Positions 1 through 64,000 of a DNA stretch of 64,000 nt are shown here, piece after piece (positions within the stretch are counted from its first letter, which is position 1; every line of letters starts with the position of its first letter). The notes below the pieces were generated by a model. It made no database searches, had not been told where the DNA came from, and worked only from the letters and a program-made list of their open reading frames with translations. The stretch spans positions 310,001 to 374,000 of the forward strand of contig CAJINV010000020.1 in NCBI GenBank assembly GCA_905178155.1. The letters run 5' to 3'. Made by a program: the position numbers and the translations under genes. Origin of the DNA: Amoebophrya sp. A120 (lineage: Eukaryota > Protista > Dinoflagellata).

Positions 1-29
1 AGAATTCAAAGCGTCCCTGTTTCGATGGG

Positions 30-123
30 CAGTCAAAGCTTCCCTGGTTCGACGCGCAGTCAAAGCTTCCCTGGTTCGACGCGCAGTCAAAGCTTCCCTG
101 GTTCATCGACGCGCAGTCAAAGC
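30..123. repeat. 27-bp tandem repeat, about 3.4 copies
   Basis: Unit CAGTCAAAGCTTCCCTGGTTCGACGCG repeated; the third copy has a 3-bp insertion. Confidence 0.9.
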
Positions 124-1001
124 CGGCAGGCAGGTGGCGAAGATGGGTCATTGACTGCAGCCGGTGGTGGCGGGTCGGAAGTTGTGGACCCGGACACGGA
201 GGTACGGAGTTCTTCATGCTCAATTTTACTAGCAGCCGAGCCATATATATTCCAATCTTCGCAGTTGATTCCGGCTACAGTCATGTACCTAAGCTTCTAT
301 TTTGATCGTACATTGCAACATATGTATTCCAAAAGGCATAACGAGCACCAGCAAGCAAAAGAGGCAGGGCGCGGAAGCGGGAGAAAAAAAAGCCCGCTGT
401 TCATCATCGCTGCCGAGCGGCCTTGCGCGAGCTCTCTGTTGCTGCGGATGCCCCGTCGCATGGATGCAAGCGAACCGGGTGGCCCGGATCCAGGGCCCCG
501 ACATTGTTCGCGTGGCTTGATGACCAGAGGGCGTCCAGGCGACTCGGGACACAGTTTGGGGCTACGCGCCTCGGCTTTCAGGAGTATGCGCCGTCCGCAC
601 CGGGTGGCCCGAATCGTGGTTCGCGGTGGCTGCCATCCGGCCTGAGCCCATTGCTTCTGCTTGCCCTCCGGCCTCCTCCGATTCAGTCCTGCAATCATTT
701 CCTGCGATCTCCCCCGCCGACCTCCTCCTCCGGATCTCCGACCTCCTCCTTTGGCCCTCGCCCCGAATTCGTCAGGTCGGGCACGGGGGGGGGGAATTAC
801 GGGCGCGAGGAGGAGGGGGAGGTCGGATGCGGGCCGGAGAAGGCCAGCAGCGGGATGGAGGAGGAGGTCGAGCTTGGGAAGGTGGAGGTCATGGGGGGCG
901 GCAAAGGTAGCGGCCTTCTGAGGCGCTCGCGCACCTATTTCCGCCGATCTTGGGCACCCAAAAAGGGGCGCCGGAAAATTGGTGGAGGGGAAGAAAGAGC
1001 G

Positions 1002-1634
1002 NNNNNNNNNNNNNNNNNNNNNNNNNNNNNNNNNNNNNNNNNNNNNNNNNNNNNNNNNNNNNNNNNNNNNNNNNNNNNNNNNNNNNNNNNNNNNNNNNNN
1101 NNNNNNNNNNNNNNNNNNNNNNNNNNNNNNNNNNNNNNNNNNNNNNNNNNNNNNNNNNNNNNNNNNNNNNNNNNNNNNNNNNNNNNNNNNNNNNNNNNNN
1201 NNNNNNNNNNNNNNNNNNNNNNNNNNNNNNNNNNNNNNNNNNNNNNNNNNNNNNNNNNNNNNNNNNNNNNNNNNNNNNNNNNNNNNNNNNNNNNNNNNNN
1301 NNNNNNNNNNNNNNNNNNNNNNNNNNNNNNNNNNNNNNNNNNNNNNNNNNNNNNNNNNNNNNNNNNNNNNNNNNNNNNNNNNNNNNNNNNNNNNNNNNNN
1401 NNNNNNNNNNNNNNNNNNNNNNNNNNNNNNNNNNNNNNNNNNNNNNNNNNNNNNNNNNNNNNNNNNNNNNNNNNNNNNNNNNNNNNNNNNNNNNNNNNNN
1501 NNNNNNNNNNNNNNNNNNNNNNNNNNNNNNNNNNNNNNNNNNNNNNNNNNNNNNNNNNNNNNNNNNNNNNNNNNNNNNNNNNNNNNNNNNNNNNNNNNNN
1601 NNNNNNNNNNNNNNNNNNNNNNNNNNNNNNNNNN
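1002..1634. other. Assembly gap (N run) flanked by an identical 212-bp sequence
   Basis: 790-1001 is repeated at 1635-1846, suggesting overlapping contig ends. Confidence 0.9.
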
Positions 1635-2409
1635 GGGGGAATTACGGGCGCGAGGAGGAGGGGGAGGTCGGATGCGGGCCGGAGAAGGCCAGCAGCGGGA
1701 TGGAGGAGGAGGTCGAGCTTGGGAAGGTGGAGGTCATGGGGGGCGGCAAAGGTAGCGGCCTTCTGAGGCGCTCGCGCACCTATTTCCGCCGATCTTGGGC
1801 ACCCAAAAAGGGGCGCCGGAAAATTGGTGGAGGGGAAGAAAGAGCGGGCCCGCATGGTATGGGCCTCATTTTGGCCTGTATTTGAAGGCCGCAAAGCCGG
1901 CCGAAAAAGTCGGCCATTTGTAATGCGGGGAGCAAGCCAAAAAGCGCGGCCCCTTAACAAAAAAGAACCAAAAAACGCAAAGTCCGCCAAAGGCAACAGG
2001 CTAATCCGCATGCTATGTGTCCGATTTCGGGTGCCCGATGGGCCGGCCCTGGTGGGGGCCGGCCCAGGCGGGGCCATAGCATGCGGGGGCGGCTTTCCTT
2101 CTCAAACCCAAAAGGCTGGCAGCTTTGGGCGGCGATTTCTATCGGTCGCGGAGCCGTAGTGTATAACATTATGCGCGGCGTTATCGCAGGCATGCAAAAA
2201 GCGGCTTCTAAAGACGAAAAAACGCCGTGACCTCACTGCCTTGCCTCGCTGAGGTCGCTGTTATTGGTATGGACTTCGCATGGAAGCGAAATAGGTTTAG
2301 CGGGCCATCGTATGGGAAAATCGCATCTATGGCATTCGCATGCCAAGAAATGGCTTGCAAGTGCGGGCATCATGGCGGCGTGAATACTATTTCATAACTC
2401 GCGTACCAG

Positions 2410-2775
2410 GTGGGAACTCCGGAAGCACGACCTCCACCTCTACCACCTCCAGTAGAAGAACCCGCAGCACCAGCACCGCCAGCACTTCGTTCAGGTTTTT
2501 GGGTTCAGTACACGAACGGCGTGTGCTTTGGTTTCGCAGGGAAACCGTCAGACCACTTTCGGAAGGGCATCCCTGATTTCTGGAAATTTGGGCTGGAGCT
2601 CTGGCGGTACCGGAAGCACGGCGGCGTTGTCGTTCCAGTGTACAGGTGGGGAGGCCATAACTACACGGGCACCGGGGAGAAGTGCTTGTTGAAAAAGCTC
2701 GGTACGCATTGCAAGCAAACCGTAGCGTTACAAAAGCCGCATCTTCTAGTGAATAGAAGATGGCGAGAAATATGA
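2410..2775 (+). CDS. Possible terminal exon of an unknown protein
   Basis: 121-codon ORF preceded by CAG with protein-like composition; no recognisable domain. Confidence 0.25.
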   Translation: MGTPEARPPPLPPPVEEPAAPAPPALRSGFWVQYTNGVCFGFAGKPSDHFRKGIPDFWKFGLELWRYRKHGGVVVPVYRWGGHNYTGTGEKCLLKKLGTHCKQTVALQKPHLLVNRRWREI

Positions 2776-4533
2776 AAAAGTGCATTGGCGTTATTTGCTA
2801 CTAGTTCGGCCATGTGAGGAAATTTGCGGAGTAAGTAGACACACTCCTGCAGGGAAGTTTTTATTTCAGGCACTCCTGTAGTTGTGTTTTGCTTTTGTAA
2901 GCTTACGGCACTCTTGCACTCGATAGTACACCATCGGGGAGTTGAAGTATATGTTCGAGACGGAGGCTAAGCAATACTGAGGATCACGGCGACGAACGTA
3001 TTCGGAGGGTGCGGTCTTGCTTAAGTGGAAGAGGTAAAGGAGCGGAGCGCAAATATTTTTAATAGTTCAAGGAGAAACAACTTTTTGCATTCTCGGGCCC
3101 AGCATCAGATCTCTGGTCAGATATTCGGCCTTGTTTTTTTTTGTCGAACAGCCACAATAAGCGTCAGTAGTGTATTTTTTTGAGGACGCACTGTATTTGT
3201 GATCGAGTGAGCTTTGATCCATCTTATGAAAGCGTCGACGGTTTGTGCTGAAGCGAAGTTATCTTTTATCGCGCGAAAAATAAAAGCTGCTTGACTGTGA
3301 TGACTTTGCAGGATTCATTTTTGGCATTGACGGGCCTACTCTGCATGAGAGGGACATATTAGATCTGCCATGATGTGGAGCGGGTGTTCACCTAGGGGTA
3401 GTGGCAGAGGCTAAACCTGCTCTGGCGGCCAGGTATTGGCAGTGCCTCTGCCAATATCTGTTCTAATGCCAGATTTGGCCTCTGAGGCTAAATCTGTTCT
3501 AATGCCGACCCGCCAGGAGTTAGATGGTGGCTACCACTACATCGGCGATGACGATGTCACGTGGCTCCGTCCTTAGAGAAAAACTGGCCCGGGACGAGCG
3601 GGGCACTTTACACGATACACCAAGCGCCGCCCGCGGGCTGCAGGCTGGCAGACGCAGAGGCAGGGCCTCCACCAATTCACGCCCGCACGCGGTAAAGCAA
3701 AGGAAGGGGGGCGGCCAAGGGCCTCACGCGCATGGCCGTTGGGCGCGCCGCATACCTTGAGTTGCAGGCGCGCGGAGGCAGCAGCAGTGCGGCCTGTTCC
3801 CGGGGGGTGCTGCGTTTTTCGGAGTAGCAAAAGTGACGCCTTCTATGATTCCGGATGAAAGGGTGACGTCGTTCTTCTCGTGAGGGACTTGCCGCCCCTC
3901 TCCGGGTCCGGAAAGGTCGAGGGCTGTTACGCGACGTCACCATGTTGGTAATTCTGCTATGGTGGTGTCGCGCGGCTCGTCCTTGGAGAAAACACAGGGC
4001 AAAGCCCATTGCTTGGTTGCATTTGTAGCAAGAAAAGCGCTTATTTCTGTTTTATTGCACCTTTCTGCTCCGCGGCCCAAGTTCACACATAGCAGCAGTT
4101 TTTTCGTGTGATATTCTTCCCCCCGTCTTCGATTGCTATCTTCGATGACCATGTCGATCCGGACGACCAAGCAATGAATTCCCGCGCTGCAGCTACGGTC
4201 TGTTTTGCTACAACATATCGGCAGGGGGGCGGTGCATTTCGGTGGCGCCATGAATTATTTTGACTCTAGTATTATCCAAACACAACGATCTTCAAAATAT
4301 AGTAGAAACTACTAACTACAGGAGCACACAGCGAGGCTTTTATGTTGTATTGGTGTGCTATATATTTATAAGTAAAATCGATCCCGTCCGGCCTTCGCAT
4401 CTTCAGATTGCAGGCTCTGAGTCGTTGGAGCGAGATAAAAAGCACCAGCTACGAAGAACTGCATCACATCCAATTTTGTCCACTGGTCCGGGTCAGGATT
4501 CCGAGTTGTTGTTCATATTCTGTGGCGCATGAA

Positions 4534-5145
4534 GCCGCCGCAGGCCTTCGCCACTTCGGCCCGAGCTACGCCGGGGGTGCGGGTATTAAAAAGGGCCGGC
4601 CCCCTTACGCGTGTAAACCTTGGGCCGTGACGCTCCGGCGGCGTGAAAATTTTTTTAAAAAAAAGCGCCGCCGACGTAGCCAGTAGGCGGGCAAGCGCCA
4701 GGGCAAGCGCTGGGGCCATGTAGCCGCCGCAGCCTTCAAACACCAAGGAAGCCAGACGGAATAAATCTTCTTCGTTGCTTCGGCCCGAGCTACGCCGGGG
4801 GCGCGGTCATTAAAAAGGGACGGCCCCCTCACGCGTGTAGCCCTTGGGCCGTGGCACTGATCTCGGCGACGCGAAAATCCAAAAAAAAAAAAGAAAGGCG
4901 CCGCCGGCTTAGCCAGTAGGCTGGCAAGCGGAAGCGCGCGCGCTGCGGGGAATGCCGCCGCCGTAGCCCGCAGACACCAAGGAAACCAGACGAAATTTAT
5001 CTTCTTCGCCACTTCGGCCCGAGCTACGCCGGGGGTGCGGATACTAAAACGAAAGCACCCGCCCCCGTATGCGTGTAACCCTTGGGCCGGGACACTCCGC
5101 CGGCGCCAAAATCTAAAAAAAAAAAGCGCCACCGCCGTAGTTGTA
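4534..5145. repeat. About 230-bp diverged tandem repeat, 3 copies
   Basis: Core CTTCGGCCCGAGCTACGCCGGGGG at about 4554, 4778 and 5012, each followed by CGTGTA..CCTTGGGCCG and an A-tract. Confidence 0.85.
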
Positions 5146-6715
5146 GGGGATACGTACCGCGCCGCCGCCGCCGCAGTACTATTTTTGAGGTAGTGCAGAC
5201 GCATCACAAACCGAGTAGCTCAGCATTCTGACTCCAGCATCCCAAACTTCTTCCAGATAGCATTTTTAGAAAATGGCTCTCATGGGGCTGCGCATGAGAA
5301 ACATTTTCCAATCTTGCAATCGCCCAAGTAGATACTAGGGGGAAAAGGGAAGGAGAAACTAGTAGTGTAAATTTGCCAGTAGATAAGGAACTCCACAACT
5401 ATGTACTAGTGCTCACATTTTTATTTTTTCGTGATAGATGCGAGCAACTGCAACAGCAACCAATACCAAAATCAATATCAAAGACAGGACCGAACAGAGG
5501 ACATGTTCGAACCAATATGCATGCAACAAGATGTCATCTCTTTCCTAGAGCTTTTGTCATCTGCCATACATTATATCACTCATGTGCACTTATTTCATTT
5601 ATGATCACGATGGATGCTAAGTAACAACTGCTGCTCAGACGAAAAACAAGAGCGGAGCCATTTCATGCGACGAAGTTAACTTTCAGTCTTGCTTGTCCAT
5701 AGTGGTGCTAGCAGCGTTTCGTGCACTGTTGTTCCACTATGGAGGCAGATCCGGTCGGTGGAGAATTTTTTCCGCAGCTATTTATTAGTAGAAGAAATGA
5801 AAGGTAAAAAAAAGAAAAAGAAACCACGCAACAATTTTGTCAGTTGATGCAGCGGCGCATTGCGGTGCATCGTTCGCATCCTATTCTTGTCCTAGCTTAA
5901 TGTGACTTCACGCATTACTTAACTAACATTATTCGTTTATTTTGAGTGGCCCAGTAGATCCGAGTGGGACTGCGATCATTTGGGACCTTTAAACAACCTC
6001 AACAAACAGGATAAGCGTCACGATTTATGTCTTGCAAGAGAGAAGCGTATACTTCGCAGGACTGTCATCCAGGAAAGAAGGCGCCGGTAGAGCTTACTTA
6101 CTCATTTGTTGCATCAACTTGGTTTCAGAAACACAACACATTTGCTCTGCATTTTGACGGAGAAAGCTTGCAATGCAGGAATCCAAGGGAAAACGCGACG
6201 GATGAACTGCCGCAGCCAGTACGCACAGTCTATCGCACTTGTATATCCGAGCCGCTGCGGCAGAAGAAGTTCATTCTTCACTGTGCAGACCAATTTTGTC
6301 AAATCCTGGGAAAAAAACGAAAAAAAAAGAGTACAGCGACTGCTTCAGCAAAACTTCCTGGAGTGGCTGGCGGAATGTGCGAGGCGCACAAAACGTCAAT
6401 TCCTGTTTGCTGGTTCCTGTTTGTTGGCACGCATCATTCACTGTATGGATGTATTCACGAAGAAATGACAGGACGAGGGACACCGAGTGTATTTGAGTGA
6501 TAAAAGCAAAAGAGCATTTATTGCTTCACAACTAACTGCATAAGCCTCTGGCTCTGAGGGCTGTGTTGCAAAACAAATTTTTCTGCGCGTTTGCTGCGCA
6601 TTCGTTTCTTCTACAAGTGCTTTCCTAGCAGCACGCCGAGCAAAGTATCGATTTCGCTTGCCCGCTAATTTCTGAGCTAGAGGTTGTAGCCTAGTCACTT
6701 TAAAGGTCGTCCAAA

Positions 6716-7308
6716 ATGTCATCTACCTCTTCGTCCACTCCGTCCAGCTCGAAACCCGGTAATAAAGCGGAGTCCACGTCCGCCGGCCTGGCTCGCATGC
6801 AGCAGCGGCAGATGCTTCGGCAAAGAAAGGCCGTTGGGCTGCCGCCGCTGGAAGCGCAGAACGTGCACAGTCGGGTGCAGCACCTGTTTAAGGAGAAGGA
6901 GCCACCGCAACTGTCGCTGGGGGAGCGCGGGTGTTATCCTCAGCGGGAAATAAGTCCACACTGACTTTATTTATTTCGGAGGCACGCAGTACAATTTCAA
7001 TGTGCATTCTCTCCGTGGTGTGTTCGCACATTAGCAGTGACAGCAGCACAATCAAGCCATCTGCTTGTCCCATTTTTTTACAGCACAACCATTGCCAAAA
7101 CACGACTGCAACTGCCTTTCATGGGGATGCGCATAACAAATTTTGCTGTAGACGCAAAGATGCATGACAGCCCTGGAGTCGTGGGGACGTTTTTCTTCAG
7201 GATAGGCGTCTGGGTATCATCATCCTTTTGGCGGTCGTGCCTATGGTGTGGACGCCACCCTTTATGGTCGACCTCGCCCGCATGCTCGACCAAGCGGTGG
7301 CGAGATAG
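6716..7308 (+). CDS. Small single-pass membrane protein, 2 exons (intron 6931-7205)
   Basis: MSSTSSS...LSLGERG joined across a GT-AG intron gives RLGIIILLAVVPMVWTPPFMVDLARMLDQAVAR*, which has a hydrophobic helix. Confidence 0.65.
6935..7204. mobile_element. Introner (TIR element) forming a GT-AG intron
   Basis: TATCCT...AGGATA imperfect TIR; flanking 5-mers GGTGT/GGCGT; internal GCATGACA motif. Confidence 0.7.
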
Positions 7309-7755
7309 TCGTGTATCTAGAACGGGCGTGCGCTCCACGGCTCGGCGTCGCGATGAATCCAAATGTGTAGATTTTGCAATTGCGTCAGGTCGTGGCTTCA
7401 ACATGATAAGCCACAAAAAACAATGAATAAAATGAAAGCGGCAGAGAACAAAAAGTTGAACAACTATCTACGGAAGAGACTGCGCGTCATGATCATCTCA
7501 GCGCAGATTCAGTGCGGAAGAAGCACAACCACTCGGGGTGTCTGTTCCACCTCGCTACAGCAATTTAGTACGCATCTGCTGCGCCCGCATGAATCAATGC
7601 TTTGAAATGACGCTTATCTCCTGCACTGCTTGGTGAGAAGAGCGACATCAATCTGTCTCTTCTTCCCCCGTAACAATGAAGCGACTACTTTCTCTACCCG
7701 GTATCCATTTCTTTCCCTTTGTCCACACCGTTGTTTCTCGCATAAGAATATTACC

Positions 7756-10611
7756 ATGGCACCATCATCATCATCATTCCCATGTTGTCGACTGTCCGTG
7801 GGTGTACTAGTACATCTCTTGGTTGCATCAACAAACTTGCTTGCTGCAAATGCTCTGGACACGGTCGAAGATTCGAGCTGGACCCTATCGCACGCCGCTT
7901 ACTCCACCCCGTGGGAACTAGGTGCCCGAAGTCGTCGCGGCCTCGCAGCTTTTGAGAAGTTAGTTTTATTGCGGCCCAGCATTGATGCAGTGGACTCTCC
8001 TGCCGGAACAGCTCCAGCAACCACAGAGGATGCAACCGATAAGAACAGCGCAGAAGCCTCCGCAGCTGGCACCACGCGCAGAGAGACCAGCACCTCCGAT
8101 AAAAATTTGCAGCACAACCAGAGGCCGGAGGGGGCCGGCATCTGCCCCCGCGGGGACGCGCTGCATCCGTTTTTCCTTGCGTCGAAGGACTACTACAGGA
8201 ACGCGACACTGACCACCGTGTCCGGCAAGACAGTCGATACCGCCGCGGAAATCTACCCTTTTTTTGCCTTGGTACTGGGTCTAGAGGACGTTGTAAATGT
8301 CCGGAAATGTGGGGTGAAAGCCGCGTCCTTCCTCGCTTTGGTGGCCCGGTCGCTGAAACAATTTGGCGGTTTCGACGCCGCGGAAGGAGTGTTGCGCGTG
8401 GCCGAGAGGATTGCGAAGGCAGCCTACGGGAAAAACGGCGCGTTCCATTTCTCCTATGACTGGCTTGCGATGCACGTCGGCACGGCTTCTAATCCTGTCG
8501 GTGGTGAGAGTGATGGAGTTCCACTTGAGACGAGCAACGGTGAAAGTAGTAGTCTTTCAACACCGGATCTCAACACACAACCACGACCGAATGAATCATT
8601 GCCTCCACGGAAACTGCAAATCGAGTCCGAGCTGGTGCACTTGCTCGGACTTGGGCTGGAGGTGTCTGCCGCGGGAACGGAGTACTACGACCCCCCGAAG
8701 CCGCCGGATGGAAGCCTGTACAACTGTTACTACGAACGGGCGGAGACTTTCCGTTACGGGCAAGTGCCCAGGTTCAAAGCGATTTCGTTGTACGGCGACA
8801 GTGGTGGGCCACCACTTCCTCCAAGTGGTAGCGAAGAAAAAACGCCACGAATTGGTGAAGCGCACGAGGCAGTAGGGAGCGGGGATAGTAGTACAACTGC
8901 AGCAAACGACCCCGACCAGCAAGCATTCTCTGACCAGGCCGTGCTCATCTCCGCGCTCGGCAAGATGGATCCCGCCTTTGCGGACGCGCGGCTGCGTCTC
9001 GTACTGGAACAGTCGACGGTCGGAAATAATCTTCGAAAAGCGTTCATTAGGTTCGGAAATGATCTTCTTCTGGACAGCACGGTTTCGAACGCCGATGTCG
9101 ACGACGAGCGGGGCAGAACTCCTGGCTGTCTATTCTCGCCTGCGAAGTTCGAGAAGTCGCAGCACCGCTGGGGGCGTGCAACCGCGGAGTTGCTGCATCT
9201 AGTGGAGAATACTAACGCTTTCAACGCGGGCGCGCTGCAGGGGCAGGAAGTGGAACCGGGAACAAATAACAAAAACCGGGCGATTCCATCCCTCCGCTCC
9301 ACGTGGCAGCGCGTCGAGGCTGTCCTCGGATTTGTCCACGACCTGCGACTTCGGGACAATGAGTCCCACGACTTTGAGGACTTTGCGCTTCGCGGCTGGG
9401 GGGCGGTTTGGTTCTCCGTGCTGGAGAAGCTGCAGAAAGATTTTCAGGAGTATCAAGGTCTACAACTTCGTAGCCCCGACGAGGGGGAACAACAATTGCA
9501 GTCGGGGAAGAGAAAAGTTGAGTCCTGCGGTGTGCAACTAGAGCGGCTTCTTTTCGATGATGCTAGTAGAACAGGAAGCGAGGAAAGAATTCGCACGAAC
9601 GACGACCCTCCAGAACAACTGTTCGACCAAGAAATGTACAGCTCGTGGCCCGCGACCGGGCGACACCCGGTAGACGCTCTGTACCGGGCCGTGGCGTACT
9701 GCGCACAGGAAGGGAACGACTGCCTCGTCCCGCTGGAGGTGTCGGCCACGGTGCTCGCGGGCGGACTGGGCGGATTCTGTCCGGAAGGCTGGACCGCGGC
9801 GTTCCTGAGCTTCGTGGAGCACGTGGTAACCGTGGTGCAGGAAGCGGAGGTCCGGAATTTATACCTCGACGTGCTGGAACTGCTGTCAAGAAACAATGAT
9901 GTAGGTGCGAAAAATAATAATAATCTTCATTATGATGTCAATCTTTTACCCCTCCTCCAAAAACTCGGACAAGCTTTGGCGGGGAGGGAGACCACCTCTA
10001 AGCCTGAGGATCATGCAGTTGACCTCTACAAATTGCTCCGCGACGGGCTGGAAGAGGTGTCGCGGCAGCTTCAGGTAGTAGCGGAATTCCACCACGAATC
10101 GAAGATGTCGGTTCCCTTTGATGCCAAAGAAGGCCCCGACTTTACGCGCGGCCCCAGAACAAGTGCAGAAGCGGCGGCAAGTAGAAACAACCTCCGCGGC
10201 CACAGCTTCCCAATTTCCCGAAATCTCACCGCGGACTGGCGGCAGGACGCGTTGCGACTGCGCGTGAACAAATTGCAGAAACGGTCGAGGAATGCGATGT
10301 TTTCTGATGCCGGCGACCATGTAGACAGCAACGGGGAGGTTGACAAGAACGAGAGCAATACACGAGACGGCCTTGATCAGCATCTACTTCTGCCTGTCCC
10401 CGCATTGGAAAAGCGACTCTCACGACTGCGGCCGAAAACGACTTCCCCCGTGTACCGAACCTGGGCGCGGTTCGACTTGCCGCGGTTGCTGCAAATTTTG
10501 CTGGAGCAATTTTCCGCGTTTTCCGCCCGGCAACTGTTCGCGTCCCCGTGGCCCATCCTGACCTACGCGGGCAGGCTGTTCCGCCTGTTGGCGGAGACGG
10601 TGCCGACGTAA
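7756..10611 (+). CDS. Large hypothetical protein with a putative signal peptide
   Basis: About 951-aa uninterrupted ORF from ATG 7756; hydrophobic N-terminus LSVGVLVHLLVASTNLLAANA. Confidence 0.8.
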   Translation: MAPSSSSFPCCRLSVGVLVHLLVASTNLLAANALDTVEDSSWTLSHAAYSTPWELGARSRRGLAAFEKLVLLRPSIDAVDSPAGTAPATTEDATDKNSAEASAAGTTRRETSTSDKNLQHNQRPEGAGICPRGDALHPFFLASKDYYRNATLTTVSGKTVDTAAEIYPFFALVLGLEDVVNVRKCGVKAASFLALVARSLKQFGGFDAAEGVLRVAERIAKAAYGKNGAFHFSYDWLAMHVGTASNPVGGESDGVPLETSNGESSSLSTPDLNTQPRPNESLPPRKLQIESELVHLLGLGLEVSAAGTEYYDPPKPPDGSLYNCYYERAETFRYGQVPRFKAISLYGDSGGPPLPPSGSEEKTPRIGEAHEAVGSGDSSTTAANDPDQQAFSDQAVLISALGKMDPAFADARLRLVLEQSTVGNNLRKAFIRFGNDLLLDSTVSNADVDDERGRTPGCLFSPAKFEKSQHRWGRATAELLHLVENTNAFNAGALQGQEVEPGTNNKNRAIPSLRSTWQRVEAVLGFVHDLRLRDNESHDFEDFALRGWGAVWFSVLEKLQKDFQEYQGLQLRSPDEGEQQLQSGKRKVESCGVQLERLLFDDASRTGSEERIRTNDDPPEQLFDQEMYSSWPATGRHPVDALYRAVAYCAQEGNDCLVPLEVSATVLAGGLGGFCPEGWTAAFLSFVEHVVTVVQEAEVRNLYLDVLELLSRNNDVGAKNNNNLHYDVNLLPLLQKLGQALAGRETTSKPEDHAVDLYKLLRDGLEEVSRQLQVVAEFHHESKMSVPFDAKEGPDFTRGPRTSAEAAASRNNLRGHSFPISRNLTADWRQDALRLRVNKLQKRSRNAMFSDAGDHVDSNGEVDKNESNTRDGLDQHLLLPVPALEKRLSRLRPKTTSPVYRTWARFDLPRLLQILLEQFSAFSARQLFASPWPILTYAGRLFRLLAETVPT

Positions 10612-11258
10612 TAGGTGAATGTCCAGGTAATTGTCTGCCGACGAGGTCGACAGAGACGGTGGGCACGTTGCGTCTTTGCCATGCTTCTAGAGGAAGATAA
10701 TTCTTGTCTTCGCCGTGACGACGAGATAGGAACACGACGAGCTCCTGTGTCGCGCGAGAAAACTGATTCCACTGCGTTGAAATTTGGGGCCCACTCTACT
10801 ACTGTAGCGATAGTGAGTGGAAAAAACACGATCTTCAACATAGTACGTGAGGACTGTGGTGCTGTGACAGTTGGTACCATAGATGAATTTGTAATCCTCA
10901 ACTACTCATCGATAAAAGTAGCAGCGCATCAACGGCAAGCAATTCCGGGTATTGTACTCAATTACGTCCAAATTCATTTTACACCTAGAGGAGCAGTCTA
11001 CATATCAACGACGTCGATGGTAAGAGGATTCTTTACAGTTTTGGTTTTATCGATTTATGCTGGCCGAGTAGGTGTTTCTCCTGAGAGCGGTGCCTCCCTG
11101 CTCGTTTCCTCCGGGTGGTCTGCGACATCATGTTCCACTTGATAGCAATATGTATAGCTAAAAACAGGTGTGAAGGATCCTCCTCCTCCTTTATCGATTT
11201 AAATTCAACGTGATAATATCTTCTTCACATTGCTGCTGGACAGCACGCTAAAAAAACC

Positions 11259-12003
11259 ATGGGAAAACAAGCGAGCGCCGCGCCGGGCAAAGCTGCAATG
11301 AAAAAAAGCGCAGCAAAGCCGGTAGGGAAGGAGCGATTGAAAAGCAAAAAATCCTCGTCGTCCTCGAGCTCCGCACCAGCTCCGACGAAAACTGGTACAA
11401 ATGCCAGTAAAAACGCAGCTCGTACTACGTCTTCCGCGTCTAGTGCAAAAAAAGATCCAGCACAGAAAAATACTACTATCCCCGGCGCCGTGGGCAATCT
11501 GATCGAGGCAAAAATGCGGGAAATGGTCACCAAGCGCGGCGCCGAAAAAACGTGCTGACCCTCGGAGATTCCGCGAGCGCTGTTTGCAAGTTCGGACTGG
11601 CGCGGCCTGATGGCGCAGACCCGCGACATCGCGGTCCGGCTGGCGAAGCAGGGCGTGCTTATGGATTGCAAATATGTCTGGGTCTGGAAACTTGTGATGC
11701 AAGTCCGTGAACAATAAAGTGCTCTGTAATGCGCCGCCAAGCATGACAAGTTTTTTCGTAATTCTGTGCTGCGTATTTCGCACGAAAAACTGCGCTTTTG
11801 CATGACAGGCAAGAGGACCTCTTGGTGGCGACGCAATACAGAGTGCAGAGTCATGCTAGACTAGCATGACAACTCTCGCAATCTTCCAGACCCAGACATT
11901 TTTGCACTTGATAGTGCTGACGATTGAACAAAAGGGAAAGCAGATCACGGTGGGAAACGCGGAGGAGATCAAGGGACCGGTGCGATTGCGGTCGAAGGTG
12001 TAA
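11259..12003 (+). CDS. DUF3253-family protein with an in-frame UGA (putative selenocysteine), 2 exons
   Basis: Reading through TGA 11556-11558 and removing the introner gives KRGAEKTC-U-PSEIPRAL..DWRGLMAQTRDIAVRLAKQGVLTIEQKGKQ...IKGPVRLRSKV*, matching DUF3253 motifs TxCPSE, WRxLM, QKG and GPIRL. Confidence 0.85.
11660..11913. mobile_element. Introner family A (254 bp)
   Basis: About 30-bp TIR (TGCAAATATGTCTGGGTCTGGAA / TTCCAGACCCAGACATTTTTGCA); perfect 5-bp TSD GTGCT. Confidence 0.95.
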
Positions 12004-12121
12004 AACTTTCTTTCATTAAAGTACTTGCGCAAGACAAGTTTAGAATTCGAAATCCAACTCATCTCGCAGCCGATCGGTTGTTCATACGGAGGTCTAGTCA
12101 GAGTCAGCTTTTAGTGTGATG

Positions 12122-12190
12122 CCTCGACATAATTTTGACGACAACTACCTCAACCATCGAAAGGTGCAGAGTCGAGATATGTCAACGAGG
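12122..12190 (+). promoter_or_regulatory. Candidate SECIS-like stem-loop in the 3' UTR
   Basis: CCTCG/CGAGG and GACATA/TATGTC outer helices; TGA-N13-AA-N22-GA spacing; CATC-GAAA-GGTG mini-helix. Helix II is imperfect and the first base is U rather than A. Confidence 0.45.
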
Positions 12191-13035
12191 TTGATTTTTT
12201 TTGCAGCGGAAATCGATGCAGGTGCAACTGATGGATTTTTGTTTGGATGAGTCTTTTCAGCTCGTGAACAGCGCGAATATGCTGGTCGGTTGCCCCGTGA
12301 AGAAATCGTAGTCATTTTGGATGGAAAACCACACGAGAAAACTCTCCTCATGCTTTGTTCGAGATGAACATAATATAATATTTCATCGAAAAGGAGCACA
12401 GACTCGAGGTGAGAGTTCTGTCCTGTTAATTTTTGATGACCTCGGATGTTGAGAGAATTTAGCTCAGCGCGCGTTCTCGGATAAGAAGGCAGACGAGCCC
12501 ACCGCACTTTCGGGAGAGAAGAGTGATAATTCGCAGAGATTTATTGATGGTTCTGCACCTATGAAAAAAACCAGCGGCCCCAATTTTTGTTTTCACGGTA
12601 GCAAGAAAAGCTTTGCTTTTGAGTTGATGTTTATGGACAAACAGTAGACATGTAGAAAGATATCCAATGGGTCGTCGTGTCGCGGGATGAAATGAACACG
12701 ACTTTTGAAATGTGTAGTATAGGATAACTAAGGTGGATTGACGTCTTCGTGAAGAACCTTCGTCGGGGGAGCTCTAGCGTAGTCGTTTGAAGATACAACT
12801 GTTGGTCGTAGTCGCGCAGAGTGAAGACAAACCATGACCTGTAATTTCGTTTCAAAAAACCTTCTAGGCCTTTTGAGAAGCTGCAGGTACGACAGCAGTA
12901 AGGAAGTCCATAGCAAGTAGGTATACTACGCTAATTGTGGTCTTTACGCCTGTGTCCGTTCCTTGTTTAAAAATGCATCCCCACTTGTATTAAAAACCTG
13001 TATCACAACATCAACATCTTACTAAAACTGCAAAA

Positions 13036-15218
13036 ATGCCTCTCGCCGGCTCCACGACGCCGCTCGCGTCGGTGTTCGCGAAGACGGTACGTTTCGCGGT
13101 GCGCGTCGGCGAAAAAGTTGCCGACTACCTGGAGCAGCAAGACGATCGCGACCAAGGAAGGGCCGCGGTGGAGGTGACATCAACTACAGAGACATCTTCG
13201 CGAAGTGGTAGTGGAATTTCTGGAGTAGAAGTTCCTCGTTCTGCAGCAGTAACGTGTGACCACAGCACGACGACCAGTACAACAACCGAGGAAATAAACG
13301 AGTGTAGCCGGACCACGAGCATTTCGACAGCTACCACAACGGCTACATCGCCGACGTCCGAGACCTCTCTCTCGACCTCTACTACTTTTGGAGACCTTGA
13401 CGTCTGCTTCTCCCAGCAAGAATGCGCGATCTGTCTCCGTTCTTTGGAAAAGGGCGCGCTGCTACGGACGCAGTGCGGACATTGGTACCACGCAGCCTGC
13501 GGGATGCAAGCCTGGCAGCGCCGGCCGCTTTGTCCGCTCTGTCGGGAACCGATAGATTGCGTTGCCGACAGTGTTGACACGTGCACGCCGGTCACGTTTG
13601 AGGATCTTTGCAGCGCAGGCAACTACTGCACCGGGGACCGGACTTCACAGAACAGTGTGGCGGCGAGACCGTATCTATGTTTTGCTTGGCTTTTTTTGCA
13701 TGAAGTAAGTAGTCTTTGCATAATGATCAATTTTGGTTCCGAATCAATTAGATCAAGGGTACTTGTTCTTAAAGCCATAGCGAAGAACGTCCGATAAAAA
13801 AAACACAGATCCTTCCCGACAAATCCCGCGGATTACTTTGCCGGTTCGGATTCCGACGCATTGCGGCGTGTTTCGCAGGCCATCACACGCCTAAGCCTCG
13901 TGGACAATGCGCTTGCAGTGCGGCCTCGCGACGCTGGGGGGGCATCGTATTCGTTTGATTCATTTTTTTTTTGGTGCTAGTATGATGTATGTTAGGAGGT
14001 AGCCAGTTTCATCCACCATGTTTTCGGTTTCCTCGATACAAGGCTGGCTTTGAATGATTATGATCCCAAATAGTTTATTTTGAACAATAAAGCTGCCATT
14101 CTGAAATCAGTCGTTCTCCCGGCGACGACGCCACGTCCGGCACCCCGACCGGCGAGGAACGGCAGCGGCAGCAAGACGAATCCGTCCGTGGCATCCTCAA
14201 CACCGTGCCCATAGATCCGCACGTGCTGGCCCGGATGCGGCGCGAGAACCGCAGACTCGGAACGCAGCCGGCTTTTTCCAGCATGCTGCGCGGCGGGGTC
14301 GAAAATAACGCTCACGGTCATTCGCGCGCACCGTCCACGGGCTGCATTTACGCCGATCTGTTCCTCGCGGACTTGGGAATCTGGTCTAATTTGAACTACA
14401 GCAGCGCGAACAATGCAAATGCTTCGTCCTCCTCTAGTAGCAGCACGGCGGCAGCCCTGTCGACGAGCCCGTCGGTCACGGACCTGAACACGATGGTGGA
14501 ACAAGGATCTTCAAACCCGAATTCACCCACTACGACTTTTCGACGGGGGGAACAAAGACCGGAAGTGACGGACACAGCAGCCACAGCACCTTCAACATTA
14601 TTCTCCACCACGACTTCTGGTAGCGCCACCTCTACCTCCACCAGCAGAGATGATTCCTCGCCCACAAGTAGGTTGCAGCAGAACCTGAACCGCGCAGCGA
14701 ATCTTCCGACAGCTAACACTACGACAAATTCCACCTCCACCAGTGCCACCACCGCGGAGGAGCTTTTGGAAAACGGGACGTTGAACCTACCACCTCTCAC
14801 CGAGTACCAGCACTCGCTGCTCCGCGGCGTGTGCCTCGTGCAGCTGATCGACGAGCTGTTTCAGTACGCGTCGGTCGGGCACTACGAGGCGGTGTCCGCG
14901 ATTTTGAGCAGTGGGTTTGTGGACGTGAAGTCCGCGAAGGACGTCTGTGGCAACACGATCCTGCACTTCGCGCGGAACCTGGACATTGTGAAGCTGTGTG
15001 TCGAAACCTACCACGCCGACGTAAACGCGGTAAACGACGCGGTGTGGAGTCCGCTGCACTGGGCCGCGGAATGCGAAAACCCCGCCTTGTGTTGGACGCT
15101 GCTCCAGTACGGCGCAGACCCGACGGTGTATACGAATTGCTCCAGGACCGCCAGGGATCTCGCCACCTCCGACGCCGTGCGGTCCGTCTTCGACTCCTTC
15201 TCCTCGCGGTCGGCGTGA
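13036..15218 (+). CDS. RING-H2 zinc finger plus C-terminal ankyrin-repeat protein (putative E3 ligase), 3 exons
   Basis: CAIC...CGHWYHAAC...CPLC; ankyrin motifs GNTILHFA and WSPLHWAA; exons 13036-13670, 13809-13946 and 14111-15218 joined by phase-compatible GT-AG introns. Confidence 0.8.
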
Positions 15219-16610
15219 AGGTCAGAACTGTGGATGGATTTAGAATAAGGTGTATGCGTCTCTGTGAATTTCTCCTGTCCCCACTCTAGTAAGTACTACA
15301 CGCCCACCTACTTATACGACAGTGAATACCAAGATTACAACCACCTGCAGCACCACCCTTCTACGAGTATCAGCCCCTTTTATTTAGCACCATCGAAAAA
15401 AAGCCGCTTAGGATGTTTGACCTTTTGCAATTTTGAAAAGTCTCGGATAAGATAGATACACCCTTGTTTAATATTCTGTTTCGAACTGTAAAAATGTCGC
15501 AAGTGTACAGACCCGCAATGTGATGTGGAATCTATGCTGGCAACTTAAAATATAAAAAGTCTACCCCAGTAGTTGACGGCTCTGTGAATCTTGATCTTTG
15601 ATCGTAAGCCTGAATGACTGGCGGTGAAAACGAGCAAGAAAGATTCCCAAGAAACATTTTCCTAGGAAGTGTTTCCAGTTTTGAATTTTGGTTTGTTTCT
15701 GATTTAGTACCGAGCAATGATGCTAAAAGTTGAAAACAACAGCTTTATTGCCAATAACAATTAAGGACGGCACGAAAATGAGCAGAACTGGCACTGTAAT
15801 GCGTAAGCTGATAGCGGAGCTACGGATATCTGAACTAGGTGGTTTAAAGAACTTTCTTCAGCTTATGACTTTCCTGAAGTTTCGAGTTATTCAGCACACA
15901 CTGGTGTGAGTATGATTCTCTACGTATTGACTTCACTCAAAAACATACGTAGCAAATCGGTTCTTGCACAACTGTTGGTTTTTGCAGCGTCTGGGCGCAA
16001 CATCCAACAGAAAAGGGAAATCCGCCACTGCTGCTTCTTTCTGAAGAGGTATCCGTTGGACTGGAAAGTATTGAGTGCGCTAGTGGACAAATTCAGCATC
16101 GCCGGCCTTCGGAAACAAGGGAAGGACTGAACTAGCGCCACCCGAGCTTTTTTTTCGATGATCTCTTTACTCGTTTTCTTGGACACCAATATGATAATCC
16201 CACGCCCGTATGAGTTTTCAAATGACGCTGTCAATGTCAGTTTTGACCGAAAAAAATAAATTCCTGATAGAGATGAAAAAGGCCTGAAGCAACCACAAAA
16301 ATCGTGGAGCTACAGCGTGCTTCCGATACAGTAAGTAGACCACGGGTGCACCTGCTGAAGCCACTGCGTGCTCCCGCGTTCCCGCCTGTCTTTAACTTGC
16401 CGAGAGAGTAGCGAGGTCGTTCGTGTATCGCTCGTGCGAATGAATTTTTGAGAGTCTTGAGTGAACAAGTTCAAGTAGAGATGTTTGCTCATGGTTGTGT
16501 TCTTTTGTGGCGCATTTTACTGCATTTTAGTACAACGCTAAAGACTGCAGCATTACCATTACTCGCAAATTATTGGAAGCATCTCGACCGCGTCTCCACA
16601 CTCCAAAACC

Positions 16611-19114
16611 ATGCCTCCCTGCTTCCAGCAGAGCGACTTCGCCCGCATGACGGGAGCTGAGCTGGCCGCGGTCCTGGCCGGCCACGGCAAGTCGGTGGCG
16701 AACCCGCGGGCGAGCAAGCAGACACTGATCGAAAAGTTAGTCAAGATTGAGGAGGTCACGGAGCGCGGCCTGATGCACGACGCCATGACGCGAACCGGGT
16801 TGATGAACTTGCTGGAGGGGATGGGGAACCACTCCTCTTCGAATCAAGTGTTTTCCCGGGGCATGCTATGCAATACAAATTTCCCGTACATGTATGAAAT
16901 GCATGACAAATTTTGCTAGCTTAGAGTGTCCAAATTTTCATGCTGACTACGATTGAAGGCAAGTTTTGTCATGCAGAAACAGCATTCATACGTGTGCGGG
17001 AGATTTGGATTTCCTGTGGATACATGCTGGCGACGCGGGTCATCTCCACACTGAACAAGCGGGCCCGGCTATCCAAGAAAAAAAACGTTGTTAGTGTGAA
17101 TTTGTAATGCGCAAGAACATGCAAGATAATTACGTCTGTCATGCTTGGCATGGATTGTAGGGTCCAGTAAAGGGCGTTTTCACATCCTCTCTGCGCATGA
17201 CAGGTTTTTGCTGTCATGCCAGACAGATTTGTAATGCTGTTCCTCCAAAAAAGTTACACCTACAATGTTTTTTTCTTGGATACCGCCAGGAAGAAAAGAA
17301 AAAACTGGAAAAGCAAAAGGCAATCGAAAAAGCGAAAGTAAAGGAGCAAAAAGAAGCGGCAAAGGCGGAGGCGGCAGCGGCCAAAGTCGCGAAAGCGAAG
17401 GAGAAAGCGGAGAGGAAATTGGCGGGAAGTAGTAGCAAAGCGGTTCTTGTTGTTCCGGTGAATACGAAGATGACTGCGCAGCAGGCCGGCGCTCTTCCAA
17501 AAATTGCAGGGCCTGCCGCGAAGATAGTAAATCCGGACGATCCAATGCAGCAGCTGCGAAACCAACCCGCAGCGCCATCGCAGATGAATGCAGGATCTAG
17601 TTTATCTAAAGCTGATTCTAAGCCGAGCCGCGCTGTCCAACAACCTACTGTCGCTAGTAGAAGTGCAACTACTTCTGTGTCTGTTCTCGCTCCTGCTGTT
17701 GCTGCCTCGGCGAAAGACAGCGAAAGAACCGACCCGGCGTTGCGGTACCCGGGGTTGCCGAAGGACTGCAAGGATAAATTCCAAATCAACGTGTATTTTC
17801 GCGAAAAGTGGAGCAAGTATCCCTACGTGAAAGACGACTCGGTGAAATTCGTAACCGAAGCCGACACGCAGCTGGTCCGACACATCCCAGAACTCCAGTA
17901 CCAGACCGCGTTCCTCCCCTTGGAACACGAAATCAAAAAGGTGCGCAAGCAGTTGCAAGGGGGCACGCAGGAGGTGCTGATTCTTATTTGCGATCTTTTT
18001 TTTCGTTCGTCGGGCTTAGTTATTACGTTGCTCTATCTAAGCGAGATTTTGATGATTGTGCAGCATCGAAAAAAAAAAAATCCATCAGGTGCATACCGAG
18101 ATTATGAAGCGGCTCCACGATGTTGAAAATTTACCGGAAGCGGAGAAGAAGAAGTCCTGCGAGGGCTCCTTGGTCACTTCATGGGAAGATTTCTTCTACG
18201 GCGGCACCTCCATTTTTCATCTCACGGCGAATTCCTTCAAGGTGGTGTGGCACAACCACGGCGGCATTCTGTACTGTTGGTACCACCACAAAGCGCACCA
18301 ACAGTTCTGGTCGCAGTTCAGCATGAAGGAGCGGAAGCAGGAGTCGGACCTGGTCTGGCAACGGTGGATGGAGTTGTTCGAGAAGGAATTGTTCGTCCCC
18401 ATGGCGCAGAGACTGACCACGCATGTGCAAAAGTATTTGCAGAAGAAGCAGAAACTCGTGGCAACGGTGGACGCGCGGAAAAAACAGATCGAGCAGCAAA
18501 AAATGCTGTTGGAAGAGAAGCGGATCATGCAGGAAAAAATGGAGCAGAAAAAGCGGGAAGAGGAGAAACTTCTTGCCGCACGGATGTTGAAAAAGCAGGA
18601 AGAAGAATTGCTGTCAAAGAAAAAACAAGCCGAGCAATTACAATTAGAGGCGGAGCGCGAGAAGAACGCCACTACGGTCGAAGAACAACGGGGTGCGGAA
18701 ACTACGGGGCGGATGCAAGCTACAACTGGCGAAGGAGCCACCGCGAACGGCGGTGCTGCCGCGGAACTGAAGAGCGCCGCGGGAAAGAACAAGATGAAAC
18801 CGACTGAAGAAGAAGTGATCAATCTCGTGTCCTCTGATTCCAGTAAGTCGTCCTCCGTCGCCGTCGTCGTGGAAGTTGTCGATAAGAAAGTAGTGGAACA
18901 GCAAGCAGTTATCAACGAGAGCGCGACAGAGGTGCTCGATGATGCAAAGGCCGTCGTGGTATCAGGAACTGTCCCGGCGGTGTCGGACGGGGAATTGGTG
19001 AAAGGAAAAAGACCTGCCTCCGTAGGAGCCGTGCAGGAAGCAGAGTTTGTAGCCTCTGGGGAGCAGGACAGTTCGCTAAAAAAACGGAAGATTGAGGAAC
19101 TGGAACAGTTGTAA
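16611..19114 (+). CDS. Hypothetical coiled-coil, Lys/Glu-rich protein, 4 exons
   Basis: Frame continuous after removing introners 16867-17022 and 17070-17282 (SRGMLATRVISTLNKRARQEEKKK) and GT-AG intron 17974-18088. Confidence 0.75.
16867..17022. mobile_element. Introner (156 bp)
   Basis: TAT...ATA ends; TIR core CAAATTTCCCGTACATGTATGAA / TTCATACGTGTGCGGGAGATTTG; TSD CATGC. Confidence 0.85.
17070..17282. mobile_element. Introner family D (213 bp)
   Basis: TIR TATCCAAGAAAAAAA / TTTTTTCTTGGATA; TSD CCGGC/CCGCC; reverse-complement homologue at 59217-59425. Confidence 0.9.
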
Positions 19115-20222
19115 GCAGCTGGTATGAATTGCAGAATGAGAGACGGTTAATGTTAAAGCTGTTAGCAACTTCAGATTTATTTTTCGCTCGAAAGTTTCTA
19201 GTACATTACAGAGCTAGGTTTGTAAACTCCGCTGTGATCTAAATTTGTATCCTTCGTATGAAGCAAAAAAAAAGGAGAAACCGACACTGCCACAGAAAGA
19301 AACTCACCGCAGATGATGTCGTGCTTCTTTTGCGCAAGAAGTTAGTACTTCCTTGAAAATATTGACTATGCAAAAGAGACGGATCCTGAGTACATGTGTT
19401 TTTTCTCCCAAGCAACAGAGGTAGAAACTGTCCGCTAAGACATGACATGATTGTTCCTGAACGAGCAAATAGCGCAAAGACCCACCACTCTCTCACACAG
19501 AAAAGGATCCAATTAGTACATGATGGCTACATACCGCTTCTATGAGAAACGCGAATCAATCTCGATTTCAATTACGCAAGCACTGTGCACAGCGTGGCGG
19601 TGATCAGCGATCCATTTTTATCAAGAATCCAATCACTTCCCACAACTGCGAGCAACATTTTTGATACAATCTCCACCACATGCAACTACACACCAGGGCA
19701 CCTAGAAGTGAGTGAGGTTTTTTCATTCGCTTTTTCGCGCTTTTGTTTTGTTTCCCTTTTACTTCACATCAAACACCATCAATTTTCGCGACATATTTAG
19801 CATTCCTAAGTATAGAAAATTTTTGTGAAGTGGAAAGAAGCACATTAGTGCTAACATAGCCTAGAGAAAGATCTGCTGCAGCGTTTCTCGTTGAGCAGCG
19901 CGGCAATTGCTCGCAGATCTCCATATCTTTCCTGCGTTTCAACAACAAACGGCATCGAGACTTTTCAAAATTTTGAAAAACACCTTATTTTTGCCGTGCG
20001 CAAGTTGCACCGCGGCACTAATAGCAAACCCCTTTCCATATTACCCTGGCGACAACGCCGTCCGGTCTAATTAGCTGTGAACGTAGAATTTTCTACTAGC
20101 ATAGGAGTAGGAAATTCATCTAGATTCCATTTTGGAACTAAAATAAACCCTTCCTACTGTCGTCTTTTCACTGTATTATCCAAAGACAAAGACCGTAAGA
20201 ACTTTTTCCACGAACAACGAAG

Positions 20223-23161
20223 ATGGGAGGCTTCCGATTCTTGTCGCTGATTAAGCCCGTCATGGTGCTGCTGCCGGAGGTGGCGCAGCCGGACCGACGG
20301 ATCCCGTTTAAGGAAAAGCTGCTGTGGACCTCGATTTCCCTCTTCGTTTTCCTGGTGTGCTCACAAATACCGCTGTACGGAATCATGTCCTCCAAGCTGA
20401 GCGATCCCCTCTACTGGATGCGAGTACTATACTTACGACTGTTTGATGTTGCAACAGTGTGTTTGGAGCTATTTCTCGCGTCGTGCTTTGGTTAGTACCT
20501 ACGGTGTCTCACGCAAGAGCTGCAACAGCACGTCCACGTGCACGGCGCCGCGCGCGGAGGTGTTGCAGCAGTACCATAATATGTACGCGCGAGAAGCAAC
20601 GAAAAGGGGATGGACAAAATGTCCTCGTCGCACCGATGTACTGTGGTTTCAAAACGTGAAAATAAACCCAACTGTAATATAGGTACTTATGGCTTCAAAC
20701 CGTGGGTCTTTGATGGAGCTGGGTATTTCGCCGATCGTGACTTCCTCTATGGTGATGCAGTTGCTCGCGGGTTCAAAAATTATTGACGTGGACCAGACCC
20801 TCCGCGAGGACCGAAATTTGTTCAACGGCGCACAGAAATTGTTCGCTCTGCTGATCACCTTCGGAGAAGCAACAGCGTACTGATTTACTACTGTTTTTTT
20901 GCCTGCTTCAAAACCAACAAATGTTATGTACGTGCTGCTTTATTATTATTTTCCGGTATGTACAACGGGGCTGCGTCTGCGTTCCACGTGAAAAATGAAT
21001 TCCAAATAATCAGATACGTGCTTTCTGGGATGTACGGGGATGTCCGCGAGCTTGGTGGTGGCAACTCCATTCTGATCATCATCCAGCTTTTCTTCGCCGG
21101 CGTCGTGGTGCTTCTGCTGGACGAGCTTTTGCAAAAGGGCTACGGTCTGGGCAGCGGAATTTCGCTCTTTATTGCAACCAACATTTGCGAGGCGATTGTG
21201 TGGAAAACCTTCTCCCCGACAACCATCAACACCGGAAAGGGAACCGAGTTCGAAGGTAGGGGTTATGTGGATAAATTGGGTTTTCTTTGGCTTGCAGAAA
21301 TAAAACAAAGAGTGGCGTGCTACGTCTATCTTCGATCATGCAAGAACGGGGGTTCCTTCCGGGCATCGTGCTGTTGATTGAAAATGTCTTCAGGTAGGAA
21401 ACGATTGTTCTCTACAACTATTACTATCAGGTGCTATCGTTGCGCTGTTCCACCTGGTTTTTTCGAGGTCCGACAAATTCCAGGCAGTCAGGGAAGCCTT
21501 CTACCGACAGTCTGCACCAAATCTGACCAACGTGTTTGCAACCGTTCTGGTCTTCCTGATTGTCATTTACTTCCAAGGTAAGCACACGGAAAATCTTCTT
21601 TCTTGAAAAAGAAATCGAATGCGGATGTCGAAAAATGTGTCATGCAGACCTCCGATGGTATTTTCTCTTTGTGTAGCACCAAATAAGCGCATGACAAATA
21701 AATGCACTAGCCCGTACAACGACCACTACAGGCTTCCGCGTCGATCTCGCGGTGAAGTACCAGAAGGTGCGCGGACAGCAGGGCAGCTACCCGATTAAGT
21801 TGTTCTACACGTCCAACATTCCAATCATCCTGCAAACCGCTTTGGTCTCCAACCTGTACTTCTTCTCCCAGCTGCTGTACCGCCGATGGAAGAGCAACAT
21901 GCTGGTATAGTGAAGTGTGCATGACATATCGGATACTTTGTTGACGGTTTTGAATCACAAATATGCAGCATTAGACCACACGGAGATGAAACGGAACAGT
22001 CAAAATTATGCTCTGCATGGTAGTGTTCCGCATGAGAAACCTGTTTTGCTTTACTGTTTGTGCATGACAAAACAACAGGTCAACCTCCTCGGACAGTGGC
22101 AGGACCTGGACTACGGCGGTCAGTCTATCCCGGTCGGAGGCCTCGCTTACTACATCTCCCCGCCTAACAGCTTCTCCGACATCTGGGTACTACAAACTTT
22201 TTTTCTGTGCATGATCACCAGCCGGTCCGTGCATGGCAGATGTACTATGAGCTTTCCAGTGTAGAAGTTCATTGCATGACAAACACGCAAGCACCGCATT
22301 TCTGTTTAGCATGACAAACGCGCCGCAAGACCATTTGGCTACTTCCTATACATCCTACAAATTCATCACCGCCGGTCAATTACATAAAAAAACAGGTCGA
22401 TCCCATCCACGCTCTGTTCTACATCTCCTTCGTGCTGTGCAGTTGCGCTCTGTTCTCTAAGACCTGGATCGAGATCTCCGGCAGCATATGCATTGCAAAT
22501 ATGTCTGGGTCCGGAACAAGCTTGTGATGCTAAAGTATGGATGAGGCTTGTGCTTTCAAGTACAGCCGAGCATGACAAAATTACTTGACACCGTCTGTTG
22601 CTATGTAGCACGCATCACAAACTGCGTCTTTGCAAAAGTAAACGCTTTTGCTGGCTAGGCAACACAGATTTGTCACAGGAATGCTAGACATGCAACACAA
22701 GTTCTTGCACTGTTCCAGACACAGACGTGTTTGCATTCGATACAGCAGCCCCCGTGACGTCGCCAAACAGCTCCGCGACCAGCAGCTCTTGTTTAAGGGG
22801 TACAGGGAAACCAGTCTTATCAGCGTGCTGAACCAGGTAAGGATTTTTTTTCCTGTGGTTGGCGCATCGGAATTTTCTATCTGGGGTAACATCAGATGCA
22901 AAAACTTTCCTTTTTCATCTTGTTATGCCTGTTGCGCTGTAAATTTACATGTTCAACATCACTCCCCACACCGAAAATTCTAAACAGTACATCCCGACCG
23001 CGGCTGCCTTCGGTGGTATGTGCATTGGTATGCTGACCGTGGTGGCGGACTTCTTGGGCGCGATTGGCTCCGGGACCGGTATCCTGCTCGCGGTCACCAT
23101 TGTGTACAACTACTTTGAGCTCGTCTACAAGGAAAAGGAACAGGGCAACTTGCTGTTCTAA
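20223..23161 (+). CDS. SEC61A: Protein translocon subunit Sec61 alpha, 9 exons
   Basis: [86 protein letters not shown]; introns 20424-20682, 20877-21013, 21256-21430, 21578-21731, 21905-22078, 22187-22395, an introner at 22487, and 22837-22987. Confidence 0.98.
20428..20681. mobile_element. Degenerate introner forming GT-AG intron 1 of Sec61 alpha
   Basis: 254 bp; TATACTTAC...GTAATATA ends; flanking 5-mers AGTAC/GGTAC. Confidence 0.55.
22487..22742. mobile_element. Introner family A in Sec61 alpha (non-canonical intron)
   Basis: TIR ..TGCAAATATGTCTGGGTCCGGAACA / TGTTCCAGACACAGACGTGTTTGCA..; TSD CAGCA; removal restores the conserved [13 protein letters not shown]. Confidence 0.95.
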
Positions 23162-24177
23162 TCGGAAGATGATGTAGTTGGTCAAGACCAGTGCGGAAAT
23201 GCGGTAGATGAAGAAGCTGCATCAGAGACAAGACAGTACAGGAGCTACTTCTAGACGCGGAATTTTTTTTTCAAGCGCAAACGCGTCAAAACAGTAAGTA
23301 GATGACACGAGGACAGCTGCACACTACAATCACATTCTATAGGCTAATATTGACACTAATGTAGTAGACACGAGAAAATGTTGAAAGTTAAGATTGACAC
23401 AGGCCGGCTGGCGCGCGGATGATTTTTAGCGGTTGGCTATAGGTTTTCTGCTCTGTAGGCTAGCCTAACAGGGTTAAGCAAGATACTATCATCATCATCA
23501 GACGTTAAAAATTGCTCAATGTAGTAGGACCAAATCGCTTTTGGTTTTGTATCAGACCAGTTTTTTAATGCTATGTATCACAACTACTCTATCGGAGTAG
23601 TAGATGTACTAGATCGACGAGAGCAACTATATGCTAGCTGTGTATTTAACGAGTTTTTAATACCTGATGTTTATGTTATGTCTCACCTCCTAGACACAGG
23701 TTGAGGCCACGACCCTAGGTCCTAAACGTGACAACTGTATCACCTCTCCAGATTCAATGAGCTTATTTAAACGACGACATACGGATATGGATAAAATGCA
23801 GTTACAGGAACGTGCTTGTACTCTTCATAGCGACCACTTTTCTAGAACAACTCTTGAATGCACTTTAGCATATACAGCGACTCAGATCTTCTTGAAACCG
23901 GCGTAGCTGCCTGGTGGATAAAGTACCAAGAATGTGTCGTGGTTTAAAACTTGGTATAAAAGAACTCGTGGCAAAGAACGAGGAATTTCATCCCTTTTTT
24001 ACGTTTTTAGCATCCAAAATCGAAATCTGAATCGAACACTTTCATCGCAGGTTAATAAGGTTGAGAGATACATAACCTACAATCGATTTTCGCTTTTCAC
24101 GTCACGAAAGATGCTTTTTTGCAAGCTGTAACGTTTCACGCTTATAAAAACATCACTCCTTTTGATGGTCTCAACTT

Positions 24178-24241
24178 CCCGTGCTCTTTCCTGAAGAATT
24201 TCGCACTCCCTCCCAAGAAAATTTTATCGCGCGTCTTCGCT
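24178..24241. repeat. About 64-bp dispersed direct repeat, copy 1
   Basis: Near-identical to 26250-26312. Confidence 0.85.
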
Positions 24242-24695
24242 ACGATGGTTGAAAGAAGCAGCTAAGGTCGCGCTTGTGATGGGTTTTTCTTTCCGTGTGG
24301 GGAGGCCATTTTCAAACAAAGAAACTGAGCGTGCCATGCAGCGCCTAAATTATCGAAAGAAAATTTACGGATCAAGAAAGAGGCGCCATCTGCGAGAGAG
24401 CGGTGTCTTGCCGTCGTGGTTTTTTTGCATTGGTTATCAAACTTCGCTTTTCGAAAATTGACGTACAAACAGAGAACAAATCGCGAGAGTGCTTGATTGC
24501 GAGTAGTTCAGGAGCGACGCTTGTTACTTCCAAAAGGCTTCGTTTTTGTTCGTTTTTGAAAAAAAAACACACACAGCAAACTACCATAAACCACTAGATT
24601 TTGTTGGCAGGTCCCCCTGTTGCGAACTTTTTCAGCTTTTTGACTCCGCTTTACGTGGCATTAGCAAACACACATTGAAGACAATCGGCAATATC

Positions 24696-25918
24696 ATGTC
24701 TTCGCGCGCCGTGCATTTCTGGATGGTGGCCGCCGCAGTCTCCTTGAAGCTGCGCAAAGACGCCCCCGGAGCTGTCCGTGGAGGTGAAGTTGCACACGGA
24801 CCAGGCGACAGTAGCGGTATGACCCCGGTGAGGTCGCCGGATGTGACCTATGCTCCGTCTGCGGTTGGCGCTGGTACCTACTCTGAGGCCGGATCCGTCG
24901 CTGCAAGCTCTGCGGATCGGGCCGCCAGCATGATCAGTTCGCTGATGGCCAACTCGGGGGCAGCCGGGTCTTCTACGCCGGAAGCGTCCGTTGCAGGGTC
25001 GGCTGGCGACGCTGCGAACGACGACCGGATCAAGGACATTGAACGGGACCTGATTGCTGGCGCAGATATCACAGACAAAAATGCCTGCCGGAACAACAGG
25101 TTGTCATGTAAAAAATCAACAAAAGATTCCAAATCATGCATTCGCTCCACCGACCACACTTTACTCTGCAGCACCGAACGTATTGCATGAAAGATTGTGA
25201 ACTGTGGTGGCACTTTTGCCTGTGATATTGCAGGCCTTCGACAAATCCGCTAGCGTCGGAGAAACACCGGAGCAGCGGGAGTTGCACAATGCGGTGAAAG
25301 CGGCTCTGGTCAGCTCGCCGACGAAGCTCGGGTCCTATCCGGTTGCAGGTGCGAGTGCGGGCGCAGCTTCCTTTCTTGGCGTAGTGCACGGCAAGTTGTC
25401 CCTAACCAAAATGGCTAGCATCGCAACCAGCGTGGCCAAAGCTGCAGAAGCCCACGTCGTGTCGGGAAGAGCCAATGCGCAGTGCGACCAGTGTATCATC
25501 GGAAGAAAAAAATGTTGTCTTGAAACGGGAAGGAATGTATGCTGCGTTGCTGGGTTCGCGACCCAGAAGTGCATTCTTTTTCTTCGCGAAACGAAACAAA
25601 TGGTGAAAAATAAAGGGCTGTTAGTACTTACCATAACGAAGTTTCCATAGGTGCATGGCAAAACCAAAATATCCATAGATGCATGGCAAAAAATGCTGTT
25701 TCAAAATACAACAAATTTTTTTCAACCCGATACCGTCCTGCCAGCCGAACTTCAGCACGTGTCCGCAAGGGTGGGAATCTCGCCGGGACGGCTCCTGCAC
25801 GCACCCTTCCAGCTACACGGGCTATTGCAACAAGCCGCTGCGCCCGGCAGACTTCGCTGCCGCGGCGCTTGAGGAGTTTGAGGTCTACTGCAGCGCGTGC
25901 TTTCCCTGCTCAGCTTGA
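24696..25918 (+). CDS. CPW-WPC domain protein, 3 exons
   Basis: C-terminal CQPNFSTCPQGW...SCTHPSSYTGYC...FEVYCSACFPC; possible signal peptide; two TIR-bounded introns. Confidence 0.8.
25066..25228. mobile_element. TIR element within intron 1 of the CPW-WPC gene (likely GC-AG intron about 25062-25233)
   Basis: 20-bp TIR ATATCACAGACAAAAATGCC / GGCACTTTTGCCTGTGATAT. Confidence 0.75.
25494..25732. mobile_element. Introner (239 bp)
   Basis: TATC...GATA ends; TIR AAAAAAATGTTGTCTTGAAAC / GTTTCAAAATACAACAAATTTTTTT; degenerate TSD CAGTG/CCGTC; frame restored (CDPSCQP). Confidence 0.75.
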
Positions 25919-26249
25919 AGAATCCCTTGTGCCAGTTGTATTCCTTTAAGTTATTGTGCTGCCACTGGCTATTTTTTTTTTGACTTGCTAATATCGGTTT
26001 TTGCCGGCTTGCTGAGCTACGATCCTCTCTTGTAAAAAAAACTGTGGTCCGTTACTTTCTTCCAGTCTAACCCGTTTCGAAATGTTCTACTGCTGATGGC
26101 GTTCGGTCTACTTCCCGGATGGTGACGCTTTCAGGATAATGGTCTATGTTTCAATAGAAGGATTGCAAATGAACGTTATTTTACCGCTAGTACACATTGC
26201 TTCTACGAAACAATAAAGGAGCTTTCTTTTAAGTATTTGATGTATTTAT

Positions 26250-26312
26250 CCCGTGCTCTTCCTGAAGAGTTTCGCACTCCCTCCCAAAAAAATTGTATCG
26301 CGCGTCTTCGCT
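26250..26312. repeat. About 64-bp dispersed direct repeat, copy 2
   Basis: Near-identical to 24178-24241. Confidence 0.85.
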
Positions 26313-26983
26313 GGGAGGTGCCGTCACACTCCCGCAGCTGAGACAGTTGCTTAGAAACTCGAGCGTCTGTGTACTACAAAGTGTTCATCCCTGAAGACAG
26401 CGTTCGTTGGCACTTTCTTAAATACCCAAAAAGTCGGGTCGTGGCGTCAGGCGTAGTGGATTAGTTACATGCGGGAGGGGGTACAGCTACTGGGTGCAAC
26501 AGCCACGACAGACGCGGGCGCGTAGGAAGTGTCACACTTGAATAAACTCATTATCGGTAAAAAGACGTTTGCTATATTTCCCACTGACAAGTCGTCGCGC
26601 TCACTTTATCAAAATTGTTTCGCTACACACGTCACGTCGTGAAAAATGTGTCTTCATTAGCCCTGTCGTTTCATCAAAATCGGTCCTATCGTGATGGCAT
26701 TTCGTGGAAAAAAGTCGTGCGCGGCTGCGGGTGCGCTCTCTCTGCAAGTTGCCTTTCTACGATCCTGACGTGGTGGTTTTCTTATTTCCTTCACTCATTT
26801 CCTTTTCCGATGTGGAGTTACTTAGCACTTTTTTTTTCGGATCACAAAAAAGCGAAAATCGATACAACGGCGGATGAATTTGGAGTAACAGTAAACAGTA
26901 AAACAAAAACCCTACTTCCCGCTCTCATCGTGGCAAGAACTATCTATACTATTTTTGTACCAAGCGGCTGATAGAGCGAAAAA

Positions 26984-28279
26984 ATGGATCCCCACCACTT
27001 CCAATTTGGGAAGTGGGTGAAGCGAACGAACTCTGAGCCCGCGAAGAGACCGTCGAAGCCGGTGCCAAACAGAAAGAAAGACCCGGCCGGGGAAGGGTAC
27101 GGGAGCTTGTACGGAGCGGACTTTACACCACACCCAGGTGCGGGGATCTGGGCTAACCCACGAAGATGGGAGGGGATAAGGAACATGTAATTCACTATGA
27201 GAGAAATTCAAAATTCTGTTACCGTTTTTCCTAGCACTCAAGCGTTTGTGCAAGCCTCGGAATAAGTTTTTAGTACTGTAATGAGATAAGACATCAAAGT
27301 CAACGACAAACGTAAAACAAACAGGTTCTCAGAGAAGCCGCGACTGCCCCACCAAAAGTTCGCAAAGACGCCTTCAAAGAACGCCATGCTATTCGCGGAG
27401 CCGAGTTCCACATGGACTACGGACTACAGACAGAATATCGGTCACTTCACGTTTGCAGAAGGTAAGTAGTGAAAACCAGGCAAACGATTTGTACTTGTGG
27501 GGGTCGTCTTGACTCAGCTGATGTGCAGCTCTTGTTGCTCCTGCATCTTCTAAAGTCAAAAAATCACCTTTACTACAGGTATAGCCCAGAAAAGACAAAA
27601 GTGCCAGCTTGGGCAGGGGCGTGGTAGCCAAGCTTTTGAGGAAGACGGAGTTGGCATGAACTCGACAAGCAAATTCTGGACAAGCGACTACAGAGCAGGA
27701 CCGGGAAGCAAGAAAACGCCAGAGCAGATGGTACTTACTCGCTTGTCGATTTTAATGGAATCGTATGTCTCGCAGACTCTCCGTAAGGAAATTGTTGCTC
27801 AGTAAGTCGCTCGTGACAACAAGTATAGTTCGCACACATTGCATTCAACGAGTGATCAACATGATGAAAAAATCACAAAGGCGCGCGCCAAACGGGAACC
27901 ACCAGAAGCGTTCAAGTCAAAAATGCCGCCCTACTACGAGAGAATCCATCCACACTGGGGCGACCTGAAGGACAATCCCTACGCAACCGGCTACAAAGGA
28001 TGTAAAAAAACATTGTGGTTGAATTTGAAAATCGGTCGAATTCGAAGGGGGCCTCGCTGCATTTTTAGGTTGTGAATGCATGGCACAAGAAAGAAAGAAG
28101 AATGAGAATCATATTCGAACAAATGAAACCATCAAACAGGGCTCGCATCCGACTACCAGGAGGGTAGCGGCTACCGTGACGAACCGAAGATCTACCGCGC
28201 CACGCGACACAGCAAGGATGAGTACCGCTACATCCGAGGGTGCTTCCACTACCCGATCAAGCCTCTGGTGGGCTACTAG
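26984..28279 (+). CDS. Hypothetical basic protein with repeated W-T-[TS]-D-Y motifs, 5 exons
   Basis: GT-AG introns join in frame: ...WEGIRNM/FSEKPR..STWTTDY../..FWTSDY../ARAKREPP..GYKG/WLASDY..PLVGY*. Confidence 0.65.
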
Positions 28280-29299
28280 ACCCGGGTAGTTGAACGTGTT
28301 ACAGTGGAGTCCAGTGACTTCGACGTACATTTACAGTTACAGGTTACAGTATGAATTTACACAGGTTTCAGAATTTGACATCACAGTTTTCCCACGGCGC
28401 TTGTTGCCAGTGAAAACTTTTACAAAAGTTGTCAAAGTTTAGAAGCAGAAGTGCCATTTACTATGTTAGCTTTGAAGATGTCATGATACACATCTACGTG
28501 GTCTTTGCCGGTGCCCCCTTGTAGATTTGATTCCGGGTCATAAAGCGCAGTTTCCTTGTACCTTACCTCTGGACGATGTTTCAACATCGAACTCTTTGTA
28601 CAAAAACCACTTGATGAAGACGAACACGGTAGGAATAATTCGATGGAACAAGTCACATGGATTTTGATTCGAATCCCAAAAATCAAGGAGCGCGGGCTCG
28701 TTCGTTGTGAGTGTCAAGGGGAAGATAGAAAGACGACACTCTCTTTTTGGTGTTTCTTCGGGTTCTCTGGATTTTCGCTTTGCGTTTCGTCCAAAGTACC
28801 CCGGAGCAACACTGTCGCGAGGTGAAGCGCAGGAGCTGCTTTTTTCCATCTTGTTGGAAATAAGAAAGCGGTCGTGCCAACGACAGTGTGCGGTCTCGTT
28901 TTGCCGCGGAGTCACTGGCCTACTCCAGGAATTACGTTTAGATACGTGCAATAGACAACTCGTGCAATCGATAGAGAAAGAGAAAAGTAATTCTTGCAGT
29001 TGTTTGAGCGAAACTGAGTTGACGTGGAGGTCGTGGCTGTTGTTTTCGTGAAGGGGAGACCGAGTGGGAGTACTCTTTCAGTACAAGGCTTCACTTTGAT
29101 GTTGAGGTTTACTCTTGTAAGAGTTGTTAGAAAAACAAAAGGGATCGAGAGAGGGATAGTTTTCAGTCGTATGCCACAAGTCCTGACGAATTAAAACTGT
29201 TGCTATTCTTCACCAACCTTCTGCAATACTCAAACGGAGCCCGATTCTGAAAGCCTAAAAGTAAAGTCTGATCACCAATTCTTCCAATAAGCGAAGAAG

Positions 29300-30360
29300 A
29301 TGGAAATCTCTCGCTTGTCCGGCAGAGAACCCGGAAAAAGCGGTCGCGGGCCCGGAGCGGGACAGTCGACGGCACGACAAAGCACAGGTCGTGCAAACCT
29401 TCTGACGCGCTTCCTGCAGGACATCAACGGCTTTGGGAGCAAGACTACGACGGGCAAAAACAAGAAGAGGAGCACCTCCGTGGTGCTCGCCACCATCTTC
29501 ATCGCCTTCCTCTTCGTCTTGGCTTTGTTCCACCTGACCTCGTCGTTCTCCGCACAGGTTGATGCGCGGCGGTACATGCTCCGATCGGAGAAGCGCCTTG
29601 CGGCAGAGCGAGCAGCTGCTGCGGCAAGTGCCGGCCAGGAAGTTGCTGCGCAAGGTGGCGACCCGACGACAACGATTGGCGCTTCTGCGCAAACTACCGG
29701 CGCTGTTACAACCTCAACTTCGTGGTTGTCATGGTTGCATCCCTTGTCGTGGTTTCCTGGAGATGGAAGAGAATCGATGACTGCGTCTTCTTCGGTGCCA
29801 CCGTCGCAGGAATCAGAAACAGCCGCTGGCGAAAGCGCTACCGCAGGAGTACAAGATAAAGTGGCTGAACACATACCAGTCGGCCTTCCACCAGCAGCAG
29901 CTGCAGCACTGTCGTTCGTCGAGGTTAGCAGGACTACCTCTGCTTTGCAGAGCGCGTCCTCTTTGACACCCGCAGGAACGACACCCGCAGTGCCTGCTGG
30001 TACTAGTTTTTCTGTGGATGTATATGTGTATCTTAGGTAGGTTGCCGTCGCGGCGGCGGCCGAATAGCAACAGATACTAGATTATGCGCTTCGCTTGTAT
30101 TGCTATTGTTTGTTTTTGCTCCAGTTCCCTCATCTATGTCTATCGGAACATCAACATGTCCAAAATGAAGTGACACCAAGGTCGGTCCTCGTGTTGCAGC
30201 ACAGTGTTGTTCTTGTGCTTCCTCCTGATTTTCATATTTTCTTTCATCTTTTCGAAAAATTCCATACAGGTGCAGGTGATACGGGACCGGTTGCGGATGA
30301 ACCTACAGAGGTTCCGGTTCCGGTGTCGGACAAGAGTCTGGCTATAGAAGGGCGCAGCAT
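29300..30360 (+). CDS. Hypothetical type II membrane protein; 3' end uncertain
   Basis: ATG 29300; TM helix VVLATIFIAFLFVLALFHL; Ser/Thr/Ala-rich stem; GT-AG intron about 30000-30269. Confidence 0.55.
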
Positions 30361-32099
30361 GTTGGTAGACATCCTCCTTTCGAGCCCGTTGATTTGGCAA
30401 TTTGGCCAGGGATCAGCGCATATGCATGCAAAAAAAAACAGACGGAACCAAAAAGTAAAAGCACTCTCATGTTATGGCACGCGTCAGGATGGCACTTCCA
30501 CTTCAACTTCAACAGCTACAACAGAACTGCGACATGATCAACAACTAGGCATTGTGAGCGACATATGATTATGACTATGAGGCTCTTGTCGAGTTTCTGG
30601 TCAATAATCAACGTATGCAAGCTGCTTGTACTACACATGTACTTATACACAAGCCGAATATGCAATTGCGAGTTCCCGTTGTTTTTTTGTTTTTCTGCGG
30701 ATATCTCGAGGTTCCAACATAAACATAAAACCTCTTCACTCTTTGTCACACGCGGTTTTCTTTGTCTTGGTTGTCCTGTTTGCCGGTGGAATGGTGTTCA
30801 GAGCACAAACGCGTCTACACGCCAAGTCAGTGGCCTAGCGCTACAATTTGGAAAGTAGAAGGATTCAGTCCTTTTTTCGGGCTTGGGCGCTTCTAGTTTG
30901 GGGGCTTTTCGCTCGCATGAACGGCACGGTTTTATTGGTTTTCCGCTTTCTTTTTTGCGAAGAAGTAGTTCGCTGGAACTTCATGCAGATCCAGTGGAAC
31001 ATAGGTTTAGCTTGAGGCTTATTGGTGTCTCGGTCTGCAAAGTCGAAGCGAGGACGAGGCAATCGCTTCTCCTTCGGAGAAGTAAAAGTAGGAAGCCAGA
31101 AGGCAAATTTGGCTTCTTGGATGGATACTCTCCCTCCCGCCTTGTTGATTTCTCCGGCCAGGAACTCAAATTCAAAACGAGCGGCTCGCTTCGAGCCTCT
31201 GAATGCTGAGTGAGAAAGAAAAATTGGGCACCTAAGAAGTCCGACTCCTCGGACGAATGTGGACTGCTGCAAGAACAGAGATAAGTACTTATGGCTGCTC
31301 GGTCTGTGAAGTCGAAACCAACGAAACAACGACGGCTCCGTTCGAGAAGCCAAGAAGCAAACTTGACTTCTCGGATGGAGAACATGTGGCGACGAATAGA
31401 CTGGATTTCTCGGTCAAAAAAATCGAAGCGAAGCTTGCGCGTTTCCGTCCAAGGAGCCAAAGAACTTTGACTTCTTCGCCGGAGAAGTGGCACAACATAG
31501 ATTTTTTGGTTTTTCGTTTGAGAACTCTACTCGCGCCGTCGAGCTCTCTGGTGAGCGGGATGCTTTGCTTCGGCTCCTCAGACGGACGAGTCAAACAAAC
31601 AGAAATAAAGAAAAGCGACTGCGCTCAATAGGAGTTGGGCGGGCCAGGAGATTGGTAGAAAATCAAAATTACATAACAGAGTACGCCCCAGCGTGCATTA
31701 CGCCGGGCTTGCCTCTCGCTTCACACTTGTTCGAAGGAAAAACAAAAACGAAAACTCCAAATAAAAGTTAATACAGAAGCGCCGGATAAAAGTAAAAACG
31801 GAGGCAAAAAAGAAGAGAAAAACACGAAACAAAGCGAACACCAAGTTGAGAAATTCTTGAATTAGAGGTCAGTCGAAGGCCATCAAGTTCAGGGTCCAAT
31901 TGAAGGCTAGCGAGTCCCAGAAAAAGAAATTCGGCCCAATAAAATTGAAAAAAGGAAATACGCAGAAGAAAAAGGAAGCGCCATATGAAAGCACCAGACA
32001 GATGGACCCGAATTTCACATAGTCATTTACCGTCCGAATTTAATCAAGTCAAATGCAAAATAGATAGAATTAGAACTCCAACTCCTTCATCATGTACAG

Positions 32100-34306
32100 G
32101 TCAGAATTTTCTGAAGGCTTGGAACCAACGGGAGGACATTGATAAAGCCAAAGTTCTCGCGTACCTGGGGTCCGTAGAACAGGAGACGCTCGACTGTTGC
32201 CCGCAGGAGGCGTATACTCTCAGTGCCCCGCCGCTGCAAACAGAAAAACATGTCTTCGCCATCCTGAAAACAAACCTGGAGCAGTGGGGACAGTGGGGAC
32301 CACGGGGACCAGTAAAGTGGAATGATAAGAACGAGTTGCAGGATCAGATTTGCCCTGTGATATGGTCGTTTTTCTACGGAGGCAACGCACGTGATGAAGA
32401 CAAAGCAAAAACACTTCTCAAGCGTCGTCTGCCACAGCCACCTGGGACAGCGGCCTCAACTGCGGATGATGGTTCATCTGCTCTTGCTGTTACCTCGGCT
32501 GCGCCTGCGCCGTCCTCCCATGGCCATGTTACCGGAGGAAGCAGCACTGACATGATCACCGCCGCCGGGCAAGACGAGCATAACCTGCTGCACAGCGAGC
32601 AGCTGAAGGTGTTGAAAATGGCGATGGACGACAAACCCGACTCCGTGCTGGATTCGTCCTCGCACAGCACGGGTGCTGAGGCCGCTGGTGCAAGCGGTGG
32701 AACCAGTTCCAGTCCTGCAAGCACCATCTCCATCGCGGACAGTAAGAATCCTACTGATCATGAAGATACTTACGTGCGTTTTTCGTTCTTAATATTTTAT
32801 TTATCGTTTTAATTTTATTGCTGTACCTATCGCCGCCCGGTGATTGAGTTTCTGTCTCTTTTGCTTGATCGAAGCGTCGATATGAAAAAGAAAATCTTCG
32901 CACTCGCAGCCGCAGCTCGCATTGCAATTACGGATGCCACGACCACGGGCTCGGCACTAGAATCGGATCAGCAAGCTGGCTTGACGAACGGCAACAAAAA
33001 GAATCACGCCCCGATCGTGTCCCAGAAGCAGACGACTACGGAGCAGGAGCCGGACTCGTGGGATGTCAGCGGGAGGCACGACAGCCCAGCCTCGGTACAG
33101 GATGATGCACCCGTCGTCCAGAGCGCGGCGGATGTTGTCGCAGCGAAGTCCTCAACCGCTTCGCCGCTGTCCGCGACTTCTGCTTCGTCCAGCATGGCGG
33201 ACTTGAGCTCTGCGGACGGAGCTGCAGTGCAGATGGGGGCGGGTGTTGCGGGTATAATTAATTTTCACGTTTTCACACGGAAGTCGAAGTTTCAATTTGA
33301 GGTGTGCAATCTTGCAGAAAAAACAAAAATCTTGCGAACTAACATATATATATAAATATAAAATGACGTGTTTTGGTACTGCCATCAACATCATGCGGTC
33401 ATGCATCAACCCAAGCCATCACGTTGGCTTCTCGTCAAAGCATCCCGAAACCATTCTACAGGTACAACCACGTCGACGCGCGTGCTTCACTTGTCCGAGC
33501 AGCCACCAGCGGACAGCACGACTCCGACAAACGCAAGTCCAACCGCCGACATCATGGACAGTAAAACGCGTGTGCCTGCTAGTTCGGGCCTGCTGGAAGT
33601 GGCTAGCGCGAATGACAGGGGAGGACACTACGGGGCTGTGAATGCGATGCCCTCCACGACTGCGTCGCCGCTCTCCACGGATGCTTCGTCCAGCATGGTG
33701 GAATTGAGCTCTGCAGACGCAGCTGCATCGCAGATGGGGGGAGTTGCTGGTACTCTAAATTTATTCTTGTCTTCACGACACGGCATTGTGTGCCGGCGCT
33801 CCCATCATGTATAGGCAAAGCCATCACATGGACTGTTCGTGATAACATCCTGTAATCATTCTACAGGTACAACCACGACGCAAGTCCGTGATTTGGCCGA
33901 GACGACTCCGACAACCGCGATCCCGACCACCGGTATCGTGGACGGTGACGCGAGCGGGACAGCTCGCACAGCCCTGCTGGAAGTGACAGGCGCGAATGAC
34001 GGGGGAGGCCATGGAGCTGCGCATGCGATGCAACATGACCAAGAAGGCAGTTCGCATTCGCCGGCTGAAACTGGAGCTGGTGCTGCTGGTCTTGCTGTTG
34101 CGTCCACTGCGCTATCCTCCCATGTTGCCGGAGGAACCACTGCTGACATGATTGCCTTCGCCGGGCAGGACGAGCATCACCCGTTGTTCAGCGAGCAGTT
34201 GAAAATCGCGACGAACAACAAACCCGACGCCAAGCTGGATTCGTCTTCGCACGACACCGGTGCCACGCCCCATGGTACAAACGGTGGAACTAGTCTCGGG
34301 CAATAG
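32100..34306 (+). CDS. Multi-exon low-complexity hypothetical protein with internally duplicated exons; start uncertain, may begin near 31 kb
   Basis: Successive + ORFs; repeated peptides SSHxxGGxTxDMIxxAGQDEH...KPDxxLDSSSH and STASPLSxxASSSMxxLSSAD. Confidence 0.5.
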
Positions 34307-35595
34307 GGTCCGGCAACAAGAGCAGCTGGCCCTTCTATGAGGCAAGTGTTTTCTTTCTCGATCTCGTCAGATTGATTTGGAGTAGTAAGTACCAGGGACG
34401 TCGGAATGCCAGCTTCCGCCACTTGATCAAGCGAAAAATCTATTCCAAGAACAGCAGCAGAGGAACAAATAATTTAGAGTTTATTTTAATATTCTTGTGA
34501 ATGAAACACCAAAAGACCCACTGCTCCTTTTTAGTCGTGTGCCAGGTTGCGAACAGATGTAAGCCTGCTCCTGTCTATCGAGGAACTGCGTAAGAGGCAA
34601 CGCCAATCACCACCTAATTCCCATCCCATCCCACCCAAAACTAAAAGTCAAAATAGATTTGTACAGGAACGACCTCCAGCATTCACTTTGTACTAGTTTC
34701 ACCTCGTTTATTCGCTACAACTTACATTAATATGATTATCATTTTGTATTTATTGCACTTGTTTCTGTTTCGCTTTCGGTCGTGATGTCGATCCACATCT
34801 GCTGTCACAGATTATATTAATAATCCCAACTACCCTGCGCTGGATTCGTCTTCGCACGACAACGAGGCGAGGCCCGAGGTTGCAATTGGCAAAACCAGGT
34901 TCGCCGAGTAGCCGTCGGCTACAAGAACGGGTGTGATAGTGTGAAAATTCTTTTTCTCTTCAGAAGATTCAAGATGTGGTTGAGTATCAAGCACGAACAG
35001 CCTCACAATTAAAGAAGAAAAGGGAAAGGCATCACGTATCCAATGAATGAATCATCGCAAGCCCCAAAGTAAAGAGGAGTATGTATTGAAAGAAGAGCTT
35101 CAACGTGTGTGTACCTTCTCCGAAGCAATAAAAATACATTATGTACCAACGAATGGAATAAACCCGTGGAATCCTAATCTGTAATAAAATCAAAAGAATT
35201 ATTGAAACAATCTGTACAAGCGGATAAATACGAAATGGTGAAGCGCTTCCATTTCATGATGGAGCACTGGAAGTGTTCGTGAAGTTTGTGTTTGTTCCGA
35301 AAAAAAACGCGGGGAATGGAAATCGAAGAGCGTGCGCTCGTTTGTGTGAACGTCAGACGGAAGAAGGAGCACGCTTGCGAAGGCTAGGAGGGAATGATTG
35401 GTAAAGGAGCGAGCAGTGAGTTGTCGAATTGCCAATTAGCAACTTCAGAAAAACAAGTATTGCTTGGTCCAGAATATGAATAATCCCACCTACAGAGTTA
35501 GATGAGCCATTTCATTCTTCGTTTGACACGAGCTCGAGTCAGCCACCGTACGTAGATAGCAGGGCAGGACCATTACTCACTTTCTTGATGAAAAC

Positions 35596-36003
35596 ATGAG
35601 ACTTTTCCAATCTCTCTCCGAGGGTTTTTTCAGCGACGCCAATGCTGGTCACCACGACCGAGTTCCGCAGCATGACGAACCACCATGGAGCGGAGCGCGG
35701 TGGGGGCCGAAGATGGATGACGTGAATTGCGACGTGTCATCAATTCGTTCCAGAGTTTTCAATGCAAGCACGGTGCGGAGAAAACCCGTTCTGTCAACTT
35801 CGTTCCTCGCGTCGTGGCCGATTGGAATCGACCCAGATATGAAAAAGCCGTGTCCGAAAGATTGGCAACTTTCCGCGGCCGGCTGCATTGCGCCGCCGGA
35901 GTACAAAGGGTTTTGCTCGCCTTTGGTGGATTTCAGTGTGATGGACCAAGATTCAAAAGCGCGGTTTGCCGCTATGTGTGACATCTACTGGTCCAAGTTG
36001 TAG
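35596..36003 (+). CDS. CPW-WPC domain protein; ends uncertain
   Basis: CPKDWQLSAAGCIAPPEYKGFC...SKARFAAMCDIYW. Confidence 0.75.
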   Translation: MRLFQSLSEGFFSDANAGHHDRVPQHDEPPWSGARWGPKMDDVNCDVSSIRSRVFNASTVRRKPVLSTSFLASWPIGIDPDMKKPCPKDWQLSAAGCIAPPEYKGFCSPLVDFSVMDQDSKARFAAMCDIYWSKL

Positions 36004-36399
36004 TGTATATGCGTTGACAAATAGAAATATTACTGTATGATTATGATATTGTTTCAGATTGTTTTGCAAAGCCGTTGATTCATATGGAGTGTTGCCTGTA
36101 GTTTTTGTTGTGACACCAGATGTCGTGCAGCTGGGCTGCTGCTTCGCTCTGCAGCCGGGATTTCTGTTCACTGCTACCAGCCGGTGATCGGTTGCTGGGG
36201 CACAATTTTGAAGTTCAAGAAGCATAACTTAGGATCTCCTGTGTTTCTCAAGGCCACAGAGTGATTTTCGGGTTGAAATGGCTTTGGTTTTATTTAAGGA
36301 TCTCTCTGGACGAGAAGATTGAGCGTGTATCCGATAGATTTATTTTTTCCAAGAAACTTATTTACCTGTACGTGCAATTTTGAATTTTCAGAAGACAAG

Positions 36400-38655
36400 A
36401 TGTACCTGGTTTCGTTTTTCTGCGCTATCCTCCTGATCGGGATCTGTGTCCCGAAATGGTCCTCCGAGACGGAGTCGAAATACAGCGGGGACCGCGACAT
36501 TCGCTTATCAAATGCAAAAATGTCTGGGTCTGGAAGAATGCAACTTGTAATGCGTATTTCAGAACACGGAAAAGTCTGTCATGCATACGTAGCAGAAGCT
36601 CCCACTTTTTGTCGGCAAAATAGGGGACTTGTCATGCGGATTCGGCATTGCAGAAGGTTCTCGAAACCTGTGCTGCTAGAGCTTCCATGCCAGACCTTCT
36701 GTGTCATGCAAAAACAGCATGACTCTTCCAGACCCAGACATTTTTACATTTGATATCGCTACATGATCTGTCATTCGACCTGCCTTTTTGCCGGCGAGGT
36801 GTTCGAGAAGGAAGCGATGCGAAACCAGACCGCCAGCACGTTGCAACGAAACCACCACTTTCGGGAGCTTTTCAGCACCGTGCGCAGTTACGCGTTGGCC
36901 CCGCCGTTGAAGAAGAAACAGAACTACTCGGTTTCCACCCACCCGCCGCAAGCGCCGACCTTCGTGCGGTCCCAAGTGGAACACGCGCGGCACCGGGGAA
37001 CCCACGATTTGCGGGGCACGGCGGCGCGGTTCGGCAACCAATTATACTTCCAGCTGCGGGAAAATTGGAACACGAAAAGCACGGAGAACGCTGTTACAAT
37101 CGACGCCGAACGGCTGAAAACGGGGCAACTGCGGGATAACAAGGCGGAGATGCTGATGGTAACGGGGATGCGGGCGGCGGCGGATTTCGTGCAGAAAAAT
37201 ACTTTGGACGAAATTCGGAAGAGCAGCTTATTCATGTTCGAAGCTCTGGGGATCAGCAAAAGCACGTGGAAGGATTATAACGAAGACGCTGGTCCCTGGT
37301 CCGTTCGGCGGGAACTAGGGAAGAAACTTTTGTATCTTTTCGATTTCTTCCTCAACTTGTTTGGCGACTTCGAGCATTTGCTACCCTTCACGCTGCAGGA
37401 GGAGTGCGCGTACCGGTGCAGCCAGGACAATGTGGACACGCGGAAAAAGGGGAATGAGGTTCTGGTCCAGTACTACGGCAAGTGGGGCTTCAAGCGTCTG
37501 TACGGGGCGCAGGAATTTTTTGCGGCATTGTTCTCGTTGTTGAACTTTTTCCTTCACCCGGTGTATTTCTGGTCGAGTTTACGGAAGATAAAGGAAATCA
37601 TACGGGTTACAAGCAGGATAAACAGTGGAGATAGCGAAACTATTAACACTTTTGCACACAACAAGAACACCTCTCGCGCTTTCCAAAAGGCGAGAACTTC
37701 CCTGCTTGGCCACCACACACTCGTCGCGGGCTTCGGGTTCTTTAGCTCGCTTTCCTGGGCCGCGAGCTGTTTATTTCACGCACGGGATCGGGATTTCACG
37801 ATGATGCTGGACTACGTGTTTGTGCAGTGGATGGGCGGGTGGGCGCTGCTATCCGGTTTAATGTACCGAAGCGTGGACGAGCAATGGGGTTTGACGTTCA
37901 AAGCCTTCCTGAAAACGACCACGTTCTACTTTTGTCTCATCTTCGCAGGCATCCTCGCCCACCAGACGCAGGTAATCTTCCAGTCGAGCAGACCCGATAC
38001 CGGAAAGCACATGGTGTTTTGCGTGGGGTTGGCGTCGTCGGGGACCTTAGCGTACTTGAGCGCTTTACTGCGGAAAAACTGTCGGAGCGCGGTGTCGAAA
38101 GTCGTGCAGGGTGACTTGATGACCTGTTGTCGAGGACGTCGCGGGAATAACGAGGAGGAGAACTACAGCGTTGAAGCGGAATCTTCTTTGTCGGGGAGGG
38201 ATGAAAGAAAGTCAGCTCCGGGTGGCGAGGAGCCTAGTCCGAAAAAAGAAGACAAGATTGTCACCTCCTCGACACCAGCTCCAGCGTCGACCTCAGAGGG
38301 CAAGAAACTGCAAGAGTCGACGGCAAGCACGGCGACAACGCCCTCCCTTCTCGCCCAGCTCCAGGCCTATTGGGTTTCCTCTCCGGAATTCTTTCTCGCG
38401 ATTGCGGGGGCGTACCCGCTGTTCCTCTGTTTGGAGCTTGCCGACTTCCCGCCGTACGAAGATTTACTGGACGCGCACGCGCTGTGGCACTTGGGCAGTG
38501 TACCCATTCAATTTGGCTGGTACAAATGGTTTTCGAAAGCGGAAGAACTGGTGTTCCTGCCGGAATTTCTGAAGCAAAGCGGTGCTGCTCAGCAAGCAAA
38601 ACTGCGAAAAGACTGCCCAGAAGATAATGGAGTAGACCGTGCGAAGCAGGAGTAG
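36400..38655 (+). CDS. PGAP3: Per1/PGAP3 GPI lipid-remodelling phospholipase A2-like protein, 2 exons
   Basis: SGDRDIRYMIC..C; ECAYRC; QYYGKWGFKRLYGAQEFFAALFSLLN; FHARD..T..LDY; LELADFPP..LLDAHALWHLG. Confidence 0.93.
36506..36755. mobile_element. Introner family A (250 bp)
   Basis: Near-perfect TIR TATCAAATGCAAAAATGTCTGGGTCTGGAAGA; TSD TCGCT. Confidence 0.95.
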
Positions 38656-39136
38656 TTGCACTCAAAATCATGATGTCACGACATGGAGTATGTAGTGGCA
38701 CGCTTGCGGAAATGAAATCTGTGACCGACAACAGTTCTGTCCTTTTGAAAGCATCAGTACTCTGGTTCTGGTCGTGTTTTTTTTTGAATGCCTCGACACG
38801 AGTTTCAAAGCTCTTTTGCGAAGAGGACAGAGAGCATACAAATCGGGCATATGTAGTTAAGCTGTGCGAGTGTAGTAGTTCTAGTTCAGAAGCTAGAGCG
38901 GAAGTGATGCTTTCTTTCAGAAGCCGCTAGAGGAAGTTGCCAGGTCTTACAGCAACCTGAGCCCCTATTTGCGTCGCAAGAAAAGCTAAATGCATATTTC
39001 GTGCCAATAGTTTCACCACATCTAGATCTATGATTGAAGCTTTCAAAAGTTGCTTTCAGCATCGATCCGCATCCACCCATTTTCTTGTGAAAAATCCTTC
39101 ATCGAACTTTATTTCAACAATTTTTTCATCTTCAAA

Positions 39137-40203
39137 ATGGCCAGCTCCGACGACCGTTCAGCGTGGAAGTGGGTGGCCTTGGTCGGCGCCGCCTTTGTCG
39201 CCGGCATTGCGGTCAGCAAGTCGGAAAAATTGGAGGAGCTTGGAAAAAAATTGCTCCGAAAGGTGAAGAGGAAATTATACGGCTCAATAAACAAGAAGCC
39301 GCTCGGAAGAAACGACTCCGACCAGTACGTGCCCACAGAAATCCGGCGAACGTTAGAGTCCAGCGACCAGTTGCGCCGCGCCAGCCACAGTTTCTCCAGC
39401 GGGATGAATGCTGGGGATCATAACAGCACCTCCGGCGTGGAGCTGGTCCAGGACTGCAAGCCGCCTTTTCCCTACGAACTGGTTTTACTCCTGGAGTCGA
39501 CCTGCTTGTGCTACTTGTCAACGCAACTTCCCGAGGAAAAGAATGAATTGAAGTACCCGCATTTGAGCCTGATGAATTTTACCTACTACAACCCGGAGGA
39601 AGTGATCATCATGACGACAAGGAGGGACACGCAAAAACTGGAAAACCTCCGGTTGAACCCCTCTGTCGCAATCTTAGTGCACGACTTCCCCGCTGCGAGG
39701 GAGATCGTCACGAACCGCACCAGAACGCAGAGCCGACAAAGGTCCGGGTCCGATGGCAGTGCCGCGGAGGAAAAGGAGCAGTTTGCGCTGGCCAGTGGGC
39801 AGTCCTACGCCCGGACCAGCAGTATAACGCTGTACGGCCGCATGCGCATCCTGGATAGGAAACGGGACCCGGAATTGGCAGAAGAGCAGGTGACTGATTT
39901 ATGTTGGGTTTGATTCATTTCTCCTTCGCGATACTAAGGTTATCAGATCTGCATTCCTTTCTACTGTATCATGTGGTGTGTGAAAACTAAAAAAAAAAAC
40001 AGGAGCGCTACCGCGTGATTCACCGGGAGCGGAATGAGAAGTATAAAAACTTTATCGACGGCGAAAACATTGCGGTCCTGCTATTTGACGTGGAATTCGC
40101 CCGGATTTGCAACATCCACGACCAAGTCCACTCTTGGCGCAGGGACGCACCGAGCTCTGACGGTGGTGGGTCGCCGAGTAGCAGCTACAACCCAGCGGCA
40201 TGA
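39137..40203 (+). CDS. Pyridoxamine 5'-phosphate oxidase-like FMN-binding protein with an N-terminal TM helix, 2 exons
   Basis: PHLSLMNFTY..IIMTTRRDTQKLENLRLNPSVAILVHDF..SITLYG; intron 39890-40002. Confidence 0.85.
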
Positions 40204-40939
40204 GGAGGGCGGAAACGGAACCGGTCCAGGGCGTTCATTGTCGTGTGGACCACGCAGTCGTTTGATTGTTTTTGGGGTCGCAGCCTGTCCAATCAGTCGT
40301 CTGTCTCCATGTAGGAGATCGTGCCGCGTACTGCAACTGCTCACTACAGCTGAAGATACCGTTTGGTAGCTCTGTAGTTGTGCTGTTTTGCTGTCATTTG
40401 AAAAGGAATCAGATACTGATTTCCGCGAGGTACTTAGACTGCGCGAGTTGACTTGGATTTTGCTCTTACAAGTTTGTTGTCGACTGTTTCCGTCGACAGT
40501 CGCAGTCGCGCCATCGAATCTGAAATAGTACATGGTTCGTCTTTGTTCCTCGATGCCGCCCCACGCACCGTCGCGGAACAATACCTGGGGTAAAATCTCG
40601 ATATAAGAGACGACATGATTTTTATGTTCTCGATCGTCTGTTTGAGCTGATTTTTTCGGTCGAAGAGGAGCCGTGCCTCAAACGAGCCAAGTGTACTATG
40701 TTTTGCGATTGATGTAGTCAAAGACTAGTTCTGGGGCCACAGCATGCGATCTACTTCATCTTTGTGAGGCCAACGCTCTTCGATCTGATACCGATTTCGA
40801 GTCGTAGTACGGGCAGAAGTTCGTAACAAGTTATTCCTGTACAATTTGTTTTTGTTCGTGTTGCGGTCTACTACCGGAAGTTAAGTTGTTTCGTCAAAAC
40901 TACATCACTGAGCGAGAGGCGTCGAGAAAAAAAATCACC

Positions 40940-43008
40940 ATGGCAGCTTCCTCCTCCGGCGGGGGGTCTGGGTGGGAAGACCTGTTGTCTTCCGGAATGA
41001 AGTGGGCGACGAATGCGGTGACTTCAGGTTCAGCGCCAGACCTGAGTTTCGTCATGCTCAAATCCGTGGCCGAGGCGCAGGCGGAGACGTTGGTCCGGAA
41101 GTTATCCGAGAAGCTTTCCGAGACCAGTGTCCTGACCGTGACAAGTCTGGATACGCCCGCCCACGCACGGGGGCTGCAACTCGCACAGTTGTTTGCGCAG
41201 ATGACGGGGCAGTGCAGCCAGTCGCGGACGGGGCAAGTGTCTTTTCCACAGTACTTACTGGAGGAGTTGATGCTTTATGTTTCGATGTTAGAAGGCATGT
41301 GGCAGCTGAAGTTGCTGCGGCGTGTGGAAAAATTTTTCTCTGCCTGTTTGGTTTACTAAATTGATGAGAACCCAAAGATTCACAAAAAATACAGGCTCTC
41401 CTCCCTTAGCGGTTGCGACGAGCTGTGGACTGCCTACTGCGGGCACTTCTGGATGCGGCTGGACCTTTTCTGCATTTCACTGCTCCTTGCTCCGTACGTC
41501 GCCCGCCAGGTCAGTGCGGAACTGCCTTCGTTTTCTGGAATGATTCTTCCCACCGTTCTGCTCCCAGCCGGTCTGCTGAAGTTTCTTCCTACACTGAGGT
41601 GTCCACCTTCGCTGAAAATACCGAGGTGTTGCGTGGAACAGCTGAGACTACCCGCTCGCGTCTTGAACGCTCGAGCAGTCCGGGTAGTGCTGGAGAACGA
41701 AAGGGTGCAAAAATGCCTGAATTGGCTAGTACAAGAACCAGCAGCGCAGGACGATACTAGGGCACTTGCGACGAACGAGAGCGCCACGGCGGGACTGGGA
41801 CCGCAGCAGCACGCGCCAGAGACGATGGACAAGCGTCAAAACCAGGCGGTAGATCTGGAGGTTTACACTGTCGGTGCGGCGTCGACACGGGCAGACTTTT
41901 CGAGTAGTTCGGAACAGGAGCAGAACTTCGGTTCTGCCGAAGCGCAACTGCGAAGGATGCTGGACCCAGCAGGTGGTGGGGCAGGTAGTGATAGAATCAA
42001 GTTATTCATTTCTGCGTTATTTTGGCATCTTTGAGATTTCCGCATTCTGGGCGGAATGAATGTCTTTTGCAATCATCTGTCTACCAGATAGTAAAATGTC
42101 GTGCATGTTTATGTTTTGTGCAACAGGCCCGTCATCAGCAGCCGGTCGCCGTTCCAGCTACTATGGTGGAAACAACACCACAACGATGTTTGAGCAAGAT
42201 CCGATGTCGCGACGCGTGTCCGTCCCGGAGACCGATTTTCACTACCAAAACGGCGGTTCCAGCTCTTCCTCTGCGCCGTACTATAATCCTGGAGCTACTG
42301 GTGCACAAAATCTTGTTCCATCAGAGCAACTACCGGGTTCTTTCCCGTCGAGCAGTCGTAGCTGGGTGCACCTAGTACTTCCGAGCTCCTGGACTTCGAA
42401 AAATGTGGTGCAAGCAAGTCTACTCGCGACTTCCTCTGCCATCTACCTGCTGCCGGGGCCCACCTTCTTCCTCGCGCACCTCTTCGGCGCGTGGCTCCAC
42501 GGGGGCCGGGAAGGCTGGAAGGCGGAAACCAAGACCATTGGCCTGCCGCAACTGCAGGAAACCTTCGACCGACTCCTGGAACCGCCAAAAACGAAGAACC
42601 CGGATAGTATAATGTTGATCATGATTGAACATGTGCCGAGGGAATGATTTTGATTTGACATTCGGTGTGTAACACAGGTTTTCCATAGGTACATAACCAG
42701 CCGTCTCGATTTAAACTTTTTTTGAAACACTCCATATATAATCAGGTCTCTTTTTCCCCTTCGCGATCGGACTGGGCGCCGTGCTAGGCGGTCTCGCGCT
42801 GGTCGGCACTTTCGGAGGTAGTGGTGGAAATAAACCGGATCCTCCGGAGCAGCAAGGAGATAATATTTCCCCGTATGGCCGACCACTGAATCCATTAGCA
42901 TCTTCTTCGCAACAAGGTCCTCCACTTCCGGGGGGAATGCCGCCCATGCAGCACCAGCAACAGCCCCTAATGCTCGGCGGGGGTGGCGTTGGCGGCGTTA
43001 TGCGGTGA
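40940..43008 (+). CDS. Hypothetical protein, about 4 exons
   Basis: ATG 40940; successive + ORFs separated by short AT-rich introns ending in CAG. Confidence 0.55.
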
Positions 43009-43763
43009 GAGCTTGGTCTGTGGAAAGACCATGAGTAGAGCCATGAAGAACAAAACACGAACGCCTCTGGTGCTATAGTAAGAAAGTAAACGACACCAAC
43101 ATGGATGCTTCGTGCGCATGTAATGAACAGTTGACTGAACAATACCTACTACATTTTGGTGAACTTCTTCTTGCTCTCCTGAACTTCGCGGTTGCGAGAA
43201 TACCAATGCATCAACAAGAATACAGAATAAGAAAGAATCACTAGTTGCTCTGCTGCCTGAGCAGCTGCACTGTTTCAAGAGAGCAGCGCAGTTCAACTGC
43301 AATCCGCCACAAAGATGGATCATTCGCTGGTGATATCTGGTTGTGCCTCCATGCTTGAGGACTCTATCAGCGTGCGTGCGTTTCCGAAAGATTCAGATCC
43401 ATAGTTCTTGCGTGAATAAAAGAATGTCAAGCTTCGAACTCCTCCGTGGAAAAAATTCTTCTTCATTCAATTCACAGGAACAGTATTCTGGCCGCATTTT
43501 GCGGGCCCGGATGGACCAAGCACTCTTGTTTCAGCGGTTCTTAGCCTAAGTCGATCGAATCTACCGACGCAACTTGATGCGACGTCGGGATGCTGCTTTC
43601 ATTCCCTCGTCGGCGCTATCTATTTGGTTTTTGTCCGACTTTGGCGATTGCCTGATGCAATTGCAAACAATACACCATTCCACACTAAAAACAATTTCAA
43701 TTCCCACCCTGAATACGAAACCCGATTTCGATTTTTAAAGCAGTTCTTTTCCGCCTTAACAAA

Positions 43764-46700
43764 ATGAAATCATTGGCACCGCCAACGATGTCGGTGATTT
43801 TTCCCTGGTCCTCCGACCGGGTCACACTTGATGTCCTCCGGTTGTTCATCGCCCTCCACACCGCTCTCTACTTCTTCCCCACTCTCGTCAAAGCGAGGAC
43901 CTTCCCGGATCGGTCGCAAAGCACGAGCGGGCGGGAGTTTCTCCTTCCCCCGGGGGCCGGGGTCCCGTTCGTCGAGAGCCAGAACCCCTTGGCGCGGACC
44001 GCGTTACCCTGGAACGAGGGGACGTACATGTCCCGGTACGTATGCAGCGACTTTTTGTCACCTGGCCGTGCCGTGGAAACTGAAAGTGTCGCTGAGCAGG
44101 CGCAGGCCTGCGGGCTCCTGCTGGCCAGAAACTTTACGGTGAAGGTTCATGAGAACAATGTAGATCGTGCTCCCGCCTCTGCTCCTGCAAGCAACGATGT
44201 TCAACATCTGGATGAAGTAAAAAAAGCTGTTCTAGGAAGGTCAAGTACCGGCTGGACTCGATCCCTTTCGGACGACAGCACCGCGCCTTCAGAAGTAGAA
44301 CAGCACGTGGGTCGCGACGTCTTCGCAAGCGATAACTCTGGCGGTGCTCCTGGTGGAGCATCCTCGTCTTCGCAGAACAACCCTAAAGCAGAATTGTTTT
44401 CATCTTCACTGCAAGAAGTCGTGCAAAAACAAGCAACAGCCTCCGAGAACAAATATCACCTCGATGATCTCGACTTCTACGCCGCCGCAAGCCAGCATGA
44501 TGCTGCAACTATGAGAAACACCTCTGACGACTTTGACTGCTGTTGGGCGAATGAAGTACTGGATCGCGCTCGAGCTACTCTTGGAGATGGGTATAGAAAT
44601 CACGATCCTTTATTTCAGAGTGATGTTTGCAGGAACGTCACGCGAGAGGGGGACCTACATCTGTCGCGGGGATTTGACACGGACCCCAACGTCGATGTAG
44701 TTCAGAGCCTGTTATGCTCCCAGTGGAAGCAGGTGCAGCGGTACTGCGTGGACCATTATGGGGAAGATTTGGACCTGGACAGCATCAAATGCAAAAATGT
44801 CTGGGTCTGGAACAAAGCAACTTGTCATGCTAATAGTCTGAATCATGTAAAAATTTGTGTTGCATGATTACCAAAAGCTGTCCACTTTTGACCTAATCGA
44901 GAGGCAGCTTCTCATGCAGGATTGGCATGAGAGAACTCTCACAGAATCTATCATGCTATGTCCTACATACCAGACCTCATGGGTCATGGAAAACCTGCAT
45001 GACAAGTCTGGCACTCTTCCAGACCCAGACACTTTGACATTTGATAGGGTCCGATGGCAGTGCCGCGGAGGAAAAGGAGCAGTATCAAAAGGAAAAATCC
45101 CCCCTCCCCATATCAGAAGGAAGTTTCTGATGCTGGATTTGCGTAGACAAATCAGCTTTGTATTGCAGAGAGGCACTGCGGGCAGATCTCCGGGCTAGAT
45201 AGGGGCGTATGTGTCTAGTTGTTCAGCATGGCAAACGGCTGCCCTTTAGGCCCAACAGCATGACAGATCGCCTCTATAATGGGGCGGAAGCTCGTCCGGT
45301 GGGGAGCTACCTCCCCACCTCCCCCCAGCACTGGGGAGGTACCTCCCCACCCTAGGAAGGCACCTCCCCACACATGGGGAGGCACCTCCCCAGGGTGGGG
45401 AGGTGGGGAGGTGATACGTGGGGAGGTGATTCACACCATAACCAAAAGTATCGTACTCGTAGTAATTGCAGTCATGCATGACAAGTCTGGTTCCTCAGCT
45501 TATTCAGCATTACAAATTCCATTTTTCCTTCTGGAAAAATTTGTAATGCTATTTTTACTAGTGGTGTTCAACGTCGTGTTCGAGCATACTATAACCACTG
45601 CGTGGACCATTATGGGGAAGATTCATCAAATGCAAATATGTGGTCTGGGCCGGGAAGATTGCAACTTGTGATGCTGCATTTAGATTCCAAAAAAATCTGT
45701 ATTGCATGAGCAGCAAAGGGAGTGCAATTTTTGCTACGCGGAGAGGGCATTTGTCATGTGGAATAGGCATCAAGAAGCCCTCAAAAAATCTGTGACGCTA
45801 GGGCATGCGTCACAGACTTCATGGCTCATGCAAAACGTGCATCAGAATCTTCCAGACCCAGACATATTTGCAATGCATAAGATTTGAACCTGGACAACAT
45901 CAACGCGAGCAGTGACGAGCACCCCGGGAAGCAAGAGGTCGCAGGGTCGGGTGTCGGTGCTGATGTGAAGAGGTTCTCCATTTTCACTCCGAGAACGAAT
46001 TATTCTACTTCGGGAACAGCTGCTGCGGTTGTTCACGAAAAAGACGGAGCAGCGTCGCAAGAAGGGTGTACAGTAGAACCACCAGGAGAACCGAATTCTA
46101 GCAACTACTCGGATCATCATCATCATCATCATCGTCCTGCTGGTTTTCAGTACAGACCTTTTAGCACCACGAAAACCACGGAAGATCCAGACGGGCGAAA
46201 TCGCCCACCTTTGCTGTCTTCAACAGATGAGCTCGACAAGACGTGTTCATCTAAAAGCTCGTGCAATCTTCGGGAAACTCCGGAACTCCAGCTTTCTTCC
46301 GCTAGCACGGCGTCCACGTTGAGCAGTAGCTCAAGAAACAACTACAACTCGCTATTCACGGGGGCCAATCATTACGTTGAGCCGCCGATACTAGTAGCAC
46401 GAGGGAAGGCGCAAGCGCATGAAGACACAACTCTAGGAGGGTTGTCCCCATTAGCCCTGCCGCCGAGAGGAGGAAGCGCGACGCCCGCTGCGATTATTTC
46501 GGTGCCACATTTCCGTCTGGACGACGTAGACGACGAAGACGATGAGGATGATGTCAGCCAGGCAGATTCCTGCGACACCATCACCTTTATGCTCGACCGA
46601 GAAGAGGACGGAGAACCACTGTGCGATGAGGAGGCGCAGCGCGACGTGTCAAGAAGTGCTGATAACCTCAGAACTTCTCAGATGCGCATGCGTCACATGG

Positions 46701-48718
46701 ATAGTAGCACACAGGATTATGATAGCGTGTTCCGTTCACGAGAGTGCTGCGCCGAGTTGTTTCATCCTACCAGCAGCAGAGGTGTTGTGCCACGAATTGT
46801 GTTTCCATCCGAACAGCAGCAAAGCGAACCTTCCACAGGTGCGACCGCGGCGGGTTCGAGCCACGATAGTTTCGTCCATGAACGGATCTCCAGTGTGCGG
46901 AGTCTTGTTCCGCAGGACAGACTACACGTTCAAGAGCGACGCGAAGACGTTGTTGGTTCACAGCATACACAACCACCCTTATCTGAGGACGCCATCATTT
47001 CGTCCTCAATGCGGCTGCGAAACGCGGGAACGAGCGAGGCAACAGATTTGCTGCCATCATCTCCTTCCCCAGGAGGTAGACAGCCTGAAATGCTCGACAC
47101 AATAGGGGAGGACGACAGCTCGGACGCGCGCGACGAGCAATACTGGGGAGAGGTGAATGCTTTGATGCAACCAGAGTCGGAGTCTCACTTCTTCGCCCCG
47201 ACGCGGCGAGCCCGCCTCGGGGCAGAGCAGCGGCTGGTGGCGAGACGGAGAGAGGAGGCGGCCATGCGCGCGGCAGACGTGGTGCGGAGTCCCAGAGCGA
47301 GAGCGCAAGCTGCAGGGGTGGGTCGCAGTCCGAGAAGAAGTCTTGTTGCTGTTGTACCAGCTGCGGCGGGGGCGGAACCGACATCAGCGTCAGCTATGGA
47401 GGGCGGTGTGGCAGACGCCGTTACCGATTCCGCCAATGCGGCGCCGCCTGGTCCACCAGCGGTTGCTCCTCTGGGACGACAAGAGCGAGCACCGTCCGTG
47501 GGTCAGACGGAACCGCAGGAGCAGAAAACTGCAAACACGACTGAACAACAAACAAGCGAGGAAGTTGTAGACTTGATGACAGGATTCACTCCCTCCCGCA
47601 GACCGCGAGTCACCTTTGTCTCGCCCACTTCCTCAGGGTCAAGCAGCGGGACGAGTGGCAGTGGAAGTAGCGGGAGCAGCAGTAGGTCTTCTGAGGTCTA
47701 CGCCCAGATGGGCCGGGAGGACGAACAGCCAGCTGGAGCAGGTAGTTTTATTCGGGCAAACTGGTGTGATCCTATCCCGCAGCGCGGACCGACGTTGCAG
47801 GCATCGCCGCGACTGGCGTTTGAGATCGAGCAGAGCCCCGTTTTAGCTGCCTCTGATTCGTCGATTCTCAGCTCCCCACCCCTTTCCTACAGCTTCAGGT
47901 TCAAGAGCGGCTTTAGTCCGGGCGGCGGACCGCACAGGAGAAACTTTGCAACGTGCAATCGTGCCTGCTGCCGCAACGCGCGGTCAAACGAAAATGGTGG
48001 ACAGAAAAACAGCGGGGTCGTCGAAGAGGATCCCTCGAGTCACCACCTGCCAAGAGTGCTCCACTGCTGTCTGAGGCGGAGCCGGTCCGCGGATTCGCCA
48101 CTGTTGCGCGCAAGACGACGGAGCCAGTCCCCCGTGTCCTCCCCCCCCGCGGGACAGCGCAGGTGTGCCAGCTGCACCTGGCTGCCGGGGAGCCAGGCCG
48201 GCGTTGCGTCCGGTGCGGAGCAGGTCGGAGGGTGCCTACTCAGGTTTTTCCCGGGAACGGCAAAAGCCAAAATAGCCGATGATAAATCTACTTGTTCTTC
48301 GGGAATGAATTCTTGCACGGTCGGGGGTGAGCAGAAAAATATTAAGCAAGACCAGCAAGGAGCGAAACAAACAACCGAGCTGCACACCGTAGCAACGTCC
48401 AAACCGCCAGCTAATCTTCTCCGCAGCTGCTTGGCCCGGTTCCGGGGGGAACCCCGAACGGAAGCCACGAAACACGTCCACTGGGGTGACAACCAGCTGT
48501 GTGGGCTGCATCGGGAGCGCCACGAAACAGATATCTCCGAGCTCGCCCGGACGGCGGAAATTCAGGAGCGATTCCTCGGGCTGCAAGAAAGACAGGGAGA
48601 CCGCAGCGGGGTGCACAACATGTTGGAACAACACCGGCCTGCCTCCTCTTCCTCACGGAGAAGCCAATCAGCAGGAGGTTCTGCGCGAGCTCGAAGGTTC
48701 TTGGCTCCCTGGCAGTAG
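43764..48718 (+). CDS. Large hypothetical low-complexity protein interrupted by a compound insertion (about 44770-45884)
   Basis: ORF 43764 (..CVDHYGEDL) joins in frame with ORF 45884 (NLDNINASS..) across AGATT repeats. Confidence 0.65.
44783..45046. mobile_element. Introner family A lacking a matching TSD
   Basis: TIR CATCAAATGCAAAAATGTCTGGGTCTGGAA / TTCCAGACCCAGACACTTTGACATTTGATA; flanks GACAG vs GGGTC. Confidence 0.9.
45299..45430. repeat. Cluster of GGGGAGGT / ACCTCCCC short repeats in both orientations
   Basis: About 10 units, direct and inverted. Confidence 0.85.
45445..45590. mobile_element. Truncated or degenerate introner family B copy
   Basis: AAAGTATCGTACTCGTAGTAATT...CAAATTCCATTTTTCCTTCTG...ACTAGTG, shared with 57709 and 61281. 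Confidence 0.75.
45624..45879. mobile_element. Introner family A (256 bp)
   Basis: TIR plus TSD AGATT; interior similar to 59847-60114. Confidence 0.9.
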
Positions 48719-50418
48719 CAGCTTCCGGGTTGTAGTGGGTTGTTCTGCGTAATAACAAAAGCAAGAGCTGCTGTGGCGGTCGAAGTTTCGACAAAGTAAG
48801 ATCGTAAGTACTTCTGAACAACAACTTCTTCGATGCTTGCACAGCATCTGGAGCTCTTTGGTCTCCTCACGAATCAATTTCACCGATTAAAGCAATAAAC
48901 TGGTATCTATTTTTGAACCGCATCATGTTCCTCTGCAGGCAAAAAATTCCCCATTTGCACCAGGGATGATGTGTAGAGATGATGGAACATAGGTGAGTTC
49001 CGCACTTTCGAATTTTTCTGGTGCAACGAACGCAAATCTTTCTCTTTTCTGCGGTGAGTGTAAAACCAAGCATGCCGCCCAATTTTCAAACTGCAGAAAA
49101 AATAAAACATTAAAGCAAGCGCACAACAGAAATACTACAATAATGCGAAAGTCCCTTACTTCGCTGGTTTCAGTACACTACCGACAATCATCATGATGAA
49201 AACCAATCACTTTATTTAGCTATGCCGGATCGCAGTTGCGATGATAAAAAAGGCAGCATTGCAATGGGCCCAGTTTACTTTGTCTAAAACTGAGTCTGTT
49301 GTAGAGCGCCGCGGCCACTGCATCAATCGAGAATACAGAACGCCTTCTGCTTTATTTCCAGCGAGTGGTATTATTTTCAAGAAAGGAGTAGAAAATCAAA
49401 ATGAAAATTCGAATTCGTTCGTGGCGCCTCACGAATTCCGGCGAAGCAACGCAAGCGGCGAGGTTCTTGGAGTTACTCAAATTATACCCGCAAGAAAATG
49501 AACTTTTTTTTCACGCCCCAATTAGAATACAGAAAAACAGATAAGGTGGTGCCCATCGACTCACTCTAAGAACTGAAAATCCGTCTTGGAATACGCACGC
49601 CGTACAACTAAGCCCCGGATGAAAAAGAACACTCTCCTCAAATAAAAAACTTTTCCTGTCTTCGCACAGCGGCCATCTACTGCTGGCACTCGAATTCGCA
49701 GCACCCTCGTCTTCATCCCCGATGCGTACGCTTTTGAAATGAATTTTGTGCCCTGGTCTTCGTCTTTTTTCACTAGGAATAAATCTATCACGTCGACATG
49801 TATGGTGCCCGGAAGTCGGCCTCGGCGCAGCTGACAAAGTCTTTGGTTGTTGAGTGCGTCTCTTGTTGTTGTGTTTACGAGCAGCGAGTAGAGTTCAGTC
49901 TGCACCGGTTCGTTCAGTTTGTTGCAGCAGCTCATCGGTATTCTGTCGACTGATTTTTGCTCGGTTGCAGCCTTGAGATGAATGGCACACCACACCTCGG
50001 TGAGCAAAGTTTTTTTTCGGTGTGGAAACTGTGTGTTGGTTCAATCATCTGACATTCGCAACGAGCTCGGTTTTGTCCGTCAAATTCGTGGTTTGACCAC
50101 CGTCGGTGCATTCGTTTTTTCGCTCGTAGCTAGGAATGTTATCAACGTTTTCGCAGCACCTTATCTAGTCGGTCCTAGTGACACTAGTCGTGGCGCACGA
50201 AATCGACGGCGTTTCAGGCGTTTTGGATGAAATTCAGTATGCAGCAGGTTATTTTTCCCCTTGAACATAATTGTTACACCCTCTTTATCTTGTGCTGCTT
50301 TATTGTGGTACACCGATCCATTTCACACATTCTGTCATACTACGTTTTGACATTTCTAAATCCACACGCGTTGTTATTTTACCGATCCTAATTGCAAATT
50401 TTGAGCAACATCATCATT

Positions 50419-51222
50419 ATGGGTGCTTGTTGCGCCTCGAAATACCCGGTCGACCGGATCCAGGGTTGCACGGAAGTTTTGCGTTTGAAGGGCATTGAAG
50501 TTGATAAAAACAGCGATACCACCACCTGGCATCCGCTCCTCGCGAGCACGAACAATGCCCAGAAGGCGGTGATCCCGTTGAAAAACCTAGCGGAATTTCG
50601 TATCGCCGAGCTTTTTGTCGCGGTGTATTGGCGAAGTTTGGATTCCGAAGAGGAGAAGCGTGGGCAATTACGATTGAAAATCAGCGAAGAGAGGGAACTG
50701 AAAACAAGTGCAATAAAGCAAGGGCCCGCGGCAGCAAATGGTGGGCAGGGAGGACCGCAGAATAAAGCTGAGAAGCCAACACCATCTGAAGCTGATGGTA
50801 CAACTGAAGACAGCGGCGCAGCAGCAGCAGCAGCTGGAACAAATGCTACTTCCGGCAGCAAAGACGCTGCATACGAGAAACCGCACGTGGAGAACGAGGA
50901 CCCCACGGACGTTTCCTTCCATTTCGGGCAGGCCCCGTGCGGGGCGGCCGCCATGTACAAGTTTCGGCACTTGTTTCAAAACCAGGATCTGTTTCTACAG
51001 AAGTGCAACAACGAGGACGGGGGCGCAACCCGGGCGGTGAATATGTACAAGAGCCAGTTTTTACATTTGCAGACGCTGAATAAGATAAAAATCGAAGTTC
51101 TGTCGATCCAGATTCGGTACGAGAAGATCACGGCGGAGAAAGCGCACCACTGGTCCCCCATGCTCCTGATCGCGCCGGAAAGCAGTGATGAGGATGTGGA
51201 ATACAAGGAGGTCGTGATGTGA
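50419..51222 (+). CDS. Hypothetical protein with an N-terminal dual acylation motif
   Basis: MGACCAS (myristoylation/palmitoylation consensus); intronless 267-aa ORF. Confidence 0.7.
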   Translation: MGACCASKYPVDRIQGCTEVLRLKGIEVDKNSDTTTWHPLLASTNNAQKAVIPLKNLAEFRIAELFVAVYWRSLDSEEEKRGQLRLKISEERELKTSAIKQGPAAANGGQGGPQNKAEKPTPSEADGTTEDSGAAAAAAGTNATSGSKDAAYEKPHVENEDPTDVSFHFGQAPCGAAAMYKFRHLFQNQDLFLQKCNNEDGGATRAVNMYKSQFLHLQTLNKIKIEVLSIQIRYEKITAEKAHHWSPMLLIAPESSDEDVEYKEVVM

Positions 51223-52308
51223 TTTTGAAGTTGGACATGAGAAGCATGTGAACGTTCCTAGAAGGTTTTTGTTTCGACGGAATATGTACTAAACTATGAT
51301 TTTAACAGTAAGGCTGACAGTTATTCCGCAATGAATTGCGCCTGAAGGTTATCTTCGTGTATTTCATATCACAGCGGCGCGCGACGGTGAAAGCTTGTGT
51401 GACGCTTTGTGCAAGTGTCGTGCTGTCCGTTAGTTGAAGAGGCCGACGTACATCGCATCGGTGCAATCGGGACGCGTCGAATAGTCTTTTACAGCAAGAA
51501 TCATCCTCATCGGTCGCTTATTGGTCGTCGTGGTTTTTGCGCACTCTGACTGTGAAATTTCGGGCTCTACTGCCTTCGATCATGTGACTTCGGTGTGGTT
51601 GGAGAAACTTCTCCGTGAAAGCTCTATGTCTGTTGATAGTCGTGTAGATGTTATTCTGTTTGTTGGAAGTCGGTTCAACTGTCGGCTGAAGTGGAATGAT
51701 TCCTTCTCCACTTGTGATGACGGTATTGCTTGCTCTTTTTGCTGTCTTTTCCAGTATACTTCGAGTTACCCATATGTTGCACGTCTACCCATTTTTCCTC
51801 CCGTGCATTGTGAGAAGTTTTTATTGAAGAATTCTGTTCTTGACAATGCGTAGAATCTCTGGGGTGTTTGTTTATGAACTGTCGATCGTATCGTCGGGGT
51901 TGTCGTCGGGGAGAAAGAGATCTCGAAAATCGAACGAACAATTTTTTAACAAGGAAAGTTTACCGCAAAACTTAGACTCGATGAAAGAACACAGCACGAA
52001 CGTTTCCGCCTGTTTGTTAACCGGGCCAGCGGCTTTGCCGCTGGCTCAAGTCATGAAGCCACCATTTAGCTTGTTTTTTGTTTCTTGCGTTCAAGCAATG
52101 CCTGCGATGCACGAGCCGCATCGTGTACTACTTTGAAACAGGTGCTCCTCCGTTGCCAACACAAATTACGATCACACAGAAAAGATCCCAATACAGAATC
52201 GTCAACTGTCGAATTCTGCATTATAGAAACCTGAGTACTTCTAGTTTCAGTTTGTCCACGTAATTCATTATCCCGAATTTTTCCCCTGCTGATACACCCA
52301 TTGAAGTC

Positions 52309-55300
52309 ATGTCTTCTGGAAATCCTACGAATTCAACGGTTCTTTCTAGCAATACCACTGTCCTCTCTCCGCAGCAGTCATTCTCCAACACCTGTCCAGT
52401 CGGCACCACTAAATTTTCCACCTACGCCTCCACCTGCACCGCCTGCGACCCAGAACAAACCACCAATGCCTTTCCCGCCGGCACCCTATGTCCTGGTGGC
52501 GACGGCAGTGCGCAGGAGCCCCGACTGTGTTCCGCGGGAAGCTTCTGTCCGGATGCCGCGACGGAAATTTCCGTGCCGGACAACCACTACTCCCGCGCGG
52601 GGTTCGTGTCGGCGGTGAAATGCTCCTGGTGGGCGGACTGCGACGCCGGGGCGGATACCATGGGTATCGCCACGGTGTACATGGTTTGTTTGCTGGTTTT
52701 TTACCTTGCCCTGCTCGCCTCCGTGCAGTACGCGGTGTGGAAAAGGAAGATTCTGCACCGGCTGCAGGGCGAGCACGCAAGCGAGGACAAAGATTGGGTG
52801 GCCGATAAAGTGGACCTGTTTCTGACCAAATTAGGCGCTCTGAATACCTTACAGCACCCAGGGCCATCTTCAGGAGCGGTGAACGGGAATAAGCCCCGCC
52901 CTGGAGCACAGAATAGAAGCGGGACAGCAGCGACCGAGGAACTACAAAAGGAAGAAAATGGCACGATCAGCAAGATGAACAAGTCCAAGAGAGGGTTTCA
53001 GGGGTTCACGGAGAAGTTCCCCCCCGTCACCGTTGAATTCCATCGCGTGTCTTTGTTTCTGAAATCCAACCATTCGAAAATTGTTGACGATGTGTCCGTG
53101 TCCCTCCCCGGCCGCTGCGTCGCGGCGGTGATGGGCCCGTCGGGATCTGGGAAAACCAGTTTATTGAACGCCATCACGGGAAGAGCGTCGGTGTATGCGG
53201 ATATAACCGGCGAGATAAAAATCGCAAACCAGAAGGACGCCCTGAAGAAGTTCCCGAACGAAATCGGGTTTGTCCCCCAGGACGACGTCATGCTCGCGGA
53301 TTTAACGGTGTACGAGAATTTGTATTTTCAAGCCCAGCTCCGCTTACCGCAAGAGATGAGTACGTTTCAGAAGAAGGCGATCGTGGAGGACGTTCTGTCC
53401 GTTTTAGAGATCCAGCACATCCGGAACAGCATCGTGGGCGATAACGCCGAGAGCAACAAGCGCGGCATTTCCGGCGGGCAGAAGAAGCGGGTGAACATCG
53501 GTCTGGAATTGGTGTCTTACCCCCGCGTGCTCTTTCTCGACGAGCCCACCAGCGGGCTGGACAGCACCGCCGCGCTCGAGGTGGCGCGGTGTTTAGCGAA
53601 ACTGGGGGAGCTTGGCATCACCACGATCTGCGTGATTCACCAGCCGAGGTTCTCGGTGTTCGAGCTGTTCACGCACCTGGTTTTGCTCGCACCTGGGGGC
53701 AAGCTCGTGTACAGTGGGCCGACGACAGCTGCGCAAGCTGCGAAACTGGTGGCGAGCGGGGGAGGAGGTGTCGTTGGTGGAGCTTTAACCCTGAACACCA
53801 ACCCTTCCCCCACTACCTCGCCGAGAGTTGTTGTTGGGAACAACAGTGGCAGCGCAAATCAACATTTTTCTCCAATATCTCAAACGGGCGGGGTCCGTGA
53901 GTACTTCGAGTCTCTGGGGTTTCACGTGCCGGCAGGCGAAAATGTTGCGGACTGGATCATGGATATTCTCTCTGGCAGCGTCGTTCGCGCGGGACCAAAG
54001 CTGAACGTGAAGAGATCTGGTGGCAAAAACGCAGTCATGAGGACAAGAGGTTACATGCAGTTCACGAGCAATAAAGAGTCCTCGAAACTAACAGGCTCCA
54101 GCACCGCCGCAACTCCAGCCACCACGCAGGAGTTGGTGGCGGAATGGGCAGCGAGAGACAGCAGAAAAAGCTCGGAGACCACGAGCGGAAACGCTGGTTC
54201 GAATCTCAATGGAGGAGCGTCTCCACGACCTCCCGGGGTGGATAAAAACGCCAGTCCAAGGACCAGTACAGCAAGTGTAGTACAGCTACCTTCACAAAAC
54301 GCTGCAACTCCACGGACTGCTGGAGCTACTGCTGCTGGAGCGGGCGCTTTAACTGCACAAATGAATAACAAACTGGCACCCGCTCCGGCGAAAAACAAGA
54401 AGCTCTCTGCCCAGGAGAGAATGGAAAAGCGTCTGACCGAGTTCGACGAGCACTTGGTCAAGAAAATTCGCAAAGTACTACGGGACATTGAACTTGACTT
54501 CGGCGTGCCCGCCGACGAAATGCGCTCCCACCTCGCCGCAGAGTTGCTGGTGCTGGACGTCACGGCGTTTCAATTGCTTTGCAGCGGCCTGGACTTGAAG
54601 CTGGAGAAGGTGAAAAATGGAATATTGAAGAAGGGTGTCGGAAGCATTGTACAATCACGCAACAGAGCCGATCGTGAGCAGGAGGAGCTCCAGGCCGTTG
54701 AGCAAAGCCTGCACATTCACCGTGTGGAGGCGTTGATGTTGAATCTCGGCGGAAAGATCGCGGACAAAGACGATGTGGATTGGTTTGAGAACAAACTGAA
54801 TCTGTACCACATCGACACGGGCGATGTTTTTCTCTCGGTCCAAATGCTCTTAAACCGCCACGGCGCGCTGGCGAAAATGCAAGCGGTGTCGCACTCTCCA
54901 CGGGACGGAACAACAAACAGTGAGTTTTTGTCCCCTAGAAGTTCTGTTTCCGAGAACGCTGGTGCGGACAGTAATCCAACGCTGTCTTGCGCTGCATCAA
55001 GAGCAGGTCTCCAATCCCGCAACGCTCCGGGCTTCCTTGAGCAGACCGAAGTGCTGGCGAAGCGCAGTTTTGCGCAGTTTTCTCCCATGCAATTCTTCCT
55101 GAAGTCCGGCACGGCAACGGCGGTCGGGTTCCTGATTGGGGCGGTGAGTGGCACGGAGCTGAGCTACCGCTGGTTTCTGACCAAGCTTGTCGCCCTGCCC
55201 GCGACGGTGTACGCGATTTTGGCGGCGGCGTTGAGTTTAGAAGTTTTCACATCCGCGGAAAAACGGGTGTTCAGACGCGAGATGCGGTGCTACACCGGGT

Positions 55301-56514
55301 TTGTCAGCTGCGTGCCGTGTTTGGTCGGGGAGAATAAAGCTGGAAGGAACAATACATCCGGACAATCGAAGGGAAACAAGAATAAGTGGAACATATTGAA
55401 CAACACCATGAACATACGCAACGCGCTGTCAAAAAACGTGCTCTTCGGAGGTGGAGGTGGGAACAGTAGTAAAAGCGGAAATACTACTTCTGACACATCT
55501 CAGACCAGCAAGGCTATTGCACCGGAGGGGGGAGCAGAAATACGACCGAGATCTACTTCTACATCCGCAGCGTCGACAACAGCAGCTCTCACTAGTCCGG
55601 CACAGAAAGAACGTGGTCGACCAGCAACTTCATCTGTTGAATTATCGCAAGCAAAACCTGCAGTGTCGTCCACCGCAAATAACAGGCTCACTGAGTACAA
55701 GACCACTCTTGCCACCTACGCTGGAATCCCCCTCGGCCCTTTCTCGTATTTCCTCGGGAAAACCCTGGTCGACCTTTTCCGCGTATTCACCTACCCGCTG
55801 GCCTTCATGATCCCTTTTTTGCTACTGACAAGACTGGAAATCCCCTGGCTCAGTGCGTACCTCTGCTTTTTCCTGATTCACTGGATGACGTCCGGGTTCG
55901 CGCAGTGGCTGTCCCTGTCCCTGGACGACGGACAGCTCGCGACGCTACTCGCGTTGGTGATTCCCGCGCTCTTATCCACCGTGTTTGGTGGGACCATGCA
56001 GGGCGCGTCGTTAGTCGACATGGAGAAGTCGGCAGAAAGAGGTAGTCCGGTGTTTCTGTGGATCAGCCACCTATCCGGCGCGCGGTGGTTTAACGAATTG
56101 TTCTACATTTACCAGTTTGAAGCCTTGCCAGAAAACATCAATGAGCTTCCCGCAGTCCAGATGTCGCACAGCGCCTACGGGTTTGACAAAGATTGGGAAG
56201 AGCGGAAGTGGGTCGTGATAGAGGTGATGGTAATTCAGGGTTTCGCCTGGCGGGCTCTCGCTTTGCTCGCTCTGTATTGTGTGCGGTACGAAATTTCAAT
56301 CCTCCAACCGTTCAAGAGCTCGTGGCGGTGCATGTACAGGGTCGCGAAAAACCGAGTGAGGGAAAACTTTTACAAGGACGAACTGAAGATGGAGGATGTG
56401 TATGGAACGGTAAATCCCTTGCGTGGCGGGCTAGGAGTGGAAATCGACATCACGAAAATAGAAAAAATCAGGGAAGAGGCCAGGGCGCAGGGGAATAGAG
56501 AAAATGCGAAGTAA
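52309..56514 (+). CDS. ABCG-family half transporter with a Cys-rich N-terminal ectodomain and a TM helix before the NBD
   Basis: Walker A GPSGSGKT, GFVPQDD, signature ISGGQKKRV, LFLDEPTSGLD, IHQPR; C-terminal TM helices. Confidence 0.95.
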   Translation: MSSGNPTNSTVLSSNTTVLSPQQSFSNTCPVGTTKFSTYASTCTACDPEQTTNAFPAGTLCPGGDGSAQEPRLCSAGSFCPDAATEISVPDNHYSRAGFVSAVKCSWWADCDAGADTMGIATVYMVCLLVFYLALLASVQYAVWKRKILHRLQGEHASEDKDWVADKVDLFLTKLGALNTLQHPGPSSGAVNGNKPRPGAQNRSGTAATEELQKEENGTISKMNKSKRGFQGFTEKFPPVTVEFHRVSLFLKSNHSKIVDDVSVSLPGRCVAAVMGPSGSGKTSLLNAITGRASVYADITGEIKIANQKDALKKFPNEIGFVPQDDVMLADLTVYENLYFQAQLRLPQEMSTFQKKAIVEDVLSVLEIQHIRNSIVGDNAESNKRGISGGQKKRVNIGLELVSYPRVLFLDEPTSGLDSTAALEVARCLAKLGELGITTICVIHQPRFSVFELFTHLVLLAPGGKLVYSGPTTAAQAAKLVASGGGGVVGGALTLNTNPSPTTSPRVVVGNNSGSANQHFSPISQTGGVREYFESLGFHVPAGENVADWIMDILSGSVVRAGPKLNVKRSGGKNAVMRTRGYMQFTSNKESSKLTGSSTAATPATTQELVAEWAARDSRKSSETTSGNAGSNLNGGASPRPPGVDKNASPRTSTASVVQLPSQNAATPRTAGATAAGAGALTAQMNNKLAPAPAKNKKLSAQERMEKRLTEFDEHLVKKIRKVLRDIELDFGVPADEMRSHLAAELLVLDVTAFQLLCSGLDLKLEKVKNGILKKGVGSIVQSRNRADREQEELQAVEQSLHIHRVEALMLNLGGKIADKDDVDWFENKLNLYHIDTGDVFLSVQMLLNRHGALAKMQAVSHSPRDGTTNSEFLSPRSSVSENAGADSNPTLSCAASRAGLQSRNAPGFLEQTEVLAKRSFAQFSPMQFFLKSGTATAVGFLIGAVSGTELSYRWFLTKLVALPATVYAILAAALSLEVFTSAEKRVFRREMRCYTGFVSCVPCLVGENKAGRNNTSGQSKGNKNKWNILNNTMNIRNALSKNVLFGGGGGNSSKSGNTTSDTSQTSKAIAPEGGAEIRPRSTSTSAASTTAALTSPAQKERGRPATSSVELSQAKPAVSSTANNRLTEYKTTLATYAGIPLGPFSYFLGKTLVDLFRVFTYPLAFMIPFLLLTRLEIPWLSAYLCFFLIHWMTSGFAQWLSLSLDDGQLATLLALVIPALLSTVFGGTMQGASLVDMEKSAERGSPVFLWISHLSGARWFNELFYIYQFEALPENINELPAVQMSHSAYGFDKDWEERKWVVIEVMVIQGFAWRALALLALYCVRYEISILQPFKSSWRCMYRVAKNRVRENFYKDELKMEDVYGTVNPLRGGLGVEIDITKIEKIREEARAQGNRENAK

Positions 56515-56955
56515 TTACATAGCGGGAAAGGAGCAGCTGTCATCAAGTGCTGGAGGAAAGCTATATTGCGAAATTCCTGTTTGCTTCAGTTTCGCTTGTG
56601 TATAGACGGAATCGACTCCTTACTTTGCAATGTCATGTAGGATAATTGACTGACGGCGACCGGAATGAGCCGACCAAGACGTCGAAGCTTCACGTCAATC
56701 GTTTCTTACACTTGTGTGCGTCGTGAGCACATCATACGGTGAGGTGTTCAGCGTTGGACAAAATCCGGTAGGATACTAAAGATCTTTCTCAGTCAGAGAA
56801 GCTCCTGATGCGATAGCAGTAATTCTACGAAGATCATGATCTTCGAGGTTTTTTTTCCTAAGGTCCACACGAAGATCCGCAGTTGAGAGATACTTTAGTA
56901 GGCCCGGATATGAATTGTTCTTCCTGTTGTTCTCGAAATAAAAAGTCGAAACAAG

Positions 56956-59900
56956 ATGCTCTACAAGAGGCGTTCTTCACCTTACTCTCTCCGTCCACCG
57001 TTCTGTTGCGTTGCGGTCTCGCTGCTGCACACGTGGTCCCGGGGGCGCCCGGGCGTCGTGCCGATACGGGCGGACTACGGTTCTGATGAGTTGAAGGAGT
57101 CCCTGTTTTTCGCGGAAGACAATGAAGGGTCCTTCAATCCCTACGACCTCCCGCGCACCGACCACGATAGGGAAGACGATGTGGGGGAGGAGGAGAGACC
57201 ACATGATCCACCAGACGAGGTTCTACCAGAGGAAGCCGAACAGCCTGAGACGGAGCCACCGCCTAACAATACCTCAGCTGAAGAGGAGGAACTCACCGTG
57301 GTCCTGCCGGACGGCGAAACGAGCGGAATAGAGGGCGACGGACCACATGAGCAAGAACATCCCGCATCGTCAAACACTGTCGACGACTACCAGCCTGCGG
57401 GTGACGACTACTTGTCCCAACTGGTCGAGCCGATAAATTCCAGAAGAAACCAAGAGGACTTGTCCGAAGAGTCGGAAAACTGCGCCGAGAACGACGACGA
57501 GCAGGTCTTCCGGCAGTATTTATTGCATTTCTACGAGTCCAACTACTGGGGCGCGCAGCAGTCGATTTTGTTTCACAAAATCCGCGGGTCGCACGCGCTG
57601 CACTGTCCCTCCGCGGTGCTGGGGACCATGTTGTTGAAGATGGAATCCTCCGTGTTCCGCCACGACGCGGACGAGGTGATCCCGGACCAGAAGGGGCTGT
57701 ACGCGACGTATCAAGTGCAAAAGTACTTACTTATCGTACTGGTACTAATCGCTGTCAGGCATGACAGATCTAGTTCTCTACGGGATTTCGCATCACAAAT
57801 TCCATTTTTCCTTCTGAGAAAAATTGTGATGCAATTTTCACTAGTGCGAAGATGTTTTTGCGATGCATACGACGTACTTCCACGACAACCTGTCCCGGAT
57901 CAACAGAAACTGGCCGCTGGCTATCATACAGAAAAAAGCAGGCAGGGCGTATTTGTGATGCATACAATGAATTGACCATAGCGTGCTGTTAAGGCTACGC
58001 AATACAGATTTTTCTGCGTGTTCGTGTATGTTTTTGCATTACAAATATAGCCACCTGCTGGCTTTTTTGTGCGGGATACTGGCGGAGGGCTACCAGCGGG
58101 TGCTGGATTTAGAAGAGGCGTTGGTCGAGAAAAAGGAGTACAGCATCGCGATGATCATGAACTTCTGCTCCGTCAAGGACCGGTTCGGCGAGGCGCACGG
58201 GCTGGATTGGCTCGCGGAAGGCAGCGACATGCTGGAGGAGGACCCGGATCTGCTAAGGATAGGTATCGACTTCTGTCGTTGTCCTGCATTTTCATTTTGC
58301 TAGCTCGTCTGTGCATGAGAGGTAGAGGCCGCTGTAAAAACTACTGTGATCAATATGGGTTGATGTCTGTAGATCAGGAGAAAACAACTTCTCAGTAGTA
58401 GTTTTCACCACTAAACACTCTCAGTTGACGTCCACATCTACATCGTCGACCTGCCCAAGTGCAATGGACAGCGCTCGCACTTCGCTCACATCGAGCGGGT
58501 CGTCAAGTCGCTCACCGTCGAGCGCTACCAGGGGGCGCCAGACCGCGAGGAGCAGAGCTCGTACTTTCGCTACATTGTCGACCACTACGACGATATGGCG
58601 GATTTCGTCATCTTCGTTCACCCAGACGCGCCGGAGCACCAGGGAAAGGAGATGCGCGCCTTGGTCGAGGCACTGCGGTTGCTGAAAACCAAGTCGGCAC
58701 TGGTAAAATTTTTGGATAGATTTTAGTTGTTTTGCGAATGGAAATCTTCAGAGGTGCAGCAGTTTCCTCTCGGACATGATAGGGAATAAAACCATGCAGC
58801 TCAAATTATTTTTGTGTGAGCGCGCCAAGAACTCGTCTGCTGGTCATTGGTCGCACTATCTGGTTCTGATCACGACCGTTGGCAAATCGACTGCAACACC
58901 CTCCAAACGATGATCGCGACCACCTCCTGCAGGCGTATCGCACCATAGAGTACTACCCGCTGGCCATGCAGTACATTCGCAGCCCTCTTTATGGAATGCG
59001 AGGAGTTCATTTGAGTCTTTCTCCTTGCAGCTGATGTGTACAAAAATTTAAAGTTCATTGTCTTGTTGTAAGTATTGCCCCCGAGGAGCAGTTTTCTGGG
59101 AGCGAAACGGTGAAAACGCAAGCAGGGCATGGTAATAGATAACTTTTTAACCTGTTCTAGCATGAGGAAGGTTCAAGAAATTTCCATGCTCCATACTTTC
59201 CGCACCTCTCGGTCCCTATCCAAGAAAAAAATATTGTAGGTGTAAGTTTTTTGGAGGAACAGCATTACAAATTTGTCTGGCATGACAGCAAAAAGCTGTC
59301 ATGCGCAGATAGTACGTGAAAACGCCCCCTGATGGACCCTGCGATGCATGCCAAGCATGACAGACGCAATCATCTTGCATGTTGAGCATCACAAATTTAC
59401 ACTAACAGCGTTCTTTTCTTGGATAGTCCCGGGCCATTCACTACTACGACGCGGGGGACCGCGAAGACGACTGGCCGGTATCAAGTGCAAAAATGTCTTT
59501 GTCTGGAAGGGTTGGAACTTGTGATGCAAACTCTGGAACACGCAAAAATTTGTGTTGCATGAGCGCCAAAAGCTGTCCATTTCTTGGCACGCAAGTAGGA
59601 AGTTTCTCATGCGGGACAGGCATCATGAGGCGTGCTCAAAATAACCTGTGATGCTTTTGCCTGCATCAGACGCCATTTGCGTGATCCGAAATATGCAAGA
59701 CAAATCTCGCAATCTTCCAGACCCAGACATTTTGCATTTGATAGACGGTGTTCTGGAACAAATTGTTCCTCGACCGGCCCAATGGCGTTTGCCCCCTCGG
59801 GTGCCGCTGGAACGACGAGATGGACCACGATTTTACCTTTTACATCTATCAAATGCAAAAATGTCCCGGTCTGGAAGAGTGCAACTTGTGATGCTGAATT

Positions 59901-60362
59901 TGGATTCTACAAAAATCTAGGCTGCGTGAACAGCAAAAGAGGTCCAGTTTGTGCCACGGCGAGGTGGCATTTCTCATGCGGTGTAGGCATCAGGAAGCCC
60001 TCACAAAATCTGTGATGCTAGAGCATGCGTCACAGACTTCAGGAGTCATGCAAAGTGTGCACGACAAACCTGGGCCTGGCATCCTTCCAGCCCCAGACAT
60101 TTTTGCATTTGATAACATCGCCAGCCAAGCGATCGTCCGTTCGGACCGGATCCGGATTCACCCACGAGAGTGGTACGGGAGCTTCTTCCAGCAAGATTTG
60201 ATCTGGTTTTCGAACAATTCCGGGCTGCTGGAGGCGGCCTGGCCCGTGATCATGGGGGAGGAACTGACAGAAGTGTCGCGGGAAGCGGATGCGCGGTTGC
60301 CGCTGGCACTGAAGTTTGACATCTTGACGAAATACAGCTACGGCTGGAACGACGTGATCTAG
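56956..60362 (+). CDS. DUF3431-family protein, isoform using 3' module 1
   Basis: REEQSSYFRYIVDHYDDMADFVIFVH; ASQAIVRSDRIRIHPREWY; SGLLEAAWPVIMGE; frame restored across 5 introners and other introns. Confidence 0.8.
57709..57869. mobile_element. Introner family B (161 bp)
   Basis: TATCAAGTGCAAAAG...TTTTTGCGATGCATA; TSD CGACG. Confidence 0.9.
57922..58078. mobile_element. Introner (157 bp)
   Basis: TIR TATCATACAGAAAAAAGCAGGCAGG / CCTGCTGGCTTTTTTGTGCGGGATA; TSD CTGGC. Confidence 0.88.
59217..59425. mobile_element. Introner family D (209 bp)
   Basis: TATCCAAGAAAA / TTTTCTTGGATA; TSD GTCCC. Confidence 0.92.
59479..59743. mobile_element. Introner family A (265 bp)
   Basis: TIR; TSD GCCGG/GACGG. 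Confidence 0.9.
59847..60114. mobile_element. Introner family A (268 bp)
   Basis: TIR; TSD ACATC; the empty site in paralogous module 2 has a single ACATC. Confidence 0.95.
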
Positions 60363-60720
60363 AGGTTGAAGATGTGCTGGACGTACTGGCAATACAACCG
60401 CACGACGTCGAGACATGCTCAGCTGCTGAATCGATCACGATCTTCAGGCCTTTAGTGTAGTACTGACCTCCATGCGTCCTGGTGTCTTCGCTTCGACCCC
60501 GGGAGTAAGTAGTAAACAAACCCACGCGCCCACCGTGGAGGTGCCGGCGGAGTTCGACATACAGAGCCCGAGGACTACGAGCATCTTCAGACCGAGTTCC
60601 GAAAGAGGCGAAGTATGCGGAGAGCTGCGTGAAACTACACAGAAGTTGCGTGCTTTCATACCGCTGTAGAAGCAAGAAGTAGTGCACCTGACGAATCTTC
60701 GAATCGATCCTACACTACAG

Positions 60721-61562
60721 GCCTACAACTCCATCGAGTACTACCCGCTGGCCCTGCAGTACATCCGCGAACCGCTGTATTCGGGGAAAATTTTGCTGAA
60801 TCGAGAGAAGCAAAGTCGACGTGTTGCATGGTAATTGTACTTCATTGTGCGCAGAATTGCTGACTAAATTGATCGTGTGCGAGACGAGGTCTAACATACG
60901 CTGCAGGACGACTATGCTATCCCTTGATTCTTTACTTTTCCCCTTTCGTGGTCTATACGTTCCGCACCCGGCGCAGTCTGGAGCACATCAAGGAGCACAA
61001 TGACGAGCACGACTACTGGGGTGACTTTTGGAAGCGGCTCGTGAGCCGGCCCAACGGGCTGTGCCCCTTCGGCTGCGACTGGAATCACGAAATGGACGAA
61101 TCCTTCACCTTCTACATCGCCAGCCAAGCCGTCGTGCGCAAGGACCGCATTCTCCGGCACCCGCAGGACTGGTACCGCGGGTTTTTGCATTTGAGCGAGG
61201 AGGAAGAAGCTCGCGGGGATTCCCTGACCGAGCACCTCCGCTGGCTCAGCAACAATTCGGGGTTGCTGGAGGCCGCGTGGTATCCTGTGCAAAAGTATCG
61301 TACTCGTAGTAATTATTGGAAATATGCATGACAAATCTTCTTGCTAAGGTAAAACAGCATTACATACAAATTCCATTTCTAATCTTGAGGCAATTTGTAT
61401 TGCGATTTATACTAGTGCGATACTTTTGCAATGCAGACGTGGCCGGCGATTTTGGGCGAGCCTCTGACGGAGCCGACGCGGGACGAGGACCCGAGGTTGC
61501 CGCTGTCACTGAAGCTGTCTATTACGACAAGGTATTCCGACGGACAGGCCGGGGTGATATGA
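60721..61562 (+). CDS. Second, paralogous 3' module of the DUF3431 gene (alternative terminal exons or partial duplicate)
   Basis: AYNSIEYYPLALQYIREPL..RPNGLCPFGCDWNHEM..ASQAVVRKDRILRHPQDWY..LLEAAWPAILGE..; starts at a phase-0 CAG acceptor. Confidence 0.8.
61281..61437. mobile_element. Introner family B (157 bp)
   Basis: TGCAAAAGTATCG / CGATACTTTTGCA TIR; TSD CGTGG. Confidence 0.9.
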
Positions 61563-62139
61563 GCGGGAATTAGGCCATTTCTTTATTCCTTCGTTCTTGA
61601 TGTAGCATTTTTGAGCTCTAGTATTCTTGCTGCGACTTCCTGTGTAAGTAAGTAGTAGTTTGATGCGCGGCCGCCGTATTTGACGCATCGCAAAAATGTG
61701 CGGCGTTTCTTGCAACTGATTCCAACGCGAACGCAAACGCACTGACACCTTGATGTAGTTGTCGACTTCATCAAATTGCGGGGCTTGTCGTGATAGGACC
61801 AGAAGCACGACGTCGTCGGAAAGAAATACTGTCCGGCCGAGTCAGTTCTTGTGTTTCCTTTGAGAATGACATAAAGCGGCACTTGCTACGAGAGAGATAC
61901 TGTTGCAAGCGGGAGACGCGCCTTTGATGCATGTGAGCGACGCGGAGGGTAACATAAGGTGTGCTGCCTGCTGGCTGTGTATACTTCCTGCATAGAAGTT
62001 ACAATCAGGGCTGCAGCAGCACGAGCAGCCTAATTATCAAAACCACTTGCTTGTAGATAAGAAAAAGGGACGAGGAAGGCGGCCGTTTGGCCGGCAAGAA
62101 TTTTTCTCGACCAACCGCCTGCTGCATCACTGAAAAATT

Positions 62140-63809
62140 ATGACGACGGCGCTGGTATCCAGCATGATTTCGGACGAGATTTCTTTCGCCATCGCGGCGG
62201 GAATCGGGGTCTGCACGCTCGCCTATCTTCACATGCGGATGACCGGGGGGATGAAAAATCAGGACAAGAAGAATCATGTCGATGCGGCGCAAGAACCTGT
62301 ATTGCTGCAGGACGAGGAGCGGCGGGCGGAGCAGCATGCGAATCTTCCTTCTGCGAGGAAAACTACCACGACGAACAAGAACCCTGAAAGAAGATCTTCG
62401 TGGTTCAGTGACAATGTCATGGAGCAAAGAAATTCATTTAGTAAGGGCGATGCAAGTAGTTCTTGCAGCAATGCCGATGCTCGGGGCTGCACTGAGACCA
62501 AATCTCGCCTCAGTGCCTTTTTCTCATTTTCCGGAGAAAGTGCTTCTACCACATCACACGTTTCGACGGCGAGCGAAAAGACACCAACGACTTCCACGAG
62601 TGCGGCGACGAGCAAGGAATCAGTGGGAGGTGGAACAACTACAGCATCCGAGCAGGATCCTCCACTGGATATTAAACCACGGTGGACCAGTTTTTTCTCC
62701 GCAGCACCCGCTTCCGGTTGTACTTCTAGTTCTATGAAGATCGCAACCTCCTCCCGACGTCCGGAAGAACTACAACACAATGACGTCGATTGCGGCGCCA
62801 GCACGTTTTCGGAGCAAACCGAAGACGACGAGGATTCGGACGAAAGTGTAGCTTCCAGCACGCTCCTCTACTCCACAGGCGGGAATAAAGCCAGCCATTT
62901 ACTCTTACCCGATCTCGGGTTTCGGCTCGAAGTCGGCGAACTATCAACTGCAAATATGTCTGGGTCTGGGAGATTGCGAGATTTGTCATGCTAGTCTGGC
63001 ATGACTCTGGGATTTGTATTGCGTGGCAACCAAGAGCTCCTCTAGCCTGTCATGCAAACACGCAATTTCTCATGCGGAATACGCAACAAAGAAGCATGAA
63101 AAAACTTGTGATGCATGGCGGCGCATTACAGTGTCCTTATTATTCAGTGACCTGCATCACACTTTCCAGACCCAGACATTTTTGCATTTGATACGAACAC
63201 CAAATGTACCACGGTAGGATGCAGTTCACGGTCCGCCTGCTCGAGTGGCGCGACAAGAGCCCGAACGAGCAAGTCACTCTCGCAAAAGCCACCCGTTCCT
63301 ATTCCCAGTTCAAAAAGCTGCACAAAACGACCAACAGCAAGCAGCACACGCCGTTTCTGCGCCGCCTGCTGTTCTCGTCCCACGTCAGCAAGGTGCAGCA
63401 GCGGACGGAGTGCCTGCAAAAGTTCTGCGCAAGGTTGCGGGTGTCAGACCGGAATCTGAAGCTGCTGGCGGCGTTCTTGGCTTTGCGGAGTGGAAGTGAG
63501 GAAGAGACGCGGCTCCTCGAAGCGTTCGCGAAGCAAGCGGGTGCGGAAGAATTTTTCTGCTTTGCTGTTCATCTTTCAGGATGTCTTTATTGTCTTGCTC
63601 TTGCGGAAGTTCTGGGTTGTAGTCTTTGTCCTGTCCACGTGGCCTGGACTATTGCTGCACCTCCCCTGCGCATTTTGCTTCTGAAAGTGTACTCCTTTGC
63701 TGTCGTCCACTGCCGCATCATGAAGAAAGCAAGAATGTCCTCGGCGTCACACATACTTACGTGCTTACTTGCTAGTGCATCTGTGTTCGTTGCTCTAGCT
63801 CGCGGCTAG
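62140..63809 (+). CDS. N-terminally anchored protein with a PX-like domain; 3' end uncertain
   Basis: TM segment ISFAIAAGIGVCTLAYL; after introner removal EVGEHQMYHGRMQFTV..TRSYSQFKKLHK..VQQRTECLQKFC..LLAAFL. Confidence 0.65.
62942..63193. mobile_element. Introner family A (252 bp), inverted relative to the copy at 11660
   Basis: TIR; TSD CGAAC. Confidence 0.95.
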
Positions 63810-64000
63810 TCGTACAAAAATTGTCGTGGCATTGGTGTACGTGGCGTATTTTTTACATGGACAGCACTTCTACAAGAGGAAGTAGAAACTCTTCGGCAGG
63901 CACGACACCGTGAGGGGAGTGCGACATTCTGCATTGAGCAAGAGGTGAAAATAGATGGATTGACAGAGCAGACACTTTCAGAAGTGGTGTAGTACGTGAT

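Follow-up and report, generated by a model that had tools for sequence, protein, structure and literature searches.

Introduction

Elements of the kind analysed here are already known, and their architecture has been published (Farhat 2021; Gozashti 2025). In the available text of Farhat 2021 (PMC7789003), the introners of Amoebophrya A120 are about 240 nt long, have non-canonical ends, inverted repeats made of TAT, seven variable bases and at least three A, and no internal transposase, and they are flanked by direct repeats of 3-5 nt, with a 5-bp example in Fig. S19. A sequence-only reading of the DNA studied here had taken introners with inverted repeats, direct repeats and non-canonical ends as known; such introners are indeed described in A120, but the reading understated the earlier work, in which TAT starts and 5-bp repeats are both in print. 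The accessible part of Gozashti 2025 (PMC12130899) assigns A120 introners to several TE classes: family 38 is Ginger-like, with "5-bp TSD, TA/TA Termini", and the other 40 of the 41 A120 rows (58 rows in total) carry no superfamily, with automated target site duplications (TSDs) of 2-6 bp.

Three systems outside Amoebophrya are close. The nonconventional introns of Euglena, as presented in the available portion of Nomura 2025 (PMC12501133), have inverted repeats, are probably derived from MITEs and have their cuts at fixed distances from a terminal stem, the 3' spacer being 2-3 nt longer than the 5' one. In Fritillaria borealis (review PMC11282704, available in part) MITE-derived introns with terminal inverted repeats (TIRs) and TSDs are removed by an adapted U2 spliceosome. 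Finally, the Ginger2/TDD group is described in the accessible sections of Bao 2010 (PMC2836005) as TIR DNA transposons with integrase-like enzymes, which mostly generate 4-bp duplications, TDD-4 and TDD-5 giving 5 bp.

The elements studied here resemble each of these systems and differ from each. Where the A120 report gives repeats of 3-5 nt and variable splice positions, we find 5 bp in every large family and one register shared by the informative junctions. Family 38 has 5 copies, and no such element was seen in the sequence analysed here. In contrast to Euglena, where the motif is CDG...CH'G and a purine must start the exon, the ends are TAT...ATA and 3 of the 5 RNA-confirmed exons start with C; the window elements lack the full N3-CDG...CH'G-N5-6 motif and do not require the purine start, and the uniform 5-bp duplication is not described in the available Euglena text. 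Fritillaria introns mostly end in AG-AC or AG-AT in a target-dependent way, whereas the target here is arbitrary. The Ginger2/TDD ends are TGTNR and the enzyme is integrase-like; here the ends are TAT, and no such enzyme was found in the ORFs scanned. New in our analysis are a probable fixed cut register and a specific prediction of the branch point.

Results

Elements and their duplications

The window, by which we mean the whole stretch of 64,000 nt from Amoebophrya sp. A120 (contig CAJINV010000020.1, positions 310,001 to 374,000), is gene-dense eukaryotic DNA with its genes on the + strand. One exon has its sole named homologue in Amoebophrya sp. A25, at 63% identity; an Rfam search of the window gave no match, and neither did a search of viral contigs for the end pattern. 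The sequence-only reading had reported about 17 introner-like elements of several families inside coding exons, mostly with TAT and ATA termini, and this observation is confirmed. A relaxed scan combined with reading and RNA joints, the latter of which brought 25067 to light, yields 16 full-length elements of 156-270 nt in coding exons, and a seventeenth, without duplication, lies with three fragments inside a patchwork. The elements are as follows.

6935..7204, + strand: element, singleton family; flanks GGTGT/GGCGT; precise removal at a GT-AG pair also possible
11660..11913, + strand: element, family A, inverted relative to 62942; exact TSD GTGCT
16867..17022, + strand: element, singleton; exact TSD CATGC; 161 nt removed in RNA
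17070..17282, + strand: element, family C; flanks CCGGC/CCGCC; 4 nt or more from the left copy present in RNA
22487..22742, + strand: element, family A, in Sec61 alpha; exact TSD CAGCA; 261 nt removed in RNA
25067..25227, + strand: element, duplication almost lost (GCAGA/TTGCA); element plus 5 nt removed in RNA
25494..25732, + strand: element, singleton; flanks CAGTG/CCGTC
36506..36755, + strand: element, family A, upstream of a Per1-like ORF; exact TSD TCGCT
44783..45623, + strand: patchwork; family-A element 44783-45046 (CAT start, no TSD) plus fragments of other families
45624..45879, + strand: element, family A, CAT start; exact TSD AGATT
57709..57869, + strand: element, family B; exact TSD CGACG
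57922..58078, + strand: element, singleton; exact TSD CTGGC
59217..59425, + strand: element, family C, inverted relative to 17070; exact TSD GTCCC
59479..59743, + strand: element, family A; flanks GCCGG/GACGG
59847..60114, + strand: element, family A; exact TSD ACATC
61281..61437, + strand: element, family B, AGA end; exact TSD CGTGG
62942..63193, + strand: element, family A; exact TSD CGAAC

Both TAT and ATA are present in 14 of the 16, the exceptions being 45624 and 61281. All eleven 5-bp duplications that the reading had named are exact where it had placed them, and the remaining five elements have unequal copies, with one mismatch (6935, 17070, 59479), two (25494) or four (25067). A strict scan for TSD5-TAT...ATA-TSD5 over 60-800 nt gives 18 matches against 9.5 +/- 3.4 in 30 shuffles; when an arm identity of at least 10/20 is also required, 8 matches stand against 0.9. 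Blastn groups the 17 elements into three multi-member families (8, 2 and 2) and five singletons, with both orientations represented. Like the published A120 type, the elements have terminal inverted repeats that start with TAT, followed by seven variable nucleotides and an A-run. End positions 1-3 and 11-13 are common to the families. The elements are short, with TIRs, a constant TSD, many copies and no ORF, as MITEs are, and stop codons occur in nearly all frames of every one of them. They also carry an internal 8-nt motif at 11.6 copies per kb, compared with 4.4 in 8 confirmed canonical introns and 0.15 elsewhere, so that it is about 75-fold denser in them than in the window outside them.

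For three sites the window itself holds empty counterparts, either as tandem paralogues or as an exon duplicate, and at two of these a single copy of the identical 5-mer is found: the duplicated exon 44743-44788 corresponds to 45624, and a tandem paralogue near 61115 to 59847. The third is a paralogous exon near 60235 that lacks the 61281 element. The patchwork contains an exact 37-nt copy of exon 39746-39782 and a partial duplicate of the upstream exon, and it may be a misassembly. For the exon upstream of 6935, a homologue search found none.

Using a 30-nt end repeat, we collected 128 loci, together 531 kb, from metagenome contigs of a related organism. Among 168 family-A elements in these loci, 163 and 162 have the TAT and ATA ends, and 144 have an exact 5-bp duplication, compared with one 4-bp and no 6-bp duplication. 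Calls made blind to the TSD behave in the same way (exact 5 bp in 243 of 329, 4 bp in 1, 6 bp in 0; shuffles give about 3 calls), and within each large family, again without selecting for it, the 5-bp duplication is found in 139/170, 36/54, 22/32, 22/28 and 5/7. Four shorter derivatives carry foreign inserts, and the cargo-carrying derivatives retain intact ends and duplications. At one locus (L032), a 2459-bp element with family-A ends and an exact duplication contains a 362-aa ORF. We rejected it as a demonstrated autonomous copy: no Pfam family was found in its 4 ORFs, the 362-aa ORF is an orphan that matches only itself among 1.84 billion representatives and has no atlas match, and the interior has no second copy among the related loci.

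Removal from RNA

Three probable RNA runs (X1-X3, two samples from one study) supplied contigs that were aligned to positions 16400-26100; run X9, which has no joints and covers intron sequence, was left out as RNA. At all five elements in this interval (16867, 17070, 22487, 25067 and 25494; five of the 16), the contigs skip the element plus exactly 5 nt, as the reading had expected when it proposed that removal of an element with one TSD copy restores the protein, even in Sec61 alpha. There, the exons flanking the element match two directly adjoining segments of a solved Sec61 alpha, residues 356-385 and 386-411. None of the five junctions uses GT-AG, and the ends are thus not those of canonical U2 GT-AG or GC-AG introns; the same contigs skip 8 GT-AG introns. 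The junction mapping that the reading had suggested showed neither retention of the elements nor imprecise splicing at canonical sites in the transcripts.

The reading had further stated that most elements have no possible GT-AG pair. Exact removal would be possible at GT-AG in one of the 16 (6935) and at GC-AG in one (61281), and 8 have no GT-AG or GC-AG pair, among them the Sec61 alpha element; in the 6 others the only in-frame pair of either kind within 15 nt would alter the protein. Two of the five RNA-tested elements had an in-frame GC-AG pair nearby, which was unused.

For positions 44001-64000, DNA and raw RNA reads provide no splice test; runs X10 and X11 cover pieces of elements only (96 and 3 reads), and repeats of the DNA run masked 682 joints. 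In the DNA run (X7), a single contig spans 45856-59267 including its elements, with no difference from the window. The elements are thus in the DNA, and they are very numerous there, the depth summed on an end being near 7e5 against about 45 for single-copy sequence, a figure that is not a copy number. Taken together, these data support a description of the elements as introns that are spliced, resemble transposons, belong to several families and share a single end design.

A single cut register

We define the register as the number of bases of the left duplication copy that are kept in the mRNA, and it can be placed only where the repeats are unequal. Three junctions are informative: 17070 allows registers 4 and 5, 25067 (seen in one sample, with 4 nt or more of left flank kept) also 4 and 5, and 25494, where the RNA has 2-4 nt from the left copy together with the right copy's position 5, allows 2, 3 and 4. 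Registers 0 and 1 are excluded by all three, and the only value common to them is 4, with the upper limit set by 25494 alone and all three junctions coming from one study. Register 4 places the 5' cut 1 nt upstream of TAT and the 3' cut 4 nt downstream of ATA, so that the intron is N-TAT...ATA-NNNN. The repeat itself neither guides the cut nor is needed for removal, because 25067 is removed as element plus 5 nt even though 4 of its 5 repeat bases differ.

Conserved residues point the same way. In related loci, conservation lies with the left copy at positions 3-4 in ETF beta, at position 2 in ALA dehydratase and at position 1 in a kinase, and in the window the left copy of 59479 agrees with 2 of 2 homologues at position 2; ETF beta, ALA dehydratase and 59479 thereby exclude register 1 as well. 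These cases were chosen by eye from 45 non-synonymous ones, the remainder of which could not be judged. Other measures do not reveal which copy is exonic: a codon-likelihood test was null (26/53, p=0.93), drift to G at +1 was not clear (8 vs 3), and neither mutation direction nor drift to GT or AG was informative. At right position 4, C is in excess (10 vs 1), but this was one of 20 comparisons and we make no claim for it.

In Table S4 of Farhat 2021, starts of the form N-T occur in 9/9 of the top A120 splice types and ends of the form A-N in 8/9. This table, together with the wording on repeat positions, partly anticipates register 4; the A-N ends are not predicted by it and point to aligner effects or a second register. 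A search of the mainly open-access literature found no paper that states a fixed register or branch position, and Fig. 3 and Figs. S19-S25 of Farhat 2021 may show the register. We consider it probable that one register is fixed, the five bases in the mRNA coming from the left copy at positions 1-4 and from the right copy at position 5.

Strand skew, donor and stem

For 303 elements from 61 related loci placed in transcript orientation, changes at positions 1, 2 and 3 of the 5' TAT number 0, 1 and 10, against 5, 3 and 0 in the 3' arm (Fisher p=1.2e-4), a skew that was noticed after other tests and that uses an inferred gene strand, for which two estimates agree in 316 of 370. Orientation by contig strand shows no such skew (4/1/3 and 1/3/7), and in the strictest subset of 204 elements the skew has p=0.14. 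A strand skew at arm position 10 vanished under a stricter strand cut-off and was dropped. Under register 4, the bases that are spared become the T at intron +2, the A at +3 and the A at -7, the last being unchanged in 303 of 303 oriented elements. Of the canonical donors confirmed by RNA, 7 of 8 start with GTA. Element 45624, which belongs to the patchwork region and starts with CAT after T, runs counter to the +2T rule, and no conserved branch motif was seen in the elements beyond the A.

All four elements that were folded form long hairpins (z=-5.5 for 17070, -4.0 for 22487, -2.4 for 25494 and -2.3 for 25067). Positions 4-7 of the arms pair poorly, with 139-248 of 342 Watson-Crick, and we see no sign of selection on an RNA stem, because G-U pairs are not preferred over A-C pairs on the transcript strand (213 vs 260). 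According to the available text of Farhat 2021, U1 is reported missing from A120 and U2, U4, U5 and U6 are present; the minor snRNAs are reported absent. A U12-type reading was dropped; TATCCT, as in the extended TATCCTT donor of U12 introns, starts 41/329 of 5' ends and 47/329 of 3' ends in the related loci and so shows no strand preference.

Discussion

Ends, 5-bp duplications, occurrence in both orientations and precise removal at five of five tested elements are what we observe directly, and from them we would build the following explanation. Rather likely, the shared TAT-N7-AAA end is recognised by a single kind of integrase or transposase, whose gene lies elsewhere and which cuts with a 5-nt stagger. 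The mRNA would then probably retain left positions 1-4 and right position 5, which would restore the original exon at any site and in either orientation. As for the removal itself, it may be, at not quite an even chance, that N-TA is read as a donor like the organism's own GTA donors, with the first base free, and that the first A of the terminal ATA, at -7, serves as branch point, the 3' cut being set by distance rather than by AG. We favour an altered major spliceosome because the skew spares +2T, +3A and the A at -7, because the organism's own donors are GTA and because short fixed distances from branch to intron end are known in Yarrowia, Trichomonas and Giardia. In these three the adenosine that branches immediately precedes the motif's last C, which gives -6 to -8. 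The branch point at -7 is a specific but tentative prediction, which we place somewhat below an even chance, and the stronger statement that the major spliceosome has dropped both terminal dinucleotides, with an N-TA donor, branching from the first A in the terminal ATA and a cut 6 nt further on, is possible but doubtful. The explanation as a whole, of introner-like elements that are precisely removed, likely in one register and likely by an altered major spliceosome, falls a little short of an even chance.

Could the same elements and the same register instead be handled by a separate, Euglena-like machinery, which measures from the terminal stem and forms no lariat? The long hairpins of the folded elements would suit it, as would the occurrence of both orientations; the one register that fits all three informative junctions pairs intron +4 with -7, a pairing also seen in the Euglena code when the spacer is 6 nt; excised euglenid introns are circular. 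We regard it as somewhat unlikely, given the poor pairing of arm positions 4-7, the lack of G-U preference, the absence of the Euglena motif and of a purine exon start, and a skew that spares the donor-like +2 and +3. That there is no single register at all, with cuts at several places in the duplication, including canonical GT-AG where it is offered, would agree with the splice positions called variable in the available text of Farhat 2021, with the N-T starts and A-N ends that Table S4 favours alike, and with 6935, removable at GT-AG at register 1. But the three informative junctions share register 4, and the conserved residues also exclude register 1, so that this reading seems decidedly improbable. 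Template switching by reverse transcriptase is favoured by hairpins flanked by direct repeats, which is what these elements are, and the label of X1-X3 as RNA is a guess; the skipped forms might accordingly be artefacts of switching at the repeats, or products of excision from DNA. Against this, 25067 has a single matching base and the same removal length, the contigs concerned also skip canonical introns, and the X7 contig includes its elements unchanged. Sec61 alpha needs real removal, because stops lie in nearly all frames of every element. We give this alternative very little weight.

With regard to mobility, the sequence-only reading had supposed that one transposase type moves all families and that none is encoded in the window. 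The second point agrees with the scan: no transposase domain was found in the 17 window ORFs, nor in 138 of the 161 long ORFs of the related loci (155 scanned in total), and a Gypsy-integrase-like transposase was not found in these sequences either. The first point is a plausible inference: the uniform 5-bp duplication, the shared end positions and the internal motif would fit a single mobilising protein. Mobility by several unrelated transposases, or via RNA by reverse splicing, would be in keeping with the negative ORF scan, with the available text of Farhat 2021, which reports no transposase in A120 and argues against general mobilisation by transposase, and with the several TE classes of Gozashti 2025. 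It is an unlikely alternative in our judgement, because duplication length, end spacing and internal motif are the same across families, insertion occurs in both orientations and cargo-carrying derivatives keep their ends and duplications.

The removal of tens of thousands of Amoebophrya introns without GT-AG has been an open question since 2021, in part because direct repeats mask the true cut; unequal repeats reveal it. A fixed register and a candidate branch base make the question directly testable. If the proposed spliceosomal reading is true, symmetric ends together with a 5-bp duplication would make any insertion into an exon, in either orientation, a perfect intron at once. A transposon end matched to the spliceosome in this manner would render exon insertions nearly cost-free, and would thus offer a route to mass intron gain.

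Discussion

Family-A elements, which form the largest group of introners in the window, have relatives in metagenome contigs of a related organism (L-numbered loci, found through the element end repeat), where one is long and others carry foreign sequence between intact ends.

L032 476-2934: long element, family-A ends, exact 5-bp duplication
L040 765-1461; L013 3862-4492; L012 571-1051; L059 2262-2660: family-A elements that keep intact ends around a foreign insert

The L032 element bears on its minus strand an orphan ORF of 362 aa, for which a search for family and relatives found none. The inserts in L013 and L059 are similar when compared by eye, and the four insert-bearing elements resemble DNA transposons that have captured cargo.

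Possible capture of sequence is also seen within the window, where differing insertions among tandem paralogues provide empty sites as well.

44783-45904: pieces of elements joined in a patchwork
56956-61560: a single gene family in tandem paralogues (PF11913 in the A25 homologue)

The patchwork contains a duplicate of exon 44743-44788 and a 37-nt exact copy of another gene's exon (39746-39782). One reading, with three introns cut at the proposed common register (1 nt before TAT and 4 nt after ATA), gives an open frame in which the captured piece is read as in its source gene; three alternative readings fail to give such a frame-keeping open frame. The patchwork could have arisen by gap-repair capture or by misassembly.

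Elsewhere, at 790-1846, an exact 212-nt duplicate flanks both sides of a 633-nt N gap, probably a scaffolding overlap. In contrast to neighbouring genes, an intron-free ORF of 1416 codons with ABC transporter domains (52309-56514) holds no element. A multi-exon gene (32611-34306) has internal repeats of ~100 nt at 75-79% identity, its canonical introns being repeated too, and a GC-rich unit occurs three times at ~230 nt spacing (4546-5120), possibly a small RNA gene array, with no Rfam match at gathering score.

A single contig of X1, a probable RNA run, spans Sec61 alpha and its upstream gene (16533-24181); read-through is possible, a two-gene contig being by itself no proof of a single transcript. 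Three canonical Sec61 introns show a link to the elements' sequence.

21578-21731: canonical Sec61 intron
21905-22078: canonical Sec61 intron, beginning GTAT
22187-22395: canonical Sec61 intron

Each contains the 8-nt internal motif of the elements twice, and all three may be old elements turned canonical.

Follow-up and report, generated by a model that had tools for sequence, protein, structure and literature searches.

The introners of Amoebophrya sp. A120, a dinoflagellate that lives as a parasite, raise a simple question: at which letters is an intron cut that has no GT-AG ends? The window analysed here is a stretch of 64,000 nucleotides from this host, three of its exons being 100% identical to named A120 proteins. 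Introners with TAT…ATA ends and 5-nt repeats have already been published for A120 (Farhat et al. 2021, PMC7789003). About 65% of the A120 introns are non-canonical, and the describing paper left the position of their border open: it terms the splice sites of the introners variable (figure 3 legend) and the border unknown. According to the text of the same paper, the repeat layout of the introners also occurs in 15% of the canonical introns, the gene models were made from transcript alignments after standard tools had failed, almost the full set of spliceosomal proteins is present, and no U1 snRNA was detected.

Elements of the window recur as families (D2 to D8, together with the pair 17116/59217 at 90% identity), and one 23-nt element end was found at 129 loci. 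Joints in RNA contigs show that the elements are spliced out without GT-AG; they have no AG and no fixed base at either end. The young elements have inverted repeats with a TAT start of 15 bp (17070), 8 bp (25067), 9 bp (36506) and 19 bp (59847), the published range being 8–20 nt starting with TAT. The inverted ends at 6935 (6 bp) and at 17974, 20424 and 20877 (4–5 bp) are shorter than this, and two of these start with TGAT. The TAT…ATA motif is not strict, since the element at 44783 starts with CAT and the one at 61281 ends with AGA. Direct 5-mer repeats are found at the borders of the elements; they are absent at 25067 and 44783, yet both of these are spliced.

We give each cut as an offset from the left end of the element. 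The register 1/4 denotes an intron that begins 1 nt ahead of TAT and ends 4 nt past ATA; the first-pass annotation of this DNA had proposed the register 4/1, with cuts 4 nt upstream and 1 nt downstream of the inverted ends. Nine elements are informative, six by RNA and three by transcript-based gene models. The register 1/4 fits all nine and 4/1 none of them, and the removed length equals the element plus 5 nt in 16 of the 16 elements examined. The mRNA retains bases 1–4 of the left repeat and base 5 of the right one. That the cuts lie at a fixed offset from the inverted ends, as had been proposed, holds up; the offset itself, however, mirrors the proposed one, and left bases 2–4, which 4/1 would remove, are retained.

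Among the six RNA cases, all on the plus strand, the introner at 17069..17286 (ends 17070–17282, repeats CCGGC/CCGCC) is removed at the joint 17068>17287 in contigs of X1, X3 and X4, which allows the offsets -1 and 0; left base 4 is kept and the codon reads CGG, not the CGC expected at 17066. The introner at 25066..25231 (ends 25067–25227) has flanks, GCAGA and TTGCA, that match at 1 of 5 positions, and it too is removed together with 5 nt (three runs have the joint 25065>25232; offsets -1/0). At 25493..25736 (ends 25494–25732, CAGTG/CCGTC) an introner lies in a gene with a CPW-WPC domain (Pfam). Its joint 25490>25735 is present in contigs of three runs and in 428 raw X9 reads with 62 starts, allows -3 to -1 and gives D-Q-S-C instead of the D-P-S-C forecast at 25489. 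The remaining three junctions are represented by one X3 contig each, with a depth of 9–13: 58989..59199 (ends 58990–59195, CTCTT/CTTTC; joint 58988>59426 with 12 letters between), where base 3 on the left and base 5 on the right are kept; 59478..59747 (ends 59479–59743, GCCGG/GACGG; joint 59475>59746), where the mRNA reads W-P-V and not W-T-V as predicted at 59474; and 60777..60961 (ends 60778–60957, CGCTG/CGTTC; joint 60775>60961), the counterpart of 58990 in a duplicated exon set. They allow -2/-1, -3 to +1 and -2/-1, respectively, and the sole offset common to the six RNA joints is -1. Residues of the A25 orthologue match the left copy at two sites (P-L at 58990, W-P-A at 59479).

Three plus-strand junctions come from gene models. 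The introner at 6934..7208 (inverted ends 6935–7204, repeats GGTGT/GGCGT) lies in a two-exon gene (6716..7308) for the 105-aa protein CAD7971900.1 of Amoebophrya sp. A120, which has no Pfam family; the annotated protein reads G-C-L, which allows donor offsets of -2 to 0 and excludes -4. The junction of the introner at 44782..45050 (ends 44783–45046), which starts with CATC and has the unrelated flanks GACAG/GGGTC, was called in advance as 1/4. The annotated protein P0007 (D-T-D) gave exactly that, one of six registers, and -1/+4 was the sole solution in a free junction search. A composite intron at 45082..45900 starts 1 nt before the TAT at 45083, ends 4 nt after a look-alike of GGATA (GGACA, recognized by eye) and holds the element 45624–45879; here as well the donor offset -1 is the sole solution against P0007. 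The two junctions that pin -1 by themselves (44783, 45083) are thus annotation and not RNA. A match at 1 of 5 flank positions leaves the cut unchanged, and the repeat is dispensable. Six further introners with perfect repeats, at 16866..17026 (plus strand), 22486–22746, 57708–57873, 59846–60118, 61280–61441 and 62941–63197, are slidable and each loses the element plus 5 nt.

The sample is small and comes from a single window. Raw reads over the window were mostly from the CPW-WPC gene in X9, numbered 0 in X10 and 3 in X11, and support one junction only; contigs drop minor isoforms. Five of 15 joints were set aside as cross-mapping between repeat copies, with 21–24 letters on the short side (59731>62949, 61311>61414, 61339>63164, 62959>63163 and 63007>63163). 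An insertion-free DNA strain is ruled out as source of the joints, as GT-AG introns are skipped in these contigs, too. Minus-strand genes are likewise ruled out as the cause of the mirror register, as the plus strand carries the spliced frames, the GT-AG introns and also the annotated proteins.

How is such a cut made? We lean towards the view that the 1/4 cut at the nine junctions is the work of a spliceosome which reads the element's own ends and requires neither GT-AG nor the target-site repeat. The offset of 1 nt would place TAT at intron positions +2 to +4, where canonical donors carry TA. Since 11 of the 12 canonical donors in the window read GTA (four of 12 GTAT), the element likely provides a donor whose first base is free. 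The 3′ cut would be measured from the ATA end, and the first A of this end, at -7, could serve as branch point. Under such a 1+4 ruler, any transposon that has these ends and makes a 5-nt duplication would leave the gene exactly restored, and this would account for its insertion into coding sequence without site preference.

The same junction data, with no AG and no fixed end base, would also fit a fixed 1/4 cut made by a nuclease and a ligase on paired ends, as is suspected for the nonconventional introns of euglenids. In Euglena, introns carry paired motifs at set distances from both ends and are released as circles (PMC12501133, PMC11282704), and the undetected U1 snRNA of A120 (PMC7789003) points the same way. 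On the other hand, TAT falls on the letter positions of a canonical donor, and the fold of the region 6920–7220 is no more stable than those of its shuffled versions (z = 0.05). Moreover, flanking bases lengthen the helix by one pair at 25067, 25494 and 60778 and not at 17070 or 58990. As 25067 and 58990 cannot be reconciled with any one spacing measured from the end of the helix, the anchor appears to be the TAT/ATA letters, which the offsets track. We therefore regard a non-spliceosomal cut as unlikely, if still worth serious consideration.

That the register is fixed we infer from the overlap of the allowed offsets. Alternatively, the cut might differ among elements within the repeat, as the legend in PMC7789003 states, and the overlap at 1/4 would be luck. 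Most single elements indeed allow two to five offsets, 20877 (see below) is cut at 4/1, and by RNA alone a common register arises by chance in 2.4% of cases (six elements) or in 5.8% when the paralogous pair is counted once. However, with the annotated junctions included random offsets give a common register in 0.25% of trials (eight elements), or 0.6% without the paralogue; the advance call at 44783 hit one of six registers, 45083 again has donor -1, and the placement of slidable junctions by an aligner could itself mimic variability. We consider a variable cut quite improbable. The published Table S4 has T at +2 in nine of the nine commonest non-canonical end pairs; it leaves the register undecided because eight of these also have A at -2, as expected of the mirror image of 1/4.

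The model of the first-pass annotation, a 4/1 cut with GT-AG arising by point mutation of intronic repeat bases, is compatible with 17974 and 20424, matches the 4/1 cut at 20877 and is in line with the excess of short 4/1 stems in GT-AG introns described below, but its register is excluded in all nine informative TAT-type elements, its three named residues failed and the copies show none of the predicted enrichment, so that we give it hardly any credence. The copies in question come from another assembly: among 53 oriented copies GT stands at left bases 2–3 in four, G at right base 1 in 14 and both in none, and no oriented copy of the TAT family (0/53) has GT-AG in any register. The perfect 5-mer repeat is kept in 95 of 110 copies there. 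A codon model for the exonic repeat copy, applied to four oriented mismatched copies of that assembly, gave two without amino-acid change and two with small, opposing score differences.

What, then, are the four GT-AG spans that had suggested this model? Their 5-mer pairs, GT and AG letters and short inverted ends (stems of 6, 4, 4 and 5 bp) are present at 6931–7205, 17974–18088, 20424–20682 and 20877–21013, and RNA contigs, with joints drawn from 15 of 23, remove the latter three. The intron at 17974..18088 (plus strand; GT-AG, perfect repeat, 4-bp TGAT/ATCA stem) is slidable, the joint 17971>18087 leaving 6 letters that fit either side. Two of the spans lie in the Sec61-alpha gene (20223..23161, plus strand), which is recognized by Plug_translocon and SecY on two exons and by its joints, its end being read off the sequence. 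Intron 1 (20424..20682, GT-AG, TATA/TATA ends; joint 20423>20683, offsets -4 to +1) fits both 4/1 and 1/4; like 17974–18088 it slides over 6–7 positions, and both registers give the same mRNA. Intron 2 (20877..21013, GT-AG; joint 20876>21014, three runs) does not slide; it has a 5-bp TGATT/AATCA stem in 4/1, lacks the TAT start and is cut at 4/1. As GT-AG introns, then, 20877–21013 is pinned, 17974–18088 and 20424–20682 are possible, and 6931–7205 is contradicted by the annotation: G-C-L requires a left repeat base which a GT-AG cut would delete, and hence, going by the annotated protein, its GT-AG is not in use. In an A25 homologue of the 105-aa protein (weak, E = 2e-4) an F is aligned to the C of G-C-L. 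The supposed series from introner to GT-AG intron thus loses its first member, and the mere presence of a GT-AG pair at 6931 is likely not enough for its use.

The earlier observation that the repeat mismatches are just the bases creating GT or AG seems partly built in, since positions 1–3 of the 5-mers are fixed by picking GT-AG spans. Twelve GT-AG introns were verified by RNA, a 13th joint being excluded because it shares a donor; three of the twelve have a stem of at least 4 bp in 4/1 (donor/acceptor permutation mean 0.75, p = 0.009), in a post hoc test whose three positives are the very introns that had been proposed. Repeats matching at 4–5 of 5 positions occur in two of the 12, as expected by chance (mean 1.58, p = 0.50). 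The bare DNA pattern was found six times on the plus strand against a mean of 2.85 (range 1–5) in 20 shuffles, and two of the six are not introns by RNA.

With 1/4 in use, point mutation alone would not turn an introner into a GT-AG intron, because left bases 2–3 are exonic and a 3-nt slide of both sites is required as well. Such a slide would take place inside the repeat and would be silent while the repeat is perfect. It is nearly an even question whether 17974, 20424 and 20877 are relics slid in this way. Alternatively, they do not descend from the TAT family. They could belong to an older class marked by a GTNC duplication of 4 nt and an element-borne AG, like the introner-like elements of Symbiodinium, which is possible but unlikely, or be ordinary introns with chance stems, which is somewhat less likely again. 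Two of the three start with TGAT and not TAT, left base 1 equals the G of AG in one of three and a C pairs with that G in all three, the two TGAT donors pair with foreign acceptors in 6 of 132 swapped pairs, and the 4-nt pattern is known from Symbiodinium (10.1101/2020.10.14.339549, PMC9860276). Against this, 20424 carries TAT…ATA ends like the young family, and 15% of the canonical A120 introns have the repeat layout (PMC7789003).

The fixed register likely shows how A120 removes introns without GT-AG signals. It yields exact intron ends as a basis for searches for branch points, snRNA pairing and circles and for minigenes in the style of Euglena; the 1/4 rule would let gene finders model such introns and fix codons at mismatched repeats. 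In this genome, finding a GT-AG pair at an introner does not prove that splicing is canonical, which touches the published figure of 15%. More tentatively, we suggest one rule for the tens of thousands of transposon-born introns of A120. A ruler on the TAT/ATA ends would cut at -1/+4, ignoring in-frame GT-AG and needing no repeat; the inverted repeat would serve both as donor (N-UAU) and as branch signal (GAUA, A at -7) of a spliceosome that has no U1 snRNA. Wherever it lands, any element with such ends and a 5-nt duplication would then be a perfect intron, and a pair of stray ends could splice a captured piece of exon into a new gene.

The elements themselves, their TAT inverted ends, border repeats of 3–5 nt and removal without GT-AG, are those of PMC7789003 from the same organism. 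In the literature text searched, which does not extend to the figures of PMC7789003, we found no 1/4 register, repeat independence or donor-like placement of TAT, and the text seen of PMC12787238 and PMC11453091 holds nothing on the register. Whereas the text of PMC7789003 speaks of variable sites, here 1/4 fits nine junctions and the repeat is dispensable; a sentence of that paper about where the repeat lies can be read in more than one way, and its figures may show part of this.

The nonconventional and "intermediate" introns of euglenids (PMC12501133, PMC4770533) resemble A120 in several ways: each cut lies at a fixed distance from one of two paired motifs, slidable borders are settled via non-slidable cases, a MITE-like origin is proposed and there is a debate on conversion to GT-AG. 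Their motif is CAG at +4 to +6 and CTG at -8 to -6, whereas A120 has TAT at +2 to +4 and ATA at -7 to -5, and the lineage is unrelated. Excision as circles is established in euglenids; A120 is likened to them by end geometry alone. Thus, the A120 elements are euglenid-like in geometry and not members of the euglenid class. With the introners of Symbiodinium, Polarella and Aureococcus (10.1101/2020.10.14.339549, PMC9860276) they share terminal inverted repeats and a target-site duplication that become an intron with one border inside the duplication; in class 12 of Polarella the duplication measures 5 nt, as in A120, and there is more than one register. In these species GH/AG sites come from the duplication or the element, whereas the TAT family of A120 needs none (0/53), so that a splice-site origin of the Symbiodinium/Aureococcus type is possible solely for the three GT-AG introns. 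The non-canonical introns of Fritillaria borealis are likewise derived from transposons with terminal inverted repeats and target-site duplications and, according to a review (PMC11282704), are removed by an adapted U2 spliceosome; their end letters are fixed (AG-AC, AG-AT), whereas in A120 the first and last letters are free.

Three exons of the window are 100% identical to named proteins of Amoebophrya sp. A120, and the window contains many elements of 150-270 nt, bounded by inverted TAT…ATA ends and flanked by 5-nt repeats, which are the introner elements described by Farhat et al. 2021 (PMC7789003). The accessible part of that paper already covers the elements as well as the repeats at their borders, and finds them in 15% of the canonical A120 introns; it further reports gene models derived from transcript alignments and a host which has kept nearly all spliceosomal proteins and in which U1 snRNA was undetected. 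We presumed that the contig runs stem from RNA and treated the contigs as spliced transcripts, since several GT-AG introns are exactly skipped within single contigs.

The first-pass annotation had proposed that introners are cut 4 nt upstream of TAT and 1 nt downstream of ATA (-4/+1, intron start/intron end) and had predicted a CGC codon at 17066, D-P-S-C at 25489 and W-T-V at 59474. The RNA reads differently at all three forward-strand elements. At introner 17070 the joint 17068>17287 (three contig runs; offsets -1/+4 or 0/+5) retains the left G and gives CGG. At introner 25494 the joint 25490>25735 (428 raw reads with 62 starts in addition to three contig runs; offsets -3/+2 to -1/+4) gives D-Q-S-C, and at introner 59479 the joint 59475>59746 in one X3 contig gives W-P-V, with W-P-A in the A25 orthologue. 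RNA junctions across three further forward-strand introners allow start offsets of -1 or 0 (25067, whose flanks match at one of five positions) and of -2 or -1 (the paralogous positions 58990 and 60778). The sole offset common to all six informative RNA junctions is -1/+4; a common offset arises by chance in 2.4% of trials, or in 5.8% if the paralogues count once.

A sharper test was fixed beforehand on element 44783-45046, whose flanks are unrelated, so that D-T-D results from -1/+4 only. In the annotated protein the stretch is D-L-D-T-D-G-S, and a free search of junction pairs returned -1/+4 as the single solution. The next junction of this gene is also unique and starts 1 nt before the TAT at 45083; we read its right anchor as a GGATA look-alike with the intron ending 4 nt past it. 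Including the element 6935-7204, -1/+4 is compatible with nine of nine informative elements. In all 16 elements compared the element plus 5 nt is removed, six of them being non-discriminating with their perfect repeats. A fixed cut offset from the inverted ends was the right kind of rule, read in the wrong direction. The corrected rule is consistent, though from a small sample, and we regard the fixed -1/+4 register as such as quite probable.

The same locus harbours a composite insertion (44782-45900) in which a 37-nt segment (45047-45083) that duplicates part of an exon of another gene (39746-39782) is flanked by two introner ends; 31 nt of it (45051-45081) form a mini-exon of the annotated protein. 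The block further comprises a G/C-rich inverted repeat (45308-45416) and a 27-nt duplication (44743-44769 = 45597-45623). It looks like exon capture via introner ends.

Neither GT-AG nor a repeat is required for the removal of TAT…ATA introners. The ruler appears to be anchored on the TAT/ATA letters rather than on the helix end, since flank bases lengthen the helix at 25067, 25494 and 60778, with no such extension at 17070 and 58990. With an intron start at -1, TAT occupies intron positions +2 to +4, and 11 of the 12 canonical donors in the window start with GTA. In Table S4 of PMC7789003, as far as that source was available, all nine commonest non-canonical end pairs of A120 have T at +2; the table is not decisive because eight of them also have A at -2. 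We lean slightly towards a relaxed spliceosome, which would accept N-UAU as donor and set the 3' cut by the distance from the ATA end; conceivably, the A at -7 could serve as branch point. A non-spliceosomal cut in the same register, for which the fixed-distance paired code of Euglena offers an analogue, is a less likely but serious alternative. That offsets vary from element to element, in line with the variability stated in a figure legend of PMC7789003, is improbable, as a common offset among the eight elements with defined ends arises by chance in 0.25% of trials (0.6% without the paralogue). The -4/+1 register, compatible with none of the nine informative elements, is highly implausible.

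The four GT-AG spans from which that register had been derived do exist in the window sequence, with their 5-mer pairs and stems of 6, 4, 4 and 5 bp (6931-7205, 17974-18088, 20424-20682 and 20877-21013). RNA contigs skip the last three; only 20877-21013 is non-slidable, whereas 17974-18088 and 20424-20682 give identical mRNA in 6-7 registers. The span 6931-7205, judged by annotation as its joint is not among the 15 of 23 RNA joints listed, is contradicted: the NCBI protein reads E-R-G-C-L where the GT-AG cut would yield G-R-L. This C most likely derives from a transcript, since the A120 models are transcript-based and R would be expected from a tool that seeks GT-AG. Of 12 GT-AG introns verified by RNA, three have stems of at least 4 bp in the -4/+1 register (mean of 0.75 under permutation; p=0.009 in this post hoc test), and 5-mer matches are at chance level (2/12, p=0.50).

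Point mutation at left bases 2-3 had been suggested as the route to canonical introns. These bases are exonic in -1/+4 and therefore cannot mutate freely to GT; right base 1 is intronic in both registers. A canonical intron at -4/+1 would instead require that the target already read NGTNN, that right base 1 be a G and that both sites slide by 3 nt, a shift that should be silent as long as the repeat is intact. The intron at 20424 fits this path, as does that at 20877 provided that its second mismatch arose later as a synonymous change; at 6931 the GT-AG pair is present and, by annotation, no slide has occurred. A 4-nt GTNC duplication plus an element with its own AG, by analogy with Symbiodinium, would explain 17974, 20424 and 20877 as well, and their stems may be chance.

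From another assembly, one 23-nt end motif, which favours young copies, retrieved at least 129 loci. The matches listed yielded 111 delimited elements (110 of them distinct, and 95 with a perfect 5-mer), of which a codon model oriented 53. Among these 53, GT stands at left 2-3 in four and G at right 1 in 14; the two never occur together, and no copy shows GT-AG in any register. The suggested enrichment is absent among them. Two copies in GGTNN duplications (L077, L084) carry a mutation-free -4/+1 GT-AG pair on one strand. In another copy (L054) the right 5-mer lies one base off relative to the left one.

Several other features were observed. The DUF3431 gene has two tandem-duplicated 3' exon sets (58933-60362 and 60721-61562), both joined to donor 58703 in X3 contigs, at depths of 9.2 and 7.6. 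Only the second set appears in the NCBI model, and the first more closely resembles the A25 orthologue in the stretch around R-A-I-H-Y-Y-D. Between introners 58990 and 59217, a micro-exon of some 16 nt (59200-59215) is correctly spliced in. X9 reads are confined almost wholly to the CPW-WPC gene (25458-26400); 365 carry a loose end ahead of 25458, presumably a template-switch adaptor, and a second letter set at 25947-26198 in about half of the X9 reads suggests a paralogue elsewhere. In one X1 contig a loose end of 10 letters, which we take to be the terminal part of the spliced leader of dinoflagellates, precedes 12573, a possible trans-splice site of the gene 13037-15218. Three GC-rich copies of family D9 (4546-5092; 89-nt core, spacing 224-234 nt) lie outside any identified gene, and an identical 212-nt pair flanking a gap of 633 N (790-1846) is probably an assembly artefact.

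A fixed register for Amoebophrya is not stated in the available portions of the non-subscription literature searched, which included PMC12130899, PMC9860276, PMC11282704, PMC12501133, PMC12787238 and PMC11453091. Going by the accessible text of these sources, Symbiodinium introners have a 4-nt duplication and an AG brought by the element (10.1101/2020.10.14.339549, PMC9860276), the conversion to GT-AG is likewise debated for the intermediate introns of euglenids (PMC4770533), and the -1/+4 register finds its closest analogue in the paired code of Euglena with its fixed distances (PMC12501133).

Follow-up and report, generated by a model that had tools for sequence, protein, structure and literature searches.

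A gene of Amoebophrya sp. A120 that encodes a DUF3253 (PF11625) protein carries an in-frame UGA at codon 100, and this codon is in all probability read as selenocysteine (Sec). Comparison with related sequences makes it very likely that among marine microbial eukaryotes the family is a widespread selenoprotein, listed once as a prediction in a supplement and neither named nor characterised in the literature that we searched. The gene lies on the forward strand of a 64,000-nt stretch of genomic DNA, which was analysed as a whole and is called the window below. As far as is known, Sec residues are nearly always catalytic, so that the Sec codon would identify the active atom in a family that spans bacteria, algae-like protists and some animals.

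The coding frame starts at ATG 11259, the first ATG after 11163. Coding exon 1 (11259-11654, codons 1-132; its boundary slides by 5 nt within a direct repeat) begins with a low-complexity basic arm of 77 amino acids (11259-11489; 16 K/R versus 2 D/E, pI 11), which we infer to be a possible nuclear-targeting or DNA-binding tail. The N-terminal half of the DUF3253 domain follows (11499-11654): exon 1 matches positions 3-56 of the Pfam profile with an E value of 7e-12 and 45.8 bits (gathering cut-off 22.1). Within this half, the TGA (11556-11558) occupies the conserved Cys column of the family and stands right behind a Cys codon (11553-11555), so that the frame reads T-C-(stop)-P-S-E. Coding exon 2 (11914-12003) encodes the C-terminal wing of the domain and ends with TAA 12001-12003; its frame matches Pfam positions 58-80 (E 0.0035), and the two exon halves are therefore complementary. 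With 259 nt removed, the gene has 161 codons followed by the TAA, and the TGA is its sole internal stop. A preceding reading of the letters alone (the sequence-only reading) had proposed the DUF3253 identity, the continuation through an introner to TAA 12001 and an intact downstream half, and all three hold.

The same structure was found in an 874-nt contig of run X1, which covers 11163-11654 and 11914-12295 with zero letter differences and thus has the 259-nt skip and retains the TGA; X1 is classed as RNA by a tool's guess only, and a DNA allele that lacks the intron would give an identical contig. This contig includes part of the 5' UTR (11163-11258, with no ATG inside) and 3' UTR sequence (12004-12295). 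The depth of X1 was zero at 12311-12700. Three raw-read RNA runs (X9-X11) gave 94, 3 and 0 reads at the locus, all on the repeat and none on the exons. Short X1 contigs pile up at 11114-11227 (summed depth 93-170 versus 22), which suggests that a further repeat lies within or ahead of the 5' UTR; no second copy of this segment was found within the window. On the same strand, the gene is accompanied by a 1001-codon frame without a Pfam match (7606-10611), a gene for a RING-finger protein (12994-13797) and one for an ankyrin-repeat protein (14091-15218), none of which has a link to the DUF3253 finding.

The sequence between the exons is an introner element of 254 nt (11660-11913) with terminal inverted arms of 38 nt (11660-11697 and 11876-11913; 82% complementary). 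It is bordered by a 5-nt direct repeat on the forward strand that resembles a target-site duplication (left copy 11655-11659, right copy 11914-11918), and none of the six equivalent cuts places a GT-AG pair at its ends. Two more full-length copies, each with its own direct repeat, are present in the window at about 22484-22742 and 62940-63186. Partial matches to the same introner family, with shared inverted ends, were seen near 36503-36755, 44784-45047, 45625-45881 and 59479-60115. Amoebophrya introners have been described as non-canonical repeated introns whose two ends carry inverted repeats, with a direct repeat of 3-5 nt at the exon boundaries (Farhat et al. 2021, PMC7789003). The element reported here shares the inverted ends, the direct repeat, the repeated copies and the exact removal with them; the described motifs measure 8-20 nt, whereas the arms here extend over 38 nt at 82%, and nothing essential differs.

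A word-based protein search with the half domain of the window returned no match; a word-free search returned 144 homologues. At the column of the TGA, 139/144 have Cys and 5/144 have Trp (P0074, counted as a Cys row, is a doubtful match). The UGA thus aligns to the conserved Cys of its homologues as a Sec/Cys pair. The Trp forms are likely UGA codons that gene callers translated with code 4, to judge from the Trp-rich tails of read-through in 2/5 of them and from P0338, which has W wherever the DNA of metagenome locus L055 has TGA. Database proteins with Trp at Sec positions include P0038, P0042, P0070, P0126, P0135, P0335 and P0338. Such code-4 artefacts could be mined for other hidden selenoproteins. 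The family has been overlooked because its genes in the databases are either cut at the UGA or carry Trp there. Cys-form DUF3253 proteins occur in some animals (Mytilus, Homarus).

A metagenome scan with a pattern anchored on TGA found 95 loci, 74 of which are DUF3253 genes, with >60 bits in a comparison with a profile built from Cys homologues. The remaining 21 were chance matches with <30 bits and were dropped. Because the pattern asked for TGA, all matches are TGA forms, and the scan gives no TGA:TGY (Sec:Cys) ratio. In the window, the same pattern matched once, compared to 0/100 shuffles. At 80% identity, the 74 loci group into 24 clusters. In 1/24 clusters (L112), a further stop lies within -20/+40 codons of the TGA, probably owing to an intron. 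Downstream of the TGA, pN/pS was 0.07 among the 8 variants of the largest cluster and 0.32-1.01 in three small clusters with few changes. The coding sequence past the TGA is thus conserved, as judged from the two Pfam matches in the window and from the low ratio in the largest cluster of relatives. Several of the loci are eukaryotic, since they adjoin genes such as DDX20, ADIP, STI1/HOP, EXS and Fumble. The TGA pattern matched 0 viral contigs, and among 301 proteobacterial genomes a DUF3253 match was found in 31, with an internal stop in none. Caulobacter vibrioides is one of the bacteria with a match. An internal control comes from 6/24 clusters, in which an MGMT domain upstream of DUF3253 has a second TGA at its catalytic Cys (P-(stop)-H-R-V), a position absent from the search pattern; the MGMT domain was confirmed as PF01035 in 5 of these 6, the sixth (L104) being cut by the contig end.

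We also compared Sec and Cys forms on a tree (160 rows, 84 columns, quick search) with the motif columns masked and with rows shorter than 70 aa, P0074 and L112 left out. Six of the 157 branches were starred, and the relatives of the window's protein formed no resolved group. The Sec rows require 13 changes, of which at least 2 are forced; a single origin and repeated origins of Sec both fit.

Decoding of the UGA as Sec would be helped by a SECIS-like hairpin in the 3' UTR. Using a custom, SECISearch-like pattern scan, we located a SECIS-like element at 12116-12195, 113 nt past the stop, in a pattern that 2-4% of shuffles match too (4/100 and 7/200 shuffles of the same UTR). It has a G-UGA core (12116-12119), an unpaired AA (12131-12132) 11 nt after the core and a 3' GA (12193-12194), with 10-11 pairs in helix II and an unusually long apex. 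Over the whole window, a relaxed pattern gave 19 matches in 128 kb, 3 of them with AA. Rfam reported no SECIS in the window region, nor in 20 homologous loci, and the unconstrained fold of the UTR was no better than that of shuffles (z 0.23 and -0.47).

Behind the homologues, the scan covered up to 250 nt from the first downstream stop, and 22 of the 24 clusters were testable (2 were too short). With the AA requirement dropped, a SECIS-like hairpin was present behind 13/22 clusters versus 7/440 shuffles; this final pattern had been loosened after the sequences were inspected, two looser versions having followed a strict scan. The identical pattern matched 2/22 reverse strands, 1/18 upstream windows and 0/20 distal windows. 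With AA required, the counts were 6/22 clusters versus 3/220 shuffles, and in the first strict scan, over 500 nt, 4/21 versus 5/84 shuffles. Twelve of the 13 hairpins lie 19-67 nt past the stop. No hairpin was found behind 9/22 clusters, and an alignment of the 13 hairpins failed to line up the 3' GA. Seven of the 13 have CC, CA or AG in place of the apical AA and keep the RUGA/GA core and helix II (L062:1316-1384, L073:797-878, L083:864-932, L087:934-1015, L097:718-788, L104:648-727 and L108:1817-1887). By the custom pattern and by its enrichment behind homologues, a SECIS-like element is present in the 3' UTR, as had been noticed at the outset. Together with the TGA shared at the Cys column by other DUF3253 genes, this agrees with the selenoprotein reading first made from the letters of the window.

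With regard to the decoding machinery, no tRNA was found within the window. A tRNA-Sec and the selenoproteins selT, selM and selO have been reported in another Amoebophrya isolate (PMC6394959). In a supplementary table of PMC7789003, the entry "selenocysteine to protein" (5 genes) is marked D, which we take as detected, for both A25 and A120.

To approach the function of the domain, we made a structure model of a Sec-form homologue, L096 (88-row alignment, pLDDT 94), in place of the window's own spliced protein. The model matched PDB 2ns0 (Foldseek E 5e-8; Z 14.0, rmsd 1.9, 85 residues aligned), followed by Z-alpha and other winged helices at Z 8-9.4; Fur, CymR and MarR-type regulators are among the fold neighbours, and the 50 matches listed included no other type of fold. 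The homologue P0003 matched 2ns0 with an E value of 3e-16, and the ESM Atlas returned DUF3253 clusters only. As modelled on the homologue, DUF3253 folds into a winged helix. Such a fold does not in itself imply DNA binding, as cullin and kleisin domains score alike. In the L096 model, helix 2 is directly preceded by a loop that holds the Cys/Sec. Boxes of the C-P-x-E type cap a helix, whose dipole lowers the pKa of the thiol.

The domain is frequently fused to others. Among the 114 longer homologues, counted by hand with UvsE checked separately, 17 are fusions to repair enzymes (8 UvsE, 7 photolyase-related, 1 photolyase and 1 Fpg-type), and P0077 is a further Fpg fusion. The six Sec-form clusters with the second TGA (6/24) are fusions to Sec-MGMT. 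Fusions within one enzyme class probably trace to a single event; the classes of repair partner that recur are at least five in number (MGMT, UvsE, two photolyase classes and Fpg). Other partners among the 114 include GNAT (5), DUF2256 (4) and single others, and the fusions without a repair link include GNAT, pseudouridine synthase, trypsin-like and UCH domains. In the metagenome, L050:1374-2894 (minus strand) encodes a Sec-form DUF3253 fused in frame to S4 and pseudouridine synthase domains, and L062:1395-2507 (minus strand) one fused in frame to a trypsin-like peptidase. At L055:1374-2822 (minus strand), a GNAT frame continues across one more in-frame TGA, the third, and joins that of MGMT-DUF3253; this TGA may be the stop of the GNAT gene or another read-through codon. 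In bacterial neighbourhoods, for which 118 selected frames were scanned, a repair gene lies within 1.5 kb in 5/31 loci (MGMT 2, UDG 3). The window's own DUF3253 protein has no PF01035 or ogt match and is fused to no other domain.

On this basis we consider it an even call that the winged-helix protein binds DNA and uses its selenol as a nucleophile on damaged DNA. MGMT, Ada and HMCES provide analogues for a covalent DNA nucleophile. Splicing would take out the introner and leave the in-frame UGA at the conserved Cys of the domain. The basic arm and the winged helix would hold the protein on DNA. The Sec/Cys, which begins helix 2 in a capping-box position, would accept an alkyl group or react with the aldehyde of an abasic site, just as the Sec/Cys of MGMT accepts a methyl group. 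By forming an Se-S ring with the selenol, Cys99 would protect or recycle it. Carried to the family as a whole, the proposal is more tentative: DUF3253 may be an unrecognised DNA-repair domain in which a lesion (an alkyl phosphotriester or an abasic-site aldehyde) is caught covalently on the helix-capping Cys, upgraded to Sec in marine microbial eukaryotes and, in some, joined to MGMT as a two-Sec fusion that parallels the two-nucleophile bacterial Ada. Given the winged helix, and given that most partners with a known function are DNA-repair enzymes, a role as a nucleophile on DNA lesions is no less likely than thiol redox.

Thiol redox is what the sequence-only reading had proposed for the vicinal Cys-Sec pair. 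In the reading closest to this view, which we regard as somewhat unlikely, the UGA encodes Sec, but the pair would switch reversibly between redox states or sense peroxide, as part of a DNA-binding regulator or scaffold in the response to damage and light stress, with no reaction of its own with lesions. Thioredoxin reductase has a vicinal Cys-Sec as its redox centre, and Cys precedes the TGA in 71/74 metagenome loci and 22/24 clusters. The regulators among the fold neighbours and the rhodanese and GST genes that recur beside bacterial DUF3253 copies also fit a switch. The partner enzymes cover the repair of UV, oxidative, alkylation and deamination damage, and fusions over several unrelated lesion types fit a regulator too. 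The presence of the Cys in the Sec forms is thus borne out; as a functional pair, however, it fares less well, because most of the family does without it. Cys precedes the column in 40/144 homologues and in 1/114 of the longer ones, 109/114 of which have I, V or A instead, and cluster L055 has Ala-Sec. A second thiol is therefore not needed, and the first Cys, absent from 113/114 longer homologues and from one Sec cluster, is unnecessary for the core job of the family. Moreover, the T-C-U-P-S-E protein has no further Cys and no CxxU or UxxC redox box of the kind found in thioredoxin-type selenoproteins, and MGMT, the Sec-bearing fusion partner, uses its Cys as a one-shot nucleophile.

It is improbable, in our judgement, that the UGA encodes Sec in a domain whose job is unrelated to DNA damage (for example RNA, protein or metal binding), with the repair fusions as passengers. 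Such a role would suit the partners that dominate by number. DUF4385, an uncharacterised domain linked in the available literature text to Dps only (PMC9425974), is the commonest fusion partner (56/114 longer homologues), and DUF599, likewise uncharacterised, is the commonest bacterial neighbour, within 1.5 kb in 11/31 loci (L005, L007-L009, L012, L013, L015-L017, L024 and L029). The pseudouridine synthase and trypsin-like partners of Sec forms would suit it as well. Against it stand the fusions with at least five classes of repair enzyme, in addition to the MGMT and UDG neighbours.

Far less credible is a TGA that acts as a true stop or arose as a recent nonsense mutation, leaving a pseudogene or a 99-aa product. 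The silence of Rfam on SECIS is in line with such a stop, as are the relatives that gene callers end at the UGA, with 54-aa and 59-aa products on record. Against it, the TGA is shared by 24 divergent clusters with intact and constrained downstream halves and SECIS-like hairpins, a second TGA stands at the Cys of MGMT, and the spliced contig restores exactly the remainder of the domain.

That UGA is a general sense codon here is least credible of all: although UGA is read as Trp in one isolate, Amoebophrya ex Karlodinium veneficum (PMC6394959), where UGA, UAA and UAG are widely sense, and as Cys in Euplotes, the four longest ORFs of the window (633-1416 codons each; 3995 codons in total, with 48 TGG, 66 TGC/TGT and 164 CAA/CAG) can be read without a stop in the standard code, one ORF of the window translated by that code has 100% identity, over 433 residues, to a protein labelled Amoebophrya sp. 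A120, Trp would be unlikely at an invariant Cys, and many homologous genes end in TGA. Since these ORFs were chosen as stop-free, the weight of this evidence lies in their length, and it agrees with the original view that UGA has not been reassigned globally.

With the Sec reading, the eukaryotic selenoproteome gains a winged-helix family, one absent from the readable names of a 42-family algal catalogue (PMC7539508). A covalent capture of lesions, if true, would make DUF3253 a selenoprotein family that is widespread, has a fold other than that of thioredoxin and acts on DNA by chemistry other than redox, and would tie the use of selenium to the repair of DNA damage in marine plankton and parasites. 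Small bacterial Cys homologues, one of them with a crystal structure, allow a direct test.

The literature search found no paper mentioning DUF3253 or PF11625, and no novel unicellular selenoprotein with a DUF. The "hypothetical proteins 1-3" of Ostreococcus described by Lobanov were checked as possible DUF3253 members and belong to other families in the available text of PMC2375036. In the 42-family catalogue, the comparison went by the readable family names, which include "Hypo", "Delta1" and "MDP" and no DUF (PMC7539508). A 2026 review of prokaryotes lists MDP with one Sec, and its available text has no "3253" (PMC13188914).

The closest precedent is an unnamed Seblastian candidate on chromosome 12 of Ostreococcus lucimarinus (index 15, hScore 7.56) in the supplement of Mariotti et al. 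2013 (PMC3753652). By its printed alignment it belongs to the same family, with C-U-P-S-E, a bacterial Cys homologue and a 3' UTR SECIS of grade A. It is one of 186 automatic predictions in that supplement, unvalidated, with "redox box: no" and without the name DUF3253 or any distribution, fold, fusion or function; a term search of the main text of PMC3753652 did not find it. The candidate supports the Sec reading independently. It also makes a DUF3253 selenoprotein less new than first claimed, since a C-U-P-S-E member was already in print, if unnamed.

MDP (Sec-MGMT) resembles the Sec forms of DUF3253 in having Sec at the catalytic Cys of a DNA-repair protein, and is fused to them in the six clusters described above. 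The window's protein differs in that it is without a PF01035 domain with P-U-H-R-V. For the algal MDP, the available text of PMC7539508 mentions neither a further domain nor another Sec. Z-alpha and other winged helices (ZBP1, ADAR1, Fur, Rrf2/CymR) have three helices and a beta wing in common with the modelled domain; identity is 7-14% in the ten best matches, and the Z scores of 8-9.4 may reflect the common arrangement alone. The nearest structure is the DUF3253 protein of PDB 2ns0 (Rhodococcus RHA04536), to whose Pfam family the window's protein belongs by a score above the cut-off and whose fold the modelled homologue shares. Bacterial members of the family have Cys at the decisive position, whereas the gene in the window has a UGA there, together with a preceding Cys, a basic N-terminal arm and an introner.

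Follow-up and report, generated by a model that had tools for sequence, protein, structure and literature searches.

The closest described system is that of the introner elements of Amoebophrya sp. A120 itself. Farhat et al. (2021; PMC7789003) describe them as non-canonical introns of about 240 nt that form a hairpin, are bordered by direct repeats of 3–5 nt and carry inverted repeats made of TAT, seven variable bases and then As. According to the same paper, A120 retains almost the full set of spliceosomal proteins along with U2, U4, U5, and U6, U1 is undetected, and the genes lie in co-oriented blocks with a GC content of about 51%. It reports no transposase in A120, while PMC12130899 ascribes the introners to diverse TIR transposons. 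More than 60% of the introns of Amoebophrya A25 and A120 lack GT-AG borders, and how they are removed in the absence of a detectable U1 is the question behind this analysis. Introners that are spliced in either orientation have been published for Polarella glacialis (classes 2, 3, 6, 7, 8, and 10) and Aureococcus anophagefferens (10.1101/2020.10.14.339549), where the GT, GC, or GA and AG sites are supplied either by the end of the element or by a constrained target (for example GHN6 or AGG), and where a strand bias is stated. In another lineage, the nonconventional introns of Euglena carry a paired motif set off by spacers of fixed length, N3-CDG...CHG-N5-6, and an exon-start purine (PMC12501133, PMC11282704), and are reportedly excised as circles (PMC11282704). 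The non-canonical introns of Fritillaria borealis are derived from transposons, carry TIRs and target site duplications, lack GT-AG and are accurately removed through a changed U2 spliceosome (PMC11282704, PMC13326754).

We analyzed a window of 64,000 nt from the A120 genome (Table 1). The coordinates of the four elements named in the preliminary description (A to D) coincide with exact TAT...ATA inverted ends, and all four fold with paired ends (z −5.6 to −8.2). They were said to form two reverse-complement pairs, and global alignment confirmed this. Element A is identical to the reverse complement of B at 220/264 positions (83%), as against 163/280 (58%) on the same strand, and C to the reverse complement of D at 195/230 (85%), as against 138/235 (59%). 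With 35 nt taken off each end, the interiors scored 239 in reverse versus 34 on the same strand for the first pair (z 76) and 208 versus 35 for the second (z 85). Both C and D begin with TATCC followed by an A run. A blind scan of the window for TAT...ATA was weakly above shuffles (16 versus 4–13) and was used as a list only. The repeat had no match in the viral contig collection searched.

Table 1 Host genes and TAT...ATA elements in the window.
Feature	Positions	Strand	Direct repeats	Removed (nt)	Remarks
Host of A	11259–12003	+			DUF3253 protein; DUF3253 profile 23–56 before the element, 58–80 after it
Element A, family 1, 'A' orientation	11660–11913		GTGCT (11655–11659, 11914–11918)	259	
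Host of C	16611–19114	+			669 aa spliced; GT-AG intron 17974–18088
Short TAT...ATA element	16867–17022		CATGC		Same gene as C; taking out 161 nt restores the 669-aa ORF; no join among the matches listed
Element C, family 2	17070–17282		CCGGC/CCGCC	218	Base 4 of the repeats unlike
Family-1 element, 'A' orientation	22487–22742		CAGCA	261	In Sec61alpha/SecY gene
Family-1 element, 'B' orientation	36506–36755		TCGCT		5' of Per1 domain (+)
Host of D	56914–60362	+			DUF3431; 586-aa spliced frame; six TAT...ATA and two GT-AG introns
TAT...ATA element	57709–57869		CGACG	166	
TAT...ATA element	57922–58078		CTGGC	162	
Diverged TAT...ATA element	58990–59195		CTCTT/CTTTC		Informs cut register
Element D, family 2, inverted relative to C	59217–59425		GTCCC	214	Micro-exon of 17–21 nt precedes
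Family-1 element, 'B' orientation	59479–59743		GCCGG/GACGG	270	
Family-1 element, 'B' orientation	59847–60114		ACATC	273	
Diverged TAT...ATA element	60778–60957		CGCTG/CGTTC		Informs cut register
TAT...AGA element	61281–61437		CGTGG	162	
Host of B	62134–63809	+			470 aa spliced; strand from ORF and codon model (11.7 vs 5.9)
Element B, family 1, inverted relative to A	62942–63193		CGAAC	257	

The elements share with the described A120 introners (PMC7789003) the start of the inverted repeat (TAT, about 7 variable nt and at least three As), border repeats within the published range (5 nt here, 3–5 nt there), removal from RNA without GT-AG and membership of genomic families, with eight family-1 copies within the window, a high summed depth over the elements in a DNA-like run (X6, below) and 153 copies in a related assembly. 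The co-oriented gene blocks and the GC content of about 51% are also common to that paper and the window. The text of the paper, as distinct from its figures, speaks of 'orientation' for genes only, whereas here the orientation of the elements is unbiased; and it treats the location of the borders as variable or not known, whereas here one register fits. Being short, with TIRs, a fixed-length target duplication and no coding capacity, the elements are MITE-like.

All four host genes lie on the + strand, as had been stated, on the evidence of Pfam profiles, GT-AG introns, spliced ORFs, and the codon model; the hosts of B and C have no Pfam match. Any of the four elements, if retained, shifts the frame of its host and brings in a stop. 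The frames had been called intact, which is true of three hosts, all open after splicing, but the host of A has an in-frame TGA (11556–11558) at a conserved Cys about 100 nt 5' of the element. This codon may specify selenocysteine, and the frame is intact only if it is recoded. Rfam and a pattern scan found no SECIS, and searching the literature for DUF3253 and selenocysteine yielded nothing of use.

Removal was read from contigs of two runs that we presume to be RNA (X1 and X3), alongside a DNA-like run (X6) and a run from another strain (X5). The RNA contigs lack the element plus exactly one repeat at 62942, 59217, 59479, and 59847 in one orientation and at 22487 in the opposite one. In X3, element B is bridged by the join 62936>63194, and element D by a join from 58988 through 12 letters to 59426. 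The element in the Sec61alpha/SecY gene is bridged by 22481>22743 in both X1 and X3, a join absent from X6. At element C, pieces of X1 and X3 contigs begin at 17287 with 367 letters preceding, from which we infer that this element, in the same orientation as 22487, is also removed from RNA. The join at element A (11654>11914) came only from an X5 contig that differs at five other places, and may therefore represent an empty allele. X6 retains the elements: at the sites covered, it crosses the element edges without a join. In the raw-read runs X9–X11, only element fragments with unlike flanks were matched, not host exons. We are confident that the elements are removed in either orientation, as the preliminary description proposed: both orientations are missing from RNA contigs, although of its four examples 11660 is joined in another strain only and 17070 is deduced.

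In the related assembly, the host strand could be called for 109 of the 153 copies, which are known from genome sequence alone. Their orientation relative to the host is unbiased (52 versus 57, p 0.70, 95% interval 0.38–0.57), both orientations occur in each of eight subfamily bins, and the ratio is 6:8 when only Pfam-anchored hosts are counted. Of 18 pairs of neighboring copies separated by at most 300 nt, 7 have the two copies in opposite orientation. TAT/ATA ends together with perfect 5-nt repeats occur in 115 of the 153 copies, and the profile of the 109 has TAT at positions 1–3 and AAA at 11–13. Taking out the element plus 5 nt gives two-sided coding support in 94 of the 109 copies, versus 6 for plus 4 and 15 for plus 6. 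At the Sec61alpha junction the ranking by the codon model is wrong (13.1 versus 14.7), a case that falls under the calling threshold.

The cut register can be obtained from junctions with mismatched repeats. Register 4 alone fits all four of them, two of which share one position in paralogous genes; the amino-acid effects of the mismatches at these loci did not settle the register. Judging from these four junctions, the intron would be N-TAT...ATA-NNNN, extending from 1 nt before TAT to 4 nt past ATA, and it is probable that the inverted ends impose a fixed register. Such a register helps to discriminate between a relaxed spliceosome and a machine of another kind. In the orientation and splicing literature searched, outside which most subscription papers lie, we found no published report of unbiased introner orientation or of the N-TAT...ATA-N4 register.

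No + strand register yields GT-AG or GC-AG for any of 13 elements, so the GT/GC...AG borders of canonical U2-type introns are lacking, and in register 4 a G at +1 together with a terminal AG, the GT-AG reading, occurs in only 4/109 copies. The canonical introns in the window have a GTA donor in 11/12 cases. Element C can be read as a GC-AG intron of the minus strand, but we discarded this reading in view of the + strand position of its host. The target repeat has no protosplice AG|G preference (AG at bases 3–4 in 9/109, G at base 5 in 35/109), and the target sequence appears nearly unconstrained. Conservation does not differ between the inverted repeats at the 5' and 3' ends (33 versus 28, p 0.61, a non-significant asymmetry relative to the host strand), so that nothing points to separate constraints on a donor and a branch; conservation of TAT/ATA is likewise expected from the needs of a transposase. 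An internal CAT[GCT]AC motif lies 40–60 nt from the 3' end in either orientation. It was rejected as a branch site, being missing in 4/12 window elements, as CATGAC is in 9/12 canonical introns.

Since both orientations are removed and the strand of the interior is immaterial, the signals are expected in the symmetric ends, and orientation independence confines them to the inverted repeats. Given removal either way without GT-AG, the cell likely locates the cuts from the paired element ends. The preliminary description had gone further, excluding strand-specific signals, invoking a symmetric TIR hairpin or motifs on both strands and setting the elements apart from spliceosomal introns. Symmetric ends are indeed needed, but an inverted repeat presents identical 5' and 3' ends in either orientation, so donor- or branch-like signals remain usable; and the cut itself appears asymmetric, 1 nt out on the 5' side and 4 nt on the 3' side. 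The either-orientation introners of Polarella and Aureococcus are spliceosomal and use ordinary dinucleotides (10.1101/2020.10.14.339549), so orientation independence alone does not prove a non-spliceosomal route. The elements here resemble those introners in being derived from DNA transposons, in forming introns both ways and in restoring the mRNA through the target duplication, whereas in the elements here neither dinucleotide is kept, the target is nearly free and no strand bias was seen.

We lean toward the view that these are MITE-like introners whose paired TAT...ATA ends are read by a modified spliceosome that cuts at a fixed distance. Insertion would be by a cut-and-paste transposase making a 5-nt staggered cut, with the orientation random and the choice of target nearly so. 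The paired ends, alike in either direction, would then be read by the modified spliceosome, with the cuts placed at a set distance. The 5' end N-TAT would match the local GTA donors at +2/+3 and leave +1 free, the 3' end would be fixed by its distance from the hairpin, and catalysis would fall to a U2/U6 spliceosome without U1. For the spliceosome as the catalyst, we see roughly even chances; a terminal stem of 30 bp would have to be opened before U6 pairs with the 5' end, which counts against it. If every site were spliceable in both directions, this would explain how tens of thousands of insertions can be tolerated.

The foremost alternative retains the same elements and register but assigns removal to a separate, non-spliceosomal machine that measures from where the terminal stem ends, either a structure-guided endonuclease with a ligase or a Euglena-type route; we give it a real but minority weight. 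Neither end keeps a dinucleotide, the hairpins are strong and U1 is undetected (PMC7789003), all of which would suit such a machine, as would the Euglena parallel of a paired motif with fixed spacers and circular excision (PMC12501133, PMC11282704). Euglena introns further resemble the elements in having no GT-AG, fixed unequal cut distances and a proposed MITE origin, but their motif and exon-start purine are not found here, where the arrangement is N1-TAT...ATA-N4 and the first exon base varies. Conversely, N-TAT matches the local GTA(T) donor, and the inverted and direct repeat layout is common to 15% of A120 canonical introns. The spliceosomal route in Fritillaria also speaks against a separate machine, although the preference for AG-AC/AG-AT ends, the TAC target, the retained U1 and the demonstrated spliceosome are all Fritillaria's own (PMC11282704, PMC13326754). 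A third nuclear pre-mRNA splicing code, in which a non-spliceosomal ruler cuts 1 nt before the 5' TAT and 4 nt past the 3' ATA at the hairpin base, blind to terminal dinucleotides, target, and insert strand, is a tentative and rather unlikely proposal. If true, any insertion of the transposon family would be harmless, at any coding site and in both directions.

It is very improbable that only one orientation is efficiently spliced, with the opposite copies in weak or dead genes or poorly removed. Contigs reveal presence rather than efficiency, and the host of A, with its in-frame TGA, has its join from X5 and none among the X1/X3 matches listed; but the 'A' copy in Sec61alpha is joined out, the orientation counts are balanced with equal frame support, and domains of helicase, Tpt1, and 3-hydroxyacyl-CoA dehydrogenase type are found next to 'A' copies. 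Equally remote is an origin of the joins in element-free DNA (empty alleles or precise excision) or in template switching by reverse transcriptase at direct repeats: hairpins with flanking direct repeats promote such switching, the RNA nature of X1 and X3 is presumed and the join at 11660 is from another strain, but the same X1/X3 contigs skip GT-AG introns, X6 shows no joins at covered edges, the assembled contig is the spliced form, the unspliced genes, Sec61alpha included, would be frameshifted, and joins occur at imperfect repeats too.

The elements in the window fit the A120 introners described in the accessible portions of Farhat et al. 2021 (PMC7789003), in which the inverted repeats start with TAT, the direct repeats are 3-5 nt, U1 is undetected and the introner border position is called unknown. 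Removal in either orientation is well supported as a real property of this known intron class. Elements A and B (family 1) and C and D (family 2) each start with TAT, end with ATA, and carry 5-nt direct repeats on both sides. The reverse complementarity of each pair proposed in the preliminary description is borne out by pairwise alignment: A and the reverse complement of B are identical in 220/264 columns (same strand, 163/280), C and the reverse complement of D in 195/230 (same strand, 138/235), and with the inverted ends trimmed, the interiors align in reverse only (z 76 and 85). Folding pairs the ends of A, B, C, and D (z -7.0, -7.7, -5.6, and -8.2, respectively). Family 1 has eight copies in the window, two in the orientation of A and six in that of B. 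Family-1 interiors, such as that of A, contain a CAT[GCT]AC / GT[AGC]ATG motif repeated in both directions, possibly subterminal transposase sites.

Family-1 and family-2 elements in the window
Element	Start	End	Family	Orientation
A	11660	11913	1	'A'
	22487		1	'A'
	36506		1	'B'
	44783		1	'B'
	45624		1	'B'
	59479		1	'B'
	59847		1	'B'
B	62942	63193	1	'B'
C	17070	17282	2	opposite to D
D	59217	59425	2	opposite to C

All four host genes lie on the + strand, as first described. A splits a DUF3253 domain, with profile positions 23-56 preceding it and 58-80 following. The host of C is a 669-aa frame on the + strand with an additional GT-AG intron on +, and that of D is a DUF3431 gene that contains two GT-AG introns, also on +; the host of B, a 470-aa frame without a Pfam match, is assigned to + by ORF and codon model. 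Retention of any of the four shifts the frame and brings in a stop. The description of these frames as intact holds for the host of A only if its in-frame TGA at 11556-11558, which aligns to the ICPS-motif Cys of PDB 2ns0, is recoded. TGA terminates three further long ORFs of the window and is therefore no general sense codon there. From the sequence, this TGA is likely read as selenocysteine, making the DUF3253 host a candidate selenoprotein; a SECIS was not found for it. The TGA is unchanged in an other-strain contig in which five other sites differ, four of them third codon positions.

The RNA evidence consists of assembled contigs, which give the presence of joins without strand or efficiency, and the RNA label of sequencing runs X1 and X3 is a guess. 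X3 contigs skip B (62936>63194, 257 nt, the element plus 5) and D (58988, then 12 micro-exon letters, then 59426); among the joins listed, they likewise skip 59479, 59847, 57709, 57922, 60778, and 61281, as well as two GT-AG introns. A micro-exon of ~17-21 nt (59200-59216) between two hairpin introns is retained in an RNA contig. The 'A'-orientation copy at 22487, in Sec61alpha/SecY, is skipped in X1 and X3 contigs (22481>22743), as are at least eight GT-AG introns. Run X6 has none of these joins among those listed and its contig pieces cross element edges; it therefore behaves as DNA. For C, one contig piece in each of X1 and X3 starts at 17287 with 367 letters preceding, from which we infer a join that removes it. 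For A, the sole join among those listed (11654>11914) is in an X5 contig that differs at five other sites and therefore represents another strain; this join could reflect splicing or an empty allele. Depth in X3 covers the exon at 11541-11615 and is zero at 11830-11831 within A, a pattern compatible with splicing.

Orientation counts, suggested earlier as a genome-wide check, were obtained from one related assembly and show no bias. A pattern scan of metagenome contigs gave at least 151 loci, all those listed being from that assembly, with at least 153 full family-1 elements (in 115/153, the 5-nt repeats are perfect and the ends are TAT/ATA). Eight of the 153 were dropped for poor ends, repeats, or orientation score, and of the 145 left, 109 were assigned a host strand by a codon model whose training set was the genes of the window (leave-gene-out, 96-99% correct at margin >3). 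These copies, known from contig sequence, comprise 52 'A' and 57 'B' relative to the host strand (p 0.70), and all eight subfamily bins contain both orientations. Adjacent elements were assigned the same host strand in 15/15 pairs. Pfam matches were found in 18/150 sense-called flanks (150 of 163 sent) versus 0/103 antisense flanks, which have a shorter total length; Pfam-anchored loci (n=14) split into 6 'A' and 8 'B'. Elements ≤300 nt apart, presumably in the same gene, are opposite in 7/18 pairs, a comparison that needs no strand call. Six C/D-family copies in the same loci occur in both directions. Coding support on both sides was obtained for 94/109 copies on element+5 removal, compared with 6 for +4 and 15 for +6, a result that is partly circular because the 109 had been selected using +5 removal.

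Perfect repeats conceal the cut, and imperfect-repeat junctions were therefore used to determine the register, the cut position within the 5-nt repeat. At both 58990 and 60778, RNA contigs permit a cut after base 3 or base 4, and at 59479 after any of bases 2-5; the inferred join at C permits base 4 or 5. Base 4 is the sole register compatible with all four junctions, two of which occupy the same position in paralogous genes. The apparent intron is then N-TAT...ATA-NNNN. In the 13 window elements, no + strand register yields GT-AG or GC-AG; only 4/109 related copies would read GT-AG under the base-4 register, and the target repeats of the related copies have no AG|G preference. Conservation is equal in the two inverted repeats. 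In the window, 11/12 canonical introns begin with GTA, and the 3' ends are A-rich rather than pyrimidine-rich, as in the introns of region 13671-22987; thus, N-TAT looks like the local donor without a constraint on the first base. The GT-AG intron 20424-20682 is bounded by TATA...TATA with near-repeats and could represent an old introner. The TAT...ATA introns 58990-59195 and 60778-60957 share a codon position in two tandem paralogous genes, and no similarity is detectable between their interiors. In one gene, both repeat copies carry T at base 2; in the other, both carry G, a pattern pointing to either parallel insertion or constrained repeats.

The most probable mechanism is random insertion of a TIR transposon, accompanied by a 5-nt duplication; its ends would then fold together in the transcript, and a relaxed spliceosome would cut 1 nt upstream of TAT and 4 nt downstream of ATA, regenerating the original mRNA. 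The main rival, with which these data are also compatible, is removal by a separate structure-guided nuclease and ligase. The preliminary description correctly invokes a symmetric signal. That description's exclusion of donor- or branch-like signals does not follow, because inverted-repeat ends present identical 5' and 3' sequence in the pre-mRNA whichever way the element lies.

Orientation independence by itself has precedent. Introners able to insert in either direction have been described in Polarella by a source that also cites Aureococcus (10.1101/2020.10.14.339549); in the part of that source available, they have ordinary splice dinucleotides, constrained targets, and strand bias, unlike the window elements. 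The excerpts available of other work include methods providing for insertions in opposite orientation (Gozashti 2022), a list with A120 introners (Gozashti 2025), and a stem-and-spacer code in Euglena that is similar but has a different motif (PMC12501133, PMC11282704). Element orientation is not mentioned in the accessible text of Farhat et al. 2021 (PMC7789003), nor did a term search of its supplement reveal it, and neither orientation nor register for these elements appears in the accessible parts of PMC8469720, PMC13326754, PMC12621601, PMC12005148, and PMC11453091. The wider search, with subscription papers mostly outside its coverage, found no such report. In the literature searched, the combination of one apparent register with the lack of dinucleotides, target preference, and strand bias was not found in print; this combination renders the mechanism testable.

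The composite region 44743-45880 comprises a duplicated segment of an exon, two family-1 elements in which the initial TAT is replaced by CAT, pieces of further elements, and an inverted repeat rich in G/C (45308-45416), with no clean RNA join among those listed. An N run (1002-1634) between identical 212-nt duplicates (790-1001 and 1635-1846) is an assembly gap. Degenerate tandem repeats occupy 4546-5140 (units of about 230 nt) and 31949-34306 (380-500-nt units); in the latter, single stops lie between successive ORFs.
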